From: a candidate division WWE3 bacterium | Lineage (GTDB): Bacteria; Patescibacteriota; WWE3; 2-01-FULL-39-13 | DNA: 64,000 nt | Direction of reading: 5' to 3' | NCBI GenBank assembly: GCA_943354835.1 | Contig: CALRDH010000002.1 | Span: 42,270 to 106,269 of the forward strand | In this document: piece after piece, positions 1 through 64,000 of the stretch | Numbering within the stretch: position 1 is the stretch's first letter | Layout of the letters: each line of letters opens with the position of its first letter | Program-made: the position numbers and the translations under genes | Notes under the pieces: model-generated | Databases searched by the model: none | What the model saw: only the letters and a program-made list of their open reading frames with translations | Told to the model about the DNA's origin: nothing

Positions 1-786
1 GTTGTAAGTGTAATTGCAAGTATTAATGGAAATGGACCTTTGGCATTTGGAAATATTATAGGTAGTAATGTTACAAATATTCTTTTGATCTTGGGTATTA
101 GTGCAATTATTCGTCCACTTGCCGTCGATAGATTTACAGTTTTGCGTGACATTCCGTATAGCCTTGTTGCAACACTTGTTTGTTTTTTCATGGTTATAAG
201 ATCTGATGTAATTCATCAAACAGATGGTTATATCTTGCTAGCTTTATTTGCATATTTTTTGTTTTATACATTTTTTAATAGCAATAAAATTGCAAGTACC
301 GACGAACATACAGAAGTTTTGAATATGAAAGTGAAAAAAACTTTTGTTTCTGTTTCTTTTATAACGCTTGGAATTATTGGTTTTGCTCTTGGCGGAAAAT
401 TGGTTGTAGAAGGCGCAGTTCAAATCGCATCATTATTTGGAATAAAGGAATCTGTGATTGGACTTACAATAGTTGCAATTGGAACATCTTTACCCGAACT
501 TGCAACTTCAATTGTTGCAGCATTTAAAAAACAAAGCGGTATCGCAATTGGAAATATCGTAGGATCAAATATATTTAATTTGCTATTTATATTTGGAATA
601 TGCGCAATCATAAAACCAATAAGTCTTCCTGCACTTGCATACTTTGATGTAATCTTTGCATCAATCGCAACAATATCACTATTTCTATTTGTATACGCAA
701 GAAAACCTCACAAACTAACACGCCTTCATGGAATAATGTTCATACTTCTATACATAGGATACATAATCACAATGTTTATGAGGTGA
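1..786 (+). CDS. Na+/Ca2+ (CaCA family, YrbG-like) cation antiporter; 5' partial, frame is open to the window edge
   Basis: Two alpha-repeat signatures (GSNVTNILLILG and GTSLPELATSIVAA). Polytopic hydrophobic profile. The frame is open from nt 1. Confidence 0.75.
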   Translation, partial: VVSVIASINGNGPLAFGNIIGSNVTNILLILGISAIIRPLAVDRFTVLRDIPYSLVATLVCFFMVIRSDVIHQTDGYILLALFAYFLFYTFFNSNKIASTDEHTEVLNMKVKKTFVSVSFITLGIIGFALGGKLVVEGAVQIASLFGIKESVIGLTIVAIGTSLPELATSIVAAFKKQSGIAIGNIVGSNIFNLLFIFGICAIIKPISLPALAYFDVIFASIATISLFLFVYARKPHKLTRLHGIMFILLYIGYIITMFMR

Positions 787-2122
787 TGAGGTCTGAAATT
801 TCTTTAGTTTTTTGGTCTACGATTTCTTGTGATTTAGCCTCTACGTTTAGTCTTACTAATGGTTCTGTATTTGATTTTCTTAAACTAAATCGCCAGTCTC
901 TTTCTCGACCTGTTGTGATACCGTCAAGTTCATCTATCTCATACCCTTGAGAAACAAAATATTGCTTCACCTTCTCTATTGTTGTGTCTGCGTTATCAAC
1001 TGTGAAATTTATTTCACCACTGATGAAATATTTTTCACTGTATGGCGCAAGTAGTTTTGCCAATGTTGTATTTTCTTGTGTGAGAAGTTCTAAAAGTAGA
1101 GCAATTGTTAGCATAGAACTATCCGCATAATATATATCCTTGTAGTAAAAATGGGAGCTAGTCTCTCCAGAGAAAACTGCATCAATTTCTCTCATTTTCG
1201 ATTTTAAAAAGGAGTGTCCTGGTTTACAAATTATGTAAGTTCCTCCACATTTCGAGACAGTATCCTCAATGGCCCAAGTAAGCCTATTTTCATATACTAT
1301 TTTTGATGATGGATATTTTTCTAATATTTTTTTTGCAAGAATCGCAACTAAAAAATAACCGAGTGTGTAGCCGCCATGTTCATCTATAAAGAATATTCTA
1401 TCCCCGTCTCCATCTAGTGCGATACCTAAATCTGCTTTTTCTTCTACAACCCTTTTTCTTAATTCTGCAACATTTTCTTCTTTTATTGGATTTGCTTCGT
1501 GATTAGGAAACCTTCCGTCAGGCTCAAAATACATAGGAATTACATTTAAGTTTGATCCTGAAAAGACTTTTTCAACGAGGACTCCACCCATTCCATTTCC
1601 TGCATCAATTACAATTTTTATCGGTTTTAATTTAGTTATATCTACGAGTTGTTCGACTCTTTGTCTAAACTCTGGGAACGGATCGATTTCTTCAACTTGA
1701 GTTGGCAGATTTAATCTTTCATACTTTGAATTTATAGCCAGATCTCGTATTTCGTATATTCCATTGTCTCCACTAATAGGTTCTGCACCTTTTTTTACCA
1801 TTTTCATTCCGTTGTATTCGGATGGATTATGAGAAGCTGTTAGCATTATTCCTGATTCGTAGTTGTTCTTTCCGACTGTGAAATATAAAACCTCTGTGCC
1901 TATTTGCCCGAGTTTGATTACTTTTGCACCCGCGTCATTTATACCTGCAATTAAGTGTGGCAATAAACTTGGAGTAGATACTCTCATGTCCCAACCAATG
2001 GCAACTTCTTTTACTTTCAGAAAATCGATGAAGGCCCTACCAATTTGATATATGTCATTTTCGTCCATTTGATCAGGATATATTGCACGAATGTCGTATG
2101 CTTTGAAGATTGTTGCATCCAT
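776..2122 (-). CDS. phosphomannomutase/phosphoglucomutase (alpha-D-phosphohexomutase)
   Basis: TASHNP phosphoserine loop, GIALDGDGDR Mg-binding loop, 448 aa. Confidence 0.85.
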   Translation of the reverse strand: MDATIFKAYDIRAIYPDQMDENDIYQIGRAFIDFLKVKEVAIGWDMRVSTPSLLPHLIAGINDAGAKVIKLGQIGTEVLYFTVGKNNYESGIMLTASHNPSEYNGMKMVKKGAEPISGDNGIYEIRDLAINSKYERLNLPTQVEEIDPFPEFRQRVEQLVDITKLKPIKIVIDAGNGMGGVLVEKVFSGSNLNVIPMYFEPDGRFPNHEANPIKEENVAELRKRVVEEKADLGIALDGDGDRIFFIDEHGGYTLGYFLVAILAKKILEKYPSSKIVYENRLTWAIEDTVSKCGGTYIICKPGHSFLKSKMREIDAVFSGETSSHFYYKDIYYADSSMLTIALLLELLTQENTTLAKLLAPYSEKYFISGEINFTVDNADTTIEKVKQYFVSQGYEIDELDGITTGRERDWRFSLRKSNTEPLVRLNVEAKSQEIVDQKTKEISDLITS

Positions 2123-2142
2123 ATCCAGAATTGTAATGAATT

Positions 2143-2961
2143 ATGCTTTTATGTCAAACTGTTATGATAATTTTTTCGCCATGGTACATTTTAATTATGG
2201 ATGAAGTTTTGGTTGTTAATAAACCGCTTGGTGTTACAAGTTTTGATGTTATAAGGGATTTGAAAAGAAGGTTTCCAGGTGAAAAGATTGGCCATGCGGG
2301 AACTTTAGATCCTTTGGCTAGTGGTGTTTTGATTTGCCTTGTTGGAAAAGACGCGACAAAAAGGCAAAGTGAGTTTATGGATTGTGATAAGGAATATGAA
2401 TTTGATGTTTTATTTGGATTTGAAACTGATACTTATGATATTTTGGGGCTGGTCAAGGGTAGGGCTTTTTATGTTTGTGAGGATATAGAAAGTAAGGTTG
2501 GTTCTTTTGTTAAAGGTTTGAAGGGCGACCTTGACCAGCCGGTGCCAGCCTTTAGTGCCGTAAAAGTCAAAGGTCGCGAATTGTATAGATGGTATTTAGA
2601 CGGCAAAATTAATGAAGTTGAGATTCCAATTAAGCAGGTTCACATAGATTCAATTGATATAAAGAATGTCGAAAAAATCTCAAAAGAAGATCTTCGTTTA
2701 AAAATAAATTCGCTATTAGAAACTGTTAAATCTGGATTTAGGCAGAACATGGTTTTTGAATCTTGGAAAAAAACGTTGGATGAATCAAAACAAGATTCGT
2801 TTTTGATTGTAAGAATACAGGCTGTTGTTTCAAAAGGAACTTATGTAAGGGCGATTGCTTACAAACTCGGGACAGACCTAAAAACTGGAGCATGTACACT
2901 AACAATTAAAAGGACAAGGGTTGGAAAATATACACTAGACGAAAAAGCTTTGCCTATTTGA
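2143..2961 (+). CDS. truB: tRNA pseudouridine(55) synthase TruB
   Basis: Contains the VLVVNKPLGVTSFDV and GHAGTLDPLASGVL motif II with the catalytic Asp. The start is more likely the internal ATG near 2197. Confidence 0.85.
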   Translation: MLLCQTVMIIFSPWYILIMDEVLVVNKPLGVTSFDVIRDLKRRFPGEKIGHAGTLDPLASGVLICLVGKDATKRQSEFMDCDKEYEFDVLFGFETDTYDILGLVKGRAFYVCEDIESKVGSFVKGLKGDLDQPVPAFSAVKVKGRELYRWYLDGKINEVEIPIKQVHIDSIDIKNVEKISKEDLRLKINSLLETVKSGFRQNMVFESWKKTLDESKQDSFLIVRIQAVVSKGTYVRAIAYKLGTDLKTGACTLTIKRTRVGKYTLDEKALPI

Positions 2962-3452
2962 TTTATCATTCACTTTTGTATGTGTTAGAATTTTTTAATA
3001 TGAATAAAAACACAAAAATTGTATTTGGCCTTATTTCTGTAACAGCTATATTAGTGGGCATTTTTTTTCTGAATGGTATGAATGATGTGTCAGAAAAAAA
3101 ACCGGAAGTTATTGTTAATAAGGAAGATGTTGTAAATACCCCCTCCGGCTCGTATGAAGCATTTAGTATAGATAAGATTTCGCGAGCAAAAACTTCAGAT
3201 GTCGTACTTTTTTTTAATGCGTCGTGGTGCCCTACATGTAGAGCATTAAATAAAGATATTGAAGAAAATCTTTCATCGATTCCTGAAAACGTGACAATTT
3301 TGAAGACAGATTACGATACAGAAACCGAATTGAAGAAAAAATATGAAGTTACCTATCAGCACACTCTTGTACAGGTTGATGAATCAGGGAATTTGATCAA
3401 AAAATGGAGCGGTGGCCTAAAACTGGAAAATCTTTTAACACAAATAAAATAA
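2958..3452 (+). CDS. membrane-anchored thioredoxin-like protein
   Basis: N-terminal TM helix, WCPTCR (CxxC) thioredoxin active site. It lies immediately upstream of the msrAB fusion. Confidence 0.7.
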   Translation: MIYHSLLYVLEFFNMNKNTKIVFGLISVTAILVGIFFLNGMNDVSEKKPEVIVNKEDVVNTPSGSYEAFSIDKISRAKTSDVVLFFNASWCPTCRALNKDIEENLSSIPENVTILKTDYDTETELKKKYEVTYQHTLVQVDESGNLIKKWSGGLKLENLLTQIK

Positions 3453-3453
3453 T

Positions 3454-5211
3454 ATGATTTTCTTTGTTATTTCAATTCTAGCTGGGATTTTAACAGTTCT
3501 TGCTCCATGTATATTACCGTTTTTACCAATTGTAATTGGGGCTTCTGAAAATAGTAAAAGGCGTATCTCAAAGCGTGCTATTATCGTTATTTTTTCACTT
3601 AGTGTTTCTGTCATAGCGTTTACATTGCTTCTTAAAGCGTCGACTGCATTTATAGGTATTCCTCAAAGTTTTTGGACTGGGTTTTCTGGTAGTGTAATTC
3701 TGCTTGTTGGACTTTCGATTGTATTTCCTTCATTTTGGGCAAGATTGCCATTTATTAATAAAATCAGTCAAATTGGAAATAGTGCTATTGCAACAGGACA
3801 TGGCAAGAAAAATTATATTGGAGATATTTTAGTTGGGCTCGCACTTGGACCAGTTTTTTCTACTTGTTCACCGACTTATTTATTTATAATTGCAACTACA
3901 TTACCTGCAACATTTTTTGTCGGTCTTATTTACCTTTTTGGATTTACGTTTGGCATGGCAGTATCACTTTTTTTAATTGCGAGTTTCGGACAACGATTAG
4001 TAAATAAGATAACTTCCCATATGCAAGCGGCTGGAAATGTTAAGAAGCTTTTTGGTTTACTAATTATTGTCGTTGGCTTAGCAATTTTTAGTGGCTATGA
4101 CAAGAAATTTGAAGCTTTTATTTTGGATTCAGGATATGGAGCAACAATTTATCTTGAAGAAAGCTTGATTGAGAAATTTGCACCTAAAGATTCGTTATCA
4201 AATGAAAATTATGAAGTAATTACACTTGCTGGTGGTTGTTTTTGGTGTATTGAAGCTCCTTTTCAAGAAACGCCTGGTGTAATAGATGCTGTTTCTGGTT
4301 ATGCCGGAGGAGATAAAAGCGATGCAATCTATTCTGTTGTTTCAAGTGGTGGTACTAAGCATAGAGAGGCTGTGCAGGTAACGTATGATCCACAGATTAT
4401 TTCAACCGAAGATATTCTTGATATCTTTTGGTCACATATAGATCCAACCGATTTAGAGGGTCAATTTGCAGACAAGGGTTTTCAGTATTCAACTGCAATT
4501 TTTTACCACACAGTAGAGCAGTCTAGAGTCGCTCGGATGTCAAAGGAGAAGTTAGAAGCAAGTGGGCTTTTTGATGAGCCGATCGTTACTGCTCTTTTAC
4601 CTTATACAACATTTTTTAAGGCAGAGGAATATCATCAAGATTATTATAAAAAGTCAGCTGATTATTATGACCGTTATAAAAAGGCTTCAGGAAGAGATAC
4701 CTTTGTAGAAGGGACCTGGGCGAAGGATGCTGCGCTTAAATTTTTGGAAAGTGATAAAAGTAGTAACGACAAATATAATTACACCGATGAGGAAATTGCC
4801 GAATTATTAAAAGATTTAGATCCACTTGCCTATCATGTTGTTGCTGAGAATGGTACGGAATCCCCATTTAACAATGCATACTGGGATAATAAGGCTGATG
4901 GGATTTATGTGGATATTGTTACTGGTAAACCACTTTTTTCAAGTACTCATAAGTATGATTCTGGAACTGGTTGGCCTAGTTTTTGGAGGACCATTGATGA
5001 TGATTCAGTTACGTTACATGAAGATAATTCACTGTCTACGACTCGCGTAGAAGTTAGAAGTGAGTCTGGACATTTAGGTCATGTTTTTGATGATGGACCA
5101 GTAAATGAAGGCGGTCGTCGATTTTGCACTAATTCTGCATCTTTAAATTTTGTTCCAAAAGAAGAAATGGTCGCTCGTGGATATGAAGCATATATGTATT
5201 TGTTTAAATAG
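3454..5211 (+). CDS. msrAB: CcdA/DsbD-like transmembrane thiol-disulfide transporter fused to MsrA and MsrB
   Basis: N-terminal polytopic region with Cys in TM1 (LAPCILPFLP) and a later TCSP. MsrA motif GGCFWCIE. MsrB motifs GTGWPSF and GHVFDDGP...RFCTNSASL. Confidence 0.85.
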   Translation: MIFFVISILAGILTVLAPCILPFLPIVIGASENSKRRISKRAIIVIFSLSVSVIAFTLLLKASTAFIGIPQSFWTGFSGSVILLVGLSIVFPSFWARLPFINKISQIGNSAIATGHGKKNYIGDILVGLALGPVFSTCSPTYLFIIATTLPATFFVGLIYLFGFTFGMAVSLFLIASFGQRLVNKITSHMQAAGNVKKLFGLLIIVVGLAIFSGYDKKFEAFILDSGYGATIYLEESLIEKFAPKDSLSNENYEVITLAGGCFWCIEAPFQETPGVIDAVSGYAGGDKSDAIYSVVSSGGTKHREAVQVTYDPQIISTEDILDIFWSHIDPTDLEGQFADKGFQYSTAIFYHTVEQSRVARMSKEKLEASGLFDEPIVTALLPYTTFFKAEEYHQDYYKKSADYYDRYKKASGRDTFVEGTWAKDAALKFLESDKSSNDKYNYTDEEIAELLKDLDPLAYHVVAENGTESPFNNAYWDNKADGIYVDIVTGKPLFSSTHKYDSGTGWPSFWRTIDDDSVTLHEDNSLSTTRVEVRSESGHLGHVFDDGPVNEGGRRFCTNSASLNFVPKEEMVARGYEAYMYLFK

Positions 5212-5266
5212 CAACTCTTTGCCTATTTGACATTTTTCATATAAAATTAAGCAGAAATTTCCGTAC

Positions 5267-5341
5267 GGGCCAGTAGCTCAGGGGTTCCATTTGCAAAGCA
5301 AATGATAGCCGAAGCGTAAGCGAGGCGTTTGAGCACCTGCC
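5267..5341 (+). pseudogene. truncated 5' fragment of tRNA-Lys (acceptor and D arm with a 43-nt insertion, anticodon-stem 5' strand, then divergence)
   Basis: The first 20 nt (gggccagtagctcaggggtt) and GAGCACCTGCC match the tRNA-Lys that starts at 5373. There is no anticodon loop, T-arm or 3' acceptor. Confidence 0.6.
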
Positions 5342-5372
5342 GAAAGTTAGTGAGTAAGGATGTGTATTTTTA

Positions 5373-5448
5373 GGGCCAGTAGCTCAGGGGTTAGAGCACC
5401 TGCCTTTTAAGCAGGGTGTCGTTGGTTCGATTCCAACCTGGCTCACCA
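5373..5448 (+). tRNA. tRNA-Lys (anticodon TTT)
   Basis: Cloverleaf is readable. The anticodon loop is cTTTTAa, the T-loop is GGTTCGATTCC and the acceptor is gggccag/ctggctc plus A-CCA. Confidence 0.85.
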
Positions 5449-5463
5449 GTTTATTCATATTTT

Positions 5464-7275
5464 ATGAAAAGTTTTACGTTAGGTCCAAATTTAATAGGAA
5501 TTGTTTCCCTTTTCGCATCTGCTTTTATTTCGTTTCTTTTAGTACCTAATAATGTAGAGTATTTTCCCTCTTTAGGCGTTTCATTATCGTTTTTGATTTT
5601 GAATATTTTGATTTTCGTCTCTATTCAACAAAAAAGTAATTTTCACAAAATTTTATTTGTCTTTGCAAGTTTAACTTCCCTATCTGTTGTTTTTTATGCG
5701 AATGGATTTTTGACATTTTTAAATATACTTGCGAGTTTGTATTTGATTAGTCTGTACAATTTAAAAAATTTGAACATTTTAGAAGTTATCTTTGCGCCAC
5801 TTGTTTCTGTTTTAAAGGCTATTGTCTCTATCAATCAATACAAAATAGATAAAAGTAAGTTTCATCTTACTAAACAAAAAATTAATAAAAATACAGTTTA
5901 TCCTGTAATAATTACAGTTGTTGTTTTAGCTTTAATATTACCTATTTTGGCTTCTGCTAATCCAATTTTTGAAAATCTAGTGACTAACATATTTAAATCT
6001 TTAAGACTTGAAGAACTTTTTGAAAATTTATCCGCGTGGATGTTCCGATTTATTGTGTTTGTATTTTGGTCTTTTGCAATCCCAAGATTTATAGGACTTG
6101 TTAATACTCCTAAAGAGGAAGTTTCAGAATCAACATCCGAACTTTCTTTGCTTATTCCAAAAACCGCAGTCATTTTTGTAATCGTAGCTTTTTTTGCAAC
6201 ACAAATACAGCTTTATACAGCCAGCGCCGAAGTTTTAAAGAACCTAGATATTTCTAACTCTTCACAAACCCGCGCTATTTTTTCGCAATTAAGCGTTGTA
6301 GCTTTAATAATTTTCGGCCTAATCTATAGCGATAAAATTCGAAAATATAATAATAAAGTTTCAACTTACGTTTTGATTATTGAAGGCTTATTTCTAACTG
6401 CTATTGCAACTTATAGCGATTATAGTTATATCTCAAACTGGGGGTTAACTCACAAAAGATTATATGGGATTGCTGTAATACTTTGGCTTGTTACTGCATT
6501 TGTTCTCTTCAGTTATAAGTATTTAAAAACGCAAAGTGATAATAAATTTATTAAGAATATTGTAACTTTAACCGGTGTCATAATTTTATCAATTAACTTT
6601 GCGAATTTTGATTTTTTAATTGCAAACTTTCAACCCAAAAATGAACAAGGCATCGATTATAACTATATTATTTACAACACTAGTGCCGATGGAAAAGCAT
6701 ATGACAGAATAGTTGATGAATCTTCTGTTGGTGATGAATGGTATGACATAAAAATGTCTATGGAACAATTGATTCAATTAAAGAAGAAGTATTACAATTA
6801 CGTACTTAGAGCAGGTGTAAGTCAAAAGTATTACGAAGAATTTTATCTTCAGCAACCTAAGATTTCAGATTTTCGACAAATAAATTTATCAGAATTTATG
6901 TATGTTTCCCAAATCTCAAATTCTAAAATGGACGATCTTGTTACAAAAACATTAAAAATGATAGATGCTCTTAGACCTGTTGAAACATTCCCTGAAGTGA
7001 ATATAGTGAATCCAGAGTTTGAATCAGTACTAGTAACCATAAAACTTAAGTCGATTGAAAATATGTGTAACGACAAATGCATATTCGTGGAATTAAAAGA
7101 TAGTATGGAACTTAGAAGTAGTAGCGTATTTGTTGGAAATTATTATAAATATTTGACCAAAGCCGGAAACTATCAAATTGCAATTTATCAAGCTGATGAA
7201 GATTGGAATAGATCTATCTTATTAATGCACACGACAATTGAGGTTAACGAAAACACTACAGAGATAGAGATTTGA
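5464..7275 (+). CDS. large polytopic membrane protein, function unknown
   Basis: About 14 hydrophobic helices followed by a soluble C-terminal roughly 200 aa. The track ORF starts at 5416 but overlaps tRNA-Lys, so the internal Met is preferred. Confidence 0.5.
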   Translation: MKSFTLGPNLIGIVSLFASAFISFLLVPNNVEYFPSLGVSLSFLILNILIFVSIQQKSNFHKILFVFASLTSLSVVFYANGFLTFLNILASLYLISLYNLKNLNILEVIFAPLVSVLKAIVSINQYKIDKSKFHLTKQKINKNTVYPVIITVVVLALILPILASANPIFENLVTNIFKSLRLEELFENLSAWMFRFIVFVFWSFAIPRFIGLVNTPKEEVSESTSELSLLIPKTAVIFVIVAFFATQIQLYTASAEVLKNLDISNSSQTRAIFSQLSVVALIIFGLIYSDKIRKYNNKVSTYVLIIEGLFLTAIATYSDYSYISNWGLTHKRLYGIAVILWLVTAFVLFSYKYLKTQSDNKFIKNIVTLTGVIILSINFANFDFLIANFQPKNEQGIDYNYIIYNTSADGKAYDRIVDESSVGDEWYDIKMSMEQLIQLKKKYYNYVLRAGVSQKYYEEFYLQQPKISDFRQINLSEFMYVSQISNSKMDDLVTKTLKMIDALRPVETFPEVNIVNPEFESVLVTIKLKSIENMCNDKCIFVELKDSMELRSSSVFVGNYYKYLTKAGNYQIAIYQADEDWNRSILLMHTTIEVNENTTEIEI

Positions 7276-7280
7276 GGGTT

Positions 7281-8264
7281 TTATACTTCACTTATTACGT
7301 CAAATCCTTTGTAGCTTCCGACTATGGAATAGCCGATTACTTTTATTTTTGCAACAGAGAGTTTGCGGATTTTTTTTGATACTTCGTTTAAAGTTGCCCC
7401 AGATCCTGTTGCATCATCAATTAGCAAAACATTTCCGTCTATTTTTTGCGTTGGTTTAACAATTATTGTATTAGCTGCGTTTTCTATACGATCCTCAAGC
7501 TTTTTTAACGTTTTTTGTGCAACTTTTGTTGAGCTTGGAAATTTATTAATTTGAATTTGGTGCTTCGTAAGCTTCAAAGTGTCTTTAATTACGTCGATAA
7601 ATTGCATCTTTCGATCTATTGTTGGTGGAATATAGCCGATATATTTTATATCGTACTTACTAATTAAGCTTTCAATAGAAGGTTTTATAATGCCTGCAAT
7701 TTCTATTCCTAACGCCTTGTTTTGAGAGGATTTGGAAATATAAACCAACTGCCCGAGTTTTGTTTTACCGAAATAGCCCATTGTGTAAAAATCACTAAAA
7801 TAAATTTGGTCAAGATCGACCTTGTATTTTTGTGAAAGTATCCTTTTTTTAGCTTTGATTAATCCGTTTTCTTTAAATTTCTCCATGGATTTATATGTTT
7901 TAACAAACCGGACTTTCTCTTTGTTAAAGTCAAATTTATTTTTAATGCACCAAGCGTTTAGACCGCTTAGTCCGCGAGTAAGATGTCCAGATGGTGAAAC
8001 ATAAATATAATTTTGTTCTATTAAAAGATCGTTTAAAGTTATTGGCTTTATGTTGGAATCAGTTTTATTGTTAACTGTATAGTAAATTTCTGGCGCGTTG
8101 CCATCTTTAATAATTATTCCTACATCTTTCAAATTAGATAGATGTTTGTAAATCGTTTTATCTGAAACTTTTAGATTCTTAATAAGTTCGGAAGACCTAA
8201 TCGGCCCTTTTTCCTTAATTTCTTCTAAAACCCTATTTGATTGGTTCGAAATATTAAACTTCAT
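7281..8264 (-). CDS. winged-HTH regulator fused to a phosphoribosyltransferase domain (PurR/ComF-like architecture)
   Basis: N-terminal HTH (SSELIKNLKVSDKTIYKHLSNLKDVGII). C-terminal PRPP-binding motif VLLIDDATGSGATL. Confidence 0.6.
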   Translation of the reverse strand: MKFNISNQSNRVLEEIKEKGPIRSSELIKNLKVSDKTIYKHLSNLKDVGIIIKDGNAPEIYYTVNNKTDSNIKPITLNDLLIEQNYIYVSPSGHLTRGLSGLNAWCIKNKFDFNKEKVRFVKTYKSMEKFKENGLIKAKKRILSQKYKVDLDQIYFSDFYTMGYFGKTKLGQLVYISKSSQNKALGIEIAGIIKPSIESLISKYDIKYIGYIPPTIDRKMQFIDVIKDTLKLTKHQIQINKFPSSTKVAQKTLKKLEDRIENAANTIIVKPTQKIDGNVLLIDDATGSGATLNEVSKKIRKLSVAKIKVIGYSIVGSYKGFDVISEV

Positions 8265-8376
8265 AGGCTGATTATATGGGGTGAGTACTCACCAGTCAAT
8301 GCTCACCCCTAGCGTTTCATACTTCATGAAGACAAGATTTAGTGTTATTGATATAATTCTAATCGAATCAAAGTGT

Positions 8377-8453
8377 GGCCCCGTCGTCTAGCGGTCTAGG
8401 ACATCTGGTTTTCATCCAGAAGATCGCGGGTTCGATTCCCGCCGGGGTCACCA
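8377..8453 (+). tRNA. tRNA-Glu (anticodon TTC)
   Basis: The anticodon arm is tctgg-tTTTCAt-ccaga and the T-loop is GGGTTCGATTCCCGC. It ends in A-CCA at 8450-8453, and its last 9 nt start the island's direct repeat. Confidence 0.85.
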
Positions 8454-9961
8454 AACGAGACATTATCATCTCCAAAGTGCGAAATGTATTGATATAAAGG
8501 GCTAATATGCTGGTTCGAATAGCCTGGATAGCCCCATACCATTCCTGAGGGGAATATCGAACCAAGAAGCACTTTGATCTGGGTAACATTTGATTCCTGA
8601 TATGTTTTTCCAAGATCTGAAAACTTTGCTCTCATAAATTCCACTACGCTTTGGATATTGTATTTGTTCACAAGCTCGTCGTCTTTGGTCATACGAACAG
8701 ATGCTACTTGTTCTTCAATAAGCTTATTTTGCTCCTTAAATACTTCATCACTGTACACACCACTCAAGTTTTTTTGTATTAATGCCTGTCTCATTTCGTA
8801 TAGACGACTCAAATCTACTTCAGCTCGTTCTTTACGAGATTTTAGGTCACTCACTCTCTTATAATAGGTAGTCCTCATCATAGCCAAAAAGGCGTTCAAA
8901 CATTGTTCTGTTGGTGATATTGCTCGTAAATGCTCCACGGTTGAATAATCCATCTCATAGGCTTTAATTGATGGTTCGCCACATCTTTTTCTACAAAAAT
9001 AATATGCATGCTTGTTTTTTCTTCCAGAGCTCCATCCTCCAGTCATGGGCGTACCACATTTCCCACATTTTACGATTCGTCTCAAAGGAAAATCTGGATT
9101 ATTTTGTAGTCTTCTGGGAACAATTGGCAAGTTAGCGCATTTATATCTTCCTGAAATAATATTTTGAACTCTATAAAACATTTCTTCTGTAATCATTGGC
9201 ACATGCTGACCCTTGACCTCTTCTGGATATTTTTCAGAAGTAATGATTCCTGCATAAAACTTATTTTTAAACATTCTACTAAGTGCCTGCATTATTATTT
9301 GATACCGCTTCCCTTTTATAACTTGTCTAACACCACAGGTATTTAAATACTCTGCAACTTCCTTCAATGTAGATTTGCCTGATGCCATCAACTCCCATCC
9401 TCTGCGAACGCTATCCCAATTTTCTGGATCTTTTGTGGCATACCCATCTTTAGAAATGTAGCCAAGTGGTGGTCTACTCGTGCTCAATCCAGACAAGAAC
9501 CGAGCCCGCATGCCGTTTTTGGTTCTCTCGCTTCGAACATCATTATCAAGTTGTGCAAAACCAGCCAGTATTGTTTCTACCAATTTTTCAGTAGGACTAT
9601 CACCAGTCGGTTCAGTTGCAGAGATAAGTGTAATATCGCATTCTGCTAGTTTTTTTCTAATTCCTAAGTAATCAGCTGTTTGCCTAGAAATTCTATCGAG
9701 TCGATAGACAATTACTGCATCAACAGATTTTTTATTCTTTCTGCAATATTCAAGCATTTCAATCAAGACAGGTCTTCCCGTAATGGTCTTTGCTGATTTA
9801 CCCTCTTCACGAAAGGTTTTATTTATTTGGATCCCCCTTCTTTCTGCCTCTTTTGTACAGATCTCCAACTGCGTATCCAATGAAAAATTATCTACCTGTT
9901 CCTCAGTAGACACTCTTAAGTAAATAACTGCTGAGTTTATACTTTTCGGTTCATTCATCAT
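8396..9961 (-). CDS. large serine recombinase (resolvase/invertase catalytic domain, recombinase domain, zinc ribbon)
   Basis: N-terminal AVIYLRVSTEEQ with the catalytic Ser. Also contains RLDRISR and the C-terminal zinc ribbon CGKCGT...CRKRC. The ORF runs through attL into tRNA-Glu on the opposite strand. Confidence 0.85.
   Translation of the reverse strand: MMNEPKSINSAVIYLRVSTEEQVDNFSLDTQLEICTKEAERRGIQINKTFREEGKSAKTITGRPVLIEMLEYCRKNKKSVDAVIVYRLDRISRQTADYLGIRKKLAECDITLISATEPTGDSPTEKLVETILAGFAQLDNDVRSERTKNGMRARFLSGLSTSRPPLGYISKDGYATKDPENWDSVRRGWELMASGKSTLKEVAEYLNTCGVRQVIKGKRYQIIMQALSRMFKNKFYAGIITSEKYPEEVKGQHVPMITEEMFYRVQNIISGRYKCANLPIVPRRLQNNPDFPLRRIVKCGKCGTPMTGGWSSGRKNKHAYYFCRKRCGEPSIKAYEMDYSTVEHLRAISPTEQCLNAFLAMMRTTYYKRVSDLKSRKERAEVDLSRLYEMRQALIQKNLSGVYSDEVFKEQNKLIEEQVASVRMTKDDELVNKYNIQSVVEFMRAKFSDLGKTYQESNVTQIKVLLGSIFPSGMVWGYPGYSNQHISPLYQYISHFGDDNVSFGDPGGNRTRDLLDENQMS
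8445..8531. repeat. attL-like direct repeat: the tRNA-Glu 3' end plus 78 bp
   Basis: The 87 bp are repeated at 36666-36752 with a single mismatch (8497 a versus c). Confidence 0.85.
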
Positions 9962-9963
9962 GT

Positions 9964-10272
9964 TTATTTTCCTTTCAATAAATTTTGTAATGTCATTCCA
10001 CCAAATATTTCCTTTTCAAATTGATCCAACCAAGCATCAATTAAAAATTGAAAATCACTCGTCATGCTCTGGATTTGGTCTTCAGAAAGATGCTCATTAA
10101 GTTCTCCTAAATTCCTGCGGTTTTTCTCAACTTGCGTAACTACTGATTGGATTGGAAAGAGCTTGTCTAGTTGAGAAATTGGTGAACTGATATAGTCTAT
10201 AGATGGATCTTCAACCAATAGTGAGTCAGGAATAGTTGAGGTTTGAAGTTGTGCTGATCTTAAGTATTCCAT
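9964..10272 (-). CDS. hypothetical protein directly upstream of the recombinase; possible directionality or regulatory factor
   Basis: A 102-aa acidic ORF, 2 bp upstream of the recombinase on the same strand. Confidence 0.35.
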   Translation of the reverse strand: MEYLRSAQLQTSTIPDSLLVEDPSIDYISSPISQLDKLFPIQSVVTQVEKNRRNLGELNEHLSEDQIQSMTSDFQFLIDAWLDQFEKEIFGGMTLQNLLKGK

Positions 10273-10365
10273 ATTTATTAACTATATCGATAGAGATAGT
10301 ATATATCCATATCGAGATAGTTGTCAAGTGATTTTTAAGCATAAATCAAAAGGATAATTTGTGTA

Positions 10366-10491
10366 TTTCCCTTTCATTCTTTGACCTAGTTTGTTATACT
10401 CCAAGCAACTATTTTTGCTGGTATATATGGAGTTTTCTTTGTTTTGGCAAACATATTTAGCAAACCCTGACCCACTCATTCTCTTTGGCAT
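10366..10491. repeat. 126-bp direct repeat, copy 1, carrying a truncated copy of the T4CP promoter and 5' end
   Basis: About 93% identical to 11672-11797. It encodes a YMEFSLFWQTYLANPDPLILFG remnant (ORF 10391-10633). Confidence 0.85.
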
Positions 10492-10548
10492 TTGTAAAAG
10501 AAAAATCGTCTCAGATTCTGCCATTTTAGCCCCCGAGCTGTTTCCTCT

Positions 10549-11022
10549 TTGGGCTCGGTTTCTTTCAAGTTGCCAAATTACAGGGTTTTCTATGCTAAAA
10601 TGCTTCGTTATATGGAAATTGAAGATCTACTAGAATCGGGAGATTATTATCGACAAGCGGAGGAGTTCATGCAGAACGTTAACTTATTGGGAACAGAGGA
10701 CGTTCCAGAAGGAATCACAGTGAATGCCTCTGACTTAACCAATGATTTGCTGAATTTTTTGCCTCGTGCTTCGGATGATTTTAAAAAGCAGGGATTACAT
10801 GAAGAAGCAGATGTAATGAGAGTAGCTGATGAGTCACTAAATAGAAAGAATCCAGGTCAACGAAATATTTCCGTTACTATTAGTGGTGGAGAAGAAATAG
10901 CTCGTTGGCAAGTATTTGCTCGAATAAATGACCTCGCAAAAGGATACAGAACTTTTGAAAGAAAGCTATCATATCTAACTTCTGAACAAAGCATATTTAG
11001 AAAATTTAATTTTAGAGATTGA
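10549..11022 (+). CDS. hypothetical protein
   Basis: A 157-aa ORF between the duplicated segments. No recognizable motif. Confidence 0.35.
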   Translation: MGSVSFKLPNYRVFYAKMLRYMEIEDLLESGDYYRQAEEFMQNVNLLGTEDVPEGITVNASDLTNDLLNFLPRASDDFKKQGLHEEADVMRVADESLNRKNPGQRNISVTISGGEEIARWQVFARINDLAKGYRTFERKLSYLTSEQSIFRKFNFRD

Positions 11023-11124
11023 AGTGTTTCAACTAATTATTGGCTAACTTAACAAACACTATCAAAAATTTATTCACCCAAACACAGCTTTACTAAGTGT
11101 TGGTTATACACCTTACCTAACTCA

Positions 11125-11358
11125 TTATTTGTAAAAATCCAAGTAAGAAAGAAGTATTAAAAAGTCATCAAAAAACATAGGACCCTCACACATTCTTTTT
11201 CTTGCTTCCTCACACTTCAAATTAATAGAAATCGTTGAATAACTACTAAAGCAAGCACATCCATCGATGGGTGCATATTTAAAACTACCAGGTGTTAAAT
11301 TCATCCAACCAATCAAGAGTAGAAAAAGTGCAATAATTAAATATGATACATTTTTCAT
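11125..11358 (-). CDS. small secreted Cys-containing peptide (paralog of 11362-11598)
   Basis: An MKN... signal peptide followed by a Cys-containing mature part. Confidence 0.4.
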   Translation of the reverse strand: MKNVSYLIIALFLLLIGWMNLTPGSFKYAPIDGCACFSSYSTISINLKCEEARKRMCEGPMFFDDFLILLSYLDFYK

Positions 11359-11361
11359 AAT

Positions 11362-11598
11362 TTAAAAAAGTAAAATACCTAAAAATAAAACATAATGACC
11401 CTCTTCGCAGTTTACAACCCATCTTCCAAATGGTGCCCACATTACTTGGTAGTCGCAACCCGTCCCACCTTCGTCTGTGCCAATAACACTGTACTGATCA
11501 GTGACTAAAGCATAGTTAGAATCTCTATCCATCCAGGGAGCCCATGCAAACACTATCAAAAACATTAGGGCAACAATTTTAATTACTTTATTTTTCAT
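11362..11598 (-). CDS. small secreted Cys-containing peptide (paralog of 11125-11358)
   Basis: Has a signal peptide. It has the same architecture as its neighbour and sits in tandem with it. Confidence 0.4.
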   Translation of the reverse strand: MKNKVIKIVALMFLIVFAWAPWMDRDSNYALVTDQYSVIGTDEGGTGCDYQVMWAPFGRWVVNCEEGHYVLFLGILLF

Positions 11599-11671
11599 TA
11601 CTGCTAATTATAATGGTCCTGTTGTATAAATCAAAGTTTAAATGTTTGTCGCGTGTGTAATTAAGAAAGCT

Positions 11672-11797
11672 TTTCCCTTTCATTCTTTGACCTACTTTGT
11701 TATACTCCTAGCAACTATTTTTGCTGGTATATATGGAGTTTTCTTACTTTTGGCAAACATATTTAACAAACCCTGACCCACTCATTCTCTTTGGCAT
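11672..11797. repeat. 126-bp direct repeat, copy 2 (the functional T4CP promoter and start)
   Basis: It matches 10366-10491. It contains TTGACC and an extended -10 (TGtTATACT). Confidence 0.85.
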
Positions 11798-14351
11798 ATT
11801 GGGAAGTATTTTCGTGTCTCTTATCCTTGTATTTACAGCGTTAGCGACTGTTGCAATTCTTCTCAAGATCAAGCGTACTCGAAGACTGCTAGAAACACCG
11901 CACACCTACCTTGAGGTAAAACCAACTGATAGAACTCTTAAAACAACACTTACCAACACGAAGCTTTTTGAAATTTTGCACTCTCTGGAAAAACCCTACA
12001 CTTGGTGGGATAAGCTATTGGGTTTTACTAAGCCTGTAAGCTACGAGCTTGTTTCAAGCAAGTACGAGGGTATTCGCTTTATTCTTCGGATTGCTACAGA
12101 AGACGCTTCAAGTATTAAAAAAACACTACTCGCATATCTACCTGGCATAGAGATTAAAAAAACAGACGACTACCTACCTAGTACTACCGACAAACCATAC
12201 GCAATTGAAGAACTAACCCTGAGTAATTCTTTTATTTATCCACTTTCAGAACAGCCACAATTACAGCAGTATGACCCGCTTGCGTATCTGACAGGGTACC
12301 TTACTAAGCTCAACGACTCAGAGCTTATTGCCCTGCAATTTATTTGTACTCCTGTACACACAGCAACGCACAAAAAAATCCTCCAGAAGATTGCAGATCT
12401 ACAGAAAAAAATCCTAAGTAACGAAAGTGCAGATCACATTCTTTCGAAGCATACAGGCTCAGACATCATCAGCTTGCTTGGAAGACTTCTGGCTTTTATC
12501 ATCCTCACCCCTGTAACACTGCTTTCTTGGGTTCTTGGTAACACAAGGCAAGTATTTCCAACTTGGCTTTTTGAAGCACCAATCACCAAACCACTACAAT
12601 CTGGACAAGCAAAAAATGACCTATTGCAAACGATATCCACTAAAATTAATCAGCCACTTTTTGAAGTCACCATTCGTGTGTACATCCAATCGGACACAAA
12701 ACCACAAGAACGATTCAAGGGTATTCTTGCGTCATTTGAATCCTTTGCCACACCGCACCAAACAATATATAGAAAGAAGACAGTCTTTACCTATATTCAC
12801 ACTCCACTGTTGCAAAAATTGCAGTATTTTCTTTTGCAAAACCGCCTGTCACTTTTCTCAAGCCCACTATTTTTATCCGCACTGGAATTAGCAGGTTTGT
12901 ATCATCTACCTCATGTGCTCAACACCAAAACTGAAGACTTACTGCAAGTCAAAAGCCCAAAACTTCCAGCGCCACTGTCTCTTAAAAAAAACAGATCAGA
13001 ATTTGACATATCGTTTGCCACAAATTCGTATGGAGAAACAATCACCCCAATTGGCGTGACTCTCGAGGAGCGTAGGCGACACACCTATATCATTGGTGCA
13101 ACAGGTACAGGTAAAACCACACTTTTATTACAGATGATTTACCAAGATATATGCAAGGGCAATGGTCTAGCAGTTATTGATCCACATGGAGACTTAGCAG
13201 AGCGGTTGATTGGAGTTATTCCAGAAGAGCGCGTCAAAGATGTTGTCTACTTTAACCCCTACGATATTGAATTTCCCATTGGTCTTAATGTACTTGAGAT
13301 TCCAGAAGGGCTTTCAGAAGTCGAGCTACAGCGAGAAAAGGACTTTATTACCTCAACACTCATATCTATCTTTCATAAACTGTATGACGCACGATATTCT
13401 GGGCCAAGAATGGAACACATCTTGCGCAATGTAATTTTAACGGCACTCGAGCAAGATAAGCCAACACTTTTTACTATCTATGATCTCTTAACCAACATGA
13501 ACTATCGCAAGCAGGTAACAAGCAAACTTACCGATGAAGTTCTGAAATCGTTCTGGAAAAATGAGTTTGAAAAGCTTGGTAGTTTTCAAAAGGCAGAGCA
13601 AATCTCACCTATCACCAATAAACTTGGCAGGTTTTTAACAACCAGCATGACGCGCAATATCTTGAACCAGAGCGAGAGCAAACTTGATTTTGAAGACATT
13701 ATGAATAACAAAAAGATCTTGATTTGCAACCTCTCAAAAGGAAAAATAGGAGAAGACACAGCCTACTTCCTTGGCGGGCTTTTTACTGCCAAAATACAGC
13801 TGACAGCACTAAGAAGAGTACATATAAAAGAATCAGAACGCCCAGACTTTTTCTTGTATATCGATGAGTTTCAGAATTTTGCCACCATGTCGTTTGCTCA
13901 AATTCTATCTGAGGCACGAAAGTATCGATTAAGCGTTATTCTGGCACATCAAAACACGGTACAGATTGAGCCTGACTTACTGGAAACAATTATCGGAAAT
14001 ACTGGTACGCTGATATGCTTTAGAACCACAAGTCCAAAAGATGAGGTCAAACTACTTCCAGTGTTTGCGCCAGAAGTTGAGATAGGGCAGATCCCAAACC
14101 TACCCTCATACAACTTTTATATGAAGATCAATGCGCTCCAACCTCAGGCAACCTTTAGTGGAGAGATTGAAAACTTTGTGATTGCAGATACTGAGCAAAT
14201 AAGGGCAGAAGTAATGACTCACTCACAGCAAACCTATGGAAACGAACGATCAACAATTACTCTTTCAAAGGAAACACAGAAAGAGAAAAAGACCCAAAAG
14301 ACTGTAAAAGAAGCTCCGAGTACTGAGAACTTTTTCGAGCAGGTGAAATAG
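11721..14351 (+). CDS. type IV secretion coupling protein-like ATPase (VirD4/TraG/TraD family, TraG-D_C type)
   Basis: N-terminal TM helix. Walker A IIGATGTGKTT, VIDPHGDL, Walker B FFLYIDEFQNF, and ARKYRLSVILAHQN. 876 aa. Confidence 0.75.
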   Translation: MLVYMEFSYFWQTYLTNPDPLILFGILGSIFVSLILVFTALATVAILLKIKRTRRLLETPHTYLEVKPTDRTLKTTLTNTKLFEILHSLEKPYTWWDKLLGFTKPVSYELVSSKYEGIRFILRIATEDASSIKKTLLAYLPGIEIKKTDDYLPSTTDKPYAIEELTLSNSFIYPLSEQPQLQQYDPLAYLTGYLTKLNDSELIALQFICTPVHTATHKKILQKIADLQKKILSNESADHILSKHTGSDIISLLGRLLAFIILTPVTLLSWVLGNTRQVFPTWLFEAPITKPLQSGQAKNDLLQTISTKINQPLFEVTIRVYIQSDTKPQERFKGILASFESFATPHQTIYRKKTVFTYIHTPLLQKLQYFLLQNRLSLFSSPLFLSALELAGLYHLPHVLNTKTEDLLQVKSPKLPAPLSLKKNRSEFDISFATNSYGETITPIGVTLEERRRHTYIIGATGTGKTTLLLQMIYQDICKGNGLAVIDPHGDLAERLIGVIPEERVKDVVYFNPYDIEFPIGLNVLEIPEGLSEVELQREKDFITSTLISIFHKLYDARYSGPRMEHILRNVILTALEQDKPTLFTIYDLLTNMNYRKQVTSKLTDEVLKSFWKNEFEKLGSFQKAEQISPITNKLGRFLTTSMTRNILNQSESKLDFEDIMNNKKILICNLSKGKIGEDTAYFLGGLFTAKIQLTALRRVHIKESERPDFFLYIDEFQNFATMSFAQILSEARKYRLSVILAHQNTVQIEPDLLETIIGNTGTLICFRTTSPKDEVKLLPVFAPEVEIGQIPNLPSYNFYMKINALQPQATFSGEIENFVIADTEQIRAEVMTHSQQTYGNERSTITLSKETQKEKKTQKTVKEAPSTENFFEQVK

Positions 14352-14364
14352 ATTAAAATAAGTA

Positions 14365-14625
14365 ATGACTAAATTTATATTATCGATTCTTTTGGGCATA
14401 ATAGTCGCATTTCTATATGAGAATGTAGCAAGAATTTTCGGTACCAAAGTTTTACATAAAACCGAGCTAGTCATTTGGGGATTCAAACTACACCATAGTC
14501 TTTATGGACTAATATCCTTTGCAATTTACGGCATAAACAGGGATATATTTTTCCTTGGGTTTGGTATTGGAATAATACTGCAACATTCTCTTACTGATGG
14601 GTTCAGATTCATTCAAAAAATATAG
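14365..14625 (+). CDS. small membrane protein
   Basis: An 86-aa ORF with two hydrophobic helices. Confidence 0.3.
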   Translation: MTKFILSILLGIIVAFLYENVARIFGTKVLHKTELVIWGFKLHHSLYGLISFAIYGINRDIFFLGFGIGIILQHSLTDGFRFIQKI

Positions 14626-14683
14626 TTCCAAAAACACCCCAGCCGATTATGAATTTTTTTTTATTTTCTGTCATAATAAAAAC

Positions 14684-15640
14684 ATGTTTTTCTACAATGT
14701 AATAACAGAATTGGTAGCTTCACAGATTTTGTTTCTTGCGCTACTTGAAATAATCTCCTTATTAATAGCAATTTTTGTTTTCAAAATAAGGATATCTTCA
14801 AAAATTATTTTATACAGCGCAATTATTGCTTTTATTCTTTCATTGTTAAGTGTAGTTGTCGTGCGTGGCAACTACGGTGGTATGGCATACCATGAAAGAT
14901 TTGGTTGGCCATTTCAGTACCACAATGTATCGAGAGATATGGAGGGCAGTAAGGTAGCTATTCCATATCAAACAAATTTTGACTCCCTAAGATTTTTTAC
15001 AAATACCGTATTCTGGTGGTTTATTTCCCTTATCTCATTAGTTGTTAGCGTTAATAAGAAAAAAAATATGAAAGCCTCATATTTTTTAGCAATTGCACTG
15101 TTGGTATTTATTTCAATAACTTTACTATTTTCCTATAAAAATCATTTGGGTGAAAAAGAGCTGAATACTGGGGAGCCTTCGGTTAAAACAAACGGTGCTG
15201 CTGAGTATCAAAATAGTAGCAACGAAACAAATATCTGCATTTCTATTTTTTCTGGCATGCCTGATCCTTGCGTGGATCTAACGGAAGAACAAACCGTTGC
15301 CCTTGTTGAAAAAATTGAATCGTTACCAAAGGCAGACAACAGTGCATATATTCCAGATATTGGGCTGGGTTACAGAGGAATAACCGGAAACCTTGCTAAT
15401 AACTTGGATTTAAGTACTGATAAATCATTTATAGAGTTTCATGTCTTTGATGGACTAGTAGCATATAACCCCAATCAAAAGGCTATTATTAGCTCAATGA
15501 GCTATACAGATAAACATAATCCTAACTTGGTTTATAAAGTTGACGAAAATCGTGAATTGGAAAAATGGCTTATTAGTTTGATTGCTGTTGACGCAAAAAC
15601 ACAGAAGCTTGTAGAAGAACTACTTCAAGAATTAAAATGA
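14684..15640 (+). CDS. membrane protein, unknown; possible transfer-apparatus component
   Basis: Multiple TM helices with a soluble C-terminal domain. The track ORF starts at 14597. It lies inside the island operon after the T4CP. Confidence 0.4.
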   Translation: MFFYNVITELVASQILFLALLEIISLLIAIFVFKIRISSKIILYSAIIAFILSLLSVVVVRGNYGGMAYHERFGWPFQYHNVSRDMEGSKVAIPYQTNFDSLRFFTNTVFWWFISLISLVVSVNKKKNMKASYFLAIALLVFISITLLFSYKNHLGEKELNTGEPSVKTNGAAEYQNSSNETNICISIFSGMPDPCVDLTEEQTVALVEKIESLPKADNSAYIPDIGLGYRGITGNLANNLDLSTDKSFIEFHVFDGLVAYNPNQKAIISSMSYTDKHNPNLVYKVDENRELEKWLISLIAVDAKTQKLVEELLQELK

Positions 15641-15647
15641 AAAATAT

Positions 15648-16442
15648 ATGAACAAAAAATATTTATTTATTGTAGTTGTAGTGCTATTTCTTCTAATTGC
15701 CTTTATTTCTTGGGGGATTCATGACCTTAACACTAAGGGAGAAGATTATAGTAACTATGTTAAGGAGAACTACTCAAATATCACAGGAAAAATCATTAGA
15801 ATTGGCGACGAGGATAAAAACATAGCCCTGAAAAAACTAAAGAAGATAGGAGCCACAGATATAAATTTAGCTGTAGCGAGCTACTCAGAAAATTCTGATC
15901 CTAAATATTACCTTCTATACGATCTAAGTGGAATTTATGACGAGGAACTTTTAGCACTTGACCCAGACAATATAGCTGGCAGATGTATCGATATGTTCGC
16001 ACTACCCGACACGAAAAAAGACTCAGTTCCAAATACATATGCCGATGGCATTCAAATATTGTTTATAGATACATACAAAATCCTTGAAAACACTGACTGT
16101 TATGCAAATAGTATTCAAACTAACCCTATTTATACTGAATACGAAAATCTTATAACTATTACAGCTAAAATTAAAAGTGCGACAAGGCCAGCCTATGATA
16201 TAGCTTATGATTACAAAATAGTTATGACTTACGATGAGGCTAAGAGTTATGGGTATGGTGACTCATCTGGTCGTGAAAAAGAGAGTTCCGACATAGTGGA
16301 AATACCCATTACAACTAAGAATCTTGATATTCTAGAAAAACTTGAGGAAACAAAACGTACAAATGCTATAATAAAATTAGAAGGTGTTTTGGAGTGGGGA
16401 TATGCTGAGTCAATGGTTTTTAATGTAATATCGATTGAATAA
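15648..16442 (+). CDS. secreted or membrane-anchored hypothetical protein
   Basis: N-terminal signal or TM helix, 264 aa, no motif. Confidence 0.4.
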   Translation: MNKKYLFIVVVVLFLLIAFISWGIHDLNTKGEDYSNYVKENYSNITGKIIRIGDEDKNIALKKLKKIGATDINLAVASYSENSDPKYYLLYDLSGIYDEELLALDPDNIAGRCIDMFALPDTKKDSVPNTYADGIQILFIDTYKILENTDCYANSIQTNPIYTEYENLITITAKIKSATRPAYDIAYDYKIVMTYDEAKSYGYGDSSGREKESSDIVEIPITTKNLDILEKLEETKRTNAIIKLEGVLEWGYAESMVFNVISIE

Positions 16443-16453
16443 AAGAAAAATAT

Positions 16454-16813
16454 ATGAAAATAAAAAAAATTGTTATCTTCGGAGTAGCCATAGTGTTGTT
16501 AGGTGTCTTTTTACCACGCATCATTAGTGGCTCTGGAGTACGCGGATACCATGGTGAAGAAGAAGTATTTGCACGATTTGCTATGAAACAGACCGAACTA
16601 GCACTTGGCGGCTCCCTTGAGCCTTTACTAATACCAGGTATGTACGTAGCAAGTATTAAACAACTATCCCCTGAAAGTACGTCTTGTGCCTATGAACCAT
16701 TTCTTGTGGAACATAAATACGAGGCAACTGTACGATTAGTATCTTGGTTTGGTATTCCCTATGGAAAAATCGAAATTGACTGCGAAGGGGCAAGTTCAGT
16801 CGAACGCTTCTAG
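16454..16813 (+). CDS. small secreted hypothetical protein
   Basis: A signal peptide, 119 aa, two Cys. Confidence 0.4.
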   Translation: MKIKKIVIFGVAIVLLGVFLPRIISGSGVRGYHGEEEVFARFAMKQTELALGGSLEPLLIPGMYVASIKQLSPESTSCAYEPFLVEHKYEATVRLVSWFGIPYGKIEIDCEGASSVERF

Positions 16814-16856
16814 AAAATTTCACTCTGATTACATTGCATCACCTTACATCCAAAAT

Positions 16857-16888
16857 CACCCTAGCCGACTAGGGTATATCTTTTTTTC
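16857..16888 (+). terminator. Rho-independent terminator
   Basis: A caccctag-ccga-ctagggt hairpin followed by ATATCTTTTTTT. Confidence 0.6.
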
Positions 16889-17013
16889 TTTTTGCCTTGC
16901 ATACGCTATAATTATGGTAAGTTTGTAGTCTCTTTATCTTATAAATAAGAAAGAAACTTATTTCCTCACATATATAATATATGGGAGGATAGAGGTGGGT
17001 AACTCAATAACCT

Positions 17014-17694
17014 ATGCTACTACCTACAATTACTAATAAACAAAAAGAAATACTTCACTATCTCTATAGATTCAGATTCCTCAACCGTATTCAAATTCAA
17101 TCACTCCTCAATCACAAAGACCCAAAAAATACCAATGTCTGGCTCAAAGATCTTACAACCAAAAACTACACTGGCAAAATCTTCGAAAGAACACCGGGAA
17201 TAAATAAACCAGCACTGTATTACCTTACAAATAACGGAATCAAGTTTTTTAGCTCTGCCGAGGGAGCGGATAAGAAACGATTAAGAAAACTGTATCAAGA
17301 GAAAAGAAGATCTCAAGGCTTCATTGATCAGTGCGTACTCATTGCAGATATATACCTCAAGCTGAAAGCTCAAAATCTACAAGACTTCAAACTGTACACA
17401 CAAGCAGACTTGCCAACAAACTCAGTCATCCGTGATCTTTTACCAAGCTTTGCCTATGTCTACTCAAAAGATGCCAAACTACAGCATCACACTTGCGAGA
17501 TCATTAAAGACGGCACGCCACGGTTTGCCATTCGCTCAAGAATTAACCAATACATTGAGTTTTTTAAAGATCAACCAACCATGCAGATTGTGTTTGTCTG
17601 CCAGTCGCAAAAAATTCTTGCCTTTGTTCAAAAATTCATAGAAAAAATTTCTGAAGAAAGCGAATTGCAAAATATTCATGTAACAAATATATAA
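17014..17694 (+). CDS. replication-relaxation (Replic_Relax)-like protein; candidate DNA-processing protein of the element
   Basis: N-terminal KQKEILHYLYRFRFLNRIQIQSLL resembles PF13814. 226 aa. Assignment is tentative. Confidence 0.35.
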   Translation: MLLPTITNKQKEILHYLYRFRFLNRIQIQSLLNHKDPKNTNVWLKDLTTKNYTGKIFERTPGINKPALYYLTNNGIKFFSSAEGADKKRLRKLYQEKRRSQGFIDQCVLIADIYLKLKAQNLQDFKLYTQADLPTNSVIRDLLPSFAYVYSKDAKLQHHTCEIIKDGTPRFAIRSRINQYIEFFKDQPTMQIVFVCQSQKILAFVQKFIEKISEESELQNIHVTNI

Positions 17695-17702
17695 TTAGAA
17701 AA

Positions 17703-18056
17703 ATGAAACCTAACACAAAAGAAAAAATTCATATCCTGTGGAAACAAGTTTTAATACTTCTTGGTATTTTTCTTGTTTTACATTTTTTAAAAGACATTAC
17801 TCAAGATGTATTAAAAATACAAACACCACTCGATTACATGGGCGATATTAAAGAAGATGCATCCTCACTCCCCAGTTGGCTACAAGCAATTTACTTTGCA
17901 TTATGGATACTAGCAACCATAGTGCAACCTCTCATGGTGTACTTCATTTTTAAAACATGGAAGCACAATACCTTTAACAGAAACGACAAGATCATTGTTT
18001 ACCTATTGTGCTATTTCCTAGCAATGATGATTTGGGCATTTACTCTGACTCTTTGA
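17703..18056 (+). CDS. small membrane protein
   Basis: Three hydrophobic helices, 117 aa. Confidence 0.35.
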   Translation: MKPNTKEKIHILWKQVLILLGIFLVLHFLKDITQDVLKIQTPLDYMGDIKEDASSLPSWLQAIYFALWILATIVQPLMVYFIFKTWKHNTFNRNDKIIVYLLCYFLAMMIWAFTLTL

Positions 18057-18279
18057 GTATCTCGTGCCCTCGCTCCATGATCTTGTTGACCAACACGGTC
18101 ACAACTCCTTGCAAGTCACTAGTTGTAAACTCGTCACTCGTTTCTATCAGTTCCAAAATCTCACTTTCAAATGGTTCAGTTAGTAATGGGTTTATCATAT
18201 TTTTTATATCCTTTAACTACTAATAATAATCTGTAACTAAATCCGCAGGTAGCTTTCACTACCCACGGATTAGTATAAT

Positions 18280-18606
18280 TTACTCAAGTATCGCACTTGG
18301 CATTACCTCACTCATTCGTTTCTCGGTAAAATACCTATCTCTTTCTATACCTAAGCCAAATCTACCAACGTAGCTTTCTAGCTCATCAAGAGAAAAGTAT
18401 CCCCATTCATCATTGTAATCACCAAATATCGATACAAATCCAAAGAATTCTTTTGAATTGGTATCGTATTCAGTTGCAAGCCAAGTACCTGCTCCTGTTG
18501 GATTAAAGAACTTTGCAATAACAATCGGATCTTTATCATCCTCTTGTCTACCAACCTTCTCAAATCTCAATAACAACTCCTTTGTTAACAATTTCATAAC
18601 TTTCAC
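18280..18606 (-). CDS. DUF2958-like protein, common on conjugative elements
   Basis: KFFNPTGAGTWLATEYD...FFGF is a DUF2958 signature recalled from memory. Confidence 0.5.
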   Translation of the reverse strand: MKVMKLLTKELLLRFEKVGRQEDDKDPIVIAKFFNPTGAGTWLATEYDTNSKEFFGFVSIFGDYNDEWGYFSLDELESYVGRFGLGIERDRYFTEKRMSEVMPSAILE

Positions 18607-18640
18607 CTCCTTTAAGGGAATAAATTAATAACTACTACCT

Positions 18641-19057
18641 CTAAATCAGCTCATGCTCTTTAAAGCTATAGAACTCTTTATCAGTAAAAATGATGTGATC
18701 TATTACATCTGTTGAGAGTATCTTTCCAGCTTCACACAAGCGCTTAGTTATGCTTATGTCCTCATAAGACGGACTTGTTTCACCTGATGGATGATTATGG
18801 GCAAGTATTATTGCTGGAGTTCTCTTATGTATAACTCTTGTAAATACCTCTCTTGGATGCGCTAATGACTGTGTCAGAGTACCAACGCTAACCAAATCCA
18901 TAATTTTAATTTTGTTTCTAATATCCAGATGAAAAACAAAGAAGTGTTCTTTATCTTGATCAAAATCATCAAGTGTCAGAAAGTAAGCTTTTAACAGCTC
19001 AAATACACACTTAGGACTCGCTACAGATACTTTGGCATCTTGCAGTTTGATAATCAT
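18641..19057 (-). CDS. radC: RadC-like JAB/MPN domain protein
   Basis: HNHPSGETSPSYEDI is the JAMM motif (HxHx7Sx2D). 138 aa, C-terminal domain only. Confidence 0.8.
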   Translation of the reverse strand: MIIKLQDAKVSVASPKCVFELLKAYFLTLDDFDQDKEHFFVFHLDIRNKIKIMDLVSVGTLTQSLAHPREVFTRVIHKRTPAIILAHNHPSGETSPSYEDISITKRLCEAGKILSTDVIDHIIFTDKEFYSFKEHELI

Positions 19058-19446
19058 CTCGATCTCACCCCCTTTCTTTAATAAATTAATAACTTGCAGA
19101 TAAGATTTTTATTCCTATCATGCAAAAAAAGGGGCATGGGGTGAAAATCAAACGAAGTGGTATGTCAAAAGTTTTTGCGGAGCAAAGCAGAGTCAAAAAG
19201 GATTTTTAGTGAGGAACGAGCTAAAAACCCACCTTTTGACAGATGATTTTAACCCCATAAAATGAAGAAGCATGATAGGAAGAAAAGGGGGAATCATCCT
19301 TATTAATATAAGAGTGAGGGTTTACTTCTAACTTATATTTTTAAATCACCATCGTTTAGTCACTTTGCTATAAAGGTGTAGAATTGATTTTCAATTAACT
19401 CTGGTATCAGATGGAAGCAAGTCTTTATACTGCGGATGACCTTTTG

Positions 19447-22400
19447 CTACCAATCTGTGTATGAATTCATTTGCTTTAGATATTGCATCTTGATTTTTGC
19501 TTCCTGTACCAACTTGATAACATTGCTTAATTCTTCTCCCCATGTAGGAACTCCCCAGCCTTTTTTGTCATTTTCAACCATGAGCTCTATGCTGGTAATA
19601 ACTTCCAAAGGATATTCGGGAGCGAGCGTAATAAATCTCTCAACTATAAGATGATCTCCTTCAATGTCACATCCGAGCTTCAAAACCTCAATTAGTTTTT
19701 CCAAGCTCCACTCGTTTTCAAACTTTTCAGAATACACCCACCAGCTAAAGTCTTTGAATTCCTGTATTTCAGCATGGACGTTTTTACCTGCTTTGATTTC
19801 TGTGAGTCTTTTCTCAGCAAGTGCGATAAACTTATCTTTTATTGGAACTGCCATCATTTCACCATTTTTTGCTGATCCTCCAATAAAGTCGATCACTTCT
19901 GCTCTCAACTCCAAAGGAGCAACATCATAAAAGTCTTTCAATAAATCTTTATCCAGAGGAATTTTTCCACGGCAGTAGAAGAGAATGAGATGCTGTGCGA
20001 GATTCTGTTCTGGGTTTTCTAAATGGTGTCTCCCGTCAGTATGCTTACCAATTTCTTCGACTGCTCTTTGATACTGCGGTATGAGCATAGGCATGAAATT
20101 GTCATAAGCAGTATTAAAAGTGATGAAAGTTTCCCATGCTGCATCAAAGTATTTTTGTTTTTCAGGATCATTAGGGAAAATGTCCTTTACATGTTCTTCT
20201 ACCCAAGTAGCATCTAGCCAAGCAAGGTTTCCAAGTCGTTCCCCATACAATGCTCGTATACCAACTGAGGGATCAATTTTTGTATCTAAATGGTCATTCA
20301 ACACCTTCAAAAGCTCTGGGGCATTTTTGTCTATGCTCCAATCTTTTCGTTTATCTTCAGGTACTGAACTCTTCAACCATATACCGTATCTGATGGCAGC
20401 CTGCATTGCGTCTCCTCGGGTAGAACTTATCGCAACTGTTAAAGGATCACGATCTGACTCTAGTTGCTTTGCTTCTTCCTCGGGGGTTGGGTTAGCGTCA
20501 TTTGTCAAAACTTCAATGATCTTCCAAACTTCTTCTTTCAATTCCTGAGGTATTTTTCCTTCCTCTGCATCCAATCCTTCTCTGAGCAATTCTGCAATTG
20601 CTTTCCTGCTCCAATTCCAATCAGGATCATCACCGTAAAAACCAGATAGCTTCCGGTCTTTTACTTCAATCGGCTTTGTCAAAATCGTTACTGAAAGGTC
20701 GAGTATTGGTTTCCAGTCAAAACTTTTATTTTGCCTTAATGCGTCACGATGACCAGTAAAAACAGAACGGACATACGTTGGATCTAAATCCATGAAAGAA
20801 GTAAGGCTCTGCGACCATTTAGCAGGGTCATTTGCTATTTGTGTCACCAAGGCTCTGCTTGTTCCTTCTCGTGAGATATCAAGGGGATCACCTTCTGTTG
20901 GTGGTTCCCATTTTTTAAGAAAATCCACCACTTCGCCAGGTTTCATATCTTTGAATTGTTCGTCAGATATACTGCTCTTATATCCCCAGCTTGATCCACC
21001 TGACCAAGAACGAAAGGAAGGGAATTCAGGTTCTCCAACTACAGACACTAGTTCTTCATAGTATTTTTTCCAATCAGGATCAGTTTCCTTGAAAGGCAGC
21101 AAGTGATACATCTGCCAATTTTTCTTATACTTTGCTACTTGTTCATCTGAGGGTTCTACACCATTCTCCTTGCATCTTGCCTTGTAGGCTTCCATGTCTA
21201 CTTCCACACCTTTCTCAATCCATGACCACAACTCTTTCCTTTGCGCTGTTGATAAAAGGGATGCGTGTGTTTCTGCAAGTAGGAAGTATTCGTGAGTAAG
21301 GCGCTTTTTATCTGCAAACTCCTCCTTGTTCATAAGAAGCTGCGTTATCTTCTTTTCAGAACCCTTTGGGAATAATCGCAGAAGATGCAATACAAGGCGC
21401 TGAAAGACGAGTAGCTTTCGTGGCTCCAATTCCGAAAGGAGTGCTTCTATTTGATCAGGATGGTTCGTAAGATATCTCTCGCAAGCATCTCTCATTCCTG
21501 TTACCAGCACGTCTTTAATGCCGTATTTATGGTTTTGAGAGTGGTCTTCAATGGCTGATCTCCATATCTCAGAGTAGTCATCTTTGGAACCACTTTCCCT
21601 GTCAACATCAGAGTGTTTTATGTAATTCTCATACTGATCGATAAGAACTTTGACTGCATCTATACCCGCAGCATCAACAAAATCAGGAAAATCCTTTTCG
21701 AGTATTTCTTCATAATCGTAATCTCTTATGAGAGGTATCGGATCGTGTGGGATCTTGTGTCCACCATATTCAGGAGCTGGACGAGGATCAGGTTGAATAG
21801 CAAGCACTCTATTGGCGAGTGTTACGGCTTCTTTTACTTTTCCATATAGAGCTAAATATTTGATGAGTTTTCCATATTTCTCAGGGCTCAAAAAATAGTC
21901 GATTTCATCAATACTTTCAACAATCTGAACAGACATTTCTACCGGAAGTAATAATGCTATTTCCAATAACTCAGTTCGTGCTCGTGTGTTTTCTGTTTCC
22001 ACATCAAGACATATGGCCAAGACCTCACTTTGCTTTTGAGGAATTACTGCCATCTTTTTCAAATACAAAGCTTGTGACCAAAAAGGGTAGCTGGTTCCTC
22101 CTTCTGGGTGCTCCATTGGAGGTGGTGGTATCTTGAAAAATCCCGCATCTTTTAGAAGGATCAACCAATTTGGATTATCCAACTTTTCAAAAAAATAATT
22201 GTAGGAAACTGGACTATTTGGCACCTTCTCTTTAAGTTTTTTGACATCATCTGTGGTAACTATTTTTAATTCAACCAACTGATCGAGAATTGCAAAAAAT
22301 CCTAAATACTTACCCTCCATTTTGTTTAAAACTGCATCAAGGATTATTTGGACACTTTCCCATAAGTCTTTGAAGGAATTGCTTCTGCTTGCAGGAAAAC

Positions 22401-22794
22401 CAAGGTTATTTCTATGAACAAAGTGGTATATAGCAATATCATCCTGTTTATTTGCAGTTCGCAACCATAAGCCTGCAATATCACTATCAGAATCTAAGTC
22501 ATAAGCTTCGAGTATTGCTTTAACCTTTTCCTTATGTGACTCTTCTTTCTTTTCACCCTCAGCAGACACTGCAAAGCCCTCTGGAAGTAACATATCAATA
22601 ACTGTTCCCATTACTTCTCTTAAACAGTGGGCAATCAGGTTGGTTTTTGAGTCTTTTGGTGGTTCCTCATCCCACATTCGACAAGCATCCTTAAAAAATC
22701 CAGCAGGGACATGTCCAATTTCCAAAAGTTTTTTGTGTATTCTTTCTTGTCTTGGATCGCTAAATTTAAAAACTTGGGGAGTTTTCGTATTCAT
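19447..22794 (-). CDS. 1115-aa hypothetical protein, translationally coupled downstream of hsdS; candidate defence-associated protein
   Basis: Long uninterrupted ORF. Its start overlaps the hsdS 3' end by 29 nt. Trp-rich, no P-loop, and it appears GC-richer than its surroundings. Confidence 0.55.
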   Translation of the reverse strand: MNTKTPQVFKFSDPRQERIHKKLLEIGHVPAGFFKDACRMWDEEPPKDSKTNLIAHCLREVMGTVIDMLLPEGFAVSAEGEKKEESHKEKVKAILEAYDLDSDSDIAGLWLRTANKQDDIAIYHFVHRNNLGFPASRSNSFKDLWESVQIILDAVLNKMEGKYLGFFAILDQLVELKIVTTDDVKKLKEKVPNSPVSYNYFFEKLDNPNWLILLKDAGFFKIPPPPMEHPEGGTSYPFWSQALYLKKMAVIPQKQSEVLAICLDVETENTRARTELLEIALLLPVEMSVQIVESIDEIDYFLSPEKYGKLIKYLALYGKVKEAVTLANRVLAIQPDPRPAPEYGGHKIPHDPIPLIRDYDYEEILEKDFPDFVDAAGIDAVKVLIDQYENYIKHSDVDRESGSKDDYSEIWRSAIEDHSQNHKYGIKDVLVTGMRDACERYLTNHPDQIEALLSELEPRKLLVFQRLVLHLLRLFPKGSEKKITQLLMNKEEFADKKRLTHEYFLLAETHASLLSTAQRKELWSWIEKGVEVDMEAYKARCKENGVEPSDEQVAKYKKNWQMYHLLPFKETDPDWKKYYEELVSVVGEPEFPSFRSWSGGSSWGYKSSISDEQFKDMKPGEVVDFLKKWEPPTEGDPLDISREGTSRALVTQIANDPAKWSQSLTSFMDLDPTYVRSVFTGHRDALRQNKSFDWKPILDLSVTILTKPIEVKDRKLSGFYGDDPDWNWSRKAIAELLREGLDAEEGKIPQELKEEVWKIIEVLTNDANPTPEEEAKQLESDRDPLTVAISSTRGDAMQAAIRYGIWLKSSVPEDKRKDWSIDKNAPELLKVLNDHLDTKIDPSVGIRALYGERLGNLAWLDATWVEEHVKDIFPNDPEKQKYFDAAWETFITFNTAYDNFMPMLIPQYQRAVEEIGKHTDGRHHLENPEQNLAQHLILFYCRGKIPLDKDLLKDFYDVAPLELRAEVIDFIGGSAKNGEMMAVPIKDKFIALAEKRLTEIKAGKNVHAEIQEFKDFSWWVYSEKFENEWSLEKLIEVLKLGCDIEGDHLIVERFITLAPEYPLEVITSIELMVENDKKGWGVPTWGEELSNVIKLVQEAKIKMQYLKQMNSYTDW

Positions 22795-23962
22795 AAGTTG
22801 CGTTGGTGCTTGGCAAAAACGATTTTTGCATTAATGCCTGAAATTGATTTTCCATCTCAGACGACTGAATCAACATTTTTTGTTTAATTGAAACTACTGA
22901 ATTGAATCTATTTACGAAATCTAATTGCTTAGTTATAGGTGGCAAAAGTATCGATAATTTATTTATTTTTCCCAAAAATAAATTTGCTTGACTTGATTGA
23001 TTCACACTTCGCATCATTTCTCTCTGAGAATAATCGGTTCTTAAAAAGTACTCTAAATATTTGGAGAGTATTAAACTTCTATTTGGCTTAATGAGAGCTG
23101 CACTTCTAACAAGTGTAAAAGGCTCGTCGATATCTATAGTTGTCACTCGACCTATCGTTCCAGAGCAAGATATTAATACATCACCCAATTCCGGATTACA
23201 TCTCTTTCGTATTCTCTCGTATTCCACTTCCCCGATATAATCTACACCAGCATTAAAATCTAAATATCCATTTTTAATATTTCTGGCAGATAATAATTTA
23301 ATTCCGTCTATTGTTCTAATCGGCGTAATATGCTCACCATCGGTCACCTTATCAGCAATTTCTTGAATAGTACATTTCTCATATTTGTGCGGATTCATAC
23401 CGGGATTTCCAAACATATCTAAAAAGACAGATTTTAAGTAGTCGTCGAGTAAATCTATTGCTTGCTTGCGTTTTTGGCGAAGTTCGTCTGCTTGATCAAG
23501 AAGTTTTACAATCCTTTTTTGTTCTTCGAGAGGATGTAAAACAAAGCTAAAATTTGAAAAGGTTGTTTTATTTACAATTGGAACTACAGCGCTATTGGCA
23601 ACTTGCTTTAACAAAGGTGCTAATGTTAATGCAAAATAGTACCCATATTTATAGTTAACTAATTTTGGATTAAATGTTAAAGAATTAATTTGCTGATTAG
23701 TGACTAAGTCACAACCCGCTATACCTACCTTGCCAAGAGATCCAATACAGGAAACCATTATAGAATTTTTTGGTATTAAATTAGCTTGTTTTGCTCCATC
23801 TGTTGTAAGATATTCTTCTGTTGAAGTAATTTCTACAGCACCTCCCAAATTTGGTGGTTTTACAAACGGAATAGTTCCATCGAGATAGTAAATGTTTGAC
23901 GATTTACTTGGTGTTTTTCCAGTAGTGACTTGAGCTATGTCTCCAAGCTTTACAATTCTCAT
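22766..23962 (-). CDS. hsdS: Type I restriction-modification specificity subunit HsdS
   Basis: Two target-recognition domains with conserved central and C-terminal coiled regions. It overlaps the hsdM stop. Confidence 0.8.
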   Translation of the reverse strand: MRIVKLGDIAQVTTGKTPSKSSNIYYLDGTIPFVKPPNLGGAVEITSTEEYLTTDGAKQANLIPKNSIMVSCIGSLGKVGIAGCDLVTNQQINSLTFNPKLVNYKYGYYFALTLAPLLKQVANSAVVPIVNKTTFSNFSFVLHPLEEQKRIVKLLDQADELRQKRKQAIDLLDDYLKSVFLDMFGNPGMNPHKYEKCTIQEIADKVTDGEHITPIRTIDGIKLLSARNIKNGYLDFNAGVDYIGEVEYERIRKRCNPELGDVLISCSGTIGRVTTIDIDEPFTLVRSAALIKPNRSLILSKYLEYFLRTDYSQREMMRSVNQSSQANLFLGKINKLSILLPPITKQLDFVNRFNSVVSIKQKMLIQSSEMENQFQALMQKSFLPSTNATYEYENSPSF

Positions 23963-24501
23963 TGTTTAATTTGTTTCAAAACTGAGATTCCATTTAATAT
24001 TTCTTGTTCCAATTTTTCAATCTTTTCTAAAATTACTTTTGGATCTTCGTATACAACTTCTTCATAATTACTTTCTTTATATCTATTAATACTCAAGTCA
24101 AATTTTGCATCTTCAATTTCCTTTTTAGGTACATAAAAAAACTTACTCCTTCTATCGTTTTCAGTAATTGCTTTTCTTGATTCCCATTTTTCTACGATAT
24201 CTGGAATATCGTTATCTTTAATCTTTGCACGCTTATCATCGAGACTGAAGCCATCCGCCTGCATGTCATAAAACCACACTTTTTCAGTTTCCCCACCTTT
24301 TACAAATATCAGAATTGCAGTGCTGACTCCTGCATATGGCTTAAATACACCACTTGGAAGAGAGATAACACCTTGCAACTCACAATCATTTAAAAGCATT
24401 TTTCGTGCCATTACATGCGCATTGCTCGAGCCAAAAAGCACACCATCAGGAACAATTACGCCAGCACGACCACCAATTTTAAGGGATTTAATAATCCTGT
24501 T

Positions 24502-25231
24502 GGGGCTAGTGAAGTTAAAGCGGTATAATGAATCGCAATGGCATCATCTATCAACCTAAATAGCTACTACAAACGTTCACGAATTTCCGAGCGTCAATTT
24601 CGAGTGTTTGTGAAGCATTTTTGCTTCGATGACACAGCTGAAAGAATTGCGAATGAAGTAGGTATTTCACGAAGAGCTACCATTACTTTGCTTGCAAAAA
24701 TGCGGAATAGGATACTCGAGTGGTGTGATGAAGAAGAACGACTGAGTGGCGAAATTGAAGTGGATGAGAGTTATTTTGGTGCCAGGAGAGTTCGAGGAAA
24801 ACGTGGGCGAGGCGCTTCTGGGAAAGTGCCAGTCATTGGTTTACTCAAGAGAAATGGCAAAGTCTACACGCAAGTAGTTCAAAACTGTTCTCGAGAACAA
24901 TTGCTGCCAATTATCCAAGGAAAAGTATTGTCTGAAAGCACAGTTTTTACTGACGCATGGCGCAGTTATGACAGTTTGATCTTACATGGGTATGATCACT
25001 ACCGAATCCACCACCATGAAAATGAGTTTTCTCGAGGAAAAAACCACATCAATGGCATTGAAAGTTTCTGGAGTTTTACCAAAGCCAGATTACTCAAGAT
25101 GAAAGGAGTGCGAAAAGACAAATTCGTGCTACACTTAAAGGAATCTGAGTTTCGTTGGAATTACCGAAAAAGTATGTACCAAGAAATTCTCAAAAGATTG
25201 AGGAAAATTCCGCTTTAACTTCACTAGCCCC
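24502..25231 (+). mobile_element. IS1595-family (IS1016-like) insertion sequence, 730 bp
   Basis: Perfect 22-bp terminal IRs (ggggctagtgaagttaaagcgg and ccgctttaacttcactagcccc). A 7-bp TSD, tcctgtt, sits at 24495-24501 and 25232-25238. Confidence 0.85.
24538..25218 (+). CDS. IS1595-family DDE transposase
   Basis: 226 aa. The N-terminal region is followed by a DDE_Tnp_IS1595-like core (VDESYFG...GYDHYRIHH). Confidence 0.75.
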   Translation: MASSINLNSYYKRSRISERQFRVFVKHFCFDDTAERIANEVGISRRATITLLAKMRNRILEWCDEEERLSGEIEVDESYFGARRVRGKRGRGASGKVPVIGLLKRNGKVYTQVVQNCSREQLLPIIQGKVLSESTVFTDAWRSYDSLILHGYDHYRIHHHENEFSRGKNHINGIESFWSFTKARLLKMKGVRKDKFVLHLKESEFRWNYRKSMYQEILKRLRKIPL

Positions 25232-26211
25232 TCCTGTTTATAAATAGAAGTTCTGTCTTGGTAGTAGGTAATGACAATGATTCGTTAATATCGCCTTTAT
25301 CAATACTCCCTTTAAATGGGGGATTGGCCATAATGACATCGAAATAATTATCTTCGTCATATTTTTTAGAAAGTGTATCTTTTTGCTCAATATTTGGTGA
25401 AGATATACCATGCATCATGAGGTTCATAAGTCCAATGCGCACCATACTATCGTCCATGTCGTAACCAAAAAAAGTATTTTCTTTTAACTGTTTCCACTGT
25501 CTTTCATCTGTTAGCTTATCGCCAAGTGTGCCTCTGGTAAGTCCGTTCTCATCTGTTTTTTGATGCTCTTTACTTGTGTGTTGAGTAAGAATGTGTTGAT
25601 ACGCCCCAAGCAAAAACCCACCAGTGCCACAGGCTGGATCACAAATGGTATCTCCAAGCTTTGGGTTTACTAGCTCACAAATAAGCTGAATGATATGTCT
25701 TGGAGTTCTAAACTGTCCAAGTTTGCCCGCACTTGTTATCTCTGCAAGCAAATGCTCGTATATATCTCCCTGTGTATCTTGAAATGCTTGTCCAGCATCT
25801 TGTTGTTTGGCGATATCCTCAAAAATCTCATCAATAATGCTAACTGCCTCAACAACAAGAGAGGGCTTAGAGATAATAAAAACGGCATTTCCCATGTGTT
25901 TAGAAAAGTTGCTGTTATCAGAGTTTAAATTCTTTAAAAAAGGGAAAACTTTTGTCTGAATATGAGTAAGCATTTCAGAGCCCTCCATATGTCTAAAATG
26001 ACTCCAACGCATTACTTCATTTTCGCCTGCAAAAATAGATTTATATGCTTCTCCCGTAAATTCTGAGTCCTGAACTTTTTTTAGATCCATCTGATCAAGT
26101 CGTTTCATGAAAAGAAGATATGAGATCTGCTCGATAGCAGTAAGTGGATTTGAAATACCACCGCTCCAAAATTTATCCCAAAGTCTATCTATGGATGATT
26201 TGATTGTTGTA

Positions 26212-29022
26212 TTAAGCATAAGCAAATATTTGTTCTGTAAATTGTAAAATTTCTCGTTGCATATGTTTATCAAATAACCCTAAAAATCCATTTTCATGAA
26301 TTTTGGTGAATGGCTCTTGTACGAGGTCTTTTTTATTGAGTGCTCCATTCTCGATGATAAAGGTTTGCAAAGTAGTCAAAAACTGAATTTGCTTTGCAGT
26401 AAGGGTGTTATGTGTTGCAATAAATGTTGCAAAAGCTTCTGTGACTTTTTCAGGAAAAGTTACAAGTTCACCAATCCCCATGATGTATTTAATAAGATCA
26501 AGAAAGCCAACTTTTCTAGCATCATACGCTTTTTGTAAGTTTTCTTCTGTAGGATACGGATCGTATTCAGACAGTGCTTCTGCAAGATCTTCAATTTCTT
26601 CTGCAGTTATACTTTCTCCCTGTTTAATTTTCTGTAGTGTTTCATTTTCTTCTTCTAGTTTTTTGACAAGAGCCTCAACTTTTTCTCTATATTTTTGAAT
26701 GGTGATTCTTTCATTAGAAGGACCAAACTTGATGTACATTTTTTCTGAAGTGACATCTTTTAAGTTGAAAGAGTCTTGCTTTGGCTTAATTCCCTCGTCT
26801 CGATACTTCATGAGAGGACATATCTTCTCGATGACTATATTTAGTTCATCTTCACCAGCGTTTGATAGATATCCTCCGTTTAGTATGGCCTCAATTAACG
26901 CTTCTTGCTTTGCAACGATATTAACGGTTAGTGGAAGGTCAGAGACTATTTCAATCAGTGCTTCTCCTGTTGTTGCAAGCTTCTTCTCATCCCTTTCATC
27001 TCCTTGCAACTTGATGATAGAGTAGCGAATCACTTTTATCTCAAAACTCATTGCTTTGTAGTCTTCACCTGTTCGAGTTCTCATTAGTGGCGCAATCTCC
27101 TTGAGAAGGAAATCTTTTTTATCTTGAGTGAGTCGTTGCCAAAAAGATTCATTTACTTGCGCAAGGAGTTCTTTATTGTCCAAAATAACTACATTATTTT
27201 GTGGAAGTTTTGCAATTTCTTGCTGTAATTTTGCAATACAATCAGCAACGACTGCTTCATTTCCTACATTTTGTGCAAGCTCAAGTTTTTCAAGTCGTGC
27301 TTCAAAAAGTCGTACTGGCATAGGTTTTGTAGGTCTATCAATCTTCCCCGTTGGATTCATCTGAAAGTATTCAAAATTCTCCCAGCAGTCCATGATTAAA
27401 AACTTATCCTTTTTCTTGCACCAAGGTTTGATTTTCTTAGCTTCAAGTAAGCGTGTGCCACGTCCAATCATTTGCCAAAACTTTGTATACGAAAAAACAG
27501 GCTTAGCAAACACCAGATTCACAAGCTCTCGAATATCAATGCCTGTATCAAGCATGTCTACGCTTATGGCAATTCTTGGAAAATCATTATTTATAAATTG
27601 ATCAAGCAAACCACCCTTGCCATAAACCCTAGAATCATCCGACACAATTACTTTGGCTAAATTTCCCTTATGTTCTGGGTACAGATCATCAAAAACTTCT
27701 TGCAATCTTCTGGCATGTTTCATGGTCATAGCAAAAAAGATTGATTTTCCCGGTAATGTACCGCTTTCATCCTTGATAGATTCTTCCATGAATTCTTGTA
27801 CTATAAGAGCGTTTGTTCCTTTGTTTGTTACCTTTTTTTCAATATCCGTACCCTCATAATTAATTTCCTCTGGTTCTTTGCCATCAGCTAATAATTTTTG
27901 TTGTTCCCCAACAGAAATATTATCTTTACGAATACCTTCTTTTTGAAATTTTGTTCTTATCTTCAAAACTTCGTAATCACTAAGATATGGGGGGATATTA
28001 TTTATAGCTTCCTCGTAGGAGTAAGCAAAAGTAGGCAATCCATCCTCACATTCAAAAAGCCCAAAAGTATTATGTTCTACTGCATCTTTAGGAGTAGCTG
28101 TTAATCCTAGCTGTATGGAATCAAAATAATCAAATATGTTTTTATATACATTGTAGATCGATCTGTGACTTTCATCGGCAATTATTAGATCAAAGAAGTG
28201 GGGGCTTAATGGACAATCTTCTTTCTCAATAATATTGAGCATTGTTGGATATGTCGCGGAGTAAACTCGTCTATCGGTTTGAATATCAGTCTCACCAATT
28301 TTTGGCCAGATTGGTGCATTAGGTAAATACTCTTTAAACGCATCTAGTGCCTGATTGCGAAGAGCAATTCTATCGACTAAAAATAATACTTTTTGAATTC
28401 TATTTGCTCGCATCAGCACATCAATCATCGACACGGCGGTTCTTGTCTTACCAGTACCCGTAGCCATTACTAAAAGAGCTTTCCTTTTGCCTTTATCTAA
28501 GGTCTCAAATACTGATCTAATTGCCTCAATTTGATACGGTCGTCCAGAAATCTCTCTATTAATTAGTTCTTGAGATAATGGCTTTTCATTTTTTCTTTGA
28601 AAAAGAAGTCTTTCTAAATCTTTTTTACTTGGAAAGCCATGAACTTTTCTAGGTGGCGACTTTTCTGTATCCCAAAAGTAAATGTCATGTCCATTCGTAT
28701 AAAAAACAAACGGCATTTCTTTACCAGAATTTTTTTGAATATTAACTGCGTACTGTTTAGCTTGTTCTTGACCAACTCGAGCATCTCTAGAAGTCTTTTT
28801 TGCTTCTACTACTGCAAGAGGATACCCATCATCACCTAGTAGAACATAATCTGCATACTGAAACCCTTGGTGTTCATGTTCTGGCTCAGTAATACCTTCA
28901 GGCAAACCTACCCAAATATCCAACTCTGAAGTTACCTGTGAAGGATTACCAATGTCCCAACCAGCTTTTAACAGCCGTTTATCAATTATTTCTTGTCTTG
29001 TTTTTGCTTCTGTAGGACTCAT
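26212..29022 (-). CDS. hsdR: Type I restriction enzyme R subunit HsdR
   Basis: Walker A LLVMATGTGKT, the DEAH-box IIADESHRS, helicase C motifs, 936 aa. Confidence 0.85.
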   Translation of the reverse strand: MSPTEAKTRQEIIDKRLLKAGWDIGNPSQVTSELDIWVGLPEGITEPEHEHQGFQYADYVLLGDDGYPLAVVEAKKTSRDARVGQEQAKQYAVNIQKNSGKEMPFVFYTNGHDIYFWDTEKSPPRKVHGFPSKKDLERLLFQRKNEKPLSQELINREISGRPYQIEAIRSVFETLDKGKRKALLVMATGTGKTRTAVSMIDVLMRANRIQKVLFLVDRIALRNQALDAFKEYLPNAPIWPKIGETDIQTDRRVYSATYPTMLNIIEKEDCPLSPHFFDLIIADESHRSIYNVYKNIFDYFDSIQLGLTATPKDAVEHNTFGLFECEDGLPTFAYSYEEAINNIPPYLSDYEVLKIRTKFQKEGIRKDNISVGEQQKLLADGKEPEEINYEGTDIEKKVTNKGTNALIVQEFMEESIKDESGTLPGKSIFFAMTMKHARRLQEVFDDLYPEHKGNLAKVIVSDDSRVYGKGGLLDQFINNDFPRIAISVDMLDTGIDIRELVNLVFAKPVFSYTKFWQMIGRGTRLLEAKKIKPWCKKKDKFLIMDCWENFEYFQMNPTGKIDRPTKPMPVRLFEARLEKLELAQNVGNEAVVADCIAKLQQEIAKLPQNNVVILDNKELLAQVNESFWQRLTQDKKDFLLKEIAPLMRTRTGEDYKAMSFEIKVIRYSIIKLQGDERDEKKLATTGEALIEIVSDLPLTVNIVAKQEALIEAILNGGYLSNAGEDELNIVIEKICPLMKYRDEGIKPKQDSFNLKDVTSEKMYIKFGPSNERITIQKYREKVEALVKKLEEENETLQKIKQGESITAEEIEDLAEALSEYDPYPTEENLQKAYDARKVGFLDLIKYIMGIGELVTFPEKVTEAFATFIATHNTLTAKQIQFLTTLQTFIIENGALNKKDLVQEPFTKIHENGFLGLFDKHMQREILQFTEQIFAYA

Positions 29023-29173
29023 ATGTAGGATTAGATACTAAATCACTCAATTTGCACAACTATATTTTACCGTAAATATCATCAAATACCTCAGGGTATT
29101 CTTGTTACACTCGGCTCAAAGCTGATTTTACTCCTAAAATCTATATATTAGCTAGTGAATCAACAAATTATGG

Positions 29174-29202
29174 TTGACATAAAGATATTCAGTTTATATA
29201 AT
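29174..29202 (+). promoter_or_regulatory. consensus sigma70-type promoter (TTGACA, 17 nt, TATAAT) upstream of the T4SS operon
   Basis: TTGACA at 29174-29179, a 17-nt spacer, and TATAAT at 29197-29202, 58 nt before the pilin-like gene. Confidence 0.6.
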
Positions 29203-29259
29203 TCGATCACTTTATAGTATTTCGTTATAAGTTTCCCTACCCAGAGAAAAATAAAATAT

Positions 29260-29544
29260 ATGGGCAACAATATTCCAGGATACGACAGCGCGCAACCTAT
29301 TCAGTTCGCCAACTTAGACAGTCTGCTATGGGGTGTTGTAAAAACTCTCCAGTATTTTTCACTTCCAGTTATGGCTCTTTCAATTGCAGCACTTGGCATT
29401 GCGTTAATCGCTAGTGGTGATGACACAGAGAGAAAATCCAGACTCAAAGGATGGATATTTAATATATTGATTGGTGGTCTTTTAGTCTTTGGGTCAGCCA
29501 GTATAGCAAGTATTCTTAAACAATTTGTTGGTGGCACAAACTAA
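29260..29544 (+). CDS. VirB2/TrbC pilin-like small membrane protein
   Basis: A 94-aa protein with two hydrophobic helices. It is the first gene of the VirB4 operon. Confidence 0.45.
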   Translation: MGNNIPGYDSAQPIQFANLDSLLWGVVKTLQYFSLPVMALSIAALGIALIASGDDTERKSRLKGWIFNILIGGLLVFGSASIASILKQFVGGTN

Positions 29545-29573
29545 AAAGACTAACATTCGTAATTGTTAGCTTT

Positions 29574-31316
29574 ATGAAACATTTGATACTAGTATGCACG
29601 ATCATACTCATATCGATTTTCTTAGCACCGCCTGCCTCTGCACAAGAAGATCAAGAAAACTCAGACCCTGACCCTCAAATCACTTGGACTAATGAGTTTG
29701 CTGTAGAAGACGACTCATCCAGTGTTATTTCCTTACTTAAAAACTTTGTAAATGGCTTTGATTCACTCCTTGGTGGCTTTATCTTCTATACACCAGATCC
29801 ACTGGCAGAAACTATCACGCTCAAAGACGGCTCGGCAATCCCTGGAGTCACACACTACAGAAATATTTTTTATCAGATCGCTATTCCTATACTTGCCATC
29901 ATTATTTCGTTTATCGCCATCACCAAAATAGGTTCTGACAACACCTATGAGCTCAAGTCATTTGCTGTGCGACTACTGATGGTCGTTGTGCTGTTTTTGA
30001 CTGTTCCGCATGCACTTTCCTACTCTGTGCAGTTTAATAACTTGCTTGTTACTAAAATCTCAGAAACACAGCAGTTTACTGGCTTTCTAGATGACTACTT
30101 CGAAAAATCCCAAGAAAGAATAGATGCCAATGAAAGTTCTGAAAAATTTGGTATTCCTTCTTTTGACATCGCCCTTCGTGGCGGGATTTTTAAATCACTC
30201 GGTAAGTTTATTGTGCAGGTCTTTTTATTTGCCATCACCTTTTTATTTCTCCTATGTGGGTTTTTGTATCTAGGCTTTCAATTTGTCATTCGTTTTTCAA
30301 CCCTACTGTTTTTAGGAGTGATTTACCCCATTGTGATTCCGTTTGCTCTTGCAGAAAGAACACAATCCATTGTCCAAACCTTTTTCAAAACTTGGTTCAC
30401 CTTTCTGATACAACAACCTGCCTTTGTGCTTGGTTTTGCTATCGCAACAGATATTTTCAGAAGTATTTTAGAATCTCAGGGACCAAGTGTTGGTATGTTG
30501 TTTTTCTACACTGGTTTTTTGTTTTTCCTTGGTGGAGTAAACATGTTGGTGGCTCGCATATTTGGTGATGCCTGGTCTGCTATGTCAAATAACATGATGG
30601 CCGCTGTCTCATCACGAAGCATAATGTCGCCAGTTTCTTCAAGTATTGGTGACTTCAAAAAAGGTGTGACTGGAAGCAAAAGTTTTAGTACTGCCCTGGG
30701 TAACCAGATACGCAATCGATTTTTGACCAAACAATCTACCTCAGAGTTTAACAACTTATCAAACACTGAAAACAAAAACTATACCGCAAACAATGCGGGG
30801 AGTGAGTATAAGGTGCAAACAGCTACAGAACCTCAAGCTCCGTTTTCACAAAAACTTACGCACAAAGGATTTGCCGTTCAAGCAGAAAATTCCAAACAAG
30901 GAATAGTTTCTGTTTCTGGTACTGCATACAAGCACGATGGTGCTCAGGGGTTATCTACATACTACCCAACAATGATAGAAGCCGTTCAAGACGGAGTGCC
31001 ACAAGACAAGCTTAAGCAAGTTGAGTTTGATCATGAAAAATTTATTGATCTTTCTAGTTTTAATAAACTGCATCCCAATCCGCATAACTTCAACGCCATG
31101 CAAGAGGCAAAAAAACAAGGCAAAGAGATCGACTACGCCTATATCAAGGAATCAAGTCCAGTCCACAAAGTACGGCAATTCTTGGAACTTTCAGAAAACC
31201 GCAATCAAGCATTTGGAGTCAAAGGGGTAATAGTAGAACGACACGCCAAAAAAGGCACAGATCCAGTTATCAGGCTGTATACCAAAAAATCATATGAGAA
31301 ACATACGAATATATAA
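29574..31316 (+). CDS. VirB6/TrbL/TcpH-like polytopic membrane protein with a C-terminal extension
   Basis: A signal peptide, at least 6 TM helices in the first 350 aa, and a soluble roughly 230-aa tail. It sits upstream of VirB3-like and VirB4. Confidence 0.5.
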   Translation: MKHLILVCTIILISIFLAPPASAQEDQENSDPDPQITWTNEFAVEDDSSSVISLLKNFVNGFDSLLGGFIFYTPDPLAETITLKDGSAIPGVTHYRNIFYQIAIPILAIIISFIAITKIGSDNTYELKSFAVRLLMVVVLFLTVPHALSYSVQFNNLLVTKISETQQFTGFLDDYFEKSQERIDANESSEKFGIPSFDIALRGGIFKSLGKFIVQVFLFAITFLFLLCGFLYLGFQFVIRFSTLLFLGVIYPIVIPFALAERTQSIVQTFFKTWFTFLIQQPAFVLGFAIATDIFRSILESQGPSVGMLFFYTGFLFFLGGVNMLVARIFGDAWSAMSNNMMAAVSSRSIMSPVSSSIGDFKKGVTGSKSFSTALGNQIRNRFLTKQSTSEFNNLSNTENKNYTANNAGSEYKVQTATEPQAPFSQKLTHKGFAVQAENSKQGIVSVSGTAYKHDGAQGLSTYYPTMIEAVQDGVPQDKLKQVEFDHEKFIDLSSFNKLHPNPHNFNAMQEAKKQGKEIDYAYIKESSPVHKVRQFLELSENRNQAFGVKGVIVERHAKKGTDPVIRLYTKKSYEKHTNI

Positions 31317-32103
31317 AGACGACATACGAACACATATCTTGCGGAGCCTATTTTTTACCGATACGGCTATCGTTTCTGCTGGCATTGTTTTTATATCGGT
31401 TGGCATTTACCTTATTTTTGTCTACGGCTTTCATTTTTTCGATTGGGGGTATTATCTCTCAACACTCTTTGTTGCCATCATCTTTTTTATTGCATTTGTC
31501 AGTCAGAAAATCGACAACCAACCAATTTTTAAAATTGTCCCACGAGCAACTACTTTTTCGACATCTACAAAAGAACTGCGGGTAACAAATATAGATCCGT
31601 ACTTTACTGATTTTCATATTCAAGATGATCTGATTGTCCGCAAAGACAAACTTATTCGAGTCTATGAAATCGAGCCATTCGATATTGCGCTACTCAACGA
31701 ACAAGACCGTGAGCACTTTTTTATTAGACTAAAACAGGCTATTCATGTACTACCAGCGCAAACACAGTTTATTGTGCGAAAGGTACCAGCAAAAAGTAGT
31801 GACTACTCAAAGCACTTCTTTTCTCTCTATGATGATTCGTCTTCTGATCGAGAATCACTCGTGCATGAATATATTGAGAATCTAACCAAACTTGTTGATA
31901 CCAGTTCATTTTTTATTACCAAACACTTTGCAGTACTTTCAGTAAGCTGTACAACACACAAACCACAAGCAGTTGTTGAGGGGGTAAAAAAACTAAACGA
32001 TAGTAGCTCACGACTTACTGCATCTTTGGTAGTGTGCAATATTTCTACAAAACCCGTGATTAATGAAGAGTTGAAACAATTTGTTAGGAGTATTTTACGA
32101 TGA
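31294..32103 (+). CDS. VirB3-like / small T4SS membrane component
   Basis: Two adjacent TM helices near the N-terminus. Its stop overlaps the VirB4 start. Confidence 0.35.
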   Translation: MRNIRIYKDDIRTHILRSLFFTDTAIVSAGIVFISVGIYLIFVYGFHFFDWGYYLSTLFVAIIFFIAFVSQKIDNQPIFKIVPRATTFSTSTKELRVTNIDPYFTDFHIQDDLIVRKDKLIRVYEIEPFDIALLNEQDREHFFIRLKQAIHVLPAQTQFIVRKVPAKSSDYSKHFFSLYDDSSSDRESLVHEYIENLTKLVDTSSFFITKHFAVLSVSCTTHKPQAVVEGVKKLNDSSSRLTASLVVCNISTKPVINEELKQFVRSILR

Positions 32104-34202
32104 TCAAACATTCTATAAAAACCAGCATGCGCACACTACTACAAAATATTCGGAACTTTAGTCTCACCTTTACACTAAAAGATCAAGTTGACTCTCTTAG
32201 CCACGAAAGAGATGTCTATACCGAAGAATTGATTGCTATAAAAAAAGAAACAGACCTACTTAAAACTCGAAATGAGGGTTTAAAGAAACTCGAAGAACAA
32301 GTATTGCAGTCTGCACAATCTACAACAGAAAAGGCACTCAAGGAAGAAATTAAACGACTTATGGAAGTGGTGTCATCTCAGGCTGAAACAATAGAAAAAC
32401 AGCCATTTTTAGGCCATACAGTAGCTAAGATTGCCAAGCCAACACAAGCAAAAAGCAGAACTCCACTTGGGTTTATAAAAAGCTACTTTGCCTTTAAAAA
32501 GGAGCTTAAAGCTTATGAGAAAAAAATCTTGCATGATGCAAAAGAGAAATTTCACTTAGTAGTTGAGAAACGAGATGAAACTATACACATTGATAGAGCA
32601 ACTGAAAGTTCATATAAAAGTGAATATATTGTTGAACACAGTAATTATCTTGATGTGAATGGCAAAGTTAAACGGTTATATTACCTTGCCGATATTCCAG
32701 CGTACCTCAGTCCCTATGTATTTTTCCGTCTTCTGACTTCTTCATTGCCATTTACACTCAGTATTTTTATTGAACCTGCCTCAAGTACTGAACTGCTCAA
32801 AAAGGCACGACAAAGATTGTCTGTTCTTGAAATGCAACAGAATGAAAGACTCAGATCTGGAAAAATACGAGACCAACAAATTGATAAAAATATTGATGAA
32901 GTCATGAGTTTTATAGATGAACTAGTGCACGAGGCAGAAAAAGGTATTGTCTATTCCCTCTATCTACAACTTGAAGCAGATACGCCAAAAGAACTAGAGG
33001 CACTACATAAAGAGCTTCAAAATATTGCGGGAAGCATGGATTTAACATTCAATCAATACACCTTTGGTCAAAAACAAGCGTTCAAAAACTTTTTACCATT
33101 TGCTCAAGATCATGTGCAGGAAAATAGAATTTTACAATCAACTGCAGTCTCATACTTAATGCCGTTTGTTTCAAAACATCTGAATGACCCTGACGGTATA
33201 TTTATGGGGCTGAATGCTTATAACGACTCGCTCATATTTATGGATCCGTTCACCTCAAGGAATAATAATATCAACATCTTTGGTGTATCTGGATCGGGGA
33301 AAAGTGTGACTTCAAAAGTATTGATGAACAGACTGTATATGAGAGGTGTCCAAATTTTAGCAATTGATCCAGAAGGCGAATATGTAAACCTTGCAAAATC
33401 GCTCGGTGGAGAGGTGATTCAGTTTTCCAGAGAAAATGGTATCAATCCTTTTCATATCAACAGCACCAGAGAAAACGATATTCTCGATCACATCTCGACA
33501 CTCAAAACATTCTTTAAGTTTTTTATTCCTCAAGATCACTACGATGGAGCTGTGCTTGATGAACATTTAATTACACTCTATGACTCTAGTACACCAAACT
33601 TTGAAAACTTACTAGAACTATTGGGCACACACCCTATGGCAAAAGATTTAAGCGTGTTGTCTACTGGAAGCTTGCGAGGAATATTTAATTCAAAGCGAAA
33701 ACTAGAACTAGATAATAATTTCATTGTTTTTGATCTGCATGACCTCAAAAAAGACGAGAAGCGTGAGCCTGCCATGTACCTTTTGACTTCACTTATCTGG
33801 AATCTGATCAATATACAAAATGGCAAAAAGCGCATGCTTTTTATTGATGAAGCCCACAAACTACTCGTTGATCCAGAGGTTGCAGTTTTCTATAGAGAAC
33901 TAGTCAAGCAAGCACGAAAAAGAAACACGGGAGTTGTCTCAATTACTCAGGATGTTGAGGACTTTTTACATAACGACTACGGCAAGGCGATTATCACAAA
34001 CTCTGAAACTAAGATTTTGCTAAAACAATCCTATGCTGCATTATCTGAAATAGGGACAATCTACCCTATGACTGATGAAGAAAAGCAACAACTCGGGCAT
34101 CTGGGCATTGGTGAAGTAATTCTTTTTAGAGAAGCAGAGCACCTACGACTCAATACGATTGTACTTCCATTTGAGAAACCACTTGTTTTTACCAGTGATT
34201 AA
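32100..34202 (+). CDS. virB4: VirB4/TrbE/TcpF-family type IV secretion ATPase
   Basis: Walker A IFGVSGSGKSVT, AIDPEGEY, Walker B LFIDEAHKLL, and ITQD. 700 aa. Confidence 0.85.
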   Translation: MIKHSIKTSMRTLLQNIRNFSLTFTLKDQVDSLSHERDVYTEELIAIKKETDLLKTRNEGLKKLEEQVLQSAQSTTEKALKEEIKRLMEVVSSQAETIEKQPFLGHTVAKIAKPTQAKSRTPLGFIKSYFAFKKELKAYEKKILHDAKEKFHLVVEKRDETIHIDRATESSYKSEYIVEHSNYLDVNGKVKRLYYLADIPAYLSPYVFFRLLTSSLPFTLSIFIEPASSTELLKKARQRLSVLEMQQNERLRSGKIRDQQIDKNIDEVMSFIDELVHEAEKGIVYSLYLQLEADTPKELEALHKELQNIAGSMDLTFNQYTFGQKQAFKNFLPFAQDHVQENRILQSTAVSYLMPFVSKHLNDPDGIFMGLNAYNDSLIFMDPFTSRNNNINIFGVSGSGKSVTSKVLMNRLYMRGVQILAIDPEGEYVNLAKSLGGEVIQFSRENGINPFHINSTRENDILDHISTLKTFFKFFIPQDHYDGAVLDEHLITLYDSSTPNFENLLELLGTHPMAKDLSVLSTGSLRGIFNSKRKLELDNNFIVFDLHDLKKDEKREPAMYLLTSLIWNLINIQNGKKRMLFIDEAHKLLVDPEVAVFYRELVKQARKRNTGVVSITQDVEDFLHNDYGKAIITNSETKILLKQSYAALSEIGTIYPMTDEEKQQLGHLGIGEVILFREAEHLRLNTIVLPFEKPLVFTSD

Positions 34203-34208
34203 TACAGT

Positions 34209-34976
34209 ATGAAAGCACTCGGTTACGCACATGCTTTTAAAAAGCTCAAAGAAGACCCATTCGGAGTTGCTGTTGATGCTCTGATTACTGTTGTGGTGCA
34301 TATATTTTCGCCACTTCCTATACCCGGCGCACTTGTGGCGCAGTTTAAAGTTCCTATTCTTGGATTTTTAGCGTCTCTAGCTATTTTATTCTTCTTCATG
34401 ATTATGCTTGTTGGTACAGTTTTTATGTCGCCACTGATTGTCAGCTCTGGATACTGGACAGAATTTATTTCACATTTTCAGGATCAAGAGGGAGAATATC
34501 AATCTGATTCTGGATTTACTCAAACACAAATTCCAAAACAAAGCCCACTCGGAGGATCAGGGATGAATTTTGTCACAGTAACTGCTTATTTTTTAGATCC
34601 AAGTTATTATCTGCAATTTGGAAGAAATCATACAGGTATTGATCTTGTTCCATCAGATTCTTACTATCAAAATAGCCAAGCATACAAAGACACGGGTGAA
34701 GTAGTAACCTTTGCAACAATTAATGGAAATGTCCGCTACTACATTGACCAATATGGCGGGAATACCGTTGAAATCACTAGTGATAACGGCTCAATTCAAG
34801 TACTTTACATCCATTTTAGTAGAGTTTTGGTTCAATCTGGTAAGGTAACGGCGGGCACTCCGATTGGAATTATGGGAGATACGGGTAATGCGACAGGTGA
34901 ACATGTACACTATGAAGTACGCACTAAAAATGGTAATAACTGGCAGGCGGTAAATCCGTTAAACTATATAGAGTAA
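34209..34976 (+). CDS. M23/LytM peptidoglycan endopeptidase; T4SS-associated cell-wall hydrolase
   Basis: HTGIDL, and GTPIGIMGDTGNATGEHVHYEV with the HxH zinc site. It has an N-terminal TM region. Confidence 0.8.
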   Translation: MKALGYAHAFKKLKEDPFGVAVDALITVVVHIFSPLPIPGALVAQFKVPILGFLASLAILFFFMIMLVGTVFMSPLIVSSGYWTEFISHFQDQEGEYQSDSGFTQTQIPKQSPLGGSGMNFVTVTAYFLDPSYYLQFGRNHTGIDLVPSDSYYQNSQAYKDTGEVVTFATINGNVRYYIDQYGGNTVEITSDNGSIQVLYIHFSRVLVQSGKVTAGTPIGIMGDTGNATGEHVHYEVRTKNGNNWQAVNPLNYIE

Positions 34977-34977
34977 T

Positions 34978-35781
34978 ATGAAAAAAATAGAACTTAATCC
35001 ACTAGACTCAAATCAAAGAAGATTGCCACAACTTGGAGTTGTACTCGTACTTGGTATCTTTCTTGTGGGGTATTTTTTACTTCGAAAAAGTCCTACGCCA
35101 GAACCAACAACCAAAAACTATGCTGTGTATATCGAGGATTCGATTTTACATGCATTTGACGACACTATATCTATTGCAGAATATCCTAGTAGAGTCTCGG
35201 TACACTACCCATATGCGCTTGTAATTTTACCCAAAAAACAAAGCACTCAAATCTTCAACCTCAAAAATGCATCAAAAGAAAAATCTTTTAATGAAGCATT
35301 GCTAGATTATTCCGAAGGGAAAATCCTGAAAAATACTGGTAAAACAACATTTCTTGATGAACTAGACCTGCAAGTGCTGTGTGAAAAAGGGGTTATAAAA
35401 AGTGATATAGAAGTTTTGTGTCTAACTAAAGTAAATGCAAACACGGTAGAAAACAAACTTATCTCAATAACCATTCCAGATGCTAAACAAAAAGAAATCT
35501 ATGTTTCAAAAGATATCATAACCGACTTTTCAGTTGTAAACGACAAAATATATATCGGGGAAATAAATCTTCACAACAAGCAAAACTACTTAATTATTGA
35601 TGGTACAAAAGTAGAAGTTCCAAGTGTTGTTAGTTTCATCTATGAGCTAGGAGGAGAGCCGTACTATGCAACTCTGAAAGGTGCACTTAGTCAGGAAGAG
35701 AGCTGGTATAAGATTGAAAATAACACTGCAAATAAACTCGATGGTGAGAAAATTTTCCTTAGATATGCTCTAGAGAACTAA
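34978..35781 (+). CDS. bitopic membrane protein; possibly VirB8/TcpC-like
   Basis: A single N-terminal TM helix plus a roughly 230-aa beta-rich domain. The assignment rests on position only. Confidence 0.3.
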   Translation: MKKIELNPLDSNQRRLPQLGVVLVLGIFLVGYFLLRKSPTPEPTTKNYAVYIEDSILHAFDDTISIAEYPSRVSVHYPYALVILPKKQSTQIFNLKNASKEKSFNEALLDYSEGKILKNTGKTTFLDELDLQVLCEKGVIKSDIEVLCLTKVNANTVENKLISITIPDAKQKEIYVSKDIITDFSVVNDKIYIGEINLHNKQNYLIIDGTKVEVPSVVSFIYELGGEPYYATLKGALSQEESWYKIENNTANKLDGEKIFLRYALEN

Positions 35782-35846
35782 TTTGAGAGGTTTTTTATAC
35801 AAACTATCTCTAAAGGATGTATAATTGTAGTCAGAGGTAACTCTAT

Positions 35847-36059
35847 ATGGAATCAAAAAGTCAATTTGGGAAAATTCTCAAGTCTGCACGCCTTAAGTCA
35901 AAAATGACTCAAGCACAAGTTGCAGTAAAAGCAGACATAACAACAAATTACTATGCTCGTATCGAGCGGGGTGAAGTGAGTCCTACAGTTGAAGTTATTA
36001 ACTCAGTAGTGCAAGCTTTGGGAATAGAACTAAACTTCCCTCTTAAAAAGACTAAATAA
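35847..36059 (+). CDS. XRE-family HTH transcriptional regulator
   Basis: A 70-aa ORF. QAQVAVKADITTNYYARIERGE is an HTH_3 signature. Confidence 0.75.
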   Translation: MESKSQFGKILKSARLKSKMTQAQVAVKADITTNYYARIERGEVSPTVEVINSVVQALGIELNFPLKKTK

Positions 36060-36588
36060 ATTTTGAGTAATTCAAAAAATCTATCATTGATCTTGATTCT
36101 TTTGCATCATCAATTCTTCTCATGATTTCTAGACTATTTGTTTGAGATAAAATATTTAAGCTCCCCTCCCATAAGATTTTCTTATCGATAACTGATAGTT
36201 TTCTATGGTGAAAACCATTCAATAATACAAATTTAATACCCATATCCGAATACTTTAGAATTTCATCTGTTGCCTGATAACGATAGAACTCTGTCTCGTG
36301 CTCTGACGGTTCTCTCGTAATGATCTTAATTTTGATGTTTTTATGTAATAAACGTTGAAAGACTTGTTCAAATAATTCCATTCGAAGACTTGTAATGTAG
36401 GGACTTTCAATAATCACTTCACTTGAGCAAGATTCCAAGTCTTTCAAAAATTGCTTATAAAATGTCTTTTCATTAAATAAAACTGGTGCTTTAAAGAAGC
36501 TATGTTGGTTTATCATATAGTTAGTTAATAACCTCCTTTCTCTTCGGGAATGGTAAAGATCGCGAAGGCAGGGCCTCAGGTTTATCAT
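36052..36588 (-). CDS. PLD-family (HKD) nuclease, Nuc-like
   Basis: A single HKD motif, HHRKLSVIDKKILWEGSLN. 178 aa. Confidence 0.7.
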   Translation of the reverse strand: MINLRPCLRDLYHSRRERRLLTNYMINQHSFFKAPVLFNEKTFYKQFLKDLESCSSEVIIESPYITSLRMELFEQVFQRLLHKNIKIKIITREPSEHETEFYRYQATDEILKYSDMGIKFVLLNGFHHRKLSVIDKKILWEGSLNILSQTNSLEIMRRIDDAKESRSMIDFLNYSKFI

Positions 36589-36665
36589 TTTGATCTGAAT
36601 TGATCGGGTAAAATAGCATTAGTTTCTGAATCCAGCTCAAAAGTGGTTCGAAGGAAAGTGCATTA

Positions 36666-36752
36666 GGGTCACCAAACGAGACATTATCATCTCCAAAGTG
36701 CGAAATGTATTGATATAAAGGGCTAATCTGCTGGTTCGAATAGCCTGGATAG
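36666..36752. repeat. attR-like direct repeat (copy of the tRNA-Glu 3' end plus 78 bp)
   Basis: It matches 8445-8531 with one mismatch. It flanks the island at the opposite end from the intact tRNA. Confidence 0.85.
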
Positions 36753-36754
36753 AA

Positions 36755-37930
36755 TTACGATATTTGTTTAAAAATTTTTTCAAGACTTTTCCATGACACA
36801 AGTGTATTGTTTTTTACTTTTTGGTTGTCTTCCCCACTATAAACAACATATCCTTCTGACTTGTCATCTACATTCTCTCTCCAATAATTTACTCCGTTGA
36901 AAAATTCGTTCCTAAAAGTACTCGATGACTTGATTTCAATTGGGATTGTACTATTGCCCGTGTCAATAATTAGGTCTATTTCATTCCCATGACTGTCACG
37001 AAAAAAGTAAATTGAAGCTGATTTTGATGAATTATTTATATATTTAACAAATTCACTAACCGCAAAATTTTCAAAAATATTGCCAATGGCGTAATGTGAT
37101 GACAACTCAGTGACCGAGGAGATATTTAGTAAATTGCATAGCAACCCCGAATCATAAAAATATATTTTTGCTGACTTAATAACTCTTTTACCGATATTTT
37201 TATAATATGGTTTGAGTCTAAATACAATATAACTTGCTTCAAGTATAGAAATCCAATCCTCTGCAGTATTTGGTGAGATCCCTACATCTGTTGCCAAAGA
37301 TGCAACATTTAACACCTGCCCAACTCTGCCTGATAGTAAAACTAATAAATTTCTAAATTTAGAAAGACTGCTTATGTTTTTAATTAATCTAGCATCTCTT
37401 TCGACATATGTCGCGGTATACTGGTTATAGTAGTCAGATGAAGTAACATCCCTTGTGTATAGTGCAGGATAAAATCCGAAAATAATTTGCTCAAATACAT
37501 TTCTAGTCAATAACCCATTGTTCTTGAGTTCAAGCAGACTGAATGGCAAAATTGTTTGATATGCAGCTCTTCCAGCTAATGATTGTGAGACTTGCTCTGA
37601 AATAAGCAAGTTTTGAGATCCACTGATAATTACACTCCCCATTTGATTTTCACTATCAACTAATACTTGAATATAAGAGAGTAACTCCGGTAATCTCTGA
37701 ATTTCATCAATTATTATCTTGCTTTTGTTTAACGCAAAGAATCCTTGTATATCAGCTTCAATTAGTCCTCTCGTTTGCGGGTTTTCAAGGTTGAAGTATT
37801 TGTAATTTTTAAAATGGTGTTGTAAAAATGTTGTTTTGCCAGATTGCCTTGGTCCAGTAACAGATATTACAGGAAATCCTTTTTGTAATTTCTTTATTTG
37901 ATTTTCTATTTGTCTTTGGTAGTATTCCAT
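36755..37930 (-). CDS. AAA-family ATPase with a DUF4143 C-terminal domain
   Basis: Walker A GPRQSGKTT. The C-terminal is IFENFAVSEF...EIDLII. 391 aa. Confidence 0.75.
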   Translation of the reverse strand: MEYYQRQIENQIKKLQKGFPVISVTGPRQSGKTTFLQHHFKNYKYFNLENPQTRGLIEADIQGFFALNKSKIIIDEIQRLPELLSYIQVLVDSENQMGSVIISGSQNLLISEQVSQSLAGRAAYQTILPFSLLELKNNGLLTRNVFEQIIFGFYPALYTRDVTSSDYYNQYTATYVERDARLIKNISSLSKFRNLLVLLSGRVGQVLNVASLATDVGISPNTAEDWISILEASYIVFRLKPYYKNIGKRVIKSAKIYFYDSGLLCNLLNISSVTELSSHYAIGNIFENFAVSEFVKYINNSSKSASIYFFRDSHGNEIDLIIDTGNSTIPIEIKSSSTFRNEFFNGVNYWRENVDDKSEGYVVYSGEDNQKVKNNTLVSWKSLEKIFKQIS

Positions 37931-38130
37931 GTGTTAAATCCTACACCAGTCTGTGTAACTATGCAATTCGATTGCAATATTGCACACGTAGTCCGGCTAT
38001 GGATATTAGTTTGTGTGCACATTGGTGTTTTAAAATAACTCAAAAGTTTTATGCATAAACCTTAGCTTCATCAAAGTTTTTTAAAAGTTGCAAACTAGAC
38101 ACATTATGGTCACCAATAGGTTTTCACTAA

Positions 38131-38640
38131 TTGCATAATCGTCTTTTTAATGCTATAAATTGGCTCATAGCATTTGTAGGATCTATGAAATTAAAAAAAT
38201 ATGGCTTTCGTATAGATAATATACAAACTGCACTTGTCCCCTATATTTTGTTGCTGGTACTCCTGACACCACTCCTTTTAATTTTTAAGTTTTGGGAAGA
38301 TTCTCTTCTCAGTTTATATCGATCAATGTATCCAGTTTTTTATGTATCAATCATTGGAAGCATATTACAGGAAATTGTTTTTAGAGGGTGGTTAGTGTAT
38401 AAACTAAAGGAAATATTTGATTGTCCGCTTACAGTAATATTGATCAGTGCGTCTCTATTTGCTGTAATGCACTTTTTTATTCCCTTTCAATATATTTTTG
38501 TCACAGTTTCTTTTATCATTGGAGTTGGTTTTGCAACAGTCTATTACTACAATCCCAATATTTATTTAGCCTCTTTAGTCCATATCATTATAAATCTTAT
38601 AGTGCCAATAGGATGCTACTTTAGATTTTTGAATTGTTAA
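38131..38640 (+). CDS. CPBP-family (CAAX/Abi) intramembrane metalloprotease
   Basis: EIVFRGW (the EExxxR motif) and FAVMHF. Polytopic. Confidence 0.7.
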   Translation: MHNRLFNAINWLIAFVGSMKLKKYGFRIDNIQTALVPYILLLVLLTPLLLIFKFWEDSLLSLYRSMYPVFYVSIIGSILQEIVFRGWLVYKLKEIFDCPLTVILISASLFAVMHFFIPFQYIFVTVSFIIGVGFATVYYYNPNIYLASLVHIIINLIVPIGCYFRFLNC

Positions 38641-38884
38641 ACCGATTAGTGATTTTTTCGATAGCTATTAATTTCAGTTGTGTAAAATGTGTTCTCGGCC
38701 AAATAGTCTAGTAAATTGCTAGTTCTTTCGATTGAGTCATCGTTTAGTTTAGTACAAAGTGTAGCGATGTTTAATCGATTATTTCATCGTCAGGCATTTT
38801 GCAACTCGAGTTGCACCCATCACCATACTTTTATAAAGTTGACTGTGCATAAAGTATTGACTTTTGTAAAGTCTGGCTTAAAAC

Positions 38885-39169
38885 ATGCATATGATTACAG
38901 ATAATCTAAATATTCGCAGTGACGCAGGTGCAATGTTCGAAAACTTCGTGGTTGCAGAAATCAAAAAGGAAATATCATATCTTGGTTTAGACTACAAATT
39001 GAAATATTGGAGATTAAAATCTGGATCAGAGATTGATTTGGTCATAAGTAACAAAGATGAATTTATCGGATGTGAAATAAGGCTAACTGATGGAAAAATA
39101 TCACAAGCTTTCAAAAACAGATATCCTGAAGCAAAAACGCATCTTATCAATTCAGATAATTTTATCTAG
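38885..39169 (+). pseudogene. C-terminal remnant of a second AAA/DUF4143 gene
   Basis: MFENFVVAEIKK...SGSEIDLVI aligns with the C-terminus of the 36755-37930 protein. There is no N-terminal ATPase part. Confidence 0.55.
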
Positions 39170-39718
39170 GTACCGATTCATTTCAATACTAAACTAAACT
39201 CTACCTCGAAATACGTTAAATACATTTGCTAAATGCTATGTGACTAATTATTTTGCATGGGTATTACCTGCCTGCTGTTGTGTTTTTTCGTAGTTTAAGT
39301 TAGAATTTCGCCATCACGATCATCAAGTTAAGTAGCCTAAGGTTTCGACCGACCGCTGATCTTGGTCTTTCCTATTTCCACGATATATTTATTGAACTTT
39401 CGTAACAAACTAGAATATTTGATCCAACTGATATAATCCAAGTATGGACACATCAAAAATAATTAACCCTGAGGCCAAAAGATTTATTAATGCTTTTTTT
39501 GCGAATAGAGCAATTAACCGCGAGTATTATGAACTTGTGCTAGAAGAACAATATGATTATAGAATGGTCGATACAGCCGAGCGAAAATCTGATTCACCGG
39601 AAGAAAGTTTGGCACATCAAGCGATTTGATAGCCTTAAAATGATGTGGGGATAAATTAAATTAGACTCCGTACCTTCTCCCCCGTTGAAGTAGTCTGTAA
39701 GTTCTGTATTATTGATTT

Positions 39719-40138
39719 ATGGCAAAAAGTGAAATGAGTTATAACGATTGGATTATTAGAAATTCATCAGTAATATTTTTGATCGAAGTTGTAATTTATG
39801 GAGTAAGTCTGCTTTTGATTTCTATGCAGGCAGTAAGTGGCTCCGCGTATATGAGTAAAGACGTCCTCGACAGTTATTTGTCTTTTTATCAAATCGTTTC
39901 TATTCCTTTAGTTATTGTTTTTTCTTTCGTTCACTATTTGCGTATAAAAAGCCTTAGAGAAAAGGGAAAATCTTTCTTCTACCTTTCCAAACAAACAATC
40001 CAAATATTATGGTTAGCACTAGCCTTTCTATTTATGTATTTTGCAGGAAGATCATTTTTGATCGCAATAACTGGACTTGGATTTGATATGTGCAACTATA
40101 GTTGGAGTTACTGTATAAGACAAAACTTGTCGAGTTAA
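39719..40138 (+). CDS. membrane protein, unknown
   Basis: A 139-aa ORF with four hydrophobic segments. Confidence 0.35.
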   Translation: MAKSEMSYNDWIIRNSSVIFLIEVVIYGVSLLLISMQAVSGSAYMSKDVLDSYLSFYQIVSIPLVIVFSFVHYLRIKSLREKGKSFFYLSKQTIQILWLALAFLFMYFAGRSFLIAITGLGFDMCNYSWSYCIRQNLSS

Positions 40139-40227
40139 AACTAGTTCCCCATTTAGACTTTTTACTTTTTTTCCTAAATAAACAACTCGGATTACAACAT
40201 ATTTTATAGATATGGCATAATAAACGC

Positions 40228-40689
40228 ATGAATAAATTTTATACACTTTTAGTATTAGCAGTTTTTTTATTAGTGCTAGTATTTAAAACCAATTCCGTTT
40301 TTGCGACTGGCATGGTAACTGGCACAGGATCAATTTCTGGAACAGTATATTTAGATTCTAAGTGCGATGGGTATGATCTATCTGACACATCTTTAGCTGG
40401 TGTGAAAGTTACACTAGTTTCAAAGACACCAAAGATAAATCAAAAGGTCAAGTCTGATCTGCAGGGTAATTTCATATTTTTAGATTTGCCTTATTCTAGG
40501 TATTTACTTTCAGTTGATCCAGATAAAGGGTATATGCCTAAAAGGTTGATTTCTACCTATGAAATTGGTGAGGCTAATGGGGCTGTAAGTGGGATGTTTG
40601 TTTTTTGTGAAAAAAATAATAGAATGAATGCTATTCCCAACATCAACGTTGTTACTTCTCCTTTTTCCCAAATGAGAATGTTTGAATAA
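40228..40689 (+). CDS. secreted protein, unknown
   Basis: Signal peptide MNKFYTLLVLAVFLLVLVF. 153 aa. Confidence 0.4.
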   Translation: MNKFYTLLVLAVFLLVLVFKTNSVFATGMVTGTGSISGTVYLDSKCDGYDLSDTSLAGVKVTLVSKTPKINQKVKSDLQGNFIFLDLPYSRYLLSVDPDKGYMPKRLISTYEIGEANGAVSGMFVFCEKNNRMNAIPNINVVTSPFSQMRMFE

Positions 40690-40729
40690 TCGGGAACTGC
40701 AATAAGAATTGCCCCTAAGAATGCCAATG

Positions 40730-41584
40730 CTAAAAAATAGAAAGCTTATACCTTTTGTATTCTTCTTGGTAATTATCTACGTAATCGAAAATAAAGCTTT
40801 TGTTACTAATAAACGGGATTAAGTCATTTGCAAAATCATTTTTATATTTTGTGCAAGCCAGATTAACTTTAATGTCTATGAGATCTTTTAATTCTTCTAA
40901 ATCTAAATTTGGATTATTGATTTTCTCTTTCACTAAATTAATATTTACATTTATTCCTTTTTTTAAATACCATAATAAATCGTAAAAATCTCTACCTTTA
41001 ATTGTTTGCACATTATCTTTTCCAGTTAGTAAATTTCTTGTTAGAATAGCTGAAATTTTCCCTGCAAATAAGCTTGGAAGATCGTAATGTAGTGCAACAA
41101 AGTTATACCCAAAGGCACTTTTAGAAGCTCTTTCAATTTTATAAGATTTGCTATCTACTAAAGTAATGTCAATTTTAATATAAAGCATCTCGGATTCATT
41201 CGGGCCGGCAATACCAATTTCTCTAAGCATCGGAAATTTAAGTAGAATTTGCTTACCTTGTTGTTTGATTGAAATTTTTAATTCAGAATATCTTAATGAA
41301 CTTTTAAAGTATTTCCCTATTTTGTTTGCAATTTCTCTTGGCTCTATTGATTCTATACAATCAAAATCAAGATCTTCTGATAATCTGTCTGTTCCATAAA
41401 AATATCGTAGACATGTGCCTCCTGTAAAAATAAGATTGGATTTAAAATCATTTGACGTATAAATATACTGTAGAACTAAAATTTGCAAATACTCCTTTAT
41501 AACACTTCTAATATAAAGTGGGTTTGACTCTTTGGCTCGCTCTTCTAAAATGATTTCTTTAATATAGTTAAGTATCATATTCAT
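40730..41584 (-). CDS. AbiEii-type nucleotidyltransferase toxin (type IV TA / abortive infection)
   Basis: IKEYLQILVLQYIY...LIFTGGTCL...SEDLDFD is a DUF1814/AbiEii signature. Confidence 0.75.
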   Translation of the reverse strand: MNMILNYIKEIILEERAKESNPLYIRSVIKEYLQILVLQYIYTSNDFKSNLIFTGGTCLRYFYGTDRLSEDLDFDCIESIEPREIANKIGKYFKSSLRYSELKISIKQQGKQILLKFPMLREIGIAGPNESEMLYIKIDITLVDSKSYKIERASKSAFGYNFVALHYDLPSLFAGKISAILTRNLLTGKDNVQTIKGRDFYDLLWYLKKGINVNINLVKEKINNPNLDLEELKDLIDIKVNLACTKYKNDFANDLIPFISNKSFIFDYVDNYQEEYKRYKLSIF

Positions 41585-42308
41585 TAAAGACTAATTTGTC
41601 TAAATTAAGAAATTTATCAATAGCCGTGCTTTTGCAATAGTCGGAAAACTCTTTTATTTCCTCTTTAGTAAATTCATCCAAATTTAACCTTAAGTCATGA
41701 ATCATTGACTTAGTTATCAATGAATTTCTGTATAGTTTCAGATAAAGGAAATCAAACAAGGCTTTTGGTTTTGTAGCAATAGCAATTTCAAAACCATCTT
41801 GTTTTATTACTGAATAACCTGTAAATAATGATTTACTAATATTCCTGTAAGAAAATATTCCAAGATTGTTTGAGTATGATCGTGTTGATTTTTGGGTAAT
41901 TGCAGTATAACTAAAAACACTCTCAGTAAGTATTTGATATTTACTTAAAACATATTCTAAACTTAGATATGATGGGTAACGTAGTTTATTACTTATAAAC
42001 TCAAGATAACTTTTAGCATTTTGTTTTGAATAAAAAGATTCAGTTGTGTACACTCCCCTCTTTAATGGGATAATTAATCCTTGTTTTATCCATCTTGAGA
42101 TGTTTTTGTATAAAGTGTTTTTTTCAAGTTCGCATACCTGAGCTATCGTTGCCGTATCAAAATAACTTAGATTTTCTAGTTGTTTAAGCTTGCCTACTTG
42201 TTTCACTATTCGTACATTATATATACAGTAAGCGGAACAAGTCAAACAGTAAAAAACTGTGCACTCCGAAATGACATAAGGGGCCTTATATCTCCGCTTA
42301 AGTTGCAA
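41568..42308 (-). CDS. AbiEi-like antitoxin / transcriptional regulator
   Basis: It sits upstream of AbiEii and overlaps it. There is an N-terminal wHTH-like region and RGVY. Confidence 0.55.
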   Translation of the reverse strand: MQLKRRYKAPYVISECTVFYCLTCSAYCIYNVRIVKQVGKLKQLENLSYFDTATIAQVCELEKNTLYKNISRWIKQGLIIPLKRGVYTTESFYSKQNAKSYLEFISNKLRYPSYLSLEYVLSKYQILTESVFSYTAITQKSTRSYSNNLGIFSYRNISKSLFTGYSVIKQDGFEIAIATKPKALFDFLYLKLYRNSLITKSMIHDLRLNLDEFTKEEIKEFSDYCKSTAIDKFLNLDKLVFNEYDT

Positions 42309-42328
42309 TAACTGGACTTGGATTTGAC

Positions 42329-43483
42329 CTATATTCCTTCAAATCTCGCAGTCATTGTAGGGTTTCCATGCGTCAGTCTTTTTATTGTTAATTCGTCTGC
42401 TTTGTTATTCGCACGCCTTAGATTGTCTTCAGAAGATAACAATGCGTCTTTTGTTTTTTGAAGATGATCTATCGTTTTATCTATTTCTTCTATCGCCGTT
42501 TTAAACCTGCGACTTGCTAGCTCATAGTTTTTTGCAAATCCTTCTTTAAATTTATTAACATTATCTTCAAAATTTGTAATATCAATATTTTGACTTTTTA
42601 CCAATGCAAGTTCGGCCTTGTATTTAAGCGAATTCAATCCCGCATTTCGAAGCAGTGTAATTATAGGAATAAAAAATTGCGGCCTTACAACATACATTTT
42701 TGGAAATTTATGCGAGACATCAACAATACCAGCATTATAAAGTTCATTGTCGGCTTCAAGAAGTGTTACAAGAACGCCGTACTCACACTTTTTTTCTAAA
42801 CGATCTTTATCTAGTTCGCGAAAAAAATCTTCATTTTTTTGTTTTGTACTACTTTGATCGCCTTCATTTTTCATTTCAAACATAATAGAAATTATCTCTG
42901 TACCAGATTCATCATTCTCGCGATAAATATAATCGCCTTTGCTTCCTGATTTTGCATCATTATCTTTTTCGAAATATGCATTCTGAAAACCTGTTGCACG
43001 AAGTCTATTAAATTCAATCTCGCAATGTTGCTCAAGAGTTTCTCCAATCATCTTTGTTGAAAGTTTGACCTTCATGTCCTTTCGAAGCTCGATCTCTTCG
43101 TCTTTCATTTTTATAATATTGTCTCTTGTGCTAAGTTCGGCTAAAAATTTCTCTTTAAGGGCAACATCGTGAAGTTGAATCTCCGTTTCTTTGCTTTTTA
43201 ACTTCCCTATTACTTCGTCTCTTTCCTTTTCGATTTTATTGACAGCCTCTGTAATTGCCAACTTTTTTTCAAGCTCGGCACTGTTTATTTTTGAATTTAA
43301 TTCAGATAACTTTGTTTGAAGTTCATTTTTAACATTCGCCTCGGTTAGTTTAACCGCGGATTCTAACCGATCATGCAATTCCTTTTCGAACTCATGATTG
43401 CGGACTTGTGTAAGAATATCTGCAAATCCAGATTCATCTACCTTAAAGGCCTTTTTGCAATGTGGACAAATAATATCTTGCAT
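42329..43483 (-). CDS. DUF2130-family protein (zinc ribbon plus coiled coil)
   Basis: The N-terminus is [24 protein letters not shown], followed by a long coiled coil. Confidence 0.55.
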
Positions 43484-43553
43484 ATTGAATTATGGTAGCA
43501 TGTTTTACTTGATTATTGGTCAATCGGAGACAGACTGGATGAGTTGAGAAATC

Positions 43554-44249
43554 TTATTTCTTCGCACACGTAAGTACGTCTTTTTTGTCGAGGCCAAGTA
43601 TTAGGTAGCATTCGATGTTTTCGTTTTTATATGCATCGATTGTTTGGCCTGCTCCGGCTGCGGATTTTGTTATGTCTAATGTTAATTCTTGTTCTAGCAA
43701 GTTTTTAACTATAACTATTTGAGCTTTTTCTTTAACAGCACTTGTAAAATCTATAGTCCATGACTTTTTATCTCCATCTACATTCATTGTTGGTACGAAA
43801 TTCGAAGACAAACCTGAATTTAATTTTCCAAAAAGTACTGATATTTCAGAAGGAATTTCGCTTGTAACAATTATTGATCCCTTCATAAAAGGATGTATTC
43901 CACAATGATATGTATAAGTTCCTTCTTTAGTAAATGTATAGCTGAATTTTTCGCTATTTGCTAATTTGGGGCTTTTGAATAAATCTGAATCGCTAATAAC
44001 ATCATGTCCGTATACCTCATTATTAACCCAAGAAACAGTATCCCCTACTTTAACATTAAGAGTACTTGGCTCGAATGAATTTTTCAGTATGCTAATGTCA
44101 TTTGGATTTAAAGTTGTGGCTGGTTTGAGAACAACTTGAGGTGTCTTTCTCTGATTCACATACACAAATCCAATTACCAAAGCGATAAGTACGATTCCGA
44201 AAAAGGCAAAAATAATTTTCTTATCAAACATATAAATAAATAGTAACAC
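43554..44249 (-). CDS. membrane-anchored cupredoxin (plastocyanin/azurin-like blue copper protein)
   Basis: Type-1 copper ligands: H in YGHDV, and YTYHCGIHPFMKG (C-x2-H-x2-M). There is an N-terminal TM helix. Confidence 0.75.
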   Translation of the reverse strand: MLLFIYMFDKKIIFAFFGIVLIALVIGFVYVNQRKTPQVVLKPATTLNPNDISILKNSFEPSTLNVKVGDTVSWVNNEVYGHDVISDSDLFKSPKLANSEKFSYTFTKEGTYTYHCGIHPFMKGSIIVTSEIPSEISVLFGKLNSGLSSNFVPTMNVDGDKKSWTIDFTSAVKEKAQIVIVKNLLEQELTLDITKSAAGAGQTIDAYKNENIECYLILGLDKKDVLTCAKK

Positions 44250-44263
44250 ATTGGCCGGAATAT

Positions 44264-45480
44264 TTACTTTATGAATTGGTATTGTATGAACCAGACGGCG
44301 ATAGCCGCGATATATCCGAATAGAGCTGGAAGTGTTGCGTATTTTAGGTATTTATCAAATGTTAATTCTTTTACCATTCCCATAGCGACAACGCCTGAAA
44401 CACTTCCTATTACAAGTAAGGATCCACCTGTTCCAACAGTTAATGCTAAAAGTGTCCAAATTGGAACATCATTAATTCGAATAATGTCTATAGCAAGTGC
44501 TGTTAACGGAACATTATCAACGATAGCTGAAAAAACTCCCATAATAATATTTCCCCAAATAACGCGGGCGATTTCTTGCATTTCTCCGAATAATACCTTT
44601 GAAAGCATTTCTAAAAAGCCAAGTGCGCTTAAGGCTGAAACTGAAAGCAAAATTCCTGCAAAGAATTTCAAAGAAGAAATATTTGTTTTTTGTAAAAGGT
44701 GTTCAATATTTGCTTCTAAGTGTGTGTATGTTTGGGATCTAACTTTCAAATATTCAATCAATGACCAAACAATACCAAGTCCGAATAAAAGTCCAAAGTA
44801 TGGTTGAAGTCCAATACTATTCATTAGAACAGGAAGTATAAAAGACAAAAGGCTTAACGTAATGACCAACTTTTCTCCAGCTGTTAATGTGATTTTCTCT
44901 ACTGCTACCTTTTTTGCGACTTCATTTACAATATTTTTTCTAAGCATGAATCCTGAAACTACTGCCAATGTAGCGGCCGGTAAAAATCCTTCTCTAATAA
45001 CATCAAGTGCACTAAACTTTCCTGCAAGCCATATCATAATTGTCGTAACATCCCCAATTGGTGACCAAGCGCCACCGGCATTAGCTAAAATAACAATTCC
45101 TGCTGCAACAACGATAAGGTTTTTATCTTTAAAAAACTTTCGTGCAATCTGAATCATAACTATAGTTACAGTTAAATTATCAAGTACTGCAGAAATGAAA
45201 AATGTAAGGATTCCTATAACAACAAAAAGTTATAGTGGACAAGGATTTCAACCAAAGTCATAGCGGCAAGTAGAAACATCATAATGCTAAAAACTTCTGT
45301 TCCTGCCTCGGCCATATGTTCATGAAGAAATTCTTTGTCAACGCCTGATAATGCAACAAGGATCCATAAAACACTTGCAAGAGCCAATGCAATTGCTGAC
45401 TTGTGTGTGTGTAATTTGTGCTCTAAGGTTATAAAAACATAACCTACTATAAAGATAATGCCTGCTAAAATTGTAATCAT
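44264..45480 (-). pseudogene. NhaD/ArsB-family ion transporter, apparently split into 88-aa and 297-aa ORFs (frameshift or authentic split)
   Basis: The N-terminal piece 45214-45480 and the C-terminal piece 44264-45157 together make about 400 aa, typical of the family. They are separated by 56 nt. Confidence 0.5.
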
Positions 45481-45541
45481 AAATTTAAAACCTGCAGACT
45501 ATACTACAAAATGTTTATGTTGTATATATGAGAACGGAAAG

Positions 45542-46789
45542 TTAAAAATTTGTCTCAAAGAACCTTTTATGCCCTTTTGATATGATCAATAGCATAACCA
45601 TTATTAGTCCAATTAATGAATAAATGCTAAATATTGTTGTGAATCCAAAGATTTGTGCAAAGAAGCCTCCTAAAACTGGACCAATAACATAAGCCATATT
45701 TATAAAGAAGTCATTAACTCCGAGTATATCTACTTCGTGCTCTGGATGTATTCGCACAAATTTTACAAAAAGTGAGCTTAAAGATGGTAAACATAGAGAG
45801 AAAAAGAACGATGATAGAAGTACAAGTCCTACCATTATGACTTCCGAACTTCTGAATGGGAATATTAAAGCTAAAAATAGGCTTCCTAATATAAATGATC
45901 CAAATGCGACCTTTTTATCGCCATGTTTTTTTGCAAGATTCCCTATAAAAAAGCCTGTAAATAATCCAGGTATCATAAAACATGTTAAAAATAATGATCC
46001 TAAAAAATGATTGCTAAATTGTTCTATTAATAAAGGGCCGATTGTCCAATAAAACGCATCAAGTAAACTTAAAAGCAAACTTAAAATCAACAGGTGACGA
46101 ATTTTTTTTGATACCTTTATCCAAGTTTTTATCTCAGTTATAAAGCTAATTTTCTTGTGTTTGTATGTATTTATTGTTTGAGGTGTTTTTTTATGTTTAA
46201 CCAATAACACCGTGGACAAGAAAAATATCAATGCTAATACAAGGAAGAAGTAAGTAAACGCAATTGGATACCAAGTTAGTGTATAAATAATTAAAAGAGA
46301 AGCAATAAATGGAGCTAACATATATCCAAGGCCTTCAAAGACACTCATTAATCCGAATGAAGATGTATGTTCTGATTCCTTAATTTCAGAAACTGCAAAA
46401 TCAAATTTGCTAAATATTTTTAAGTCGTAGTAAATTCCCCAAACAGCCATTGCGGTTACAAATAAAAATGCGTTATTGGCTTTAAATAAAAGTAGAGGAT
46501 AAGCAAAACACAATAATAAAAGCGCATAAATAAAGCGTTTGTACTTTGTGTTTTGAAAATATCTGCCGATAACAAGATCAAAGATTGCTCCAAATACTGA
46601 AGAAGAACTATATATAAGCCCCATTGTAAAAACAGAGAAACCACGTTCTGTAATAAGTATTGGTGTGAAAAAGCTAACAAATCCGTCAAAGAGTGTCCAG
46701 AAAAATAAGAAAAGAGAAAAAGCGATTAATGGTTTATTTGTAAGACCATAGCTTTTAAAATAGTCCCTAAGATGGTTTATAGAATGCAT
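45542..46789 (-). CDS. MFS transporter
   Basis: 12 predicted TM helices, 415 aa. Confidence 0.6.
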   Translation of the reverse strand: MHSINHLRDYFKSYGLTNKPLIAFSLFLFFWTLFDGFVSFFTPILITERGFSVFTMGLIYSSSSVFGAIFDLVIGRYFQNTKYKRFIYALLLLCFAYPLLLFKANNAFLFVTAMAVWGIYYDLKIFSKFDFAVSEIKESEHTSSFGLMSVFEGLGYMLAPFIASLLIIYTLTWYPIAFTYFFLVLALIFFLSTVLLVKHKKTPQTINTYKHKKISFITEIKTWIKVSKKIRHLLILSLLLSLLDAFYWTIGPLLIEQFSNHFLGSLFLTCFMIPGLFTGFFIGNLAKKHGDKKVAFGSFILGSLFLALIFPFRSSEVIMVGLVLLSSFFFSLCLPSLSSLFVKFVRIHPEHEVDILGVNDFFINMAYVIGPVLGGFFAQIFGFTTIFSIYSLIGLIMVMLLIISKGHKRFFETNF

Positions 46790-47288
46790 TTACTTCCTTC
46801 CATTGATTGGGTGAATAAACTTTAGTGGCAGAACTAAATGGCCAGAATTTTCCTAAAAATTTGCCGAGTTTTGATTTAAATGGATACGGCCTAAAAATTG
46901 TGTCATCTGGATTATAAAAAATATCTGAAGGAAGACCGCTTTTTAAATAAGCATTTTGTAAAACTTTAAATTCATCTTTAGAAAGTGTTATTTCCCAGCA
47001 ACTAGTGACGTCGTGATGGCTGAATTTGCTGAAATTTGGTCTTGAATATAAATGTAATCCAAAAATACTAATGCTATTTTTTATTAGTGAATATACTAAA
47101 TCCTCTATAAAATTTTCCTTTTCCTTTTGATTTTTGGGAAGCCTGCCTTCTTTTATATCGTTTGCGAAACCTTTGGCCTTGTAATGACTACACCAATTTC
47201 CGATAGTCTTCGCAGTAACTAAAATAGCCTTATCAGATGGGAAATCCTCTTTATTGTGAAAATAATAAAGGTCCGGAATATACCTCAT
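46767..47288 (-). CDS. hypothetical protein
   Basis: A 173-aa ORF that overlaps the MFS start. Confidence 0.35.
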   Translation of the reverse strand: MRYIPDLYYFHNKEDFPSDKAILVTAKTIGNWCSHYKAKGFANDIKEGRLPKNQKEKENFIEDLVYSLIKNSISIFGLHLYSRPNFSKFSHHDVTSCWEITLSKDEFKVLQNAYLKSGLPSDIFYNPDDTIFRPYPFKSKLGKFLGKFWPFSSATKVYSPNQWKEVNAFYKPS

Positions 47289-47552
47289 TAGAATATGATA
47301 TCACTTGTTTGGATTTGATATAATATGCGCCATAATGCAAATGCTACAAGGTTTTGGACAAATAGAGACTCAAATTAACGAACCTGCAAGTGGACTTTTG
47401 GAAACTAGTGCTGCAAAAAACTCTTTGGAGTTGATAATACACAACTACAGACCTTAGCAAGCGATAGATCTAATTGGCCATCGACTGCTCTTAACGAGAG
47501 AGCTATTTATGAAACTCCAGAAGGTTGGTTTGGTATAAGAAGTGGTGAAGCA

Positions 47553-48329
47553 ATGAATAGTACTGTTATTACAGTTTACTTTACTGATAGCACAGGAGAG
47601 TTAGTTACATCAGTTAGCGCAACTATAGATAATCATCAAGCTTTTCCTACTTCAAGCCCAAAAGTTGTAACACTTGTTGGATACAGACATCAAGTTGTTG
47701 TTCCTGGATGTATAGATTCGGAAATTCTAATTGAAACATTATATCCAAATTTTATTGAAACAAAACCAAAAAATACAGCTGGACTTATCTTGATTGATAA
47801 ACATGAAATAACAGAAAAGGAAGCTGAAAGAAAATCTCTTGGTGATGTTAGTCACGAACAGGATAGAAAGCGTTTGATTACGCAAGCCGAACAAGATGAA
47901 TATATTTTAAAACTAAGTGAAGGTTTGAATTGGTACATTGCTAACAGCCAAAACTTACCAAGACCATTAATGTCATTTGAAAGGTATTCAGAAGAATTGC
48001 GTTTGATTGATCGTCTATTAAAGGATGAGCCATCCAAAGATAAAAAACCCATGATAGAAGACCTTGTGAAAGCTTTTTTTGAGACATCTGATAACGTCGT
48101 CCAGGAATTTTTAGAAAAATGGGAGGTCGATCAGTTGTCTGGCCATACGGATAGGGAAACTGCTGATTATGTAAGTTTAGTATTAAAATGTAATGATCTC
48201 AAAAAATCATATGATGAAGGTTCTTTCGTGCCAGATGATATTGTAAGATCGATCTGGGTATCATTTTCTGGATTAAAGAATAGAAAATCAGGAAATGGAA
48301 TTACAACTCTTCGCTCTGTACAGCTTTAA
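47553..48329 (+). CDS. hypothetical protein
   Basis: A 258-aa ORF with no motif. Confidence 0.35.
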   Translation: MNSTVITVYFTDSTGELVTSVSATIDNHQAFPTSSPKVVTLVGYRHQVVVPGCIDSEILIETLYPNFIETKPKNTAGLILIDKHEITEKEAERKSLGDVSHEQDRKRLITQAEQDEYILKLSEGLNWYIANSQNLPRPLMSFERYSEELRLIDRLLKDEPSKDKKPMIEDLVKAFFETSDNVVQEFLEKWEVDQLSGHTDRETADYVSLVLKCNDLKKSYDEGSFVPDDIVRSIWVSFSGLKNRKSGNGITTLRSVQL

Positions 48330-49639
48330 ATTTTGTAATCAATTCTTTCCATATCGCGCGGGAACATTGTTGCTTCGCGTACGTTTTTAAGACCTAATAC
48401 TTGCATGGTTATTCTTTCTGCTCCGAATGCAAATCCGCCTTCTGGTGGAACGCCGTATTTAAATGCTTCCAAAAATCCTTTTATTTTTTCAGTGTCCATT
48501 CCCCACTCTTTTGCATGTTTTAATAATTGTTCGTAATCGTTGATACGTCTTCCTCCTGATAAAAGTTCAACGCCTCTGCATAAAAGATCTACGCCTTCGT
48601 TAAATTCTGGATTTTCTGGGTTTGGATAGACATAAAACGGTTTCTTTTTTGTTGGATATCCATAAACAAAAACCAAATCTGATCCAGTTTCTTCTTTTAT
48701 AATAGAGCAAATATCACGTTCACTTTCTGGATTTAGATCTTTATCACCTCGCATATCCTTGCCAAGCTTTTGAAAAATCATTTCTTGCGCTTCGGTTAAG
48801 CTTAACGTTGGAGTCTTTTCTATTGTTTGAGGCAATTTAACGTCGAACATTTTTAATTCATGTGGACATTGTTTTTCGATTTGTTCAAAGACATATTTAA
48901 TCAAATTTTCTGCCATGTCTTTTACATCTGTCCAACTTTCAATAAATCCCATTTCGGCATCAAGTGAAACGATTTCAGTTAAATGTCTTGTTGTAACGCT
49001 TGGTTCAGCCCTAAAAACTTTATTAACGCTAAATACTCTTTCAAAAGCGCTCATAACAATTTGTTTGTAAAGTTGCGGGCTTTGTGAAAGATAAGCCTTT
49101 TTATCAAAATAATTGACTTCAAAAACTTCAGCGCCGCCTTCGGCAACGGCCGGAGTAATTGCAGGAGCCTGAAATTCAAAAAAGCCATTTTGCTTTAAGA
49201 ATTCTCTAAACGAATCTATTATTACTGCTTGGATTTTAAAGATTGCTTGAACTTTTGGATGTCTTAATGAAACTGGTCTATGATCAAGCAAAGTTGGAAG
49301 TTCAACATCAAGTTCTGCTTTTCCTAAATCAAAAGGCAAAGTTTCTGCCGGAACGGCAAAAACTTTGTATTCTTCTACATCAATTTCGACAGTTCCTGTT
49401 GGCATATCTGGATTCACCATTTTTTCTGGTCTGGCTTTTACCATTCCTATAATTTCGATTGCGGATTGTGTAAGAAGTTCACTCATCTTATTAAAGCCGA
49501 CGCACTGAATGCGTCCTGTGCGATCCCTAAGCTCAATAAAAGTTAGCTTTCCATGATCACGCTTGATATCAACCCATCCTTTTAGTAAAACTTTTTGTCC
49601 AATAAGTGAAATTGTTTCTGTTGCAAGTGTTCGATTCAT
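48326..49639 (-). CDS. aspartyl/asparaginyl-tRNA synthetase (class IIb, archaeal-type short form)
   Basis: An N-terminal OB anticodon-binding domain. Motif 2 FRAEPSVTTRHLTE and motif 3 GGFAFGAERI. 437 aa. Confidence 0.8.
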   Translation of the reverse strand: MNRTLATETISLIGQKVLLKGWVDIKRDHGKLTFIELRDRTGRIQCVGFNKMSELLTQSAIEIIGMVKARPEKMVNPDMPTGTVEIDVEEYKVFAVPAETLPFDLGKAELDVELPTLLDHRPVSLRHPKVQAIFKIQAVIIDSFREFLKQNGFFEFQAPAITPAVAEGGAEVFEVNYFDKKAYLSQSPQLYKQIVMSAFERVFSVNKVFRAEPSVTTRHLTEIVSLDAEMGFIESWTDVKDMAENLIKYVFEQIEKQCPHELKMFDVKLPQTIEKTPTLSLTEAQEMIFQKLGKDMRGDKDLNPESERDICSIIKEETGSDLVFVYGYPTKKKPFYVYPNPENPEFNEGVDLLCRGVELLSGGRRINDYEQLLKHAKEWGMDTEKIKGFLEAFKYGVPPEGGFAFGAERITMQVLGLKNVREATMFPRDMERIDYKI

Positions 49640-49687
49640 GTTGGAATTGTAGTTGGTTCGGAAAAAGGAGTCAAATGAGAACTAAAA

Positions 49688-49717
49688 AGGAGAGGCTTTA
49701 AGACCTCTCCTTTTTTT
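49688..49717. terminator. bidirectional Rho-independent terminator
   Basis: An aggagagg...cctctcct hairpin flanked by AAAAA on the 5' side and TTTTTTT on the 3' side. Confidence 0.6.
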
Positions 49718-49962
49718 GCTTAAGCAAAAATTTTCAAACTTAGTTACTTTTTTGCTTTCTTTTTTACGGCTGTTTTTGGTTTCTTTGCAGCTTTTTTTGC
49801 AGGACTTTTTGCTTTCATCGAATATCACCGCCCAAAATACTGCGCCATAATCTACAAAATCTAATCATAGTTTATGGGCAGAAAAACTATTTATAAACCA
49901 ATGATGCGACTTATATTTCATACGTCAAGCATGTGTAAATGTATATAGGATACTTTGCGAAT

Positions 49963-51030
49963 TTAGTTGATGTAGTCTGCGATTTCTTTGTGTATTAAAG
50001 AATAATCATTATCTTTTGCAACAAGTGTCCAGGCGCCGCCGTAGGCGGCGCGGTCTTGCGGATTATACAAAAAATTTGTTGTATCAAGACTTAAGTTTTT
50101 AATTTCAATATTTTTATAATTCATTAAAAGATCAAATAGTATTGTAGTGTCAGAAATCGTTATATCAGTGTATATATTTCGTGTTGCGATTTCGTATAAA
50201 ACTTTTGCGGTTTTTGGATTAAACATATTTTCAGGTTTAAAAAAGTTCTTTACTACAGCACTCATTACTATTTGTTGTCTTTTGCCACGTGCATAATCAC
50301 TTCCTTCGCCATTTGTTCCTTTGCGTGACCTTGCATATTGAAGTGCTGTTTCTCCATCCATTGTTTGTAATCCTTTATCAAATTTGATACTTATTACTTC
50401 ATCTGTTCCTTTTCTGTCATTTGGATACCAATCATCAGTAAAATCGACTGGCACATCTATATCAACTCCGGAAACGGCATCAACAGCATAAACAAAAGCG
50501 TCAAAATCTACACGAATGATTCGATCAGGTCTTTGTCCTGTAACTTCTTCGACTATATCTTTCATAGCATCAGGGCCCTTTAGGTTGTAGACCGAATTTA
50601 TTTTATATGTGCCAGCCCAAACGTCTCGTGGAATGTGTGTAATAACGGCTTTTTTTCTATCGTTTGATAGTGTAATCAATTGAATAACATCTGTACGGAA
50701 ATTTGTTTGATCGCCCGTTCTTCTATCGATTCCTAGAACTAAAATGTTAAATGGTTTAGTTTTATCGTCTGGTTTATTTGCTTTTTTTGATTTTACTAAA
50801 GATGCCTTTTCATCAATTTTTGTTTTTGAAGTTTTATCGTTTTGTATTCCTTCAAATTCTTTATCATCAATAGCTGCTGTTAAATCGGATTGATCTACTA
50901 GTGGTGATTCGATTTTTGTTGATGTATTTAAATATGGCCTCGCAAAAAAATAGCCGAATGTTAGAACAGAAAGCATTAATGTCCACAGAATTATGAAATT
51001 AATTGAAGATAAACCTTTATGGGCAGTCAT
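49963..51030 (-). CDS. LytR-CpsA-Psr (LCP) family cell-envelope phosphotransferase
   Basis: An N-terminal TM helix, FNILVLGIDRR...RTDVIQLITL, and an LCP core. Confidence 0.75.
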   Translation of the reverse strand: MTAHKGLSSINFIILWTLMLSVLTFGYFFARPYLNTSTKIESPLVDQSDLTAAIDDKEFEGIQNDKTSKTKIDEKASLVKSKKANKPDDKTKPFNILVLGIDRRTGDQTNFRTDVIQLITLSNDRKKAVITHIPRDVWAGTYKINSVYNLKGPDAMKDIVEEVTGQRPDRIIRVDFDAFVYAVDAVSGVDIDVPVDFTDDWYPNDRKGTDEVISIKFDKGLQTMDGETALQYARSRKGTNGEGSDYARGKRQQIVMSAVVKNFFKPENMFNPKTAKVLYEIATRNIYTDITISDTTILFDLLMNYKNIEIKNLSLDTTNFLYNPQDRAAYGGAWTLVAKDNDYSLIHKEIADYIN

Positions 51031-51058
51031 ACTAAAATGAGTATATCAGATTATAAAG

Positions 51059-51144
51059 TGGTCCAGGGGGGTGGGTTCGAACCACCGTAGGGAAAACCCG
51101 CCAGATTTACAGTCTGGTGCGATTGACCGCTCCGCCACCCCTGG
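51059..51144 (-). tRNA. tRNA-Tyr (anticodon GTA), long variable arm
   Basis: The reverse complement gives CCAGGGG...cagaCTGTAAAtctg...GGTTCGAAC...CCCCTGG-A-CCA, with a type II variable arm. Confidence 0.8.
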
Positions 51145-51198
51145 AAGCTTTATTTAAGCATATAATGCTACGCCGAAATTATATCATTATGTTAGAAT

Positions 51199-53508
51199 TT
51201 GGTAACAATGAAGAGTTTTGTAAATCGTGCTAATTCGCTTATTCCACGTACAGGTCAAAATAAGTTTCTATACATAGTGGCGGTATTGTCCGGACTTGGT
51301 CTTATGGGGACAATTCTTGGCGCTATAACAACTATTTTTGTTTTTACTGCTTTTTCTAGCACACTTCCCTCGCCTACTAAGCTTACAAATAGACAAGTTC
51401 AAGAATCAACGAAAATTCTTGATAGAAACGGTGTTTTGTTATATTCAGTATTTCAAGATAAAGATAGAACACTTGTAAAGCTTGGAAATATTACTCCGTA
51501 TTTAATAAATGCAACATTGGCAGCGGAAGATGCAGATTTTTATTTGCATTCTGGAATTGATCCTTTGGGAATTGCTCGTAGCTTTTTAGTAACTTTAACT
51601 GGACGCGGAAAACAAGGTGGTTCAACACTTACACAACAGGTTGCTAAAAACGCACTTTTAACATCTGAAAGAACTGTATCTAGAAAAATCAAAGATGTAG
51701 TTTTAGCTTTGCAAATTGAAAAGAATTATTCAAAAGATGAGATTCTTCAAATGTATTTAAATGAAGTTCCATACGGAGGAACAACTTGGGGCGCTGAGGC
51801 AGCATCGAAAACTATTTTTGGCATAAGTGCTTCAAACCTAACATTAGCCCAGGCCGCTTTAATTGCGGGACTGCCTCAGCGCCCCACATACTATTCTCCA
51901 TTTAATGATCCAGAAATTGCTAAAAATCGTCAAAAATATGTTCTCAAATTAATGCATGAAAGAGGTTGGGTCGATCGTGATGGTGTTCATAGAAAGCTAA
52001 CCGATGAGGAATACAAGCAAGCTATTTCTGAGCCATTAATATATGCAACACTAGATACATCAATAAAAGCACCTCATTTTGTAATGTATGTATTAAAGCT
52101 TCTTCGCGAAAAATATGGAGACGCGACGGTTGATGGTGGCGGATTGAGTGTTAGAACTTCACTAGATTTAAAACTTCAAGATGAATTTCAATCTATCGTA
52201 AAAGAAGAAGTTTTAAAATCTCCAAAATTAGAATTTTCAAATGCAGGTCTTATAGCTCTTGAGCCTAAATCTCGAAATATATTAGCGATGGTTGGTTCCA
52301 TAGATTATTTCTCGAAAGAAATTGATGGACAATACAATGTAACAACAGGAAGACGTCAGCCAGGTTCTTCCTTAAAGCCTTTTACATATTTAACAGGACT
52401 TTTACAAGGTTATACAGCTTCATCTCTTATGTATGATGTCTATACTGAATTTCCTATAAAAGATGATCCATCACAAAAACCATATACACCACAAAACTAT
52501 GGAGGTTGGGGCTTTCGTGGCCCTATTCAAGTTAGGTATGCACTTGCCAACTCTGTTAACTCAACTGCTGTAAAAATGCTTGATCTTGTTGGAATTCCTA
52601 ATATGGTAAAGCTCGCCAATGATTTGGGTATTAAATCGTTGGAATATAACCCTACAAAGATTGGTCTTTCTATTGCACTTGGCGGTGGAACTGTTTCTTT
52701 ACTTGATAACACAAATGGATATGCGTCTTTAGCTGATTTGGGGTATTCCAAAGATCCAGTTGCAATTTTAGAAGTTGTCGATAGTAATGGCAAAGTTTTA
52801 GAAAAGGATGTTGATTTCGCAGGAAGACAGGTTGCTGATCCACGAGCTGTTTGGATAATTACAGATATTTTGTCAGATAATAATGCAAGAACGCAAGCTT
52901 TTGGGCCAAGATCGCAGTTATATATTCCAGGAAATAATAAAGTTGCAGTTAAAACAGGAACTTCTAATGATCTAAAAGATAACTGGACTATTGGTTTTAC
53001 ACCAGATATAACAATTGGCGTATGGGTCGGAAATAATGATGGAACTCCTATGAATATACGTTTAGCATCAGGTCTAACGGGTGCTGCACCTATTTGGAAT
53101 CGTGCAATTACTTCATACTTAAAGGATCATCCAAACCCAGAATTCCCAAAGCCAGAAGGTGTTGTTGATGCTTGGGTTGGAACTTTATCTGGAATGGTTC
53201 AGTATGAAGATAAAGAAGATCGTCGAATGGAATATTTTGTAACAGGAACAGAGCCAAAATCAAAGTCAGAAATATTTCAACGAGCTAAAATTTGTGACGA
53301 TGGCAAAATCGAAGACAGGGTATATACGGTTTATACAGCCGAGAAACCTGACTGGCAAAAATATGTTGAAGCATGGATCGATAATAAATATAAAGATGAT
53401 GAAGATGCTCGCAATTTATACAGAGGCCCAGAATACGATAAGGAACATAATTCAGATAAATTTGATTTAGAAAATTGCGAAGATAACAATGAGGACGAGA
53501 ATAATTAG
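51199..53508 (+). CDS. ponA: class A penicillin-binding protein (PBP1A: glycosyltransferase plus transpeptidase)
   Basis: GT51 motifs EDADFYLHSGID and RQQ-like. Transpeptidase motifs SSLKPF (SxxK), SVN and KTGT. Confidence 0.85.
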   Translation: MVTMKSFVNRANSLIPRTGQNKFLYIVAVLSGLGLMGTILGAITTIFVFTAFSSTLPSPTKLTNRQVQESTKILDRNGVLLYSVFQDKDRTLVKLGNITPYLINATLAAEDADFYLHSGIDPLGIARSFLVTLTGRGKQGGSTLTQQVAKNALLTSERTVSRKIKDVVLALQIEKNYSKDEILQMYLNEVPYGGTTWGAEAASKTIFGISASNLTLAQAALIAGLPQRPTYYSPFNDPEIAKNRQKYVLKLMHERGWVDRDGVHRKLTDEEYKQAISEPLIYATLDTSIKAPHFVMYVLKLLREKYGDATVDGGGLSVRTSLDLKLQDEFQSIVKEEVLKSPKLEFSNAGLIALEPKSRNILAMVGSIDYFSKEIDGQYNVTTGRRQPGSSLKPFTYLTGLLQGYTASSLMYDVYTEFPIKDDPSQKPYTPQNYGGWGFRGPIQVRYALANSVNSTAVKMLDLVGIPNMVKLANDLGIKSLEYNPTKIGLSIALGGGTVSLLDNTNGYASLADLGYSKDPVAILEVVDSNGKVLEKDVDFAGRQVADPRAVWIITDILSDNNARTQAFGPRSQLYIPGNNKVAVKTGTSNDLKDNWTIGFTPDITIGVWVGNNDGTPMNIRLASGLTGAAPIWNRAITSYLKDHPNPEFPKPEGVVDAWVGTLSGMVQYEDKEDRRMEYFVTGTEPKSKSEIFQRAKICDDGKIEDRVYTVYTAEKPDWQKYVEAWIDNKYKDDEDARNLYRGPEYDKEHNSDKFDLENCEDNNEDENN

Positions 53509-55490
53509 TCTCTTAGCTTGAATCCTTTTTTAGAAAGCATATTTACGATTTTTTCTTTTAGTTTTCCTACTGATTCTTTTGTGAGTTTATTTTCTGCATC
53601 TTCAAATATAATTTTTACAGTAATGGATATTTTATTTAAACCAAGTTTTGCATCTTCATAAAGGTCTACTATTTCTATTTGAGAAATCAATTCCTTTTCT
53701 GATTTTATGATTTCAATAATTTCACCTAGCGCTTTATTTTTTGAAACAACGAGTGAAAGCTCCTCTACTATTTTTTGAGACAGTGACGATTTTATAAGCG
53801 TTGATGGAACGTTTTGAAGATTCACAATTTCAGATATTTCATCTGTTATTAATTCGAATCCAGATTGGAATAAATTCGCAATTAGTTTTTTGTTGTAAAA
53901 ATACTTTAGGTGATTTTCTTCTGCATCATATTTGAGGCCATCGTCATTTATGCCAAGTTTATTAATGAGTGCTATAAAATCAGGTTTAACTTTTTGTTTG
54001 AATAATGTTTCAAGATTTTTATCTGTTGCATAAACTGTTTCAATTCTTCGTTCTTCGTTATATTCGCCCTGCTTTACTTTCATATATATTTTGCCGACTT
54101 CAAAAATGCCGATGTTAAGATTTCCTGCTTTTGCATTTCTTGATAAAACTGGAAGTAATGTTTCTCTTATTGTTGTCCTTAGACCGTCTAGTTCAGCATT
54201 TAACGGATTTTCAAGTTGAATTTGATTCTTTATCTCTTTTGTATATTTAACAAGTGGATTTGTAATGTGTTCTGACAAACCAATGTTTACTAAAATGTCT
54301 CTGATTTTTTCTTCAACTAGAAGAACTTTTGGCGTTGAGAAATCTGGTGGAGAAGCACTTATTCCTGTTCGTGGAATATGTTCATATCCTTTTAATCTTA
54401 GAACTTCTTCTACAAGATCCGCCTGGATTTTTACATCTGTACGATGATCTGGAATAGCAACCGTAATTATATCTTTGTTTACTCCCAAAGCCTCTTTTTG
54501 ATCTGTGATTTTAAATTCTAAGTTTTCTAAAAGTCTAATTACCTCCTCTTTCTCTAGATGAATTCCACCAAGTCTTTCAATTTCAAACACATTAAAATCA
54601 ATTGTTTTAAGTGGTTCATTGTTTTCGTAGTGATCCTCAATTTGAACTACAACTCCAGAGCAAAGTTGTTGTATTAAAAGTGTTGCGCGTCTTATCGCAA
54701 CTTCAACCATTTCAGGATTTAAGAATTTTTCATGTCTTAATGATGCTTCGGTTCTAATTCCATGTCTAAGCGCGGTTCTTCTTACAGTTGCATGGTCGTA
54801 TACTGCGGCTTCAAGTAAAATTTCTGAAGTATTCGCATCAATATCTGAATTTGCTCCGCCTATTATGCCTGCAATTGCCACTGGTTTTTTTGAATCAGCG
54901 ACAACAATATCTTCTGTTGTTAGATTTATTTTTGTTTTTTGCCAGGTTTCAAAACTTTCCTCATCGGCTGCGTGTCTAATAGTTAAGAGAGAGTGCCCTT
55001 TTGATTTGTCTAATTTTTTGACATCAAATGCATGTAGTGGAATTCCATATTCAAGCATTACATAGTTTGTAATATCCACTAAATTGTTTTTTGTAGAAAT
55101 TCCATATGCATTTAACGCGTTAATAATATATTCGGGCGATTTTTTGATGTGAATATTTTTTATTTGAACAGTACAGAATCTTTTCACGCTATTTTTTGAT
55201 TGAACGCTTAAGTTTTCTTTTGGAGTTCCCCAATTTGTGTCAAATTCTTGAGTGATTTCAGGATAATTTACTTTTTTCCCAAGGTACGCTGCGTATTCTC
55301 TTGCGACTCCAATAATTGACAACATGTCCGAACGGTTTTGTCTAATTTCTAAATCTATAACTTTGTCATTTTCAATATCTTTAATTGGACCATCTTGCAT
55401 AAATTCAAGACCGGTCATGATATCGCCAAATTCCTTTGGTGTGTGTTCAAGTTTTATATATTTTTCAAGCCAGCTTAATGGTACTTTCAT
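53505..55490 (-). CDS. pheT: phenylalanine--tRNA ligase beta subunit (short form lacking the N-terminal tRNA-binding domain)
   Basis: Directly downstream of pheS. B3/B4 and B5 domains with a C-terminal FDX-ACB-like region. 661 aa. Confidence 0.8.
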   Translation of the reverse strand: MKVPLSWLEKYIKLEHTPKEFGDIMTGLEFMQDGPIKDIENDKVIDLEIRQNRSDMLSIIGVAREYAAYLGKKVNYPEITQEFDTNWGTPKENLSVQSKNSVKRFCTVQIKNIHIKKSPEYIINALNAYGISTKNNLVDITNYVMLEYGIPLHAFDVKKLDKSKGHSLLTIRHAADEESFETWQKTKINLTTEDIVVADSKKPVAIAGIIGGANSDIDANTSEILLEAAVYDHATVRRTALRHGIRTEASLRHEKFLNPEMVEVAIRRATLLIQQLCSGVVVQIEDHYENNEPLKTIDFNVFEIERLGGIHLEKEEVIRLLENLEFKITDQKEALGVNKDIITVAIPDHRTDVKIQADLVEEVLRLKGYEHIPRTGISASPPDFSTPKVLLVEEKIRDILVNIGLSEHITNPLVKYTKEIKNQIQLENPLNAELDGLRTTIRETLLPVLSRNAKAGNLNIGIFEVGKIYMKVKQGEYNEERRIETVYATDKNLETLFKQKVKPDFIALINKLGINDDGLKYDAEENHLKYFYNKKLIANLFQSGFELITDEISEIVNLQNVPSTLIKSSLSQKIVEELSLVVSKNKALGEIIEIIKSEKELISQIEIVDLYEDAKLGLNKISITVKIIFEDAENKLTKESVGKLKEKIVNMLSKKGFKLRD

Positions 55491-55501
55491 GTTTTTTTCA
55501 A

Positions 55502-56503
55502 CTATACGTAAACAATATTTCCATTTATCAAAAGTCTTATATCGCGAATTTTGAATCTTTGCATTGCAATTCTATCGAGACCCCATCCGAATGCAAAACC
55601 TGAATATTCATTTGTATCAATGCCAGCTTCTTTAAGTGTATTAGGGTGTATCATTCCGCCTCCGGCAATTTCAATCCAACCTCTAAATTTACATATTTCA
55701 CAACCAGCACCAACACAAAATTTACATTCAATATCGGGGCTTAGTCCAGGCTCAACTTCTGGATAGTATTTTGCCCTAAATCGTATTTTTGTATCTTCAC
55801 CAAGTATAAATTTTAGTGACTTTGTAAAAATCCATTTTAGATTTGCCATTGTTATATTCTTATCTACGCAAACGCCTTGGAATTGATGGAATATTGCGCC
55901 ATTACTTTTGCTTCCCGTTTCGTTTCGGAATGCCTTTCCTCCGTTTACAAATCTAATTGGTGGTTTTGTGTTTTTTAAAATGCGAGCTTCTATACTTGAT
56001 GTTTGAGTGCGAAGCAAATGTTCTGGTTCTAGAATATATAAAGTATCTTGTAATTCACGGGCTGGATGATCTTTTGGAACTCCCATCATTTCAAAATTAT
56101 AGTAATCGCTTTCAATTTCAGGGCCATCTTGTACAGAAAATCCATAATAATGGAAAAATTGATAGAGTTCTCTTGTTACGATAGTTACGGGATGAAGATT
56201 TCCAATCTTTGTTGGATTTACAGGATAAGTTAAATCGAATTTTTCAGAACTAGTGTTATCTGATGTGTCTTTTTTATTTTTAATTTCAGATTCGACTAAA
56301 GATTTAAAGGTATTAAGGTCTTTTGATACATCTTTTTTTATGTCTGATGAGAGATCTCTTATACCGGCAAAAAGGGTATTAACAATACCCTTTTTGCCCA
56401 AGTATTTTACATAAATGGAATCAATATCTAAATCCTCAAGGTCCTTTTTGAACTCTTTAATATAGGTGTCTATTGCAGGATTTTCTTTATTTGTGTTCAC
56501 CAT
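55502..56503 (-). CDS. pheS: phenylalanine--tRNA ligase alpha subunit
   Basis: Class II motifs FRNETGSKSNGAIFHQFQG and GFAFGWGLDRIAM. Confidence 0.85.
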   Translation of the reverse strand: MVNTNKENPAIDTYIKEFKKDLEDLDIDSIYVKYLGKKGIVNTLFAGIRDLSSDIKKDVSKDLNTFKSLVESEIKNKKDTSDNTSSEKFDLTYPVNPTKIGNLHPVTIVTRELYQFFHYYGFSVQDGPEIESDYYNFEMMGVPKDHPARELQDTLYILEPEHLLRTQTSSIEARILKNTKPPIRFVNGGKAFRNETGSKSNGAIFHQFQGVCVDKNITMANLKWIFTKSLKFILGEDTKIRFRAKYYPEVEPGLSPDIECKFCVGAGCEICKFRGWIEIAGGGMIHPNTLKEAGIDTNEYSGFAFGWGLDRIAMQRFKIRDIRLLINGNIVYV

Positions 56504-56519
56504 GAAAAGCGTTGTCCTA

Positions 56520-56867
56520 TTACTCTGTTACTTTTTTTACGACTTTTTCAAAAGCTTTCGGATATGAAACTGCTAATTCAGATAAAATCTTTCTGTCTAA
56601 TATTATCTTGCTTGCGTTTAGATTTTTGATAAATAAAGAATATCTGGTATTGAAAGCTTTTAGTCCGGCATTTATTCGGATTATCCATAATTGCTTCATA
56701 TCTCTTTTTCGAAGTTTGCGTCCTTTAAAAGCATGTTCGCCTGAACGAATAAATGCCTCTTCTGCTCTTCTAAAAAGCTTGCTTCTTGTTCCCCAAAAGC
56801 CTTTGTTTGCATCTAATATCTTTTTGTGTCGTCTGCGTCTTACAACGCCAGTTTTTGCTCGTGGCAT
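56520..56867 (-). CDS. rplT: 50S ribosomal protein L20
   Basis: MPRAKTGVVRRRRHKKIL... Confidence 0.9.
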   Translation of the reverse strand: MPRAKTGVVRRRRHKKILDANKGFWGTRSKLFRRAEEAFIRSGEHAFKGRKLRKRDMKQLWIIRINAGLKAFNTRYSLFIKNLNASKIILDRKILSELAVSYPKAFEKVVKKVTE

Positions 56868-56886
56868 AATTTATTATTGACTAATT

Positions 56887-57090
56887 TTATACTTTTAACA
56901 TCTTCAAGAACTTCTTTTTGAATTTTCCTTTGATTGTTTCAATACCTTTTTTTCTGTTTTTTGTACTAGAGTCATCTTTTCTACCTAAATGTGTAGTTTT
57001 GCTGTGTTCTCTTAATACCTTCCCTGTTTTTGAAAGTTTAAATCTTTTAACTACGACTTTTCTTGTTTTCATTTTTTGTTTTTTTGCCAT
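56887..57090 (-). CDS. rpmI: 50S ribosomal protein L35
   Basis: MAKKQKMKTRKVVVKRFKLSKTGKV..., 67 aa. Confidence 0.85.
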   Translation of the reverse strand: MAKKQKMKTRKVVVKRFKLSKTGKVLREHSKTTHLGRKDDSSTKNRKKGIETIKGKFKKKFLKMLKV

Positions 57091-57097
57091 TTTATTT

Positions 57098-57598
57098 TTA
57101 TTTAGATACCGGCATGAATGTTACAGTCATAAGTTGTCCAAGCATTTGCATTGGTCTTTCAACTTTTCCTACTCCATTCAGCTCTGACTCTATTATTTTA
57201 ATCTTAATTTCGCCACGTTCTGGGTAAGTTGCTTCCCTACCCTTGAATTTCACAGTGTATTTTACCATATTACCGTCTTCTAGAAATTCTTTTCCGCGTC
57301 TAATACGAACATTCAAATCCCCTTCACTTATATTCGGAGACATTGTGAATTCTTTTAATTCAGTCTTTTTGGTTTTTGTTTTTTTGAGTTTACCTTTTTG
57401 TTCGTAGATATACTTGTTGTAGTCTACTATTTTACAAACTGGTGGAACCGCAAATCCTGAAACCTCTAAAAGATCGAGGCCGGCATCTTTTGCCATTTTG
57501 ATTGCCTCGTCACGAGATTTCACACCAACATTTTCTCCGTTTTGATCAATAAGCCTTACTTCTTTCGAGCTTATCTTTTCATTAAGTTTTAGATACAA
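57098..57598 (-). CDS. infC: translation initiation factor IF-3
   Basis: EVRLIDQNGENVGV...AGLDLLEVS...PVCKIVDY. Confidence 0.85.
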   Translation of the reverse strand: MYLKLNEKISSKEVRLIDQNGENVGVKSRDEAIKMAKDAGLDLLEVSGFAVPPVCKIVDYNKYIYEQKGKLKKTKTKKTELKEFTMSPNISEGDLNVRIRRGKEFLEDGNMVKYTVKFKGREATYPERGEIKIKIIESELNGVGKVERPMQMLGQLMTVTFMPVSK

Positions 57599-57615
57599 CC
57601 GAAAACCCTTTCAAA

Positions 57616-59412
57616 TCAAATATTAACTTCAAGCGATTTCGTCATTATATTGGTTTTTATAGTACTAGTAAAGGTTTTTAAATCAACATTATTTTTTTGT
57701 TTACCTTCCCTTGTTCTTATTGAAACCGTTTGTGCCTCTGCTTCCTTTTCGCCAATGATTAACATATATGGAACCTTCTGTTCTTGTGCCTTCCTAATCT
57801 TATTTCCCATAGTTTCGGAAGTTAAGTCAGATTCTGTACGTATATCTTCCATATTTAATACTGATTCAATCTTTTTTGCATAGTCAAAAGATTTCTCGGA
57901 AATGGCTATAATCATAACTTGAACCGGAGAAAGCCAAACCGGAAAGGCTCCGCCAGTGCTTTCAATCAGATTTGCAATAAACCTTCCATATGATCCTAGT
58001 ATTGCTCTATGCATCATAACAGGAGTTTTTTCGGCACCATTTTCGTCTATGTAAGTAAGCTCAAATCTTTTTGGCATTGCAAAATCAACTTGAACAGTCG
58101 CTAATTGTCTATCGTTTCCTTGAACATCTTTTAACATGAAATCTATCTTTGGTCCGTAAAGTGCTGCTTCTCCAATCATTACTTTTGCATTTAGTTTTAG
58201 CTCATCAGAAATTTGTTGCAACATAGATTCAGCTTTTTTCCAGTCAGCTACTTCACCAATATATTTTTCTGGAGTATTTGGGTTACTAAATGAAAGTGAT
58301 ATCCAATGTTTTCCCCACATGCCAAGGCCAGTATAAAATTCCTCTACGATTTTTATCGTATTTATTATTTCTTGTTTTATTTGGTCGGGTGTACAAAAAG
58401 TGTGCCCGTCATCTATTTCAAATGATCTTGTTCTATTTAAACCACCAATTGCGCCTGGTTTTTCATCTCGGTGTTGTTGAGTTGATTCTATATACCTAAT
58501 TGGCAAATCCCTATAGCTTCTTGGTTTTGAAGCGTAAATTTGCGTGTGATGAGGGCAATTTACAGGTTTTAGCACAAACTCTTCATCGTAGTGGCTTGTT
58601 ACTTTAAAAAGCTCGTCTGAGAATTTCTGCGCATGCCCTGATATTTTATATAGGTCTATTTTGGCAAGGTGTGGAATATTAACTTCTTGTACGCCGTACT
58701 TTTTGCTCATTTTAACAAGTGCGTTTTTAAGTTCATTTTTGATTATTGTGCCTTTTGGTGTGTACATAACAAAGCCTTTACCGACAAGGTCTGAAAACGC
58801 AAAAAGATCAAGTTTTTTTCCTAATACTCTGTGATCATTTGCTAATTGTTTTTCTCTTTCTTCTATATAGGCATCTAAATCTTTCTGCGTTTCAAATGCC
58901 GTTCCATATATTCTTGTTAGCATTTCATTTTTTTCGCTACCTCTCCAATAGGCTCCAGCGATTGAAAGTAATTTAAAAGCACCAACTTCAGATGTTTTTG
59001 TAACATGAGGTCCTGCACATAGGTCTACGAATACATCTTCGCCCTTCTCTGGATCGCCTGTGTAATAAATCGAAAGAGTTTTCCCTTCTGCCAAAAATTC
59101 ATCTATAAACTCTTGTTTAAACGGATTATCTTTAAATAGTTCTCTTGCTTTGCTTTCTGATATTTCTTTATAAATGAATGGCAAATTCGCATCAATGATT
59201 TTTTGCATTTCTGCTTCTATCTTTGGAAAATCTTCTTCTGTAATTTTGTAACCCCATCTAGAATCGTTGTAAAAACCGGTATCAATAGCTGGTCCCATTG
59301 CTCTAAGGACTTGATTTGGGAAAACAGACTCCACTGCTTGATTAAAAATATGCTCGGCAGAGTGGCGTATTTTGTCTAGTTTGTTAAATTTATCTATATC
59401 TTTATCTTTCAT
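57616..59412 (-). CDS. thrS: threonine--tRNA ligase
   Basis: HRAILGSYGRFIANLIE...FPVWLSPVQV, class II motifs, and a C-terminal anticodon-binding domain. Confidence 0.85.
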   Translation of the reverse strand: MKDKDIDKFNKLDKIRHSAEHIFNQAVESVFPNQVLRAMGPAIDTGFYNDSRWGYKITEEDFPKIEAEMQKIIDANLPFIYKEISESKARELFKDNPFKQEFIDEFLAEGKTLSIYYTGDPEKGEDVFVDLCAGPHVTKTSEVGAFKLLSIAGAYWRGSEKNEMLTRIYGTAFETQKDLDAYIEEREKQLANDHRVLGKKLDLFAFSDLVGKGFVMYTPKGTIIKNELKNALVKMSKKYGVQEVNIPHLAKIDLYKISGHAQKFSDELFKVTSHYDEEFVLKPVNCPHHTQIYASKPRSYRDLPIRYIESTQQHRDEKPGAIGGLNRTRSFEIDDGHTFCTPDQIKQEIINTIKIVEEFYTGLGMWGKHWISLSFSNPNTPEKYIGEVADWKKAESMLQQISDELKLNAKVMIGEAALYGPKIDFMLKDVQGNDRQLATVQVDFAMPKRFELTYIDENGAEKTPVMMHRAILGSYGRFIANLIESTGGAFPVWLSPVQVMIIAISEKSFDYAKKIESVLNMEDIRTESDLTSETMGNKIRKAQEQKVPYMLIIGEKEAEAQTVSIRTREGKQKNNVDLKTFTSTIKTNIMTKSLEVNI

Positions 59413-59471
59413 TTTTTATATTATATACGAAAAAATTATACTTTTGGTTGTTTTACGAAAATATGTACCCC

Positions 59472-59849
59472 TTAAGGGGTTTGTGTTTTTGTTGAAAGCA
59501 TTGACTTGATTTCTTCTAGAGCTTTTGTTGAATTCATTTGATGTTCTTTTAGCATTTTTATTTCATCCATTACGTTTTGTGTGATATTAACGTCTTCCTT
59601 TACCAATTTCCTGTCGCTTTCGCGATGTGACATGTCTTTCTTTTCTTTTTCTTCTTCTTGTCTATATTCAGCCATTAAAATTAAAATACCAATGTAAATT
59701 GCTTCAATCGAAACGAAAGTCGTAAAAAATAATAAATCATGAGACAGAATTAGTATTATTATAAAAAGCACTGTGTGCCCTATTATTGAGTACCAAGACC
59801 CAAAAAGTGCAATTATTAATTTATTGAATAGTCCAGAATGTTGATTCAT
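59472..59849 (-). CDS. small membrane protein (DUF1003-like)
   Basis: Two TM helices and a charged C-terminal tail. 125 aa. Confidence 0.4.
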   Translation of the reverse strand: MNQHSGLFNKLIIALFGSWYSIIGHTVLFIIILILSHDLLFFTTFVSIEAIYIGILILMAEYRQEEEKEKKDMSHRESDRKLVKEDVNITQNVMDEIKMLKEHQMNSTKALEEIKSMLSTKTQTP

Positions 59850-59973
59850 TTTGTAGTGTCTAATCTTTTGACAAGATCATTGTATGCCTTTAGAGTGTTA
59901 ACAGCAATCCAGCAATTTGTCCAGAAATATCATCAAGTGGGAAAGACACTCCATAATTTATTATTATAGCCTT

Positions 59974-61053
59974 TTACAAATAATCCGTTTTTCCCTCAAG
60001 TTCGAGTTCTTTAAGAAATTGTTTTATTTTCCCATTATCATCTTTGTGGAAAATTGCTACAACATCCTCAGTATTTATGACAATCATATCTTTTAACCTT
60101 ATTGTTGCGATTAATTTTTTAGGTTCATAGTTATAGATTAAAGTTCCATTTGAATCCATGTCTTTCACATTGCCTTTGGTAACGACGGATTCTGCTGATT
60201 CAGCTAGTGTTTCATGTAGTGATATCCATTCTCCTACGTCGCTCCAACCCATATCGACTTTTAGGACTATTGCTTCATCCTTATTAATGTTTTCTGATAT
60301 GACGTAATCGAAACTTATTTTTTCTAGTACACTAAAAAGTCTAAGTGAGTTATCTGAAAAACCTTGTGAGGCAATCTCCATTATTGTTTTATATACCTCA
60401 GGAGCAAAGGTTTTGTATTTATCCATAATTAGGTTTGGTTTTGAGACAAAGTAACCAGGGTTCCAACTATAATCACCGGATTTTAGGTATTGTTGCGCTA
60501 CTTCAAGTGTTGGTTTTTCAACAAATCTTAAAAATTCACAAATTACTATTTTTCCGGCATTATCAACAGTTTTTATTTTTTTTCCGTATTTTATATATCC
60601 TCGGTGTGGGCTTGCCATTCTTGGAGGTACGCCAATTATTACTATTTTGTCACTTGTTTTAGCCAGCTTTTCAGCAGATTTTAGTGCTAAGTTAAAGATT
60701 GCGGGATCTTTTATAAAATGGTCAGCCCATTGAGTGGAAACAATTTCATTTGGATGTTTTGCGTTTACATAAGCTATAGCAAGTGCGACCGCAGGTCCCG
60801 TATCTCTCATATCTGGCTCAAATATAAAGTTTTCTTTTGGCAATTCAGGAATAATCTTCTCCGCTTCGTTTTTATATGCGATACCAGTACTTAAGAATAT
60901 GTCTTCTGCTTTAAATCCTCTTAATAAATATTCAAATTTTACCCTAATTAAAGGTTTATTTTCTATAATTGATTGAAATTGTTTTGGAGATTTTTTTCTA
61001 CTTGCTGGCCAAAATCTAGTCCCGGTTCCTCCTGCGAATATTATATGTTTCAT
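59974..61053 (-). CDS. mannose-1-phosphate guanylyltransferase-like sugar nucleotidyltransferase
   Basis: N-terminal IIFAGGTGTRFWPASR (G-x-G-x-R nucleotide-binding loop). 359 aa. Confidence 0.75.
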   Translation of the reverse strand: MKHIIFAGGTGTRFWPASRKKSPKQFQSIIENKPLIRVKFEYLLRGFKAEDIFLSTGIAYKNEAEKIIPELPKENFIFEPDMRDTGPAVALAIAYVNAKHPNEIVSTQWADHFIKDPAIFNLALKSAEKLAKTSDKIVIIGVPPRMASPHRGYIKYGKKIKTVDNAGKIVICEFLRFVEKPTLEVAQQYLKSGDYSWNPGYFVSKPNLIMDKYKTFAPEVYKTIMEIASQGFSDNSLRLFSVLEKISFDYVISENINKDEAIVLKVDMGWSDVGEWISLHETLAESAESVVTKGNVKDMDSNGTLIYNYEPKKLIATIRLKDMIVINTEDVVAIFHKDDNGKIKQFLKELELEGKTDYL

Positions 61054-61137
61054 ATTAAAATTTTAACTCCTTTAATTCTTTTTCTATACAAGTAGCTTAA
61101 AAAATAAACTGTATTCCGATCTTACTTTTAAGTTTTC

Positions 61138-61214
61138 TGGTGGGTAGTATAGGACTTGAACCTATGACCTTCACAATGTCAATGTGACGCTCTAGCCAGC
61201 TGAGCTAACCACCC
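61138..61214 (-). tRNA. tRNA-Val (anticodon GAC)
   Basis: The reverse complement gives GGGTGGTTAGCTCAGCTGG...tcacaTTGACATtgtga...GGTTCAAGTCC...ACTACCC-A-CCA. Confidence 0.8.
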
Positions 61215-61235
61215 ACGAAATGTGAATTAAACTAA

Positions 61236-61820
61236 TTATTTCTTTAGTATTTTATCAATTATGCCGTATTTTAGAGCTTCATCTGGAGTCATATGAAAAT
61301 CGCGCTCTGCATCTTTTTCGATTTGCTTTACAGATGTTCCTGTGTCTTCACTTAATCTTTTATAAAGTTGTTCTCGAAGTCTTATAATTTCTTTTGCTTG
61401 GATTTCAATATCTGTTGCTTGACCTTCTGAACCGCCACTTGGTTGATGAATCATTATCATTGAATGTGGCAATGAAAATCTTTTTCCTTTTGTTCCGGCC
61501 GCAAGCAAAACTGATCCCATAGATGCTGCCATTCCAACGCAAATTGTTGAGACGTCACATTTAAGGTGTTTTATAGTATCGTATATCGCCATTCCGCTAT
61601 ATACCATTCCGCCCGGAGAATTCACATAAATACTTATATCCTTTGTTTCATCTTCGGCTTGAAGGTACAAAAGTTGTGCGATTACAGTATTTGCCATATC
61701 CATATCAATGGCTCCACCAATAAACACAATTCTTTCTTTTAAAAGTCTTGAATAAATATCATAAGATCTTTCGTATCCACTTGGATCTTTTTCTACGACC
61801 ATCGGAATAAGTATGCTCAT
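61236..61820 (-). CDS. clpP: ATP-dependent Clp protease proteolytic subunit
   Basis: [11 protein letters not shown] with the catalytic Ser, MIHQPSGG with the catalytic His. 194 aa. Confidence 0.9.
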
Positions 61821-61840
61821 GTTTTTGATTATACTATAAA

Positions 61841-62653
61841 TTACTTTGCTTCTGCCAACTTCTGAATAGTCTTATTTTTCAATAAAACAGCTTTTATATA
61901 CATTCTTTGATCTGGATTTGATAAAGCTTTTTTACTTGCTTCGTCAGGAATTGCAGAAAGTGTTTTCTCGACTTCTTCATCTGAAATCGTAACGCCTTCT
62001 TTATCAGCGATTTCTGTAATTATGAAATCAGATTTAATATTTTTTTCAGCTGATTTTGCATATTCATCTCTTAAACTTTGAGGGTTTTTGCTTTGTGACT
62101 CCATATACTTATCAATTGTTAGTCCAAGTCTTGCTAATTGATCAATTAAAGAAGACATCATTCTGTCTGTTTCTTCGGTTATAAGCTCTGATGCAACCTT
62201 CACTTCTGAACATTTTAAAACTGCATCTATAATTTGCTGAACGCTTGGACTTTCTTTTTCCTTAGTTTCGATTTTGGAAATTTCGGCTTTGTAATCTCCA
62301 AGTTTAATTTCAGGAGCCTCTATAATTGTTACTGTAAACTTTAAATCCTTGTCTTCTTCAAATTCAGTAATATTAAATCTTGGATAAACAATTGGTTTAA
62401 GCTTATTTTCTTTAACAACATTTGAATAAGCATCTGACAAAATGTGATTTAATGCGTGACTTCGAAGCTTTGCCTGATCTATATTCTTTTTAACAACATC
62501 AAGTGGAGCTTTGCCTTTTCTAAATCCTTTAATTTCGATATCTTTGGCTTCATGCTCTAAAGCCTCATTAAGAGAACTATTAACTTTATCCTTCTCTATA
62601 ACAACTTCGGCCTTGTAAGTATTATTCTCGGCTTTGTTTATTGTGATTTGCAT
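61841..62653 (-). CDS. tig: trigger factor (short form)
   Basis: An N-terminal ribosome-binding domain with the GFRKGKAP signature. It lies upstream of clpP. 270 aa. Confidence 0.7.
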
Positions 62654-62667
62654 AATTATTCTTAAAA

Positions 62668-62886
62668 TTAACTACTTGGTTCCTCGTAGACCGATGTGAA
62701 CTCATCAACAATTTCATATACGATGCTCCATTTTATAAGATTTCCACCATACTGCTCCAACAAATCTTTTGTATTAGGAGCTTTTGGCAAATTTAAGTTC
62801 GCGTACCATGCTTCATACCAATCTGTATAACTCCTTTGAATACGTCTTAGCTCCTCTTCCGAGATCTCTGCTGTTTCCTCACTCAT
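62668..62886 (-). CDS. small hypothetical protein
   Basis: A 72-aa acidic ORF between tig and the permease gene. Confidence 0.3.
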   Translation of the reverse strand: MSEETAEISEEELRRIQRSYTDWYEAWYANLNLPKAPNTKDLLEQYGGNLIKWSIVYEIVDEFTSVYEEPSS

Positions 62887-64000
62887 ATCTTAATGCTTCA
62901 ATTGGATCTTTCTTACTCGCTTTGACTGCAGGATAAGTCCCGAAAATTATACCGACAAATGCTGCAAATGAAAAGGCGATTGCAACAGACCACCATGGAA
63001 CTTCTGTCCTTATATATGCTCGACCCGCAAATGATGCAAGCCAACCTATCATAATTCCAATCGAACCTCCGGTGACGCTTAAAAGTACAGATTCAATCAA
63101 GAATTGTAGTGCCACATCAAAAGGAGTTGCTCCAAGAGCTTTTCTAAGACCAATTTCGCGAGTTCTTTCAGTCACAGAAACAAGCATAATATTCATAATC
63201 CCAATTCCTCCAACTAGAAGCGAAATTCCGGCGATTGCGCCAAGTCCTATTGTTAACATTTGTAAAATATTTTGAATAGTTGCCAAAATATCGGCTTGAG
63301 ATAAAACTGTAAAATCATCGTCTTCTAAATCTCGAAGTAATGCTTTCTCGATTAATTTTGTAGCACTGTTTAGGTCCTTGTCGGCTTTTACTTTTACAAC
63401 AATTCGGCTTATATTTTTTAATTCAAATGAATTTATCGCAGATGTATAAGGAACAACAACTTGTTCATCAAAATCACTGCCCTTTTCTTTTGAAGTACCA
63501 ATTACAACATAACTATCTCCGCTAATCTTTATACTTTGACCTATTGGACTTTGATTTGGAAATAATTCATCTTTAACAGATTTCCCTAAAATGGCGACTC
63601 GGCTTCCTGACCTAACATCGGCTCTTGTAAAAAAAGCGCCTTCATCTATTGAATAATCAAATAAATATTTACCTTCTTCGTTTATACCTGTAACTGCCGC
63701 ATTATAATATTTAGTTTTATATTTTACCGTTTCGCTTACATTCACCATTGGAGTTATTTGTTCGACAATATCCGTGGCATGAGTCTGAATTAACTTAATA
63801 TGTTTTTCTTCTAATTTATTTCGGCTAAATGAATTTCCAGGATCCCTGCCAAATGAAACTTTTCCTGGTGAAACAAATAATAAATTTGAGCCCAATGCAT
63901 CAAACTGATCTGTTATGTAATTTTGAATGCCACGTCCAATAGAAATCAATAAAATGACTGCGGAAACTCCGATAATAACGCCAAGCATAGTTAGAAAAGT
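62879..64000 (-). CDS. MacB/FtsX-type ABC transporter permease; N-terminus lies beyond the window
   Basis: A MacB_PCD-like periplasmic domain plus a C-terminal FtsX 4-TM bundle (IGIMNIMLVSVTERTREIG). The ORF is open to the window edge. Confidence 0.7.
   Translation of the reverse strand, partial: TFLTMLGVIIGVSAVILLISIGRGIQNYITDQFDALGSNLLFVSPGKVSFGRDPGNSFSRNKLEEKHIKLIQTHATDIVEQITPMVNVSETVKYKTKYYNAAVTGINEEGKYLFDYSIDEGAFFTRADVRSGSRVAILGKSVKDELFPNQSPIGQSIKISGDSYVVIGTSKEKGSDFDEQVVVPYTSAINSFELKNISRIVVKVKADKDLNSATKLIEKALLRDLEDDDFTVLSQADILATIQNILQMLTIGLGAIAGISLLVGGIGIMNIMLVSVTERTREIGLRKALGATPFDVALQFLIESVLLSVTGGSIGIMIGWLASFAGRAYIRTEVPWWSVAIAFSFAAFVGIIFGTYPAVKASKKDPIEALRYE

Follow-up and report, generated by a model that had tools for sequence, protein, structure and literature searches.

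The archaeal fusellovirus SSV1 targets a tRNA gene with a tyrosine recombinase whose own open reading frame (ORF) contains attP, and integration splits the gene deeply. In the mycobacteriophages BPs and Brujita, attP reportedly lies in the repressor gene and is used by a tyrosine integrase, and a functional effect of the altered protein tail is said to have been shown by Broussard and colleagues in 2013. Among conjugative elements, some MPF-FATA elements of monoderms use serine recombinases. Among the large serine recombinases (LSRs) of phages, the zinc-ribbon motif of the LI integrase is reported to be shifted by 5 bp between attB and attP (PMC3783163). In Patescibacteria, T4SS have been described as chromosomal, co-opted and mostly without a relaxase, in an account silent on recombinases and on tRNA sites (PMC12102498). 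Tycheposons enter next to tRNA genes and push older material outward, where it decays (bioRxiv 10.1101/2020.12.28.424599).

The locus described here lies in a 64-kb window (the whole stretch of DNA that was analysed) and holds, where tRNA-Glu(UUC) has its 3′ end, an element of 28.2 kb bracketed by the two copies of an 87-bp direct repeat. The segment from ~8454 to 36665 is probably an integrative conjugative element (ICE) of a Patescibacteria (CPR) host, placed at the tRNA by an LSR that uses a core of 9–11 bp, with the right-hand 78 bp of the repeat persisting as a relic; this degree of confidence applies to the explanation as a whole.

The repeat, the tRNA target and the integrase gene

The left (8445–8531) and right (36666–36752) copies of the repeat are identical at 86 of 87 nt by alignment and by repeat finder, and the identity ends abruptly at both edges. 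An earlier, sequence-only reading had proposed an island at the 3′ end of tRNA-Glu with these repeats at its two ends, and this is borne out. The single a/c difference that it reported is likewise real (A at 8507, C at 36728), but falls at repeat position 63 rather than 53. The 87-mer occurs twice in the window with no third copy and is thus not a repeat family, which answers the concern that the same block might recur at many unrelated loci. As had been read, the sequence past the right copy reaches the stop codon of a convergent AAA/DUF4143 gene (36755–37930, minus strand), 2 nt beyond the repeat. PADLOC lists this gene as a candidate for defence (PDC-S01). It is the first in a series of defence genes, AbiEi/AbiEii at 40730–42308 among them, and has no homologue on the element side of 80 related loci.

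The repeats break Logan contigs and the ENA contigs are fragmented, as would be the case if circular and integrated forms had been misjoined during assembly. Such an artefact is scarcely credible, given that the junction 36752/36753 has no k-mer in common with the integrase context and is seen in separate assemblies, being spanned by a Logan contig bearing the C variant as well as by a k=141 contig from ENA. Logan contigs end at 8474 and at 36698, exactly as k=31 predicts for an 87-bp repeat, and these ends are therefore uninformative on polymorphism.

The integration target, tRNA-Glu(UUC), occupies 8377–8453 on the plus strand (ARAGORN; Rfam RF00005, 65 bits), so that the first 9 nt of the repeat are the 3′-terminal ones of the tRNA, GGGTCACCA, and form the attL core (8445–8453). 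This 9-mer has just two sites in the window, where 0.1 occurrences are expected by chance, and is the only stretch that the P arm and the related right ends have in common with the tRNA, which points to it as the crossover region; judged from these comparisons, the crossover would fall within the 9–11-bp core GGGTCACCA(AA). The B arm of attL is the T arm and acceptor 3′ strand of tRNA-Glu, in which GGTTCGAT at 8429–8436 is followed by 8 nt and then by the core. In the proposed mechanism, the integrase would read the T-loop motif (GGTTCGA) and the acceptor 3′ strand as its B arm, and a matching motif set 5 bp further out in the P arm of the element, where T-loop-like GGTTCGAA is found at 36645–36652, 13 nt from the core. 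The spacer between motif and core is 8 nt in the tRNA versus 13 nt in seven P arms, matching the shift of the zinc-ribbon motif reported for the LI integrase (PMC3783163), a geometry known for LSRs. The outer motif is present in the P and B arms only, and none is seen in P′ or B′.

The serine recombinase gene had been described as abutting the left repeat; its ORF (8396–9961, minus strand, 521 aa in the integrated form) in fact crosses the entire repeat and enters the antisense strand of the tRNA, from which its last 15 codons (residues 507–521) are read. The protein contains a resolvase domain (PF00239, E = 5.5e-33, residues 11–155) followed by Pfam Recombinase (PF07508) and zinc-ribbon (Zn_ribbon_recom, PF13408) domains, and residues R16, V17 and S18 of its N-terminal catalytic domain are invariant in 120 sequences. 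Its profile matches the integrase structures of TP901-1, A118 and SPbeta. These features of the LSR class are seen here: a catalytic domain with its serine, the recombinase domain and a zinc ribbon into which a coiled coil is inserted, a short core and an outer motif shifted by 5 bp. The 78 nt that follow the tRNA in the left copy had been interpreted as host attB shared with attP. They are integrase codons 477–506, conserved at the protein level in 120 homologue clusters and, across 68 loci, at synonymous sites as well, and are therefore element DNA, the P′ arm, rather than host sequence.

With attP inside the integrase ORF, the excised circle would encode a protein of 553 aa, and integration would swap its last 47 residues: the corresponding codons would remain at the far end of the element while the ORF runs into 15 tRNA-antisense codons to yield 521 aa. 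In this reconstruction the P arm and the detached codons (residues 507–553 of the excised form) lie at 36521–36665 on the minus strand, with the stop codon at 36521–36523. The detached tail ORF is open in the related elements L095 (8 synonymous and 5 non-synonymous codon changes) and L006, and the attP-form integrases P0011 and P0108 carry tails resembling the reconstructed one. The integrase ORF also contains an inverted pair of T-loop-like motifs (8512–8563), GGTTCGAA at 8512–8519 on the plus strand and GGTTCGAT at 8563–8556 on the minus strand, 36 nt apart, which is possibly an accessory integrase-binding site. Synonymous-site conservation is evident in both motifs, with AAC at codon 483 in 67 of 68 loci against a background of 36%, and TCG or TCA at codon 468 in the same proportion of loci (67/68).

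This architecture is observed family-wide. Of 80 genome loci, 70 have a convergent tRNA whose end precedes that of integrase codon 505 by 4–7 nt (by 19 nt in one locus). The tRNAs used are of eleven identities, and a tRNA-antisense tail ends at least 105 of the 120 representative integrases. Just upstream of the integrase gene lies a 102-aa ORF (orf102; 9964–10272, minus strand), a homologue of which adjoins the integrase gene in 67 of the 80 loci. The coupling protein and the Replic_Relax protein described below recur in 46 and 45 of these loci, respectively, and all three are found on the element side only. The product of orf102 lacks a family match in Pfam, PHROG or NCBIfam and is a candidate directionality or accessory factor.

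Gene content and conjugative status

The anatomy of the element is plain from its genes. A type IV coupling protein (VirD4/TraD-like; 11721–14351, plus strand) is recognized by Pfam TrwB_AAD_bind and TraG-D_C, with NCBIfam similarity to CD1115-family VirD4-like and TraD proteins that is below cut-off. The Replic_Relax protein (PF13814; 17014–17694, plus strand), matched in PHROG to a replication initiation protein, gives an AlphaFold2 model (pLDDT 92.8) with an N-terminal winged helix and one further domain, and is a candidate relaxase or replication initiator. DUF2958 and RadC-like JAB genes (18280–19057, minus strand) are frequent companions of conjugative elements. The cargo, all on the minus strand, comprises a Dsr1-like defence protein (19447–22794; PADLOC Dsr1, E = 1e-51, with a weak NCBIfam Dsr1 match) and a type I restriction-modification system (22766–29022), also reported by PADLOC, that consists of hsdS (22766–23962), a split hsdM (23959–24441 and 25224–26273) and hsdR (26212–29022). 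The hsdM gene is interrupted by an IS1595 element (24502–25231) with 25-bp inverted repeats and a TCCTGTT target duplication. The mating-pair formation module (29260–35781, plus strand) encodes, in order, a VirB2/TrbC pilin (29260–29544), a 580-aa ORF, a 269-aa ORF, VirB4 (32100–34202), an M23 peptidase (34209–34976) and a 267-aa ORF. The VirB4 match is below curated cut-offs, the nearest NCBIfam models being the CD1110 family and the VirB4 of Mycoplasma ICEs, and the module as a whole is 94.5% identical in L095 and ~68% identical in L087. An HTH regulator (35847–36059, plus strand) and a PLD-family nuclease (36052–36516, minus strand) lie at the right end.

As expected of an ICE, an integrase is accompanied by attL and a right site that together bound the element, the right site being attP-like and not a clean attR, and mating-pair formation genes (VirB4 and its partners) are accompanied by a coupling protein. 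Some findings speak against the preferred explanation. No canonical MOB relaxase was found in the element, and the Replic_Relax model offers just the winged helix and a domain without assignment. Neither an empty site nor a circular junction for this element was recovered from assemblies, closest strains or JGI metagenome contigs; in the closest strains, local synteny differs and the predicted empty site of tRNA-Glu, 78 bp and DUF4143 is not found. Excision and the pre-integration state are therefore matters that we infer. The same right half occurs under a different flank in L095, and attP-form relatives (P0011 and P0108) exist; the element in the window may be mobile at present.

A different view of the island would make it a fixed, domesticated chromosomal T4SS region, with the repeats as dead scars. 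The chromosomal and mostly relaxase-less T4SS reported for the phylum (PMC12102498) and the hsdM gene broken by an insertion sequence would be in keeping with such a fate, whereas orf102 and the ORFs for the integrase, the coupling protein and the T4SS are all intact, the repeat copies differ at only 1 nt, the ORF of the detached integrase tail has stayed open and conserved, and a 94.5% identical element exists elsewhere with a different flank and cargo. Domestication is accordingly considered quite improbable.

Origin of the 78-bp copy at the right end

The right copy of the repeat is composed of the core (36666–36674) and a 78-nt truncated integrase 3′ end (36675–36752), and a profile HMM of integrase residues 455–503 matches 36751–36674 with 40.7 bits. 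The 78 bp would represent a second P′ arm standing in place of host B′ DNA, which would make the right end an attP-like P-O-P′ junction of P arm, core and P′.

Canonical right ends are observed in related elements. L095 contains a copy of window positions 29158–36676, 94.5% identical over 7.5 kb but with a different flank and cargo, and diverges into unrelated DNA after GGGTCACCAAA, the homology ending 2 nt past the core. L006, complete at ~8.7 kb, shows a direct repeat of 11 nt, TGGTGACCCTA, and its B′ is not integrase sequence. L087 has the P arm, core and PLD gene without an integrase fragment, and an older degenerate copy 2.3 kb away indicates accretion. Because the 78-nt stretch is absent from these three right ends, the real shared core is ~9–11 bp, which agrees with the earlier remark that 87 bp is longer than an LSR needs and makes the right end in the window attP-like. 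The same comparison bears on the model of the sequence-only reading, in which the whole 87 bp would be attB/attP identity between a host site of tRNA-Glu plus 78 bp and a matching copy on the element. The geometry does suit a classic tRNA island, but the 78 nt encode integrase residues conserved at eleven different tRNAs in many hosts; contradicted already by this coding content and by the related right ends, that model has very little probability left.

Most likely, the right end is what deletion has left of a tandem copy, or of a related element that occupied this tRNA before, a route that we infer for the origin of the 78-bp copy. To the right of the repeat, no remnant of a second element copy or second right end was seen in the window. 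Integration beside a resident P′ arm would be an attP × attL-type event, of a kind not performed by well-studied LSRs (PMC3783163), and would count against the preferred explanation; a tandem copy followed by deletion sidesteps this problem, albeit in an ad hoc manner.

A second chromosomal case of P arm, core and truncated P′ is found in L024, so that two of five chromosomal right ends bear the P′ fragment and three do not. Both fragments are truncated immediately upstream of one shared conserved motif, a hint that the cut may be less haphazard than a random deletion. The P′ copy might be a working part of some elements, which would exit by RecA recombination between the 87-bp copies or by some unusual reaction of the integrase; exit would then restore the full integrase gene of 553 codons, with the tRNA and 78 nt left behind as a landing pad that can be used again. 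This would account for a copy that is identical to the resident gene at 77 of 78 positions, keeps the synonymous-site-conserved TTCGAAC motif, shares its layout and nearly its truncation point with L024, and ends where a pseudo-attB built on the 8512–8519 motif would have its crossover. The fragment is nevertheless missing from the near-identical L095 element as well as from the majority of right ends (3/5), and the 36752/36753 junction carries no signature of a clean LSR exchange. A working role is thus judged unlikely, if by some way the most serious challenge to a relic among those weighed here.

Comparison with known systems

Conjugation genes are linked to the integrase family, in a phylum for which the T4SS has been described as non-mobile. 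A joint reading, which we offer tentatively and regard as doubtful in its entirety, would be that of an undescribed, phylum-wide class of conjugative and mobilisable elements in Patescibacteria, with a T-loop-reading integrase rewired by integration, a motif-pair control site and a Replic_Relax relaxase. If this were true, the universal T-loop as outer motif of attB would let the integrase retarget among tRNAs, and the 553-aa circle form and the tRNA-tailed form would differ in activity or stability, providing a built-in direction switch. The inverted pair of motifs conserved within the ORF would then serve as an integrase-binding control site, and some or all of the T4SS repertoire in Patescibacteria would be conjugative, with Replic_Relax as the missing relaxase.

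Phage-type LSRs (A118/LI, TP901-1, SPbeta SprA, phiC31 and Bxb1) share with this enzyme the architecture of resolvase, recombinase, zinc ribbon and coiled coil, as well as a short core and a motif 5 bp nearer the centre in attB than in attP (PMC3783163). The present family differs in targeting tRNA 3′ ends of eleven identities, in having the universal T-loop sequence as its outer B-arm motif, in the location of attP inside the integrase ORF, in a carrier that is a conjugative element and not a phage, and in showing no conserved outer motif at the usual P′ place. The position of attP within the integrase ORF, the tRNA target and a gene that is intact only when excised are shared with SSV1-type integration. 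Here, however, the enzyme is a bacterial serine recombinase instead of the SSV tyrosine recombinase, only the last 47 residues are lost, and the integrated gene retains all catalytic and DNA-binding domains; the element works similarly to SSV1-type integration but is not a member. As in BPs and Brujita, attP lies inside a gene and integration alters the C-terminus of the protein, though there the gene is a repressor gene served by a tyrosine integrase, and that the swapped tail has functional consequences is only conjecture here.

A classic tRNA island with long att identity does not match, as the tRNA contributes just 9 nt to the repeat and the remaining 78 nt code for the integrase. Tycheposons provide a parallel in one respect, in that accretion fits both the pair of right ends in L087 and the defence genes that lie beyond the right end of the element in the window; tycheposons mostly have tyrosine recombinases and partial tRNA copies, whereas the relic here is a piece of an integrase gene. 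The conjugation genes resemble those of MPF-FATA elements (CTn2 and Tn5397 of Clostridioides, and Mycoplasma ICEs), with CD1110 and Mbov_0397 as the families nearest to VirB4 and CD1115 as that nearest to the coupling protein, all below curated cut-offs. Differences from these elements include the host phylum, the tRNA target, a VirB2-like pilin, and a conserved Replic_Relax protein instead of a recognised MOB relaxase. The Patescibacteria T4SS present the same set of an MPF-FATA-related VirB4, a VirB2-like pilin, a coupling protein and no MOBscan-type relaxase (PMC12102498), with the difference that here these genes lie between attachment sites, beside an integrase.

The repeat and the integrase gene that crosses it

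The two repeat blocks at 8445-8531 and 36666-36752 align without gaps and are identical at 86 of 87 positions, with similarity ending at both edges exactly where the sequence-only reading had placed them. The single difference (8507 A, 36728 C) lies at repeat position 63, and not at position 53 as had been noted. A third copy of the block is absent, and the block is thus not a generic repeat family. The tRNA-Glu(UUC) gene occupies 8377-8453 on the forward strand, so that its last 9 nt form the start of the repeat; this 9-mer, GGGTCACCA, is found at two places only in the window, the start of each repeat, where 0.1 chance occurrences would be expected. On the other side, the stop of a DUF4143 ORF (36755-37930, reverse strand) lies 2 nt beyond the right copy, and the junction between the right repeat and this ORF is found in independent contigs. 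The Logan contig ends match the k=31 prediction for the repeat and are therefore uninformative on polymorphism.

The element carries a large serine recombinase (LSR) gene (9961..8396, reverse strand), the integrase, which is 521 aa long in its integrated form. It had been described as abutting the left repeat, but its ORF spans all 87 bp, from codon 477 (third base) to codon 506 (second base), and continues for 15 codons further into tRNA-Glu on the antisense strand, the integrase codons GDP being the antisense of the tRNA acceptor end and CCA. The repeat encodes (W)GYPGYSNQHISPLYQYISHFGDDNVSFGDP, a stretch conserved across 120 homologue clusters at 55-87% identity, which indicates that the 78 nt following the tRNA are element DNA. 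The earlier interpretation of an integrated mobile element at tRNA-Glu holds, whereas the 87-bp block taken for its attachment identity resolves into a 9-11-bp core and a duplicated piece of the integrase gene.

Attachment sites and their core

When the right end is fused to the left, as in excision, an integrase ORF of 553 aa is reconstructed, the last 47 residues of which (NALSFEPLLSWIQKLMLFYPINSDQNDKPEALPSRSLPFPKRKEVIN) are encoded by 36664-36524, with a stop at 36521-36523 just before the start of the PLD nuclease gene. A fused integrase-PLD ORF in the circle is ruled out by the differing frames and by this stop. Two related loci, L006 and L095 (the latter from a JGI metagenome), retain the detached tail at their right ends as an open, conserved frame, which in L095 differs from the window by 8 synonymous and 5 non-synonymous codon changes. 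The same kind of tail is present in attP-form integrases on metagenome contigs (P0108/L093, 536 aa; P0011/L094, 546 aa). As read from these gene arrangements, the native integrase tail would thus be swapped for a tRNA-encoded one upon integration, with all recognised domains kept; the integrase profile aligns to the SPbeta integrase through residue 467.

The extent of the core is set by the right ends of related elements. L095 is 94.5% identical to window 29158-36676 and its homology ends 2 nt past the core, followed by unrelated DNA that lacks both an integrase fragment and the DUF4143 flank, while its left part holds cargo different from that of the element in the window. L006 is a complete element of ~8.7 kb at tRNA-Glu, with an integrase 74% identical and an 11-nt direct repeat, TGGTGACCCTA. 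The right end of a third related element, L087, consists of the P arm (36521-36665 in the window), the core and PLD, without an integrase fragment. Together, these right ends point to a canonical shared core of 9-11 bp. In the window, a truncated copy of the integrase 3' end stands in the place expected for host DNA, and with the P arm it makes up a complete attP-like site (P-O-P'). When all loci were searched with a profile of residues 455-503, an extra integrase fragment was found besides the window in L024 alone. There too the fragment is preceded by a P arm and core, and its cut differs from that in the window by a few nt at most. This L024 site (4189-4290: P arm, core GGCTCACCA of tRNA-Lys type, truncated integrase 3' fragment) lies 1.1 kb from the resident integrase at tRNA-Lys, is inverted relative to that integrase and adjoins a tRNA-Glu. 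Long direct repeats were likewise found in L024 only among 80 loci, for most of which the far ends lie beyond the 10-kb flanks; a VirB4-based metagenome scan gave 4 loci and a viral-contig scan 3.

In the tRNA, 8 nt separate the T loop GGTTCGAT from the core that comes after it, and in the P arms of the window, L006, L093, L094 and L095 the interval from GGTTCGA(A/T) to the core is 13 nt; the P arms of L087 and L024 read GTGTTCCA with the same 13-nt spacing. In the model of LI integrase, the zinc-ribbon motif is located 5 bp further inward in attB than in attP (PMC3783163), and if the present sites are set in that register, crossover would fall at about GGG-TC-ACCA. A conserved outer motif is not seen at the usual distance in P', the integrase 3' end, and B' is arbitrary host DNA, so the enzyme may depend mainly on P and on B, the tRNA end; such reliance may account for entry beside any downstream sequence.

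Within the integrase ORF, two inverted T-loop-like motifs (8512-8519, forward; 8563-8556, reverse) lie 36 nt apart, and in 68 loci their synonymous positions are conserved. At codon 483, 67 of the 68 loci have AAC, compared with 36% AAC elsewhere in the same genes; codon 468 is TCG or TCA, again in 67; and codon 467 is always NGT despite a variable amino acid. The pair spans ~51 bp, the size of an LSR site, and may serve as an accessory site for integrase binding or for regulation. The end of the 87-bp repeat lies 12 nt past the first motif, and its placement relative to that motif matches the placement of the core relative to the tRNA T-loop motif. Clean LSR exchange at a pseudo-site as the source of the boundary at 8531 is ruled out, as the expected CACCA is missing past the boundary.

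Origin of the 78-bp extension

Most probably, the element entered by normal LSR exchange within the core and the 78-bp extension is a relic, which could have arisen by two routes. A tandem array, formed for example by sister-chromosome exchange or homologous recombination, may have had its distal copy deleted up to integrase codon 477; or the element may have entered beside an integrase end left behind by an almost identical predecessor. By whichever route the extension arose, recombination between the two repeat copies would give a circle with an intact 553-aa gene and a chromosome in which tRNA-Glu is followed by the 78 nt.

Accretion of elements at one site is directly evidenced in L087, where two right-end-type sites (10985-13400) lie 2.3 kb apart, each with a core and P arm followed by a PLD gene or fragment, the outer one being degenerate. 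Such accretion at the tRNA-proximal side resembles the pattern described for tycheposons and fits the stretch of defence-type genes on the right flank (36755-43483), which comprises PDC-S01/DUF4143, a CPBP protease, a DUF4143 fragment (38885-39169), AbiEii and AbiEi (40730-42308) and DUF2130. Homologues of the right-flank genes are absent from the element side of the 80 loci, which therefore give no support to DUF4143 and its neighbours as remains of an earlier element, and searches by core or P arm found no second, older right end beyond 36752.

Exact-protein look-ups of both flank genes returned occupied sites only, and in the closest left-flank relatives (86-89% nt) tRNA-Glu is absent at this place and local synteny differs, so that neither search yielded an empty site. 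An exact 34-mer over the junction of the remnant and DUF4143 had no match in JGI metagenome contigs. In the closest strains (L085 and L086), the DNA upstream of a TrmB-like gene is joined to the start of DUF4153 (window 8371 to 5463); both breakpoints adjoin tRNA genes, and L085 has degenerate P-arm-like sequence directly past the TrmB stop. These joins suggest an element-linked rearrangement of the flank. Upstream of tRNA-Lys (5373-5448), its first 20 nt and its anticodon-stem piece, GAGCACCTGCC, are duplicated at 5267-5341 with a 44-nt insert between them, and the duplicate is a pseudo-tRNA or rearrangement remnant.

The element, its integrase family and known systems

The 28.2 kb between the repeats have a G+C content of 36.9%, compared with 33.5% outside. 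Directly upstream of the integrase gene lies a conserved 102-aa ORF (orf102; 9964..10272, reverse strand), and the element further encodes a VirD4/TraD-like coupling protein, a Replic_Relax protein, DUF2958 and RadC proteins, a Dsr1-like defence protein, a type I restriction-modification system, a VirB2 pilin and M23 peptidase, a VirB4 ATPase with below-cut-off kinship to the CD1110 and Mycoplasma ICE families, and an HTH regulator and the PLD nuclease. The hsdM gene of the restriction-modification system is interrupted by an IS1595-family element (24502-25231; transposase ORF 24538-25218) that is bounded by 25-bp terminal inverted repeats and flanked by a TCCTGTT target duplication, hsdM fragments lying on either side (23959-24441 and 25224-26273). 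The Replic_Relax structure is predicted with a pLDDT of 92.8 and a fold search matched it to winged-helix regulators only; it is a candidate relaxase. A 147-nt direct repeat, 90% identical, is located at 10366-10512 and 11672-11818 and contains a promoter-like TTGACC/TATACT pair and a short-ORF start; one copy lies upstream of a 157-aa ORF, and the second overlaps the coupling protein gene at its annotated start. The integrase and the left flank gene have their homologues in Patescibacteria, and the long variable arm on tRNA-Tyr indicates a bacterial host.

The island alone is an ordinary kind of object, and any novelty lies in the integrase family behind it. A scan with one genome per species gave 267 relatives, 80 of which were retrieved with 10-kb flanks. 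In 70 of these 80 loci, a convergent tRNA has its 3' end 4-7 nt short of where integrase codon 505 ends (19 nt in one, L056), and the tRNAs used by the family comprise Glu, Arg, Asp, Ser, Phe, Gly, Leu, Lys, Pro, Ala and His. Among the remaining ten, contig ends truncate five loci, degenerate tRNA-like sequence is present in two, and the tail is of a different type in three. Homologues of orf102 (67/80 loci), the coupling protein (46/80) and Replic_Relax (45/80) occur on the element side and never on the tRNA side. At least 105 of the 120 representative proteins (P0001-P0120) end in a translated tRNA antisense tail, with motifs traceable to the T arm (G-x-R-T), the Glu anticodon loop (LDENQ) and tRNA-Lys (LLKRELLYQLSY). 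Most deposited integrases of the family have C-terminal extensions of up to ~80 residues from tRNA antisense strands and beyond, which are an annotation artefact of the integrated state, and hundreds of family integrases in databases bear spurious C-termini. In L053 (on a 949-kb contig), L011 and L078, integrase genes with attP-type, non-tRNA tails lie within genome contigs and may represent tandem arrays or insertions by other routes. No description of the family was found in the literature searched, the coverage of which excludes most subscription journals, so that an earlier description is possible.

By domain content, the enzyme belongs to the LSR family, members of which are prized as genome-engineering tools, with a choice of site that as a rule is fixed and difficult to predict. 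A large natural family acting on eleven kinds of tRNA through T-loop reading would constitute a natural experiment in LSR retargeting. The sites resemble those of phage LSRs in core size and arm geometry, but differ in the tRNA 3'-end target, the location of attP within the integrase's own ORF and the conjugative element as carrier. The tyrosine integrase of the archaeal virus SSV1 is likewise encoded by a gene split at its own attP, and is an analogue rather than a member, since the recombinase here is of the serine type; an integrase with attP in its own gene would show how integration state can act back on the enzyme. What would be new, within known kinds, is a serine integrase that reads the tRNA T loop, has attP in its own gene and is tied to conjugation genes across the CPR. 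The type IV secretion systems of Patescibacteria have been described as chromosomal, relaxase-less, co-opted and probably not conjugative, without mention of integrases or tRNA sites (PMC12102498). The same gene set is present in the window, but here attachment sites enclose it, with an integrase, a coupling protein and a conserved Replic_Relax protein alongside, and this placement, together with a near-identical copy elsewhere, makes conjugation in the CPR directly testable.

Follow-up and report, generated by a model that had tools for sequence, protein, structure and literature searches.

The 64,000-nucleotide stretch analyzed here (the window) contains a 28.2-kb island enclosed by an 87-nt direct repeat, whose copies differ by 1 mismatch (99% identity) and cannot be a chance pair within 64 kb. 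The island lies beside a tRNA-Glu(UUC) gene and encodes an LSR (large serine recombinase), a T4CP (coupling protein of VirD4 type), a Replic_Relax protein, a block of defense genes, and a T4SS operon followed by a regulator and a nuclease (Table 1). A sequence-only reading had listed the repeats, LSR, T4CP, T4SS operon, DUF2958, RadC, XRE regulator, PLD nuclease, and a Replic_Relax-like candidate, and all of them are present at or near where it had put them.

Table 1. Features of the island and of its borders, in window positions
Feature	Position	Strand	Evidence or remark
tRNA-Glu(UUC), integration target	8377..8453	+	ARAGORN and Rfam
attL core GGGTCACCA, last 9 nt of tRNA-Glu(UUC)	8445-8453		Common to tRNA and element
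LSR, 521 aa	8396..9961	-	Pfam Resolvase 5.5e-33, Recombinase, Zn_ribbon_recom
Left repeat copy	8445..8531		9-nt tRNA end and 78 nt encoding LSR C-terminal tail
o102, small acidic protein	9964..10272	-	Just upstream of LSR, co-oriented
147-nt duplication	10366-10512 and 11672-11818 (span 10366..11818)		Copies 90% identical
T4CP, VirD4-type, 876 aa	11721..14351	+	Pfam TrwB_AAD_bind 2.5e-10, TraG-D_C 2.3e-6
o86, o347 (5 TM), o264, o119	14365..16813	+	Four small membrane/secreted proteins
Replic_Relax (MOBC-family) protein	17014..17694	+	Pfam, 34.2 bits
o117, small	17703..18056	+	3 TM segments
DUF2958 and RadC, backbone accessory genes	18280..19057	-	Pfam; synteny
Dsr1-like defense protein, 1115 aa	19447..22794	-	PADLOC Dsr1 1e-51, residues 184-1113
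Type I R-M system	22766..29022	-	Pfam
hsdS	22766-23962	-	
hsdM, split	23959-24441 and 25224-26273	-	Intact counterpart in L022
IS1595-family IS, 730 bp	24502..25231	+	25-nt inverted repeats; target duplication AACAGGA
hsdR	26212-29022	-	
Sigma-70-type promoter, before T4SS operon	29174..29202	+	TTGACA-17-TATAAT
VirB2/TrbC-like pilin, 94 aa	29260..29544	+	Pfam TrbC 2.7e-8
VirB6/TrbL-like polytopic protein, 580 aa	29574..31316	+	6 TM; homologues: weak PF04610 TrbL match
VirB3/PrgI-like, 269 aa, TraC/TrsD-like part	31294..32103	+	2 N-terminal TM and cytoplasmic domain
VirB4 ATPase	32100..34202	+	Pfam P-loop_TraG 1e-25, AAA_10
Membrane-anchored M23 peptidase (cell-wall hydrolase, VirB1 analogue)	34209..34976	+	Pfam Peptidase_M23; TM segments
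Bitopic 267-aa protein, conserved last operon gene	34978..35781	+	VirB8-like by topology only
XRE-family regulator	35847..36059	+	Pfam HTH_3; after operon in most loci
PLD/Nuc-type nuclease, single HKD motif	36052..36588	-	Pfam PLDc_2; conserved right-end gene
Right repeat copy	36666..36752		attR core GGGTCACCA (36666-36674) and 78-nt LSR 3'-end relic (36675-36752)

The host is a member of the Patescibacteria class WWE3, an ultra-small CPR bacterium. The best named relatives of its ThrRS come from candidate division WWE3 (82%, 67%, and 62%), then from other Patescibacteria; among the matches listed, identity to any genome is at most 82%, and Woesebacteria (64%) is the only named Microgenomates. 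Relatives of VirB4 all lie in Roizman-, Levy-, Shapiro-, and Daviesbacteria and WWE3 MAGs. Together these relatives rule out a Firmicute host and bear out the CPR host suspected earlier. VirB4 is 96% identical to that of a WWE3 MAG and 85% to that of a Roizmanbacteria MAG which, set against the ThrRS values, suggests horizontal spread of the element. It is extremely improbable that a Firmicute or other ICE was falsely joined to a CPR contig by misassembly or contamination. One Logan assembly has contigs ending within both repeats, but the breaks lie k-1 = 30 nt inside the repeat, precisely where a repeat is expected to interrupt a de Bruijn graph, and an independent 58-kb ENA contig starts from DUF4143, crosses the right junction, and continues through the T4SS as far as hsdR. 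The whole region is contained in the 443-kb source contig, close homologues of the element genes all come from Patescibacteria MAGs, and the GC shift is slight (0.35-0.41 versus 0.30-0.35).

The ends of the element are the 3' end of tRNA-Glu (8445-8453) and the second copy of the 9-nt core (36666-36674); the repeat-bounded island proposed from the sequence alone stands, but its limits of 8396 and 36588 do not. The open reading frame of the LSR (catalytic motif YLRVSTEEQ) continues past the core and overlaps the tRNA gene in antisense, and 78 nt of the right repeat are also LSR coding sequence. As this relic stems from the 3' end of an older recombinase gene, the tRNA-Glu has been occupied more than once. 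The right junction has the form P-core-P', not that of a canonical attR, which makes LSR-mediated excision from this site uncertain; neither a circular form nor an empty site of this particular element was seen, and assemblies break at the repeat.

We found a further copy of the element in locus L048, where it occupies another gene, tRNA-Glu(CUC), and has a 97%-identical LSR with adjoining T4CP and Replic_Relax genes. Its identity to the window element ends exactly at the tRNA 3' end (GGGTCACCA), the DNA match breaking off precisely at TGGTGACCC. The copies match each other in a mosaic fashion, at 94% on the LSR side and at 76% in the T4CP. The 147-nt sequence is single-copy in L048, which lacks the 1.3-kb insertion (o157, o77, o78) that the duplication flanks in the window, at the 5' end and promoter of the T4CP gene. 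The slot at 14365..16813 also varies between copies and holds a C39-like peptidase in L048.

Insertion at the 3' end of a tRNA gene is classically the work of tyrosine integrases, not of LSRs. Evaluation of related LSRs revealed about 45 metagenomic loci in which the LSR open reading frame extends into the 3' end of a tRNA gene in convergent orientation (Glu, Leu, Lys, Phe, Pro, Gly, Val, Arg, Ala, and Ser), a conserved tail motif, ..ISPLYQ.I..S(F/C), terminating at the tRNA boundary. The attP core thus lies inside the recombinase gene and, the crossover falling within that gene's own 3' end, the tRNA stays intact while the last 15 to 20 LSR codons are swapped. One locus (L090) has o102, LSR, and PLD in this order on one strand, as expected of the excised attP form, and LSR 3' relics adjoin tRNAs in L104-L106 and L109. 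An intact target gene and a target-proximal integrase gene are shared with tyrosine-integrase tRNA islands and with LSR elements (SCCmec, Tn5397, and phiC31-type phages), and the window LSR has the Resolvase, Recombinase, and zinc ribbon architecture of serine-recombinase elements. Its family differs from all of these in that the att core is part of the sequence encoding the LSR, whose C-terminal tail changes on integration, an arrangement of which we found no description in the searchable literature. The o102 protein, paired with the LSR in nearly every locus and without a match in Pfam and PHROG searches, is probably a recombination directionality factor.

We then analyzed the coupling protein and its neighbor. 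The T4CP has 2 TM segments, a family-specific N-terminal domain, a Walker A motif (GATGTGKT), and a Walker B motif (IDEF); its best PDB match is TrwB, and DotL also matched. The Replic_Relax protein exceeds the Pfam cutoff (PF13814, 25.3 bits) and combines an N-terminal winged helix (wHTH) with an alpha-beta-beta-beta-alpha-beta, restriction-endonuclease-like C-terminal domain, FokI and BstEII being its top full-length matches. Its active site reads PS...E..K in place of PD...E..D, as in close relatives, and the nuclease core has no acidic residue that the family conserves, so that nicking activity is doubtful. We consider the protein a relaxase candidate. It resembles the MOBC relaxases TraX of pAD1 and MobC of CloDF13 in its two domains, its above-threshold PF13814 match, and the adjoining T4CP, but the acidic active-site residues of those proteins are replaced in it (PS, E..K). 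The canonical PD/(D/E)xK residues are absent from it. The sequence-only reading named a Replic_Relax-like candidate but saw no canonical MOB relaxase; as the Pfam family Replic_Relax corresponds to MOBC of CONJscan (PMC5357655), a MOB-class candidate is visible. A search for oriT identified none, only weak palindromes upstream of the Replic_Relax gene, and tblastn detected no plasmid homologues of the protein. A natural T4CP-Replic_Relax fusion (P0501), 43% identical to the window T4CP in its T4CP part, points to functional coupling of the two.

The T4SS operon starts behind a promoter that, as first read, agrees with the consensus (12/12). Its VirB4 motifs GVSGSGKS, IDPEGEY, and DEAH were confirmed by direct reading of the sequence, and the labels VirB6-like, VirB3-like, and bitopic fit the topologies (6 TM, 2 N-terminal TM, and bitopic). 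The closest solved relative of VirB4 is Thermoanaerobacter VirB4 (4AG5, 4.8e-32, versus 4e-5 for TrwK), which speaks for an affinity to MPF_FATA, and the window VirB4 is 23 to 30% identical to VirB4 proteins of Firmicute and Actinobacterial conjugative plasmids (Clostridium, Bacillus, and Streptomyces). The P-loop_TraG, AAA_10, and 4AG5 matches of VirB4, like the TrwB_AAD_bind, TraG-D_C, and TrwB matches of the T4CP, rule out that these ATPases are FtsK/HerA housekeeping paralogues. The VirB3/PrgI-like protein gave weak PrgI/TraC matches, its homologues carrying PF26593 (TraC-like); the bitopic protein had no match in Pfam or PDB. The HxK(x)4D motif of the PLD nuclease reads HRKLSVID. The system, which has a VirB2 pilin and a VirD4-type T4CP, resembles MPF_FATA and not Tcp: of the Tcp/Gram-positive minimal apparatus proposed by the sequence-only reading, the monoderm channel stands, but the coupling protein is not TcpA-type, so that the comparison with Tcp does not fit exactly. 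The minimal channel (VirB4, VirB6, VirB3, wall hydrolase, and bitopic protein) and the VirD4-type T4CP also occur in Firmicute and Actinobacterial ICEs and plasmids of the MPF_FATA type (such as pCF10, pIP501, CTn2, and ICESaNEM316). Unlike them, the window system has a VirB2/TrbC pilin in place of a surface adhesin, an M23 hydrolase instead of SLT/CHAP, a relaxase candidate that is not MOBP/MOBQ, and an ultra-small CPR host.

Homology identifies the genes that separate the two conjugation modules as defense cargo. The Dsr1-like protein matches only what follows the SIR2 part of its profile on the C-terminal side, and the type I R-M system is now inactivated by the IS1595-family IS, which interrupts hsdM. 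None of this cargo figured in the sequence-only reading.

Evaluation of the genetic architecture across loci revealed that, of about 21 loci whose upstream sequence extends for at least 5 kb, 15 have o102, T4CP, Replic_Relax, and DUF2958 next to the LSR; DUF2958 adjoins Replic_Relax in many loci, with RadC alongside in L015 and L021. Where the contigs are long enough, nearly all of the 42 VirB4 loci show the six-gene T4SS operon in synteny. T4CP, Replic_Relax, RadC, or DUF2958 lies within 10 kb of the operon in five loci (L013, L015, L017, L021, and L038), the LSR is adjacent to it in another five (L014, L029, L034, L036, and L037), and VirB4 and Replic_Relax homologues, matched by the lengths of their contigs, apparently co-occur on at least 10 contigs. 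L029, which shares its MAG with a second T4SS locus (L014), repeats the whole gene order at tRNA-Ser, and L060 is a compact copy (Replic_Relax, T4CP, VirB4, M23, o102, LSR, and tRNA-Glu). LSR, o102, T4CP, Replic_Relax, and DUF2958 are thus a conserved module, and its linkage to the same T4SS operon recurs.

The island might be a composite, in which a small mobilizable element (LSR-o102-T4CP-Replic_Relax) and defense cargo inserted beside a resident chromosomal T4SS lying outside the mobile unit, the right repeat being only an old scar. That repeat is indeed an LSR 3'-end relic and not a canonical attR, many LSR loci show the LSR-T4CP-Replic_Relax module alone within the available sequence, and L037 lacks T4CP and Replic_Relax within 7 kb upstream of its T4SS. 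A serine integrase, a MobC relaxase (Rel_PF13814), and VirD4 in a compact module also define a known streptococcal IME class (class 8; Coluzzi et al. 2017, PMC5357655), but these IMEs have no mating-pair-formation system and are mobilized by other elements, whereas the window island has a full T4SS operon and a Replic_Relax protein with neither a PD motif nor a plasmid homologue detectable by tblastn. We consider a composite improbable: the operon sits between LSR and att core in the window and directly abuts o102-LSR-tRNA in L036, L037, L029, and L060, the flanks of the T4SS block vary between genomes, and in L090 the PLD gene that ends this block follows the LSR, as one circle predicts.

The sequence-only reading called a self-transmissible element in such hosts unusual and poorly described; T4SSs of Patescibacteria have been described (PMC12102498, 2025; PMC12857230), in the former as chromosomal, relaxase-poor, and probably exapted. 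The window operon resembles this clade (Quinonero-Coronel et al. 2025, PMC12102498; for Southlakia/Saccharibacteria, Wang et al. 2023 as cited there) in a VirB4 nested with MPF_FATA, a VirB2-like pilin beside virB4, a TrsD/VirB3-like neighbor, a divergent VirB6, an M23-type hydrolase replacing VirB1, and the lack of VirB7/9/10. The published loci lie in the chromosome, often near dnaA, with t4cp usually distant from virB4 and integrases unmentioned (PMC12102498); in contrast, the window operon is part of an island that is bounded by repeats, integrated at a tRNA gene, and equipped with an LSR, a T4CP, and a MOBC-family protein, an arrangement that recurs in many loci. Carriage on LSR-integrated elements is not discussed in PMC12102498 or PMC12857230.

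In another reading, the LSR moves a lifestyle island in and out of tRNA genes without conjugation. Its T4SS, with VirB2 pilus, T4CP, and PLD, would serve epibiotic host-cell interaction (attachment, effector or DNA/nucleotide traffic), Replic_Relax would be merely a DNA-binding regulator or T4CP partner, and spread would occur via natural competence or other elements. A Saccharibacteria locus (L044, VirB4 43%) is homologous to this T4SS and in synteny with it, and the same type is reported as essential for Saccharibacteria epibiotic growth with the T4CP dispensable (PMC12102498), and argued to be exapted (PMC12102498, PMC12857230). VirB4 occurs in about 80% of Patescibacteria genomes and MOBscan relaxases in only 103/3035 (about 3%; PMC12102498). 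VirB2 is strongly conserved (66 to 100% identical in most related loci), and the catalytic residues of Replic_Relax are not conserved, whereas its wHTH is nearly invariant. We nevertheless find this reading rather unlikely. T4CP and Replic_Relax persist beside the integrase in dozens of loci and are fused in P0501, which is hard to account for without DNA processing, and an essential organelle is unexpected on a decaying, site-hopping island that behaves as accessory, as seen in its relics, its changing cargo, truncation in copies such as L029, and one MAG with two copies.

We propose that the window carries a 28.2-kb ICE-type integrative element in the WWE3 chromosome, probably a member of a widespread family. 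The LSR inserts the element at the tRNA-Glu 3' end (core GGGTCACCA), and o102 would act as directionality factor in excision. Excised DNA would be bound via the Replic_Relax winged helix, processed, and passed to the VirD4-type coupling ATPase, and would exit by the monoderm MPF_FATA-derived channel (VirB6-like, VirB3/TrsD-like, VirB4, and bitopic protein), assisted by the M23 wall hydrolase and a VirB2-type pilus. The strong promoter would drive the T4SS operon, which the adjacent XRE-family regulator may control. The ICE architecture first read from the sequence is supported and extended by the comparative loci, in which the element recurs at another tRNA-Glu gene and its modules are conserved dozens of times; the complete self-transmissibility that this reading implied is putative, because the active site of the relaxase candidate is non-canonical and no oriT was found. 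New here are the LSR and T4CP at a second tRNA-Glu, the att core in the LSR gene, the conserved module, and the T4CP-Replic_Relax fusion. With the T4SS inside an island that holds an integrase, a coupling ATPase, and a relaxase-like protein, the typical CPR T4SS would, in this lineage, travel on a conjugation-type element and not be a fixed feature of the chromosome.

We built a gene map from Pfam, PADLOC and direct reading, and it bears out the island that the sequence-only reading had seen, with its large serine recombinase (LSR), VirD4-type coupling protein (T4CP), T4SS operon and accessory genes. The ends, placed in that reading at 8396-36588, are now set at two 87-nt direct repeats that differ by one mismatch, and the cargo is found to include a Dsr1-like defence protein and an IS-split type I R-M system. 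Between the repeats lie 28.2 kb with a G+C content of 0.35-0.41, slightly higher than that of the flanks (0.30-0.35). At the 3' end of a tRNA, the locus forms an LSR-bounded island that carries defence cargo, a T4CP and a complete T4SS operon of monoderm type, preceded by a strong promoter. A prophage reading was rejected, since every ORF without an assigned function was unmatched in PHROGs and phage structural genes were absent. Rfam returned four tRNAs in the window and nothing else.

Features of the island, its flanks and related loci (window positions unless a locus is named; o102, o267 and o269 are ORFs named by their length in aa)
Feature	Position	Strand	Remarks
tRNA-Lys	5373-5448		left flank
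ORF overlapping tRNA-Lys	5416-7275		mechanical ORF
tRNA-Glu(UUC)	8377-8453		intact; last 9 nt GGGTCACCA
Left repeat	8445-8531		
LSR	8396-9961	-	three Pfam domains
o102	9964-10272	-	small conserved ORF
147-nt duplication	within 10366-11818		
T4CP, VirD4-type	11721-14351	+	TrwB_AAD_bind, TraG-D_C
Four small proteins	between T4CP and Replic_Relax		membrane or secreted
Replic_Relax protein	17014-17694	+	PF13814
DUF2958 and RadC	after Replic_Relax		
Dsr1-like defence protein			1115 aa; PADLOC
Type I R-M system			hsdM split by IS1595-family element
IS1595-family element	24502-25231		730 bp
Promoter	29174-29202		perfect TTGACA-17-TATAAT, ahead of six-gene operon
VirB2/TrbC-like pilin	operon gene 1		
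VirB6/TrbL-like protein	operon gene 2		6-TM
VirB3/TrsD-like protein (o269)	operon gene 3		2-TM
VirB4	operon gene 4		GVSGSGKS, IDPEGEY, DEAH
M23 peptidase	operon gene 5		membrane-anchored
267-aa protein (o267)	operon gene 6		bitopic
XRE regulator	after operon		
PLD/Nuc-type nuclease	after XRE regulator		HxK(x)4D
Right repeat	36666-36752		attR core at 36666-36674
Low-GC stretch	36753-43483		G+C 0.29-0.33
AspRS	48326-49639		non-discriminating, archaeal-type
PheT	53505-55490		661 aa
Trigger factor	61841-62653		270 aa
Cargo slots, L049	19-6958, 12902-18650		
Cargo slots, L051	1-7067, 13689-14854		
Cargo slot, L037	66-7009		
o102, LSR and PLD, L090	1214-3320		
LSR 3' fragment, L104/L105	10001-10574		
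T4SS homologues, L044	1979-4357		

Two parts of the island carry insertions. The IS1595-family element has 25-nt terminal inverted repeats, a 7-nt target duplication (AACAGGA) and a 226-aa DDE transposase, and hsdM, split in the window, has an uninterrupted homologue in L022 (L-numbers denote related loci from our locus scans). The T4CP promoter and first ~30 codons are present twice, as a 147-nt duplication (90% identical), and between the two copies lies a 1.3-kb insertion with ORFs of 157, 77 and 78 aa, the last two with signal-like N-termini; the related copy L048 has a single 147-nt copy and lacks the insertion.

The flanks hold housekeeping genes for ThrRS, IF3, L35, L20, PheST, a non-discriminating AspRS, PBP1A, TruB, an LCP transferase and a short trigger factor. 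Among the best 120 matches listed, ThrRS is 82%, 67% and 62% identical to proteins of named WWE3 MAGs, about 70% or less to entries labeled "Patescibacteria group" and 64% to Woesebacteria. Judged by these best matches and the MAG names, the host belongs to class WWE3 of the Patescibacteria (CPR), in line with the CPR-like host suggested by the first reading, and is not a Firmicute. The archaeal-type AspRS, short PheT and short trigger factor are typical of reduced genomes, and the match of PheT to the bacterial PheT model begins only at model position 157. One mechanical ORF of the left flank overlaps tRNA-Lys, so its true start must lie later; the counterpart in L002 has 603 aa. The 443-kb contig that holds the window was found in NCBI, ENA and Logan. 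Many L006-L047 contigs bear public labels that are evidently placeholders or mis-assigned ("uncultured Gammaproteobacteria," "Pseudomonadales," "Flavobacteriales," "Brocadiaceae"), while their T4SS genes are 65-99% identical to CPR MAG genes; GenBank labels of this kind were left out of the taxonomic assignment.

We then looked into the ends of the island. The left repeat starts within the last 9 nt of the intact tRNA-Glu(UUC), and the LSR ORF crosses this repeat and continues in the tRNA on the antisense strand (...VSFGDP, then GGNRTRDLLDENQMS), so that the 78 nt of the repeat outside the tRNA are recombinase coding sequence. A homologous recombinase (P0134, 97% identical to the window LSR and in the same cluster) is found on the L048 contig, from another sample, where homologues of o102, T4CP, Replic_Relax and DUF2958 adjoin it and where the LSR ORF enters tRNA-Glu(CUC) instead of tRNA-Glu(UUC). 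The DNA of the two loci is 94% identical as far as TGGTGACCC, and the identity collapses inside the tRNA. Essentially the same element thus sits at two different tRNA-Glu genes, with the crossover within their common 9-nt 3' end. The island has the recombinase and att sites of an integrative and conjugative element (ICE), namely, the LSR and the repeats with their 9-nt core, and at the second tRNA-Glu the junction falls in the same core.

Taken together, the LSR-coding repeat and the L048 junction identify the right repeat as an attR core followed by a 78-nt relic of an LSR 3' end. On this sequence evidence, the window tRNA-Glu had an earlier occupant and the present copy entered a site still bearing the LSR relic, either because the LSR used an attL-like site or because the 87 nt recombined homologously. 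Just outside the right repeat, abutting the relic, lies a gene for a DUF4143/PDC-S01 ATPase, the first of a low-GC stretch that continues with a CPBP protease, a DUF4143 fragment, an AbiEi/AbiEii pair and DUF2130; the stretch may be what an earlier island left behind at this tRNA. L109 likewise has a DUF4143 gene beside its LSR remnant. No empty site or circle of the window element was found among public contigs. The Logan contigs stop 30 nt into each repeat, owing to branching of the k=31 de Bruijn graph, and misassembly is excluded by independent contigs.

The island also has the VirB4-containing mating-pair-formation T4SS and the T4CP of an ICE. VirB4 shares a single operon with VirB2-, VirB6- and VirB3/TrsD-like proteins, an M23 peptidase and a bitopic protein, and the T4CP combines its VirD4-type domains with a match to TrwB (7.8e-9), two TM segments and Walker A and B motifs. 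VirB4 matches 4AG5 (4.8e-32) far better than TrwK (4e-5), and a housekeeping FtsK/HerA identity of the ATPases is rejected by the Pfam domains and the 4AG5 and TrwB matches, which uphold the earlier view of both as T4SS ATPases. The plasmid matches of VirB4 fall in Firmicutes and Actinobacteria, and its identity reaches 65-96% with CPR MAG proteins and 43% with a Saccharibacteria locus. A Patescibacteria T4SS clade described in 2025 has a VirB4 nested in MPF_FATA, VirB2-like pilins, a TrsD/VirB3-like neighbor, a divergent VirB6 and M23-type hydrolases (PMC12102498). By its matches, the window VirB4 is closest to monoderm (FATA) and Patescibacteria VirB4s and, with the clade placement taken from that study, the window T4SS belongs to this clade.

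The sequence-only reading had likened the apparatus to a Tcp-type minimal monoderm system. Its minimal composition stands (VirB4, VirB6-like protein, hydrolase and T4CP), and no ORF in 8.4-36.7 kb had a Pfam match to VirB7, VirB9 or VirB10. The Tcp type itself does not stand, for Tcp/MPF_FA systems (pCW3, Tn916 type) have TcpA, an FtsK-like coupling protein, whereas the T4CP of the window matches VirD4-type domains and TrwB and not FtsK-type families. For o267, an 18-sequence profile searched for a VirB8 relationship found nothing in PDB or Pfam, and a single-sequence AF2 model (pLDDT 36) was unusable.

We then analyzed the Replic_Relax protein. The first reading had seen no canonical MOB relaxase; this is amended by a protein that matches PF13814 with 34.2 bits (cutoff, 25.3) over profile positions 1 to 117 of 191 only, an annotation also carried by many of its homologues. 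PF13814 (Replic_Relax) is the Pfam family classed as MOBC by CONJscan, and in streptococcal IME class 8 it occurs together with a serine integrase and VirD4 (PMC5357655). The fold check proposed for this protein came out in part: the winged-helix N terminus and the PD-(D/E)XK restriction-endonuclease-like fold of MOBC are present, and the canonical acidic active-site residues are missing. Its only full-length Foldseek matches, FokI and BstEII, are DNA-recognition domains joined to restriction-endonuclease folds, and MOBC relaxases have been portrayed likewise (PMC12857230). By sequence and fold, the window protein is a MOBC-family member.

Where a MOBC active site would read PD...E.D / (D/E)xK, the window protein has PSFAY...CEIIKDG; its close relatives share PS for PD and E..K for E..D, and the canonical PD and E..D occur in distant members only (P0333, P0335, P0338, P0348 and P0373). 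The alignment of the family revealed an almost invariant winged helix and no conserved acidic residue in the nuclease core. R99, S100, F103, Y114 and R174 in the nuclease-like half, together with Y69 in the wing, are nearly invariant, and such non-acidic residues may hint at a different chemistry or at loss of catalysis. The missing acidic residues speak against nicking activity, and we infer relaxase activity rather than report it as a finding. The family comprises 1209 clusters (50% identity, E<=1e-3), and its members share a contig with VirB4 homologues at least 10 times. In P0501, a natural fusion of 1232 aa, a T4CP (43% identity to the window T4CP over 838 residues) carries a Replic_Relax domain at its C terminus, which strongly indicates that the two proteins work jointly. 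A tblastn search of 72,556 plasmids with the Replic_Relax protein gave no match, and a search for oriT near its gene and in other intergenic regions gave weak palindromes only, none of them convincing, which likewise speaks against nicking.

Two scans extended the analysis to related loci: a VirB4 scan with one genome per species (42 loci in Roizman-, Levy-, Shapiro- and Daviesbacteria, WWE3 and other Patescibacteria MAGs) and an LSR scan of metagenomes (57 loci). Both catch only relatives with exact shared peptide words and reach at most 10 kb per side, so the co-occurrences are lower bounds from small samples. In nearly all of the 42 VirB4 loci, as far as the contig reaches, the order VirB2, VirB6-like, o269, VirB4, M23, o267 is kept, usually followed by the XRE and PLD genes. 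T4CP, Replic_Relax, RadC or DUF2958 lies within 10 kb upstream of the operon in L013, L015, L017, L021 and L038, and an LSR adjoins the T4SS in L014, L029, L034, L036 and L037. Both L036 and L037 have the order T4SS operon, o102, LSR, tRNA-Glu(CUC). The whole window order is repeated in L029, at a tRNA-Ser, with o102 and LSR present, a fragmentary T4CP and a VirB4 that lacks the first ~170 residues; L014 and L029 are two T4SS loci on one MAG contig (CAZTFB010000001.1).

Evaluation of the LSR loci revealed that the LSR ORF enters the 3' end of a convergent tRNA in ~45 of the 57, the tRNAs being Glu, five Leu isoacceptors, Lys, Phe, Pro, Gly, Val, Arg and Ala. The C-terminal motif ..ISPLYQ.I......S-F/C is conserved and stops exactly at the tRNA boundary. 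A module of DUF2958, Replic_Relax(-), T4CP(-), o102(+) and LSR(+) was found in 15 of the ~21 LSR loci whose upstream sequence extends for 5 kb or more, and L060 has a compact form of it, in which VirB4 and M23 separate T4CP from o102. A 3.4-kb metagenomic contig (L090) has o102, LSR and, after 121 nt, PLD, all on one strand with the tRNA absent; its LSR ends in ...TVSVSWRA and a stop, and TGGCGAGCTTGA resembles the antisense of a tRNA 3' end. As this order matches the joined ends of the window element, L090 is a candidate attP or excised circular form of a related element. A composite locus, that is, an IME beside a resident T4SS, is disfavored by this order and by the T4SS operon being repeatedly linked directly to o102-LSR-tRNA.

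Four loci (L104, L105, L106 and L109) hold only an LSR 3' fragment (last ~125 codons) beside the tRNA, as in the window relic, and look like scars of decayed or replaced elements; in L104/L105, 16 nt of the tRNA-Glu 3' end recur at a distance of 149 nt from the intact gene. A second tRNA 3'-end copy of at least 12 nt, sought in the related loci as a mark of the far end, was found only in the relic loci L104 and L105, a rarity that fits the short cores used by serine recombinases. Cargo occupies two slots, upstream of VirB2 and between o267 and PLD, whose contents vary by genome: R-M systems, an SduA_C (Shedu-like) protein, a KAP NTPase, IS/rve genes, a deaminase, ankyrin repeats and extracytoplasmic redox sets (thioredoxin, DsbD, DsbA, sortase and cupredoxin). 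In L044, a Saccharibacteria MAG contig of 9 kb without a visible LSR, T4SS homologues (VirB4 43%, M23 36%) are directly followed by a convergent tRNA-Glu(CUC).

We propose that the LSR would insert attP, with the core within its own 3' end, into tRNA 3' ends, leaving the tRNA intact and swapping the last 15 to 20 LSR residues. The directionality factor would be o102. After excision, the Replic_Relax protein would bind and process the DNA and hand it to the T4CP, for export through a channel of VirB6, VirB3/TrsD, VirB4 and o267; M23 would open the wall, the VirB2 pilus would make contact and the XRE regulator would control expression. The PLD nuclease possibly acts in entry, anti-defence or DNA processing. 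The roles of o102, o267, the small membrane proteins and the PLD nuclease are read from gene position only.

Spread of the element is supported by insertion at alternative sites and by multiple and decaying copies, and the identity between copies is mosaic (94% on the LSR side, 76% for T4CP). VirB4 is 96% identical to that of a WWE3 MAG and 85% to that of a Roizmanbacteria MAG; in contrast, ThrRS does not exceed 82% with any genome, and Woesebacteria is the only named Microgenomates match among the best 120 listed. In a complete Roizmanbacteria genome (CP065004), VirB4, VirB2 and Replic_Relax are 74%, 93% and 70% identical, and its ThrRS is outside the best 120 matches listed, all at least 57% identical. 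The alternative sites, the attP-like LSR-PLD contig, the relics and an identity higher than that of housekeeping genes are indirect signs of mobility, and the element may excise to a circle and transfer to a new cell. We consider the island to be probably a conjugative ICE. Its main rival, a mobile island whose T4SS serves the epibiotic lifestyle, appears rather unlikely to us; such a role has been proposed for Patescibacteria in general, and the only tractable Patescibacteria species requires the T4SS for epibiotic growth (PMC12102498).

The sole phylum-wide survey, from 2025, found virB4 in about 80% of genomes, t4cp mostly remote from virB4, and a relaxase in 103 genomes out of 3035, MOBC being the commonest and 39 relaxases lying near t4cp; its verdict is a chromosomal, mostly relaxase-free and probably repurposed T4SS, and it makes no mention of recombinases or integrases (PMC12102498). 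A 2025 FEMS review takes the same view (PMC12857230). In contrast to the chromosomal T4SS of the survey, the same kind of T4SS lies in the window on a bounded, tRNA-integrated island with an integrase, a T4CP and a MOBC-family protein. The first reading had called such elements poorly described in CPR, which no longer holds for the T4SS itself (PMC12102498) and still holds for its carriage with an integrase. Full-text literature searches gave no account of serine-recombinase ICEs in Patescibacteria or of LSRs with a tRNA-end attP inside their own gene. As ICE, MPF_FATA, MOBC and LSR are each known, this is not a new kind of system. What is new is the CPR-wide T4SS type on tRNA-integrated LSR islands, an unusual integrase/att design with the crossover site inside the 3' end of the serine recombinase gene, and a divergent, T4CP-linked Replic_Relax protein as a candidate for the missing relaxase. 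Comparison of the ~100 related loci, with their alternative tRNA targets, relics, attP-like junction and T4CP-Replic_Relax fusion, shows the arrangement to be a trait of the family.

Patescibacteria type IV secretion is a current topic, and CPR conjugative elements now have concrete, testable candidates for their relaxase, directionality factor and att sites; integrases with known tRNA targets also open a way to genetic tools for organisms in which manipulation is very difficult. More tentatively, as a possibility that falls short of even odds, the "Patescibacteria T4SS" of WWE3 and Microgenomatia might be the mating apparatus of an active, unrecognized family of tRNA-targeting LSR ICEs with attP inside the recombinase gene. 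The T4CP-tethered or -fused divergent Replic_Relax protein would then be the missing relaxase, possibly with non-canonical chemistry, and defence and redox cargo would be shuttled among CPR lineages, across classes. If this is true, conjugation would rank among the main channels of gene flow between ultra-small bacteria, and Saccharibacteria, whose T4SS is chromosomal and essential, would have domesticated theirs from such an element.

Follow-up and report, generated by a model that had tools for sequence, protein, structure and literature searches.

What does a 1115-codon ORF overlapping the end of a type I restriction-modification (R-M) operon encode, and does it belong to that operon? The ORF lies on the minus strand at 19447-22794 of the window (the whole 64,000-nucleotide stretch of DNA analysed), with its ATG at 22794. 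An earlier note had claimed this ORF and a 29-nt same-strand overlap between its start and hsdS (22766-23962), and both are present in the sequence.

The operon and its lesions

Genes for all three type I subunits lie upstream of the large ORF, also on the minus strand. hsdR (26212-29022; 936 aa, restriction subunit) matches Pfam ResIII (5.5e-44), EcoEI_R_C (8.2e-27) and HSDR_N, as well as PADLOC REase_I (7.6e-171). hsdS (398 aa, specificity subunit), whose final 29 nt are shared with the next gene, matches Pfam Methylase_S (1.2e-34) and PADLOC Specificity_I (5.6e-73). Both genes are intact; hsdM is split. Its 5' fragment (25232-26219, minus strand; called as a gene in locus L001) covers Pfam HsdM_N, N6_Mtase profile positions 3-141 and PADLOC MTase_I profile positions 2-310 of 491, and its 3' fragment (23959-24501, minus strand) covers N6_Mtase positions 188-307 and MTase_I positions 330-488 of 491. 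The proposed hsdR-hsdM-hsdS operon is thus present in its subunit families, but with hsdM disrupted by an insertion sequence (IS). The orthologous operon in locus L006 is intact and has an HsdM of 505 aa.

The insertion is a 730-bp IS1595-family element (24502-25231; Pfam DDE_Tnp_IS1595, 7.5e-31; NCBIfam transpos_IS1595, 2.9e-47), with its transposase, identified by the same matches, on the plus strand at 24538-25218. It is bounded by 25-nt inverted repeats (24502-24526 and 25207-25231, 96% complementary) and flanked by a 7-bp target duplication, TCCTGTT (24495-24501 and 25232-25238). When the element and one copy of the duplication were excised in silico, a single continuous hsdM ORF was regained. 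An identical insertion was found in a second sample (L073). The element runs antisense to the operon and lies downstream of the operon promoter, ahead of hsdS and the large gene. The large gene is attached to the operon, as had been claimed, but its co-transcription with the R-M genes and its function in the window are doubtful, given the disrupted hsdM and a frameshift in the large gene itself. A promoter and terminator scan gave counts at or below shuffle expectation.

The frameshift lies at the 3' end of the large gene (GTAC^AGGAAGC, 19499-19509, minus strand), where one base is missing from a Leu codon at 19505-19506. Comparison of the three-frame translation with 15 homolog C-termini showed that this deletion swaps out the conserved last 37 residues. 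The original tail (...EFIHRLVAKGHPQYKDLLPSDTRVN*) is legible in another frame as far as 19391, and the orphaned, now out-of-frame 3' end (19391-19504, minus strand; GSKNQDAISKANEFIHRLVAKGHPQYKDLLPSDTRVN*) matches the consensus EFIHRLVAKGHxQYKDLL of alignment A3. Inserting one base at the lesion yields a 1134-aa protein with the family C-terminus, compared with 1105-1178 aa in intact relatives. The frameshift has cost the sensor described below its conserved C-terminal helix, including the near-invariant L and G of RLxAxGH, and the last 15 residues of the 1115-aa protein have an AF2 pLDDT below 50. L001 and L073 carry the same frameshift; a relative of at least 90% identity (P0198, 1143 aa) is intact. 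We rejected sequencing error as the cause, since three assemblies from two samples share the lesion, one of them with an extra substitution. Programmed frameshifting was also rejected, as there is no slippery heptamer around the lesion and the relatives are single ORFs; it is further disfavoured by the site itself, where a Leu codon has simply lost one nucleotide.

The chances are about even that the locus is dead in this genome, the frameshifted sensor gene and the split hsdM being pseudogenes carried passively by a conjugative element. Two independent lesions within 6 kb, both recovered in two samples, are consistent with this, as are the near-invariant positions in the lost tail and an antisense element that separates the operon promoter from its last two genes. 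However, 1096 of ~1134 codons are still open without further stops, and the lesion is therefore recent. The truncated protein might keep activity, and transcription from an internal or IS-borne promoter is possible (weak match at 24554-24525). Moreover, the question concerns the state of the window copy, not the identity of the gene family. The locus in the window is the decaying cargo of an integrated conjugative element, and as such an example of defence-island decay.

The GC excess of the large ORF is real (GC 0.397, GC3 0.339) but modest, at ~2 SD above the remaining window ORFs (GC 0.342 ± 0.028), and a T4CP gene is equally GC-rich; the corresponding GC and GC3 values are 0.335 and 0.248 for hsdS and 0.360 and 0.263 for hsdR. 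The protein is indeed Trp-rich (2.6%, against 0.77% in the remaining window ORFs), and a Walker A motif ([AG]xxxxGK[ST]) is absent, in agreement with the reported lack of a P-loop.

Sensor region and N-terminal domain

The earlier note had found no motif that it could name in the large protein. This has been overtaken by a match to the PADLOC profile for defence-associated sirtuin 1 (Dsr1, PDLC04166; E=1e-51), in which aa 184-1113 align with profile positions 309-1210 of 1227. The alignment spans ~930 residues and begins past the SIR2 part of the profile. The in-frame part of this region, aa 184 to ~1096 (19507-22245, minus strand), is identified from the PADLOC match, an AF2 model and tblastn. 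The full-length AF2 model is an all-helical solenoid (pLDDT 84.9), and tblastn with the large protein retrieved 'SIR2 family protein' entries of the Bacillus cereus group together with haloarchaeal ATPases and ATP-binding proteins. The NCBIfam Dsr1 model gave a partial match (40.3 bits against a cut-off of 1400). Foldseek with the full model against the PDB returned only generic HEAT/ARM solenoids (TM below 0.3), with no match to an Avs7 or Dsr1 structure; PDB sequence searches with the large protein and with the N-domain profile gave chance-level matches only. Neither the full protein nor 28 N-terminal domains scored above threshold against Pfam, NCBIfam and PHROGs. The protein does not have the fold of a housekeeping enzyme. 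The 930-residue body of the "unknown" protein is instead a Dsr1/Avs7-type sensor, a class described in PMC13581612, and the 1115-aa ORF can be placed in this capsid-sensor class. By its sequence, the gene encodes such a sensor with a predicted HEPN-like domain in place of the sirtuin.

This N-terminal domain (aa 1-192; 22219-22794, minus strand) is all-helical and HEPN-like, and is presumed to be the effector. Its conserved site comprises H56-x2-R59-E60 in helix 50-69 and H127-R128-N129 just before the last long helix, which defines H56, R59, E60 and H127 as candidate residues. E60 is invariant in this second helix in the alignments (E or D in split forms, described below). The canonical Rx4-6H motif is not conserved; H127-R128-N129 stands in its place, without a His 4-6 residues after the Arg, and split forms retain only the His. 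The RQERIH sequence noted earlier as an R-x4-H motif does exist, but H20 is Y or other residues in homologs. HEPN families with alternative His residues have been described (PMC3710099), and the acidic residue of helix 2 coincides with the HEPN active site as placed in that paper, as does the His/Arg-Asn where helix 3 meets helix 4. The domain is covered by no Pfam, NCBIfam or PHROG family, and Foldseek against the PDB gave generic helical-bundle similarity without a significant match; sub-threshold matches to Pfam pP_pnuc_1 (PF18165), a predicted nuclease, occurred in five relatives. Based on the HEPN-like fold and the conserved His/Arg/Glu residues, we infer that the domain is a metal-independent nuclease, most likely an RNase.

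Family, split forms and the link to hsdS

About 40 full-length homologs (1105-1178 aa) have a fixed architecture, and the N-domain is present in 1435 clusters at 50% identity, 500 of them at E<=1e-30. A plasmid protein of Streptomyces sp. NBC_00212 has the identical N-domain and sensor architecture (E=3.5e-37). The capsid-sensor class of the large protein is spread widely through Patescibacteria and numerous uncultured phyla. Homologs of the large protein lie among R-M and other defence genes and mobile elements, not in the mainly non-defence contexts that would have spoken against a defence role.

In ~15 loci, a sensor-only ORF is preceded by a small overlapping gene. This gene encodes the same N-domain in eight loci (with the AHxxRE/D and [AS]H motifs kept) and a SIR2_2 protein in five. 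One split pair comes from the cultured Thermosulfurimonas dismutans S95 (locus L040, 9289-12757). These natural two-gene versions identify the small N-terminal domain as the SIR2-equivalent module. The three forms are intermingled on the sensor tree, and related sensors carry other N-terminal modules, PIN_12 (P0046) and NACHT/nSTAND3 (P0045). The N-terminal slot is thus exchangeable.

The N-domain might instead be a non-enzymatic adaptor or oligomerisation module (effector-associated type) that recruits a separate effector, encoded by the host or within the operon, or sequesters a target. We regard this as rather unlikely, although the canonical catalytic motif is absent, the structural similarity is generic, and EF-Tu serves Avs7 as a scaffold. 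Possible partners exist in some Patescibacteria loci, where conserved proteins of ~550 aa and 240-280 aa without Pfam matches are encoded by overlapping downstream genes. However, the ~550-aa partner is absent from the window, and in most loci, the window included, no such partner is conserved downstream. His, Arg, Glu and His, residues typical of catalytic sites, are invariant across sequences of only ~25% identity, in fused and split forms alike. The domain also sits where relatives have SIR2 and PIN enzymes, which favours an enzymatic N-domain.

We counted neighbours in 65 non-redundant loci of the sensor family. The most recurrent single neighbour was HsdS, always upstream and on the same strand. 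hsdS abuts the large gene or its split effector gene in nine loci from different phyla, including the window. The distance from the hsdS stop to the next start is -2 to +4 nt in seven of these nine; in the other two, L006 and the window, the genes overlap by 17 and 29 nt, respectively. In four further loci hsdS lies within about 4 kb, the linked R-M systems have HsdR subunits of different families, and the same operons contain further embedded defence genes. The view of the gene as a defence gene attached to an R-M operon therefore holds for its recurrence at hsdS, but ~80% of the loci have no adjoining hsd genes. Because of this, the large gene is an autonomous module and not an R-M subunit.

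Stop/start-coupled placement in distant phyla also suggests another possibility, namely that the large protein is a PrrC-like guard, held latent by the HsdRMS complex and activated once the enzyme is disabled by a phage anti-restriction protein; its solenoid would then recognise Hsd subunits and not a phage protein. PMC3710099 links no fewer than 16 HEPN clades to R-M operons and proposes the same logic; the additional embedded defence genes fit as well. Such a guard is nevertheless unlikely. Most loci lack nearby hsd genes, the linked R-M systems differ in HsdR family, and P0198, despite its identity of at least 90%, lies in a different cassette. Furthermore, capsid protein binding has been shown for a sensor homologous to the solenoid, and the ABC ATPase domain of PrrC/RloC is absent.

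The conserved translational coupling to hsdS provides a concrete, testable case of layered defence, in which restriction would act first and abortive infection second, and is possibly the only new point here. The available text of PMC13581612 mentions neither hsdS coupling nor split two-gene forms. A bolder proposal, which we consider unlikely, is that the repeated hsdS placement, seen in different phyla and in fused, split-HEPN-like and split-SIR2 forms alike, reflects a physical or regulatory partnership, with the N-domain as a new HEPN catalytic variant (H-x2-R-E plus a distal His). If so, the type I enzyme or its methyltransferase core might control or enhance the capsid sensor, or be controlled or enhanced by it, and this would be a new kind of integrated R-M and abortive infection system instead of simple co-location.

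Proposed mechanism and known systems

Our preferred reading, to which we assign a probability of roughly 60%, is that the product of the large gene is an anti-phage protein of the Dsr1/Avs7-sensor superfamily that unites sensor and effector in a single polypeptide, that capsid sensing activates its N-terminal nuclease, and that the gene moves as an autonomous mobile cassette. Residues ~184 to the C-terminus would form a bilobed alpha-solenoid sensor homologous to that of Dsr1, and residues 1 to ~190, in the position of the SIR2 domain of Dsr1, a helical HEPN-like domain whose conserved site is non-canonical. By homology, the sensor would bind a conserved structural protein of phages, which in the two characterised relatives is the major capsid protein; the basis for this trigger is an extrapolation from two proteobacterial proteins of ~20-25% identity at best. 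Binding would release or assemble the N-terminal domains, which would then cut as a metal-independent nuclease, most likely on RNA, and the infected cell would be arrested by abortive infection. The cassette, which is recurrently found at the end of type I R-M operons and translationally coupled to them, would add a second layer of defence to DNA restriction. The window copy, frameshifted and in a broken operon, may do nothing here.

In the available text of the papers on this sensor, detection of the phage major capsid protein is shown only for SeAvs7 and EcDsr1 (PMC13581612). Non-STAND proteins are described there in which the Avs7/Dsr1 sensor is joined to NADases, nucleases, kinases or a HEPN-like RNase, and defence was lost when the N-terminal effector was disrupted (PMC13581612, PMC12803255).

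Dsr1 (PDLC04166; NCBIfam NF041818) resembles the large protein in its homologous ~900-residue sensor, in combining an N-terminal effector and a C-terminal sensor in one polypeptide, and in its patchy, mobile distribution. It differs in having SIR2, for which the large protein has no Pfam SIR2/SIR2_2 match and an alignment starting only at profile position 309. The large protein appears to carry a HEPN-like helical effector instead, and NAD+ depletion is therefore not expected. Avs7 likewise has a homologous sensor, and the distant matches include the NACHT/nSTAND3 protein P0045, but its STAND/NACHT NTPase with Walker A is absent from the large protein according to Pfam and motif searches. PrrC/RloC share the arrangement of a presumed HEPN-type RNase encoded inside an hsd operon or as its last gene, with such an RNase serving as a second line of defence, a general principle set out in PMC3710099. 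In contrast to these, the large protein lacks the ABC ATPase and Rx4-6H and has its own large sensor; it is encoded within a type I R-M operon in the window and eight further abutting loci, with only ~20% of family loci linked to hsd genes. HEPN-MNT toxins (SO_3166, HepT; PDB 5yep, 7ae2, 8xdj) share 6-10% sequence identity with the N-domain, which lacks RX4H and an MNT antitoxin and has an additional helix at its N-terminus as well as a longer insert.

The closest counterparts are the non-STAND Avs7/Dsr1-sensor proteins, among which the available text of a 2026 Nature paper names a HEPN-like example, the 'HEPN-like RNase-containing protein' of Streptomyces sp. NBC_00271 (PMC13581612). The comparison is by description, from which the N-domains are presumably the same. 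Like the members of that class, the large protein combines an Avs7/Dsr1 sensor with a presumed non-SIR2 N-terminal effector and has no STAND module.

A Dsr1-type sensor behind a helical N-terminal domain

Most of the large protein encoded behind hsdS (1115 aa; 19447-22794, minus strand), which has no Pfam family, is homologous to the sensor of defence-associated sirtuin 1 (Dsr1). The PADLOC Dsr1 model matched residues 184-1113 (E=1e-51) over profile positions 309-1210 of 1227, which is all but the SIR2 part, and a Pfam search of the protein found no SIR2 domain. The NCBIfam Dsr1 equivalog scored 40 bits, far below its cut-off of 1400. The AF2 model of the full-length protein was an all-helical solenoid (pLDDT 84.9), for which Foldseek against the PDB returned generic HEAT/ARM solenoids only. 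In tblastn searches of plasmids, the sensor was independently tied to 'SIR2 family protein' genes of the Bacillus cereus group and also to haloarchaeal 'ATP-binding protein' genes.

Homology searches recovered about 40 full-length unannotated relatives that share this layout and are 1105-1178 aa long. When the first 192 residues (the N-domain) were searched as a profile, 1435 representatives of 50%-identity clusters matched, 500 of them at E<=1e-30, and nearly all complete representatives were ~1100-1150 aa long. Within this domain, H56, R59, and E60 were invariant, while D36, C38, W110, H127, R128, and W145 were conserved in at least 90% of sequences. The AF2 model of the N-domain was confident (pLDDT 87.6, pTM 0.79) and all-helical; Foldseek gave no significant match, with HEPN toxins again at the top by TM score. 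The canonical Rx4-6H motif was not conserved among N-domains. In HEPN domains, this motif normally lies at the helix 3-helix 4 junction, a conserved acidic residue is found in helix 2, and some families use an alternative His (PMC3710099). According to that structural description, E60 lies in the helix corresponding to HEPN helix 2, and H127-R128-N129, with its polar residue after the Arg, lies at the helix 3-helix 4 junction. Given these placements and the alternative-His families, we infer, at the level of fold, that the N-domain is HEPN-like with a non-canonical site. Such a domain would act as a nuclease, probably an RNase, and the outcome would be abortive infection. A rival reading is that the domain serves as a non-catalytic adaptor.

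Sub-threshold matches to Pfam PF18165 (pP_pnuc_1, 'predicted pPIWI-associating nuclease') were seen at the N-termini of five relatives (the small protein of L040, L025, L050, P0044, and P0047), scoring 17.5-24.3 bits against a cut-off of 26.3, all at profile positions ~4-42. As a lead only, the N-domain may be distantly linked to this family.

An exchangeable effector slot and natural split forms

The N-terminal position serves as a slot for exchangeable effector modules. In distant homologs of the sensor, this slot holds PIN_12 (P0046) or a NACHT/nSTAND3 NTPase (P0045). Among 60 loci taken from species-representative genomes, ~15 contained a sensor-only ORF of ~950-990 aa, starting where the N-domain would end; 13 of these could be assigned. 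At eight (L040, L025, L038, L046, L050, L057, L058, and L063), an overlapping upstream gene encodes a ~220-280-aa protein that has weak similarity to the N-domain profile (E 1e-9 to 2e-3) and retains the AHxxR[ED] and downstream [AS]-H motifs. At the other five (L031, L036, L039, L051, and L062), a SIR2_2 protein of ~300-340 aa is encoded immediately upstream, forming a split Dsr1; the pair in L039 follows hsdM-hsdS-hsdR-YgjP. Fused, split-N-domain, and split-SIR2 forms were intermixed in a neighbour-joining tree of the sensor. The L040 pair (9289-12757) lies directly behind hsdS in Thermosulfurimonas dismutans S95, a cultured isolate, which makes it a convenient experimental entry point.

In several Patescibacteria loci, a DUF2188 gene precedes the sensor gene, and overlapping downstream genes encode conserved proteins of ~550 aa and ~240-280 aa with no Pfam match (L002 13412-15082; L003 12627-14995; L072 13392-15949). 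Together these may form a multi-gene variant of the system; the two partner genes are absent from the window.

Coupling to hsdS and two lesions in the window locus

All genes of the hsd operon are on the minus strand and were identified by Pfam and PADLOC: HsdR (936 aa, 26212-29022; ResIII and EcoEI_R_C), HsdM in two halves (ORFs 25224-26273 and 23959-24441), and HsdS (398 aa, 22766-23962). As the earlier note had claimed, the large ORF starts within hsdS (ATG at 22794), overlapping it by 29 nt. Translational coupling to hsdS was found in one fifth of the loci. After neighbour clustering of 65 non-redundant loci, HsdS was the most recurrent neighbour (13/65, always upstream on the same strand), followed by HsdM (10/65) and HsdR (7/65). 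At nine of the 65, hsdS is directly adjacent to the gene, or to the separate effector gene where the two are split: the distance from the hsdS stop to the next start is -2 to +4 nt in L018, L024, L026, L038, L040, L068, and L070, and the overlap is 17 nt in L006 and 29 nt in the window. These loci come from Thermosulfurimonas, from MAGs labelled Acetothermia, Deltaproteobacteria, Planctomycetales, Eisenbacteria, and Actinomycetota, and from the window and L006, which are Patescibacteria-like relatives. At least two HsdR families are represented among them, and the loci are scattered over the sensor tree, with one clade enriched. The same R-M operons often embed other defence genes (Schlafen/AlbA_2-HATPase_c_4, DUF3800, OLD-family nuclease with AAA_15 and TOPRIM, SIR2-nSTAND; L018 7036-8454, L068 1618-3012, L070 7924-8826, L061 7209-8909, L029 6704-9325).

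We propose that the R-M system and the sensor would cooperate as two layers. A rival explanation is that the protein guards the R-M enzyme in the manner of PrrC. Homologs elsewhere adjoin type IIS/ISP R-M systems and a LexA-like repressor, lie beside a prophage terminase and recombinase or Tn7-like genes, or stand alone.

The earlier note missed an insertion that splits hsdM. A 730-bp IS1595-family element lies there in antisense orientation (whole site 24495-25238; transposase 24538-25218, plus strand), bounded by 25-nt inverted repeats (24502-24526 and 25207-25231) and flanked by a 7-bp direct target duplication, TCCTGTT. In-silico removal of the element and one duplication copy regained a single uninterrupted hsdM frame, and the orthologous operon of a 72%-identical relative (L006) encodes an intact 505-aa HsdM. 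A recent IS insertion has thus inactivated the R-M system of the window.

The large gene is also damaged. The family consensus C-terminus is ...EFIHRLVAKGHxQYKDLL; the window protein instead ends in ...VIKLVQEAKIKMQYLKQMNSYTDW, with AF2 confidence <50 over its final 15 residues. Three-frame translation located the tail that would be expected, GSKNQDAISKANEFIHRLVAKGHPQYKDLLPSDTRVN*, in a different frame, with its stop at 19391-19393. The Leu codon at 19505-19506 is short of one base, and putting it back yields 1134 aa. Both frameshift and IS recur in the Logan assembly L001 and in a second sample (P0197/L073), whose protein differs by one substitution, while a relative at least 90% identical (P0198, 1143 aa) is intact. 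The frameshift is a real, recent mutation. For this copy, a rival reading is that it is a non-functional relic.

Mobile context and relation to known defence proteins

The window defence locus is cargo of an integrated conjugative element at approximately 8377-36000. The element starts at tRNA-Glu (8377-8453) and includes a large serine recombinase (8396-9961), a type IV coupling protein (11721-14351), a relaxase-like Replic_Relax protein (17014-17694), DUF2958 and RadC (18280-19057), and, beyond the defence locus, a TrbC pilin (29260-29544), as well as a 580-aa membrane protein, a VirB4-like ATPase (32100-34202), and an M23 peptidase (34209-34976). The recombinase ORF, from its listed stop to its first start, overlaps tRNA-Glu by ~58 nt on the opposite strand, and this overlap probably marks the attachment site. 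A 391-aa AAA_14 and DUF4143 ATPase (36755-37930, minus strand) is near the presumed right part. GC3 of the large gene was 0.339 vs 0.25-0.26 in the preceding hsd genes; this difference, with the occurrence of a relative of at least 90% identity in a different cassette, is evidence that the cassette moved recently.

Downstream of the large gene is a non-coding gap of 390 nt (19058-19446). A near-consensus promoter-like site at 19236-19263 (plus strand, 11/12 matches) is directed antisense into the 3' end of the large gene, and a perfect 12/12 site (29174-29202, in the gap 29023-29260) is found upstream of the TrbC/T4SS genes. Such sites were no more numerous overall than in shuffled controls.

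The observation in the earlier note was real but incomplete: its defence interpretation was right in direction, but the protein it called unknown falls into a class that is already known. That HEPN domains are linked to R-M systems has been recognised as a general principle since 2013 (PMC3710099), and the searched text of PMC13581612 does not mention hsdS coupling of this sensor family. Three features are of interest: hsdS coupling is conserved, split forms occur naturally, and the HEPN-like site is non-canonical. According to PMC13581612 (Nature 2026; preprint PMC12803255), the Avs7 sensor is common to Dsr1 and other non-STAND defence proteins, whose effectors include NADase, nuclease, kinase, and others; the trigger of SeAvs7 as well as of EcDsr1 is the phage major capsid protein, and defence is lost when N-terminal effectors are disrupted. 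By homology, the window sensor would likewise detect a phage capsid protein. Exactly this N-domain (E=3.5e-37) and this sensor are combined in a 1090-aa 'hypothetical protein' whose gene adjoins Tn7-like genes on a plasmid of Streptomyces sp. NBC_00212. In view of this protein and the description in PMC13581612, the window protein is most likely a member of the class reported there.
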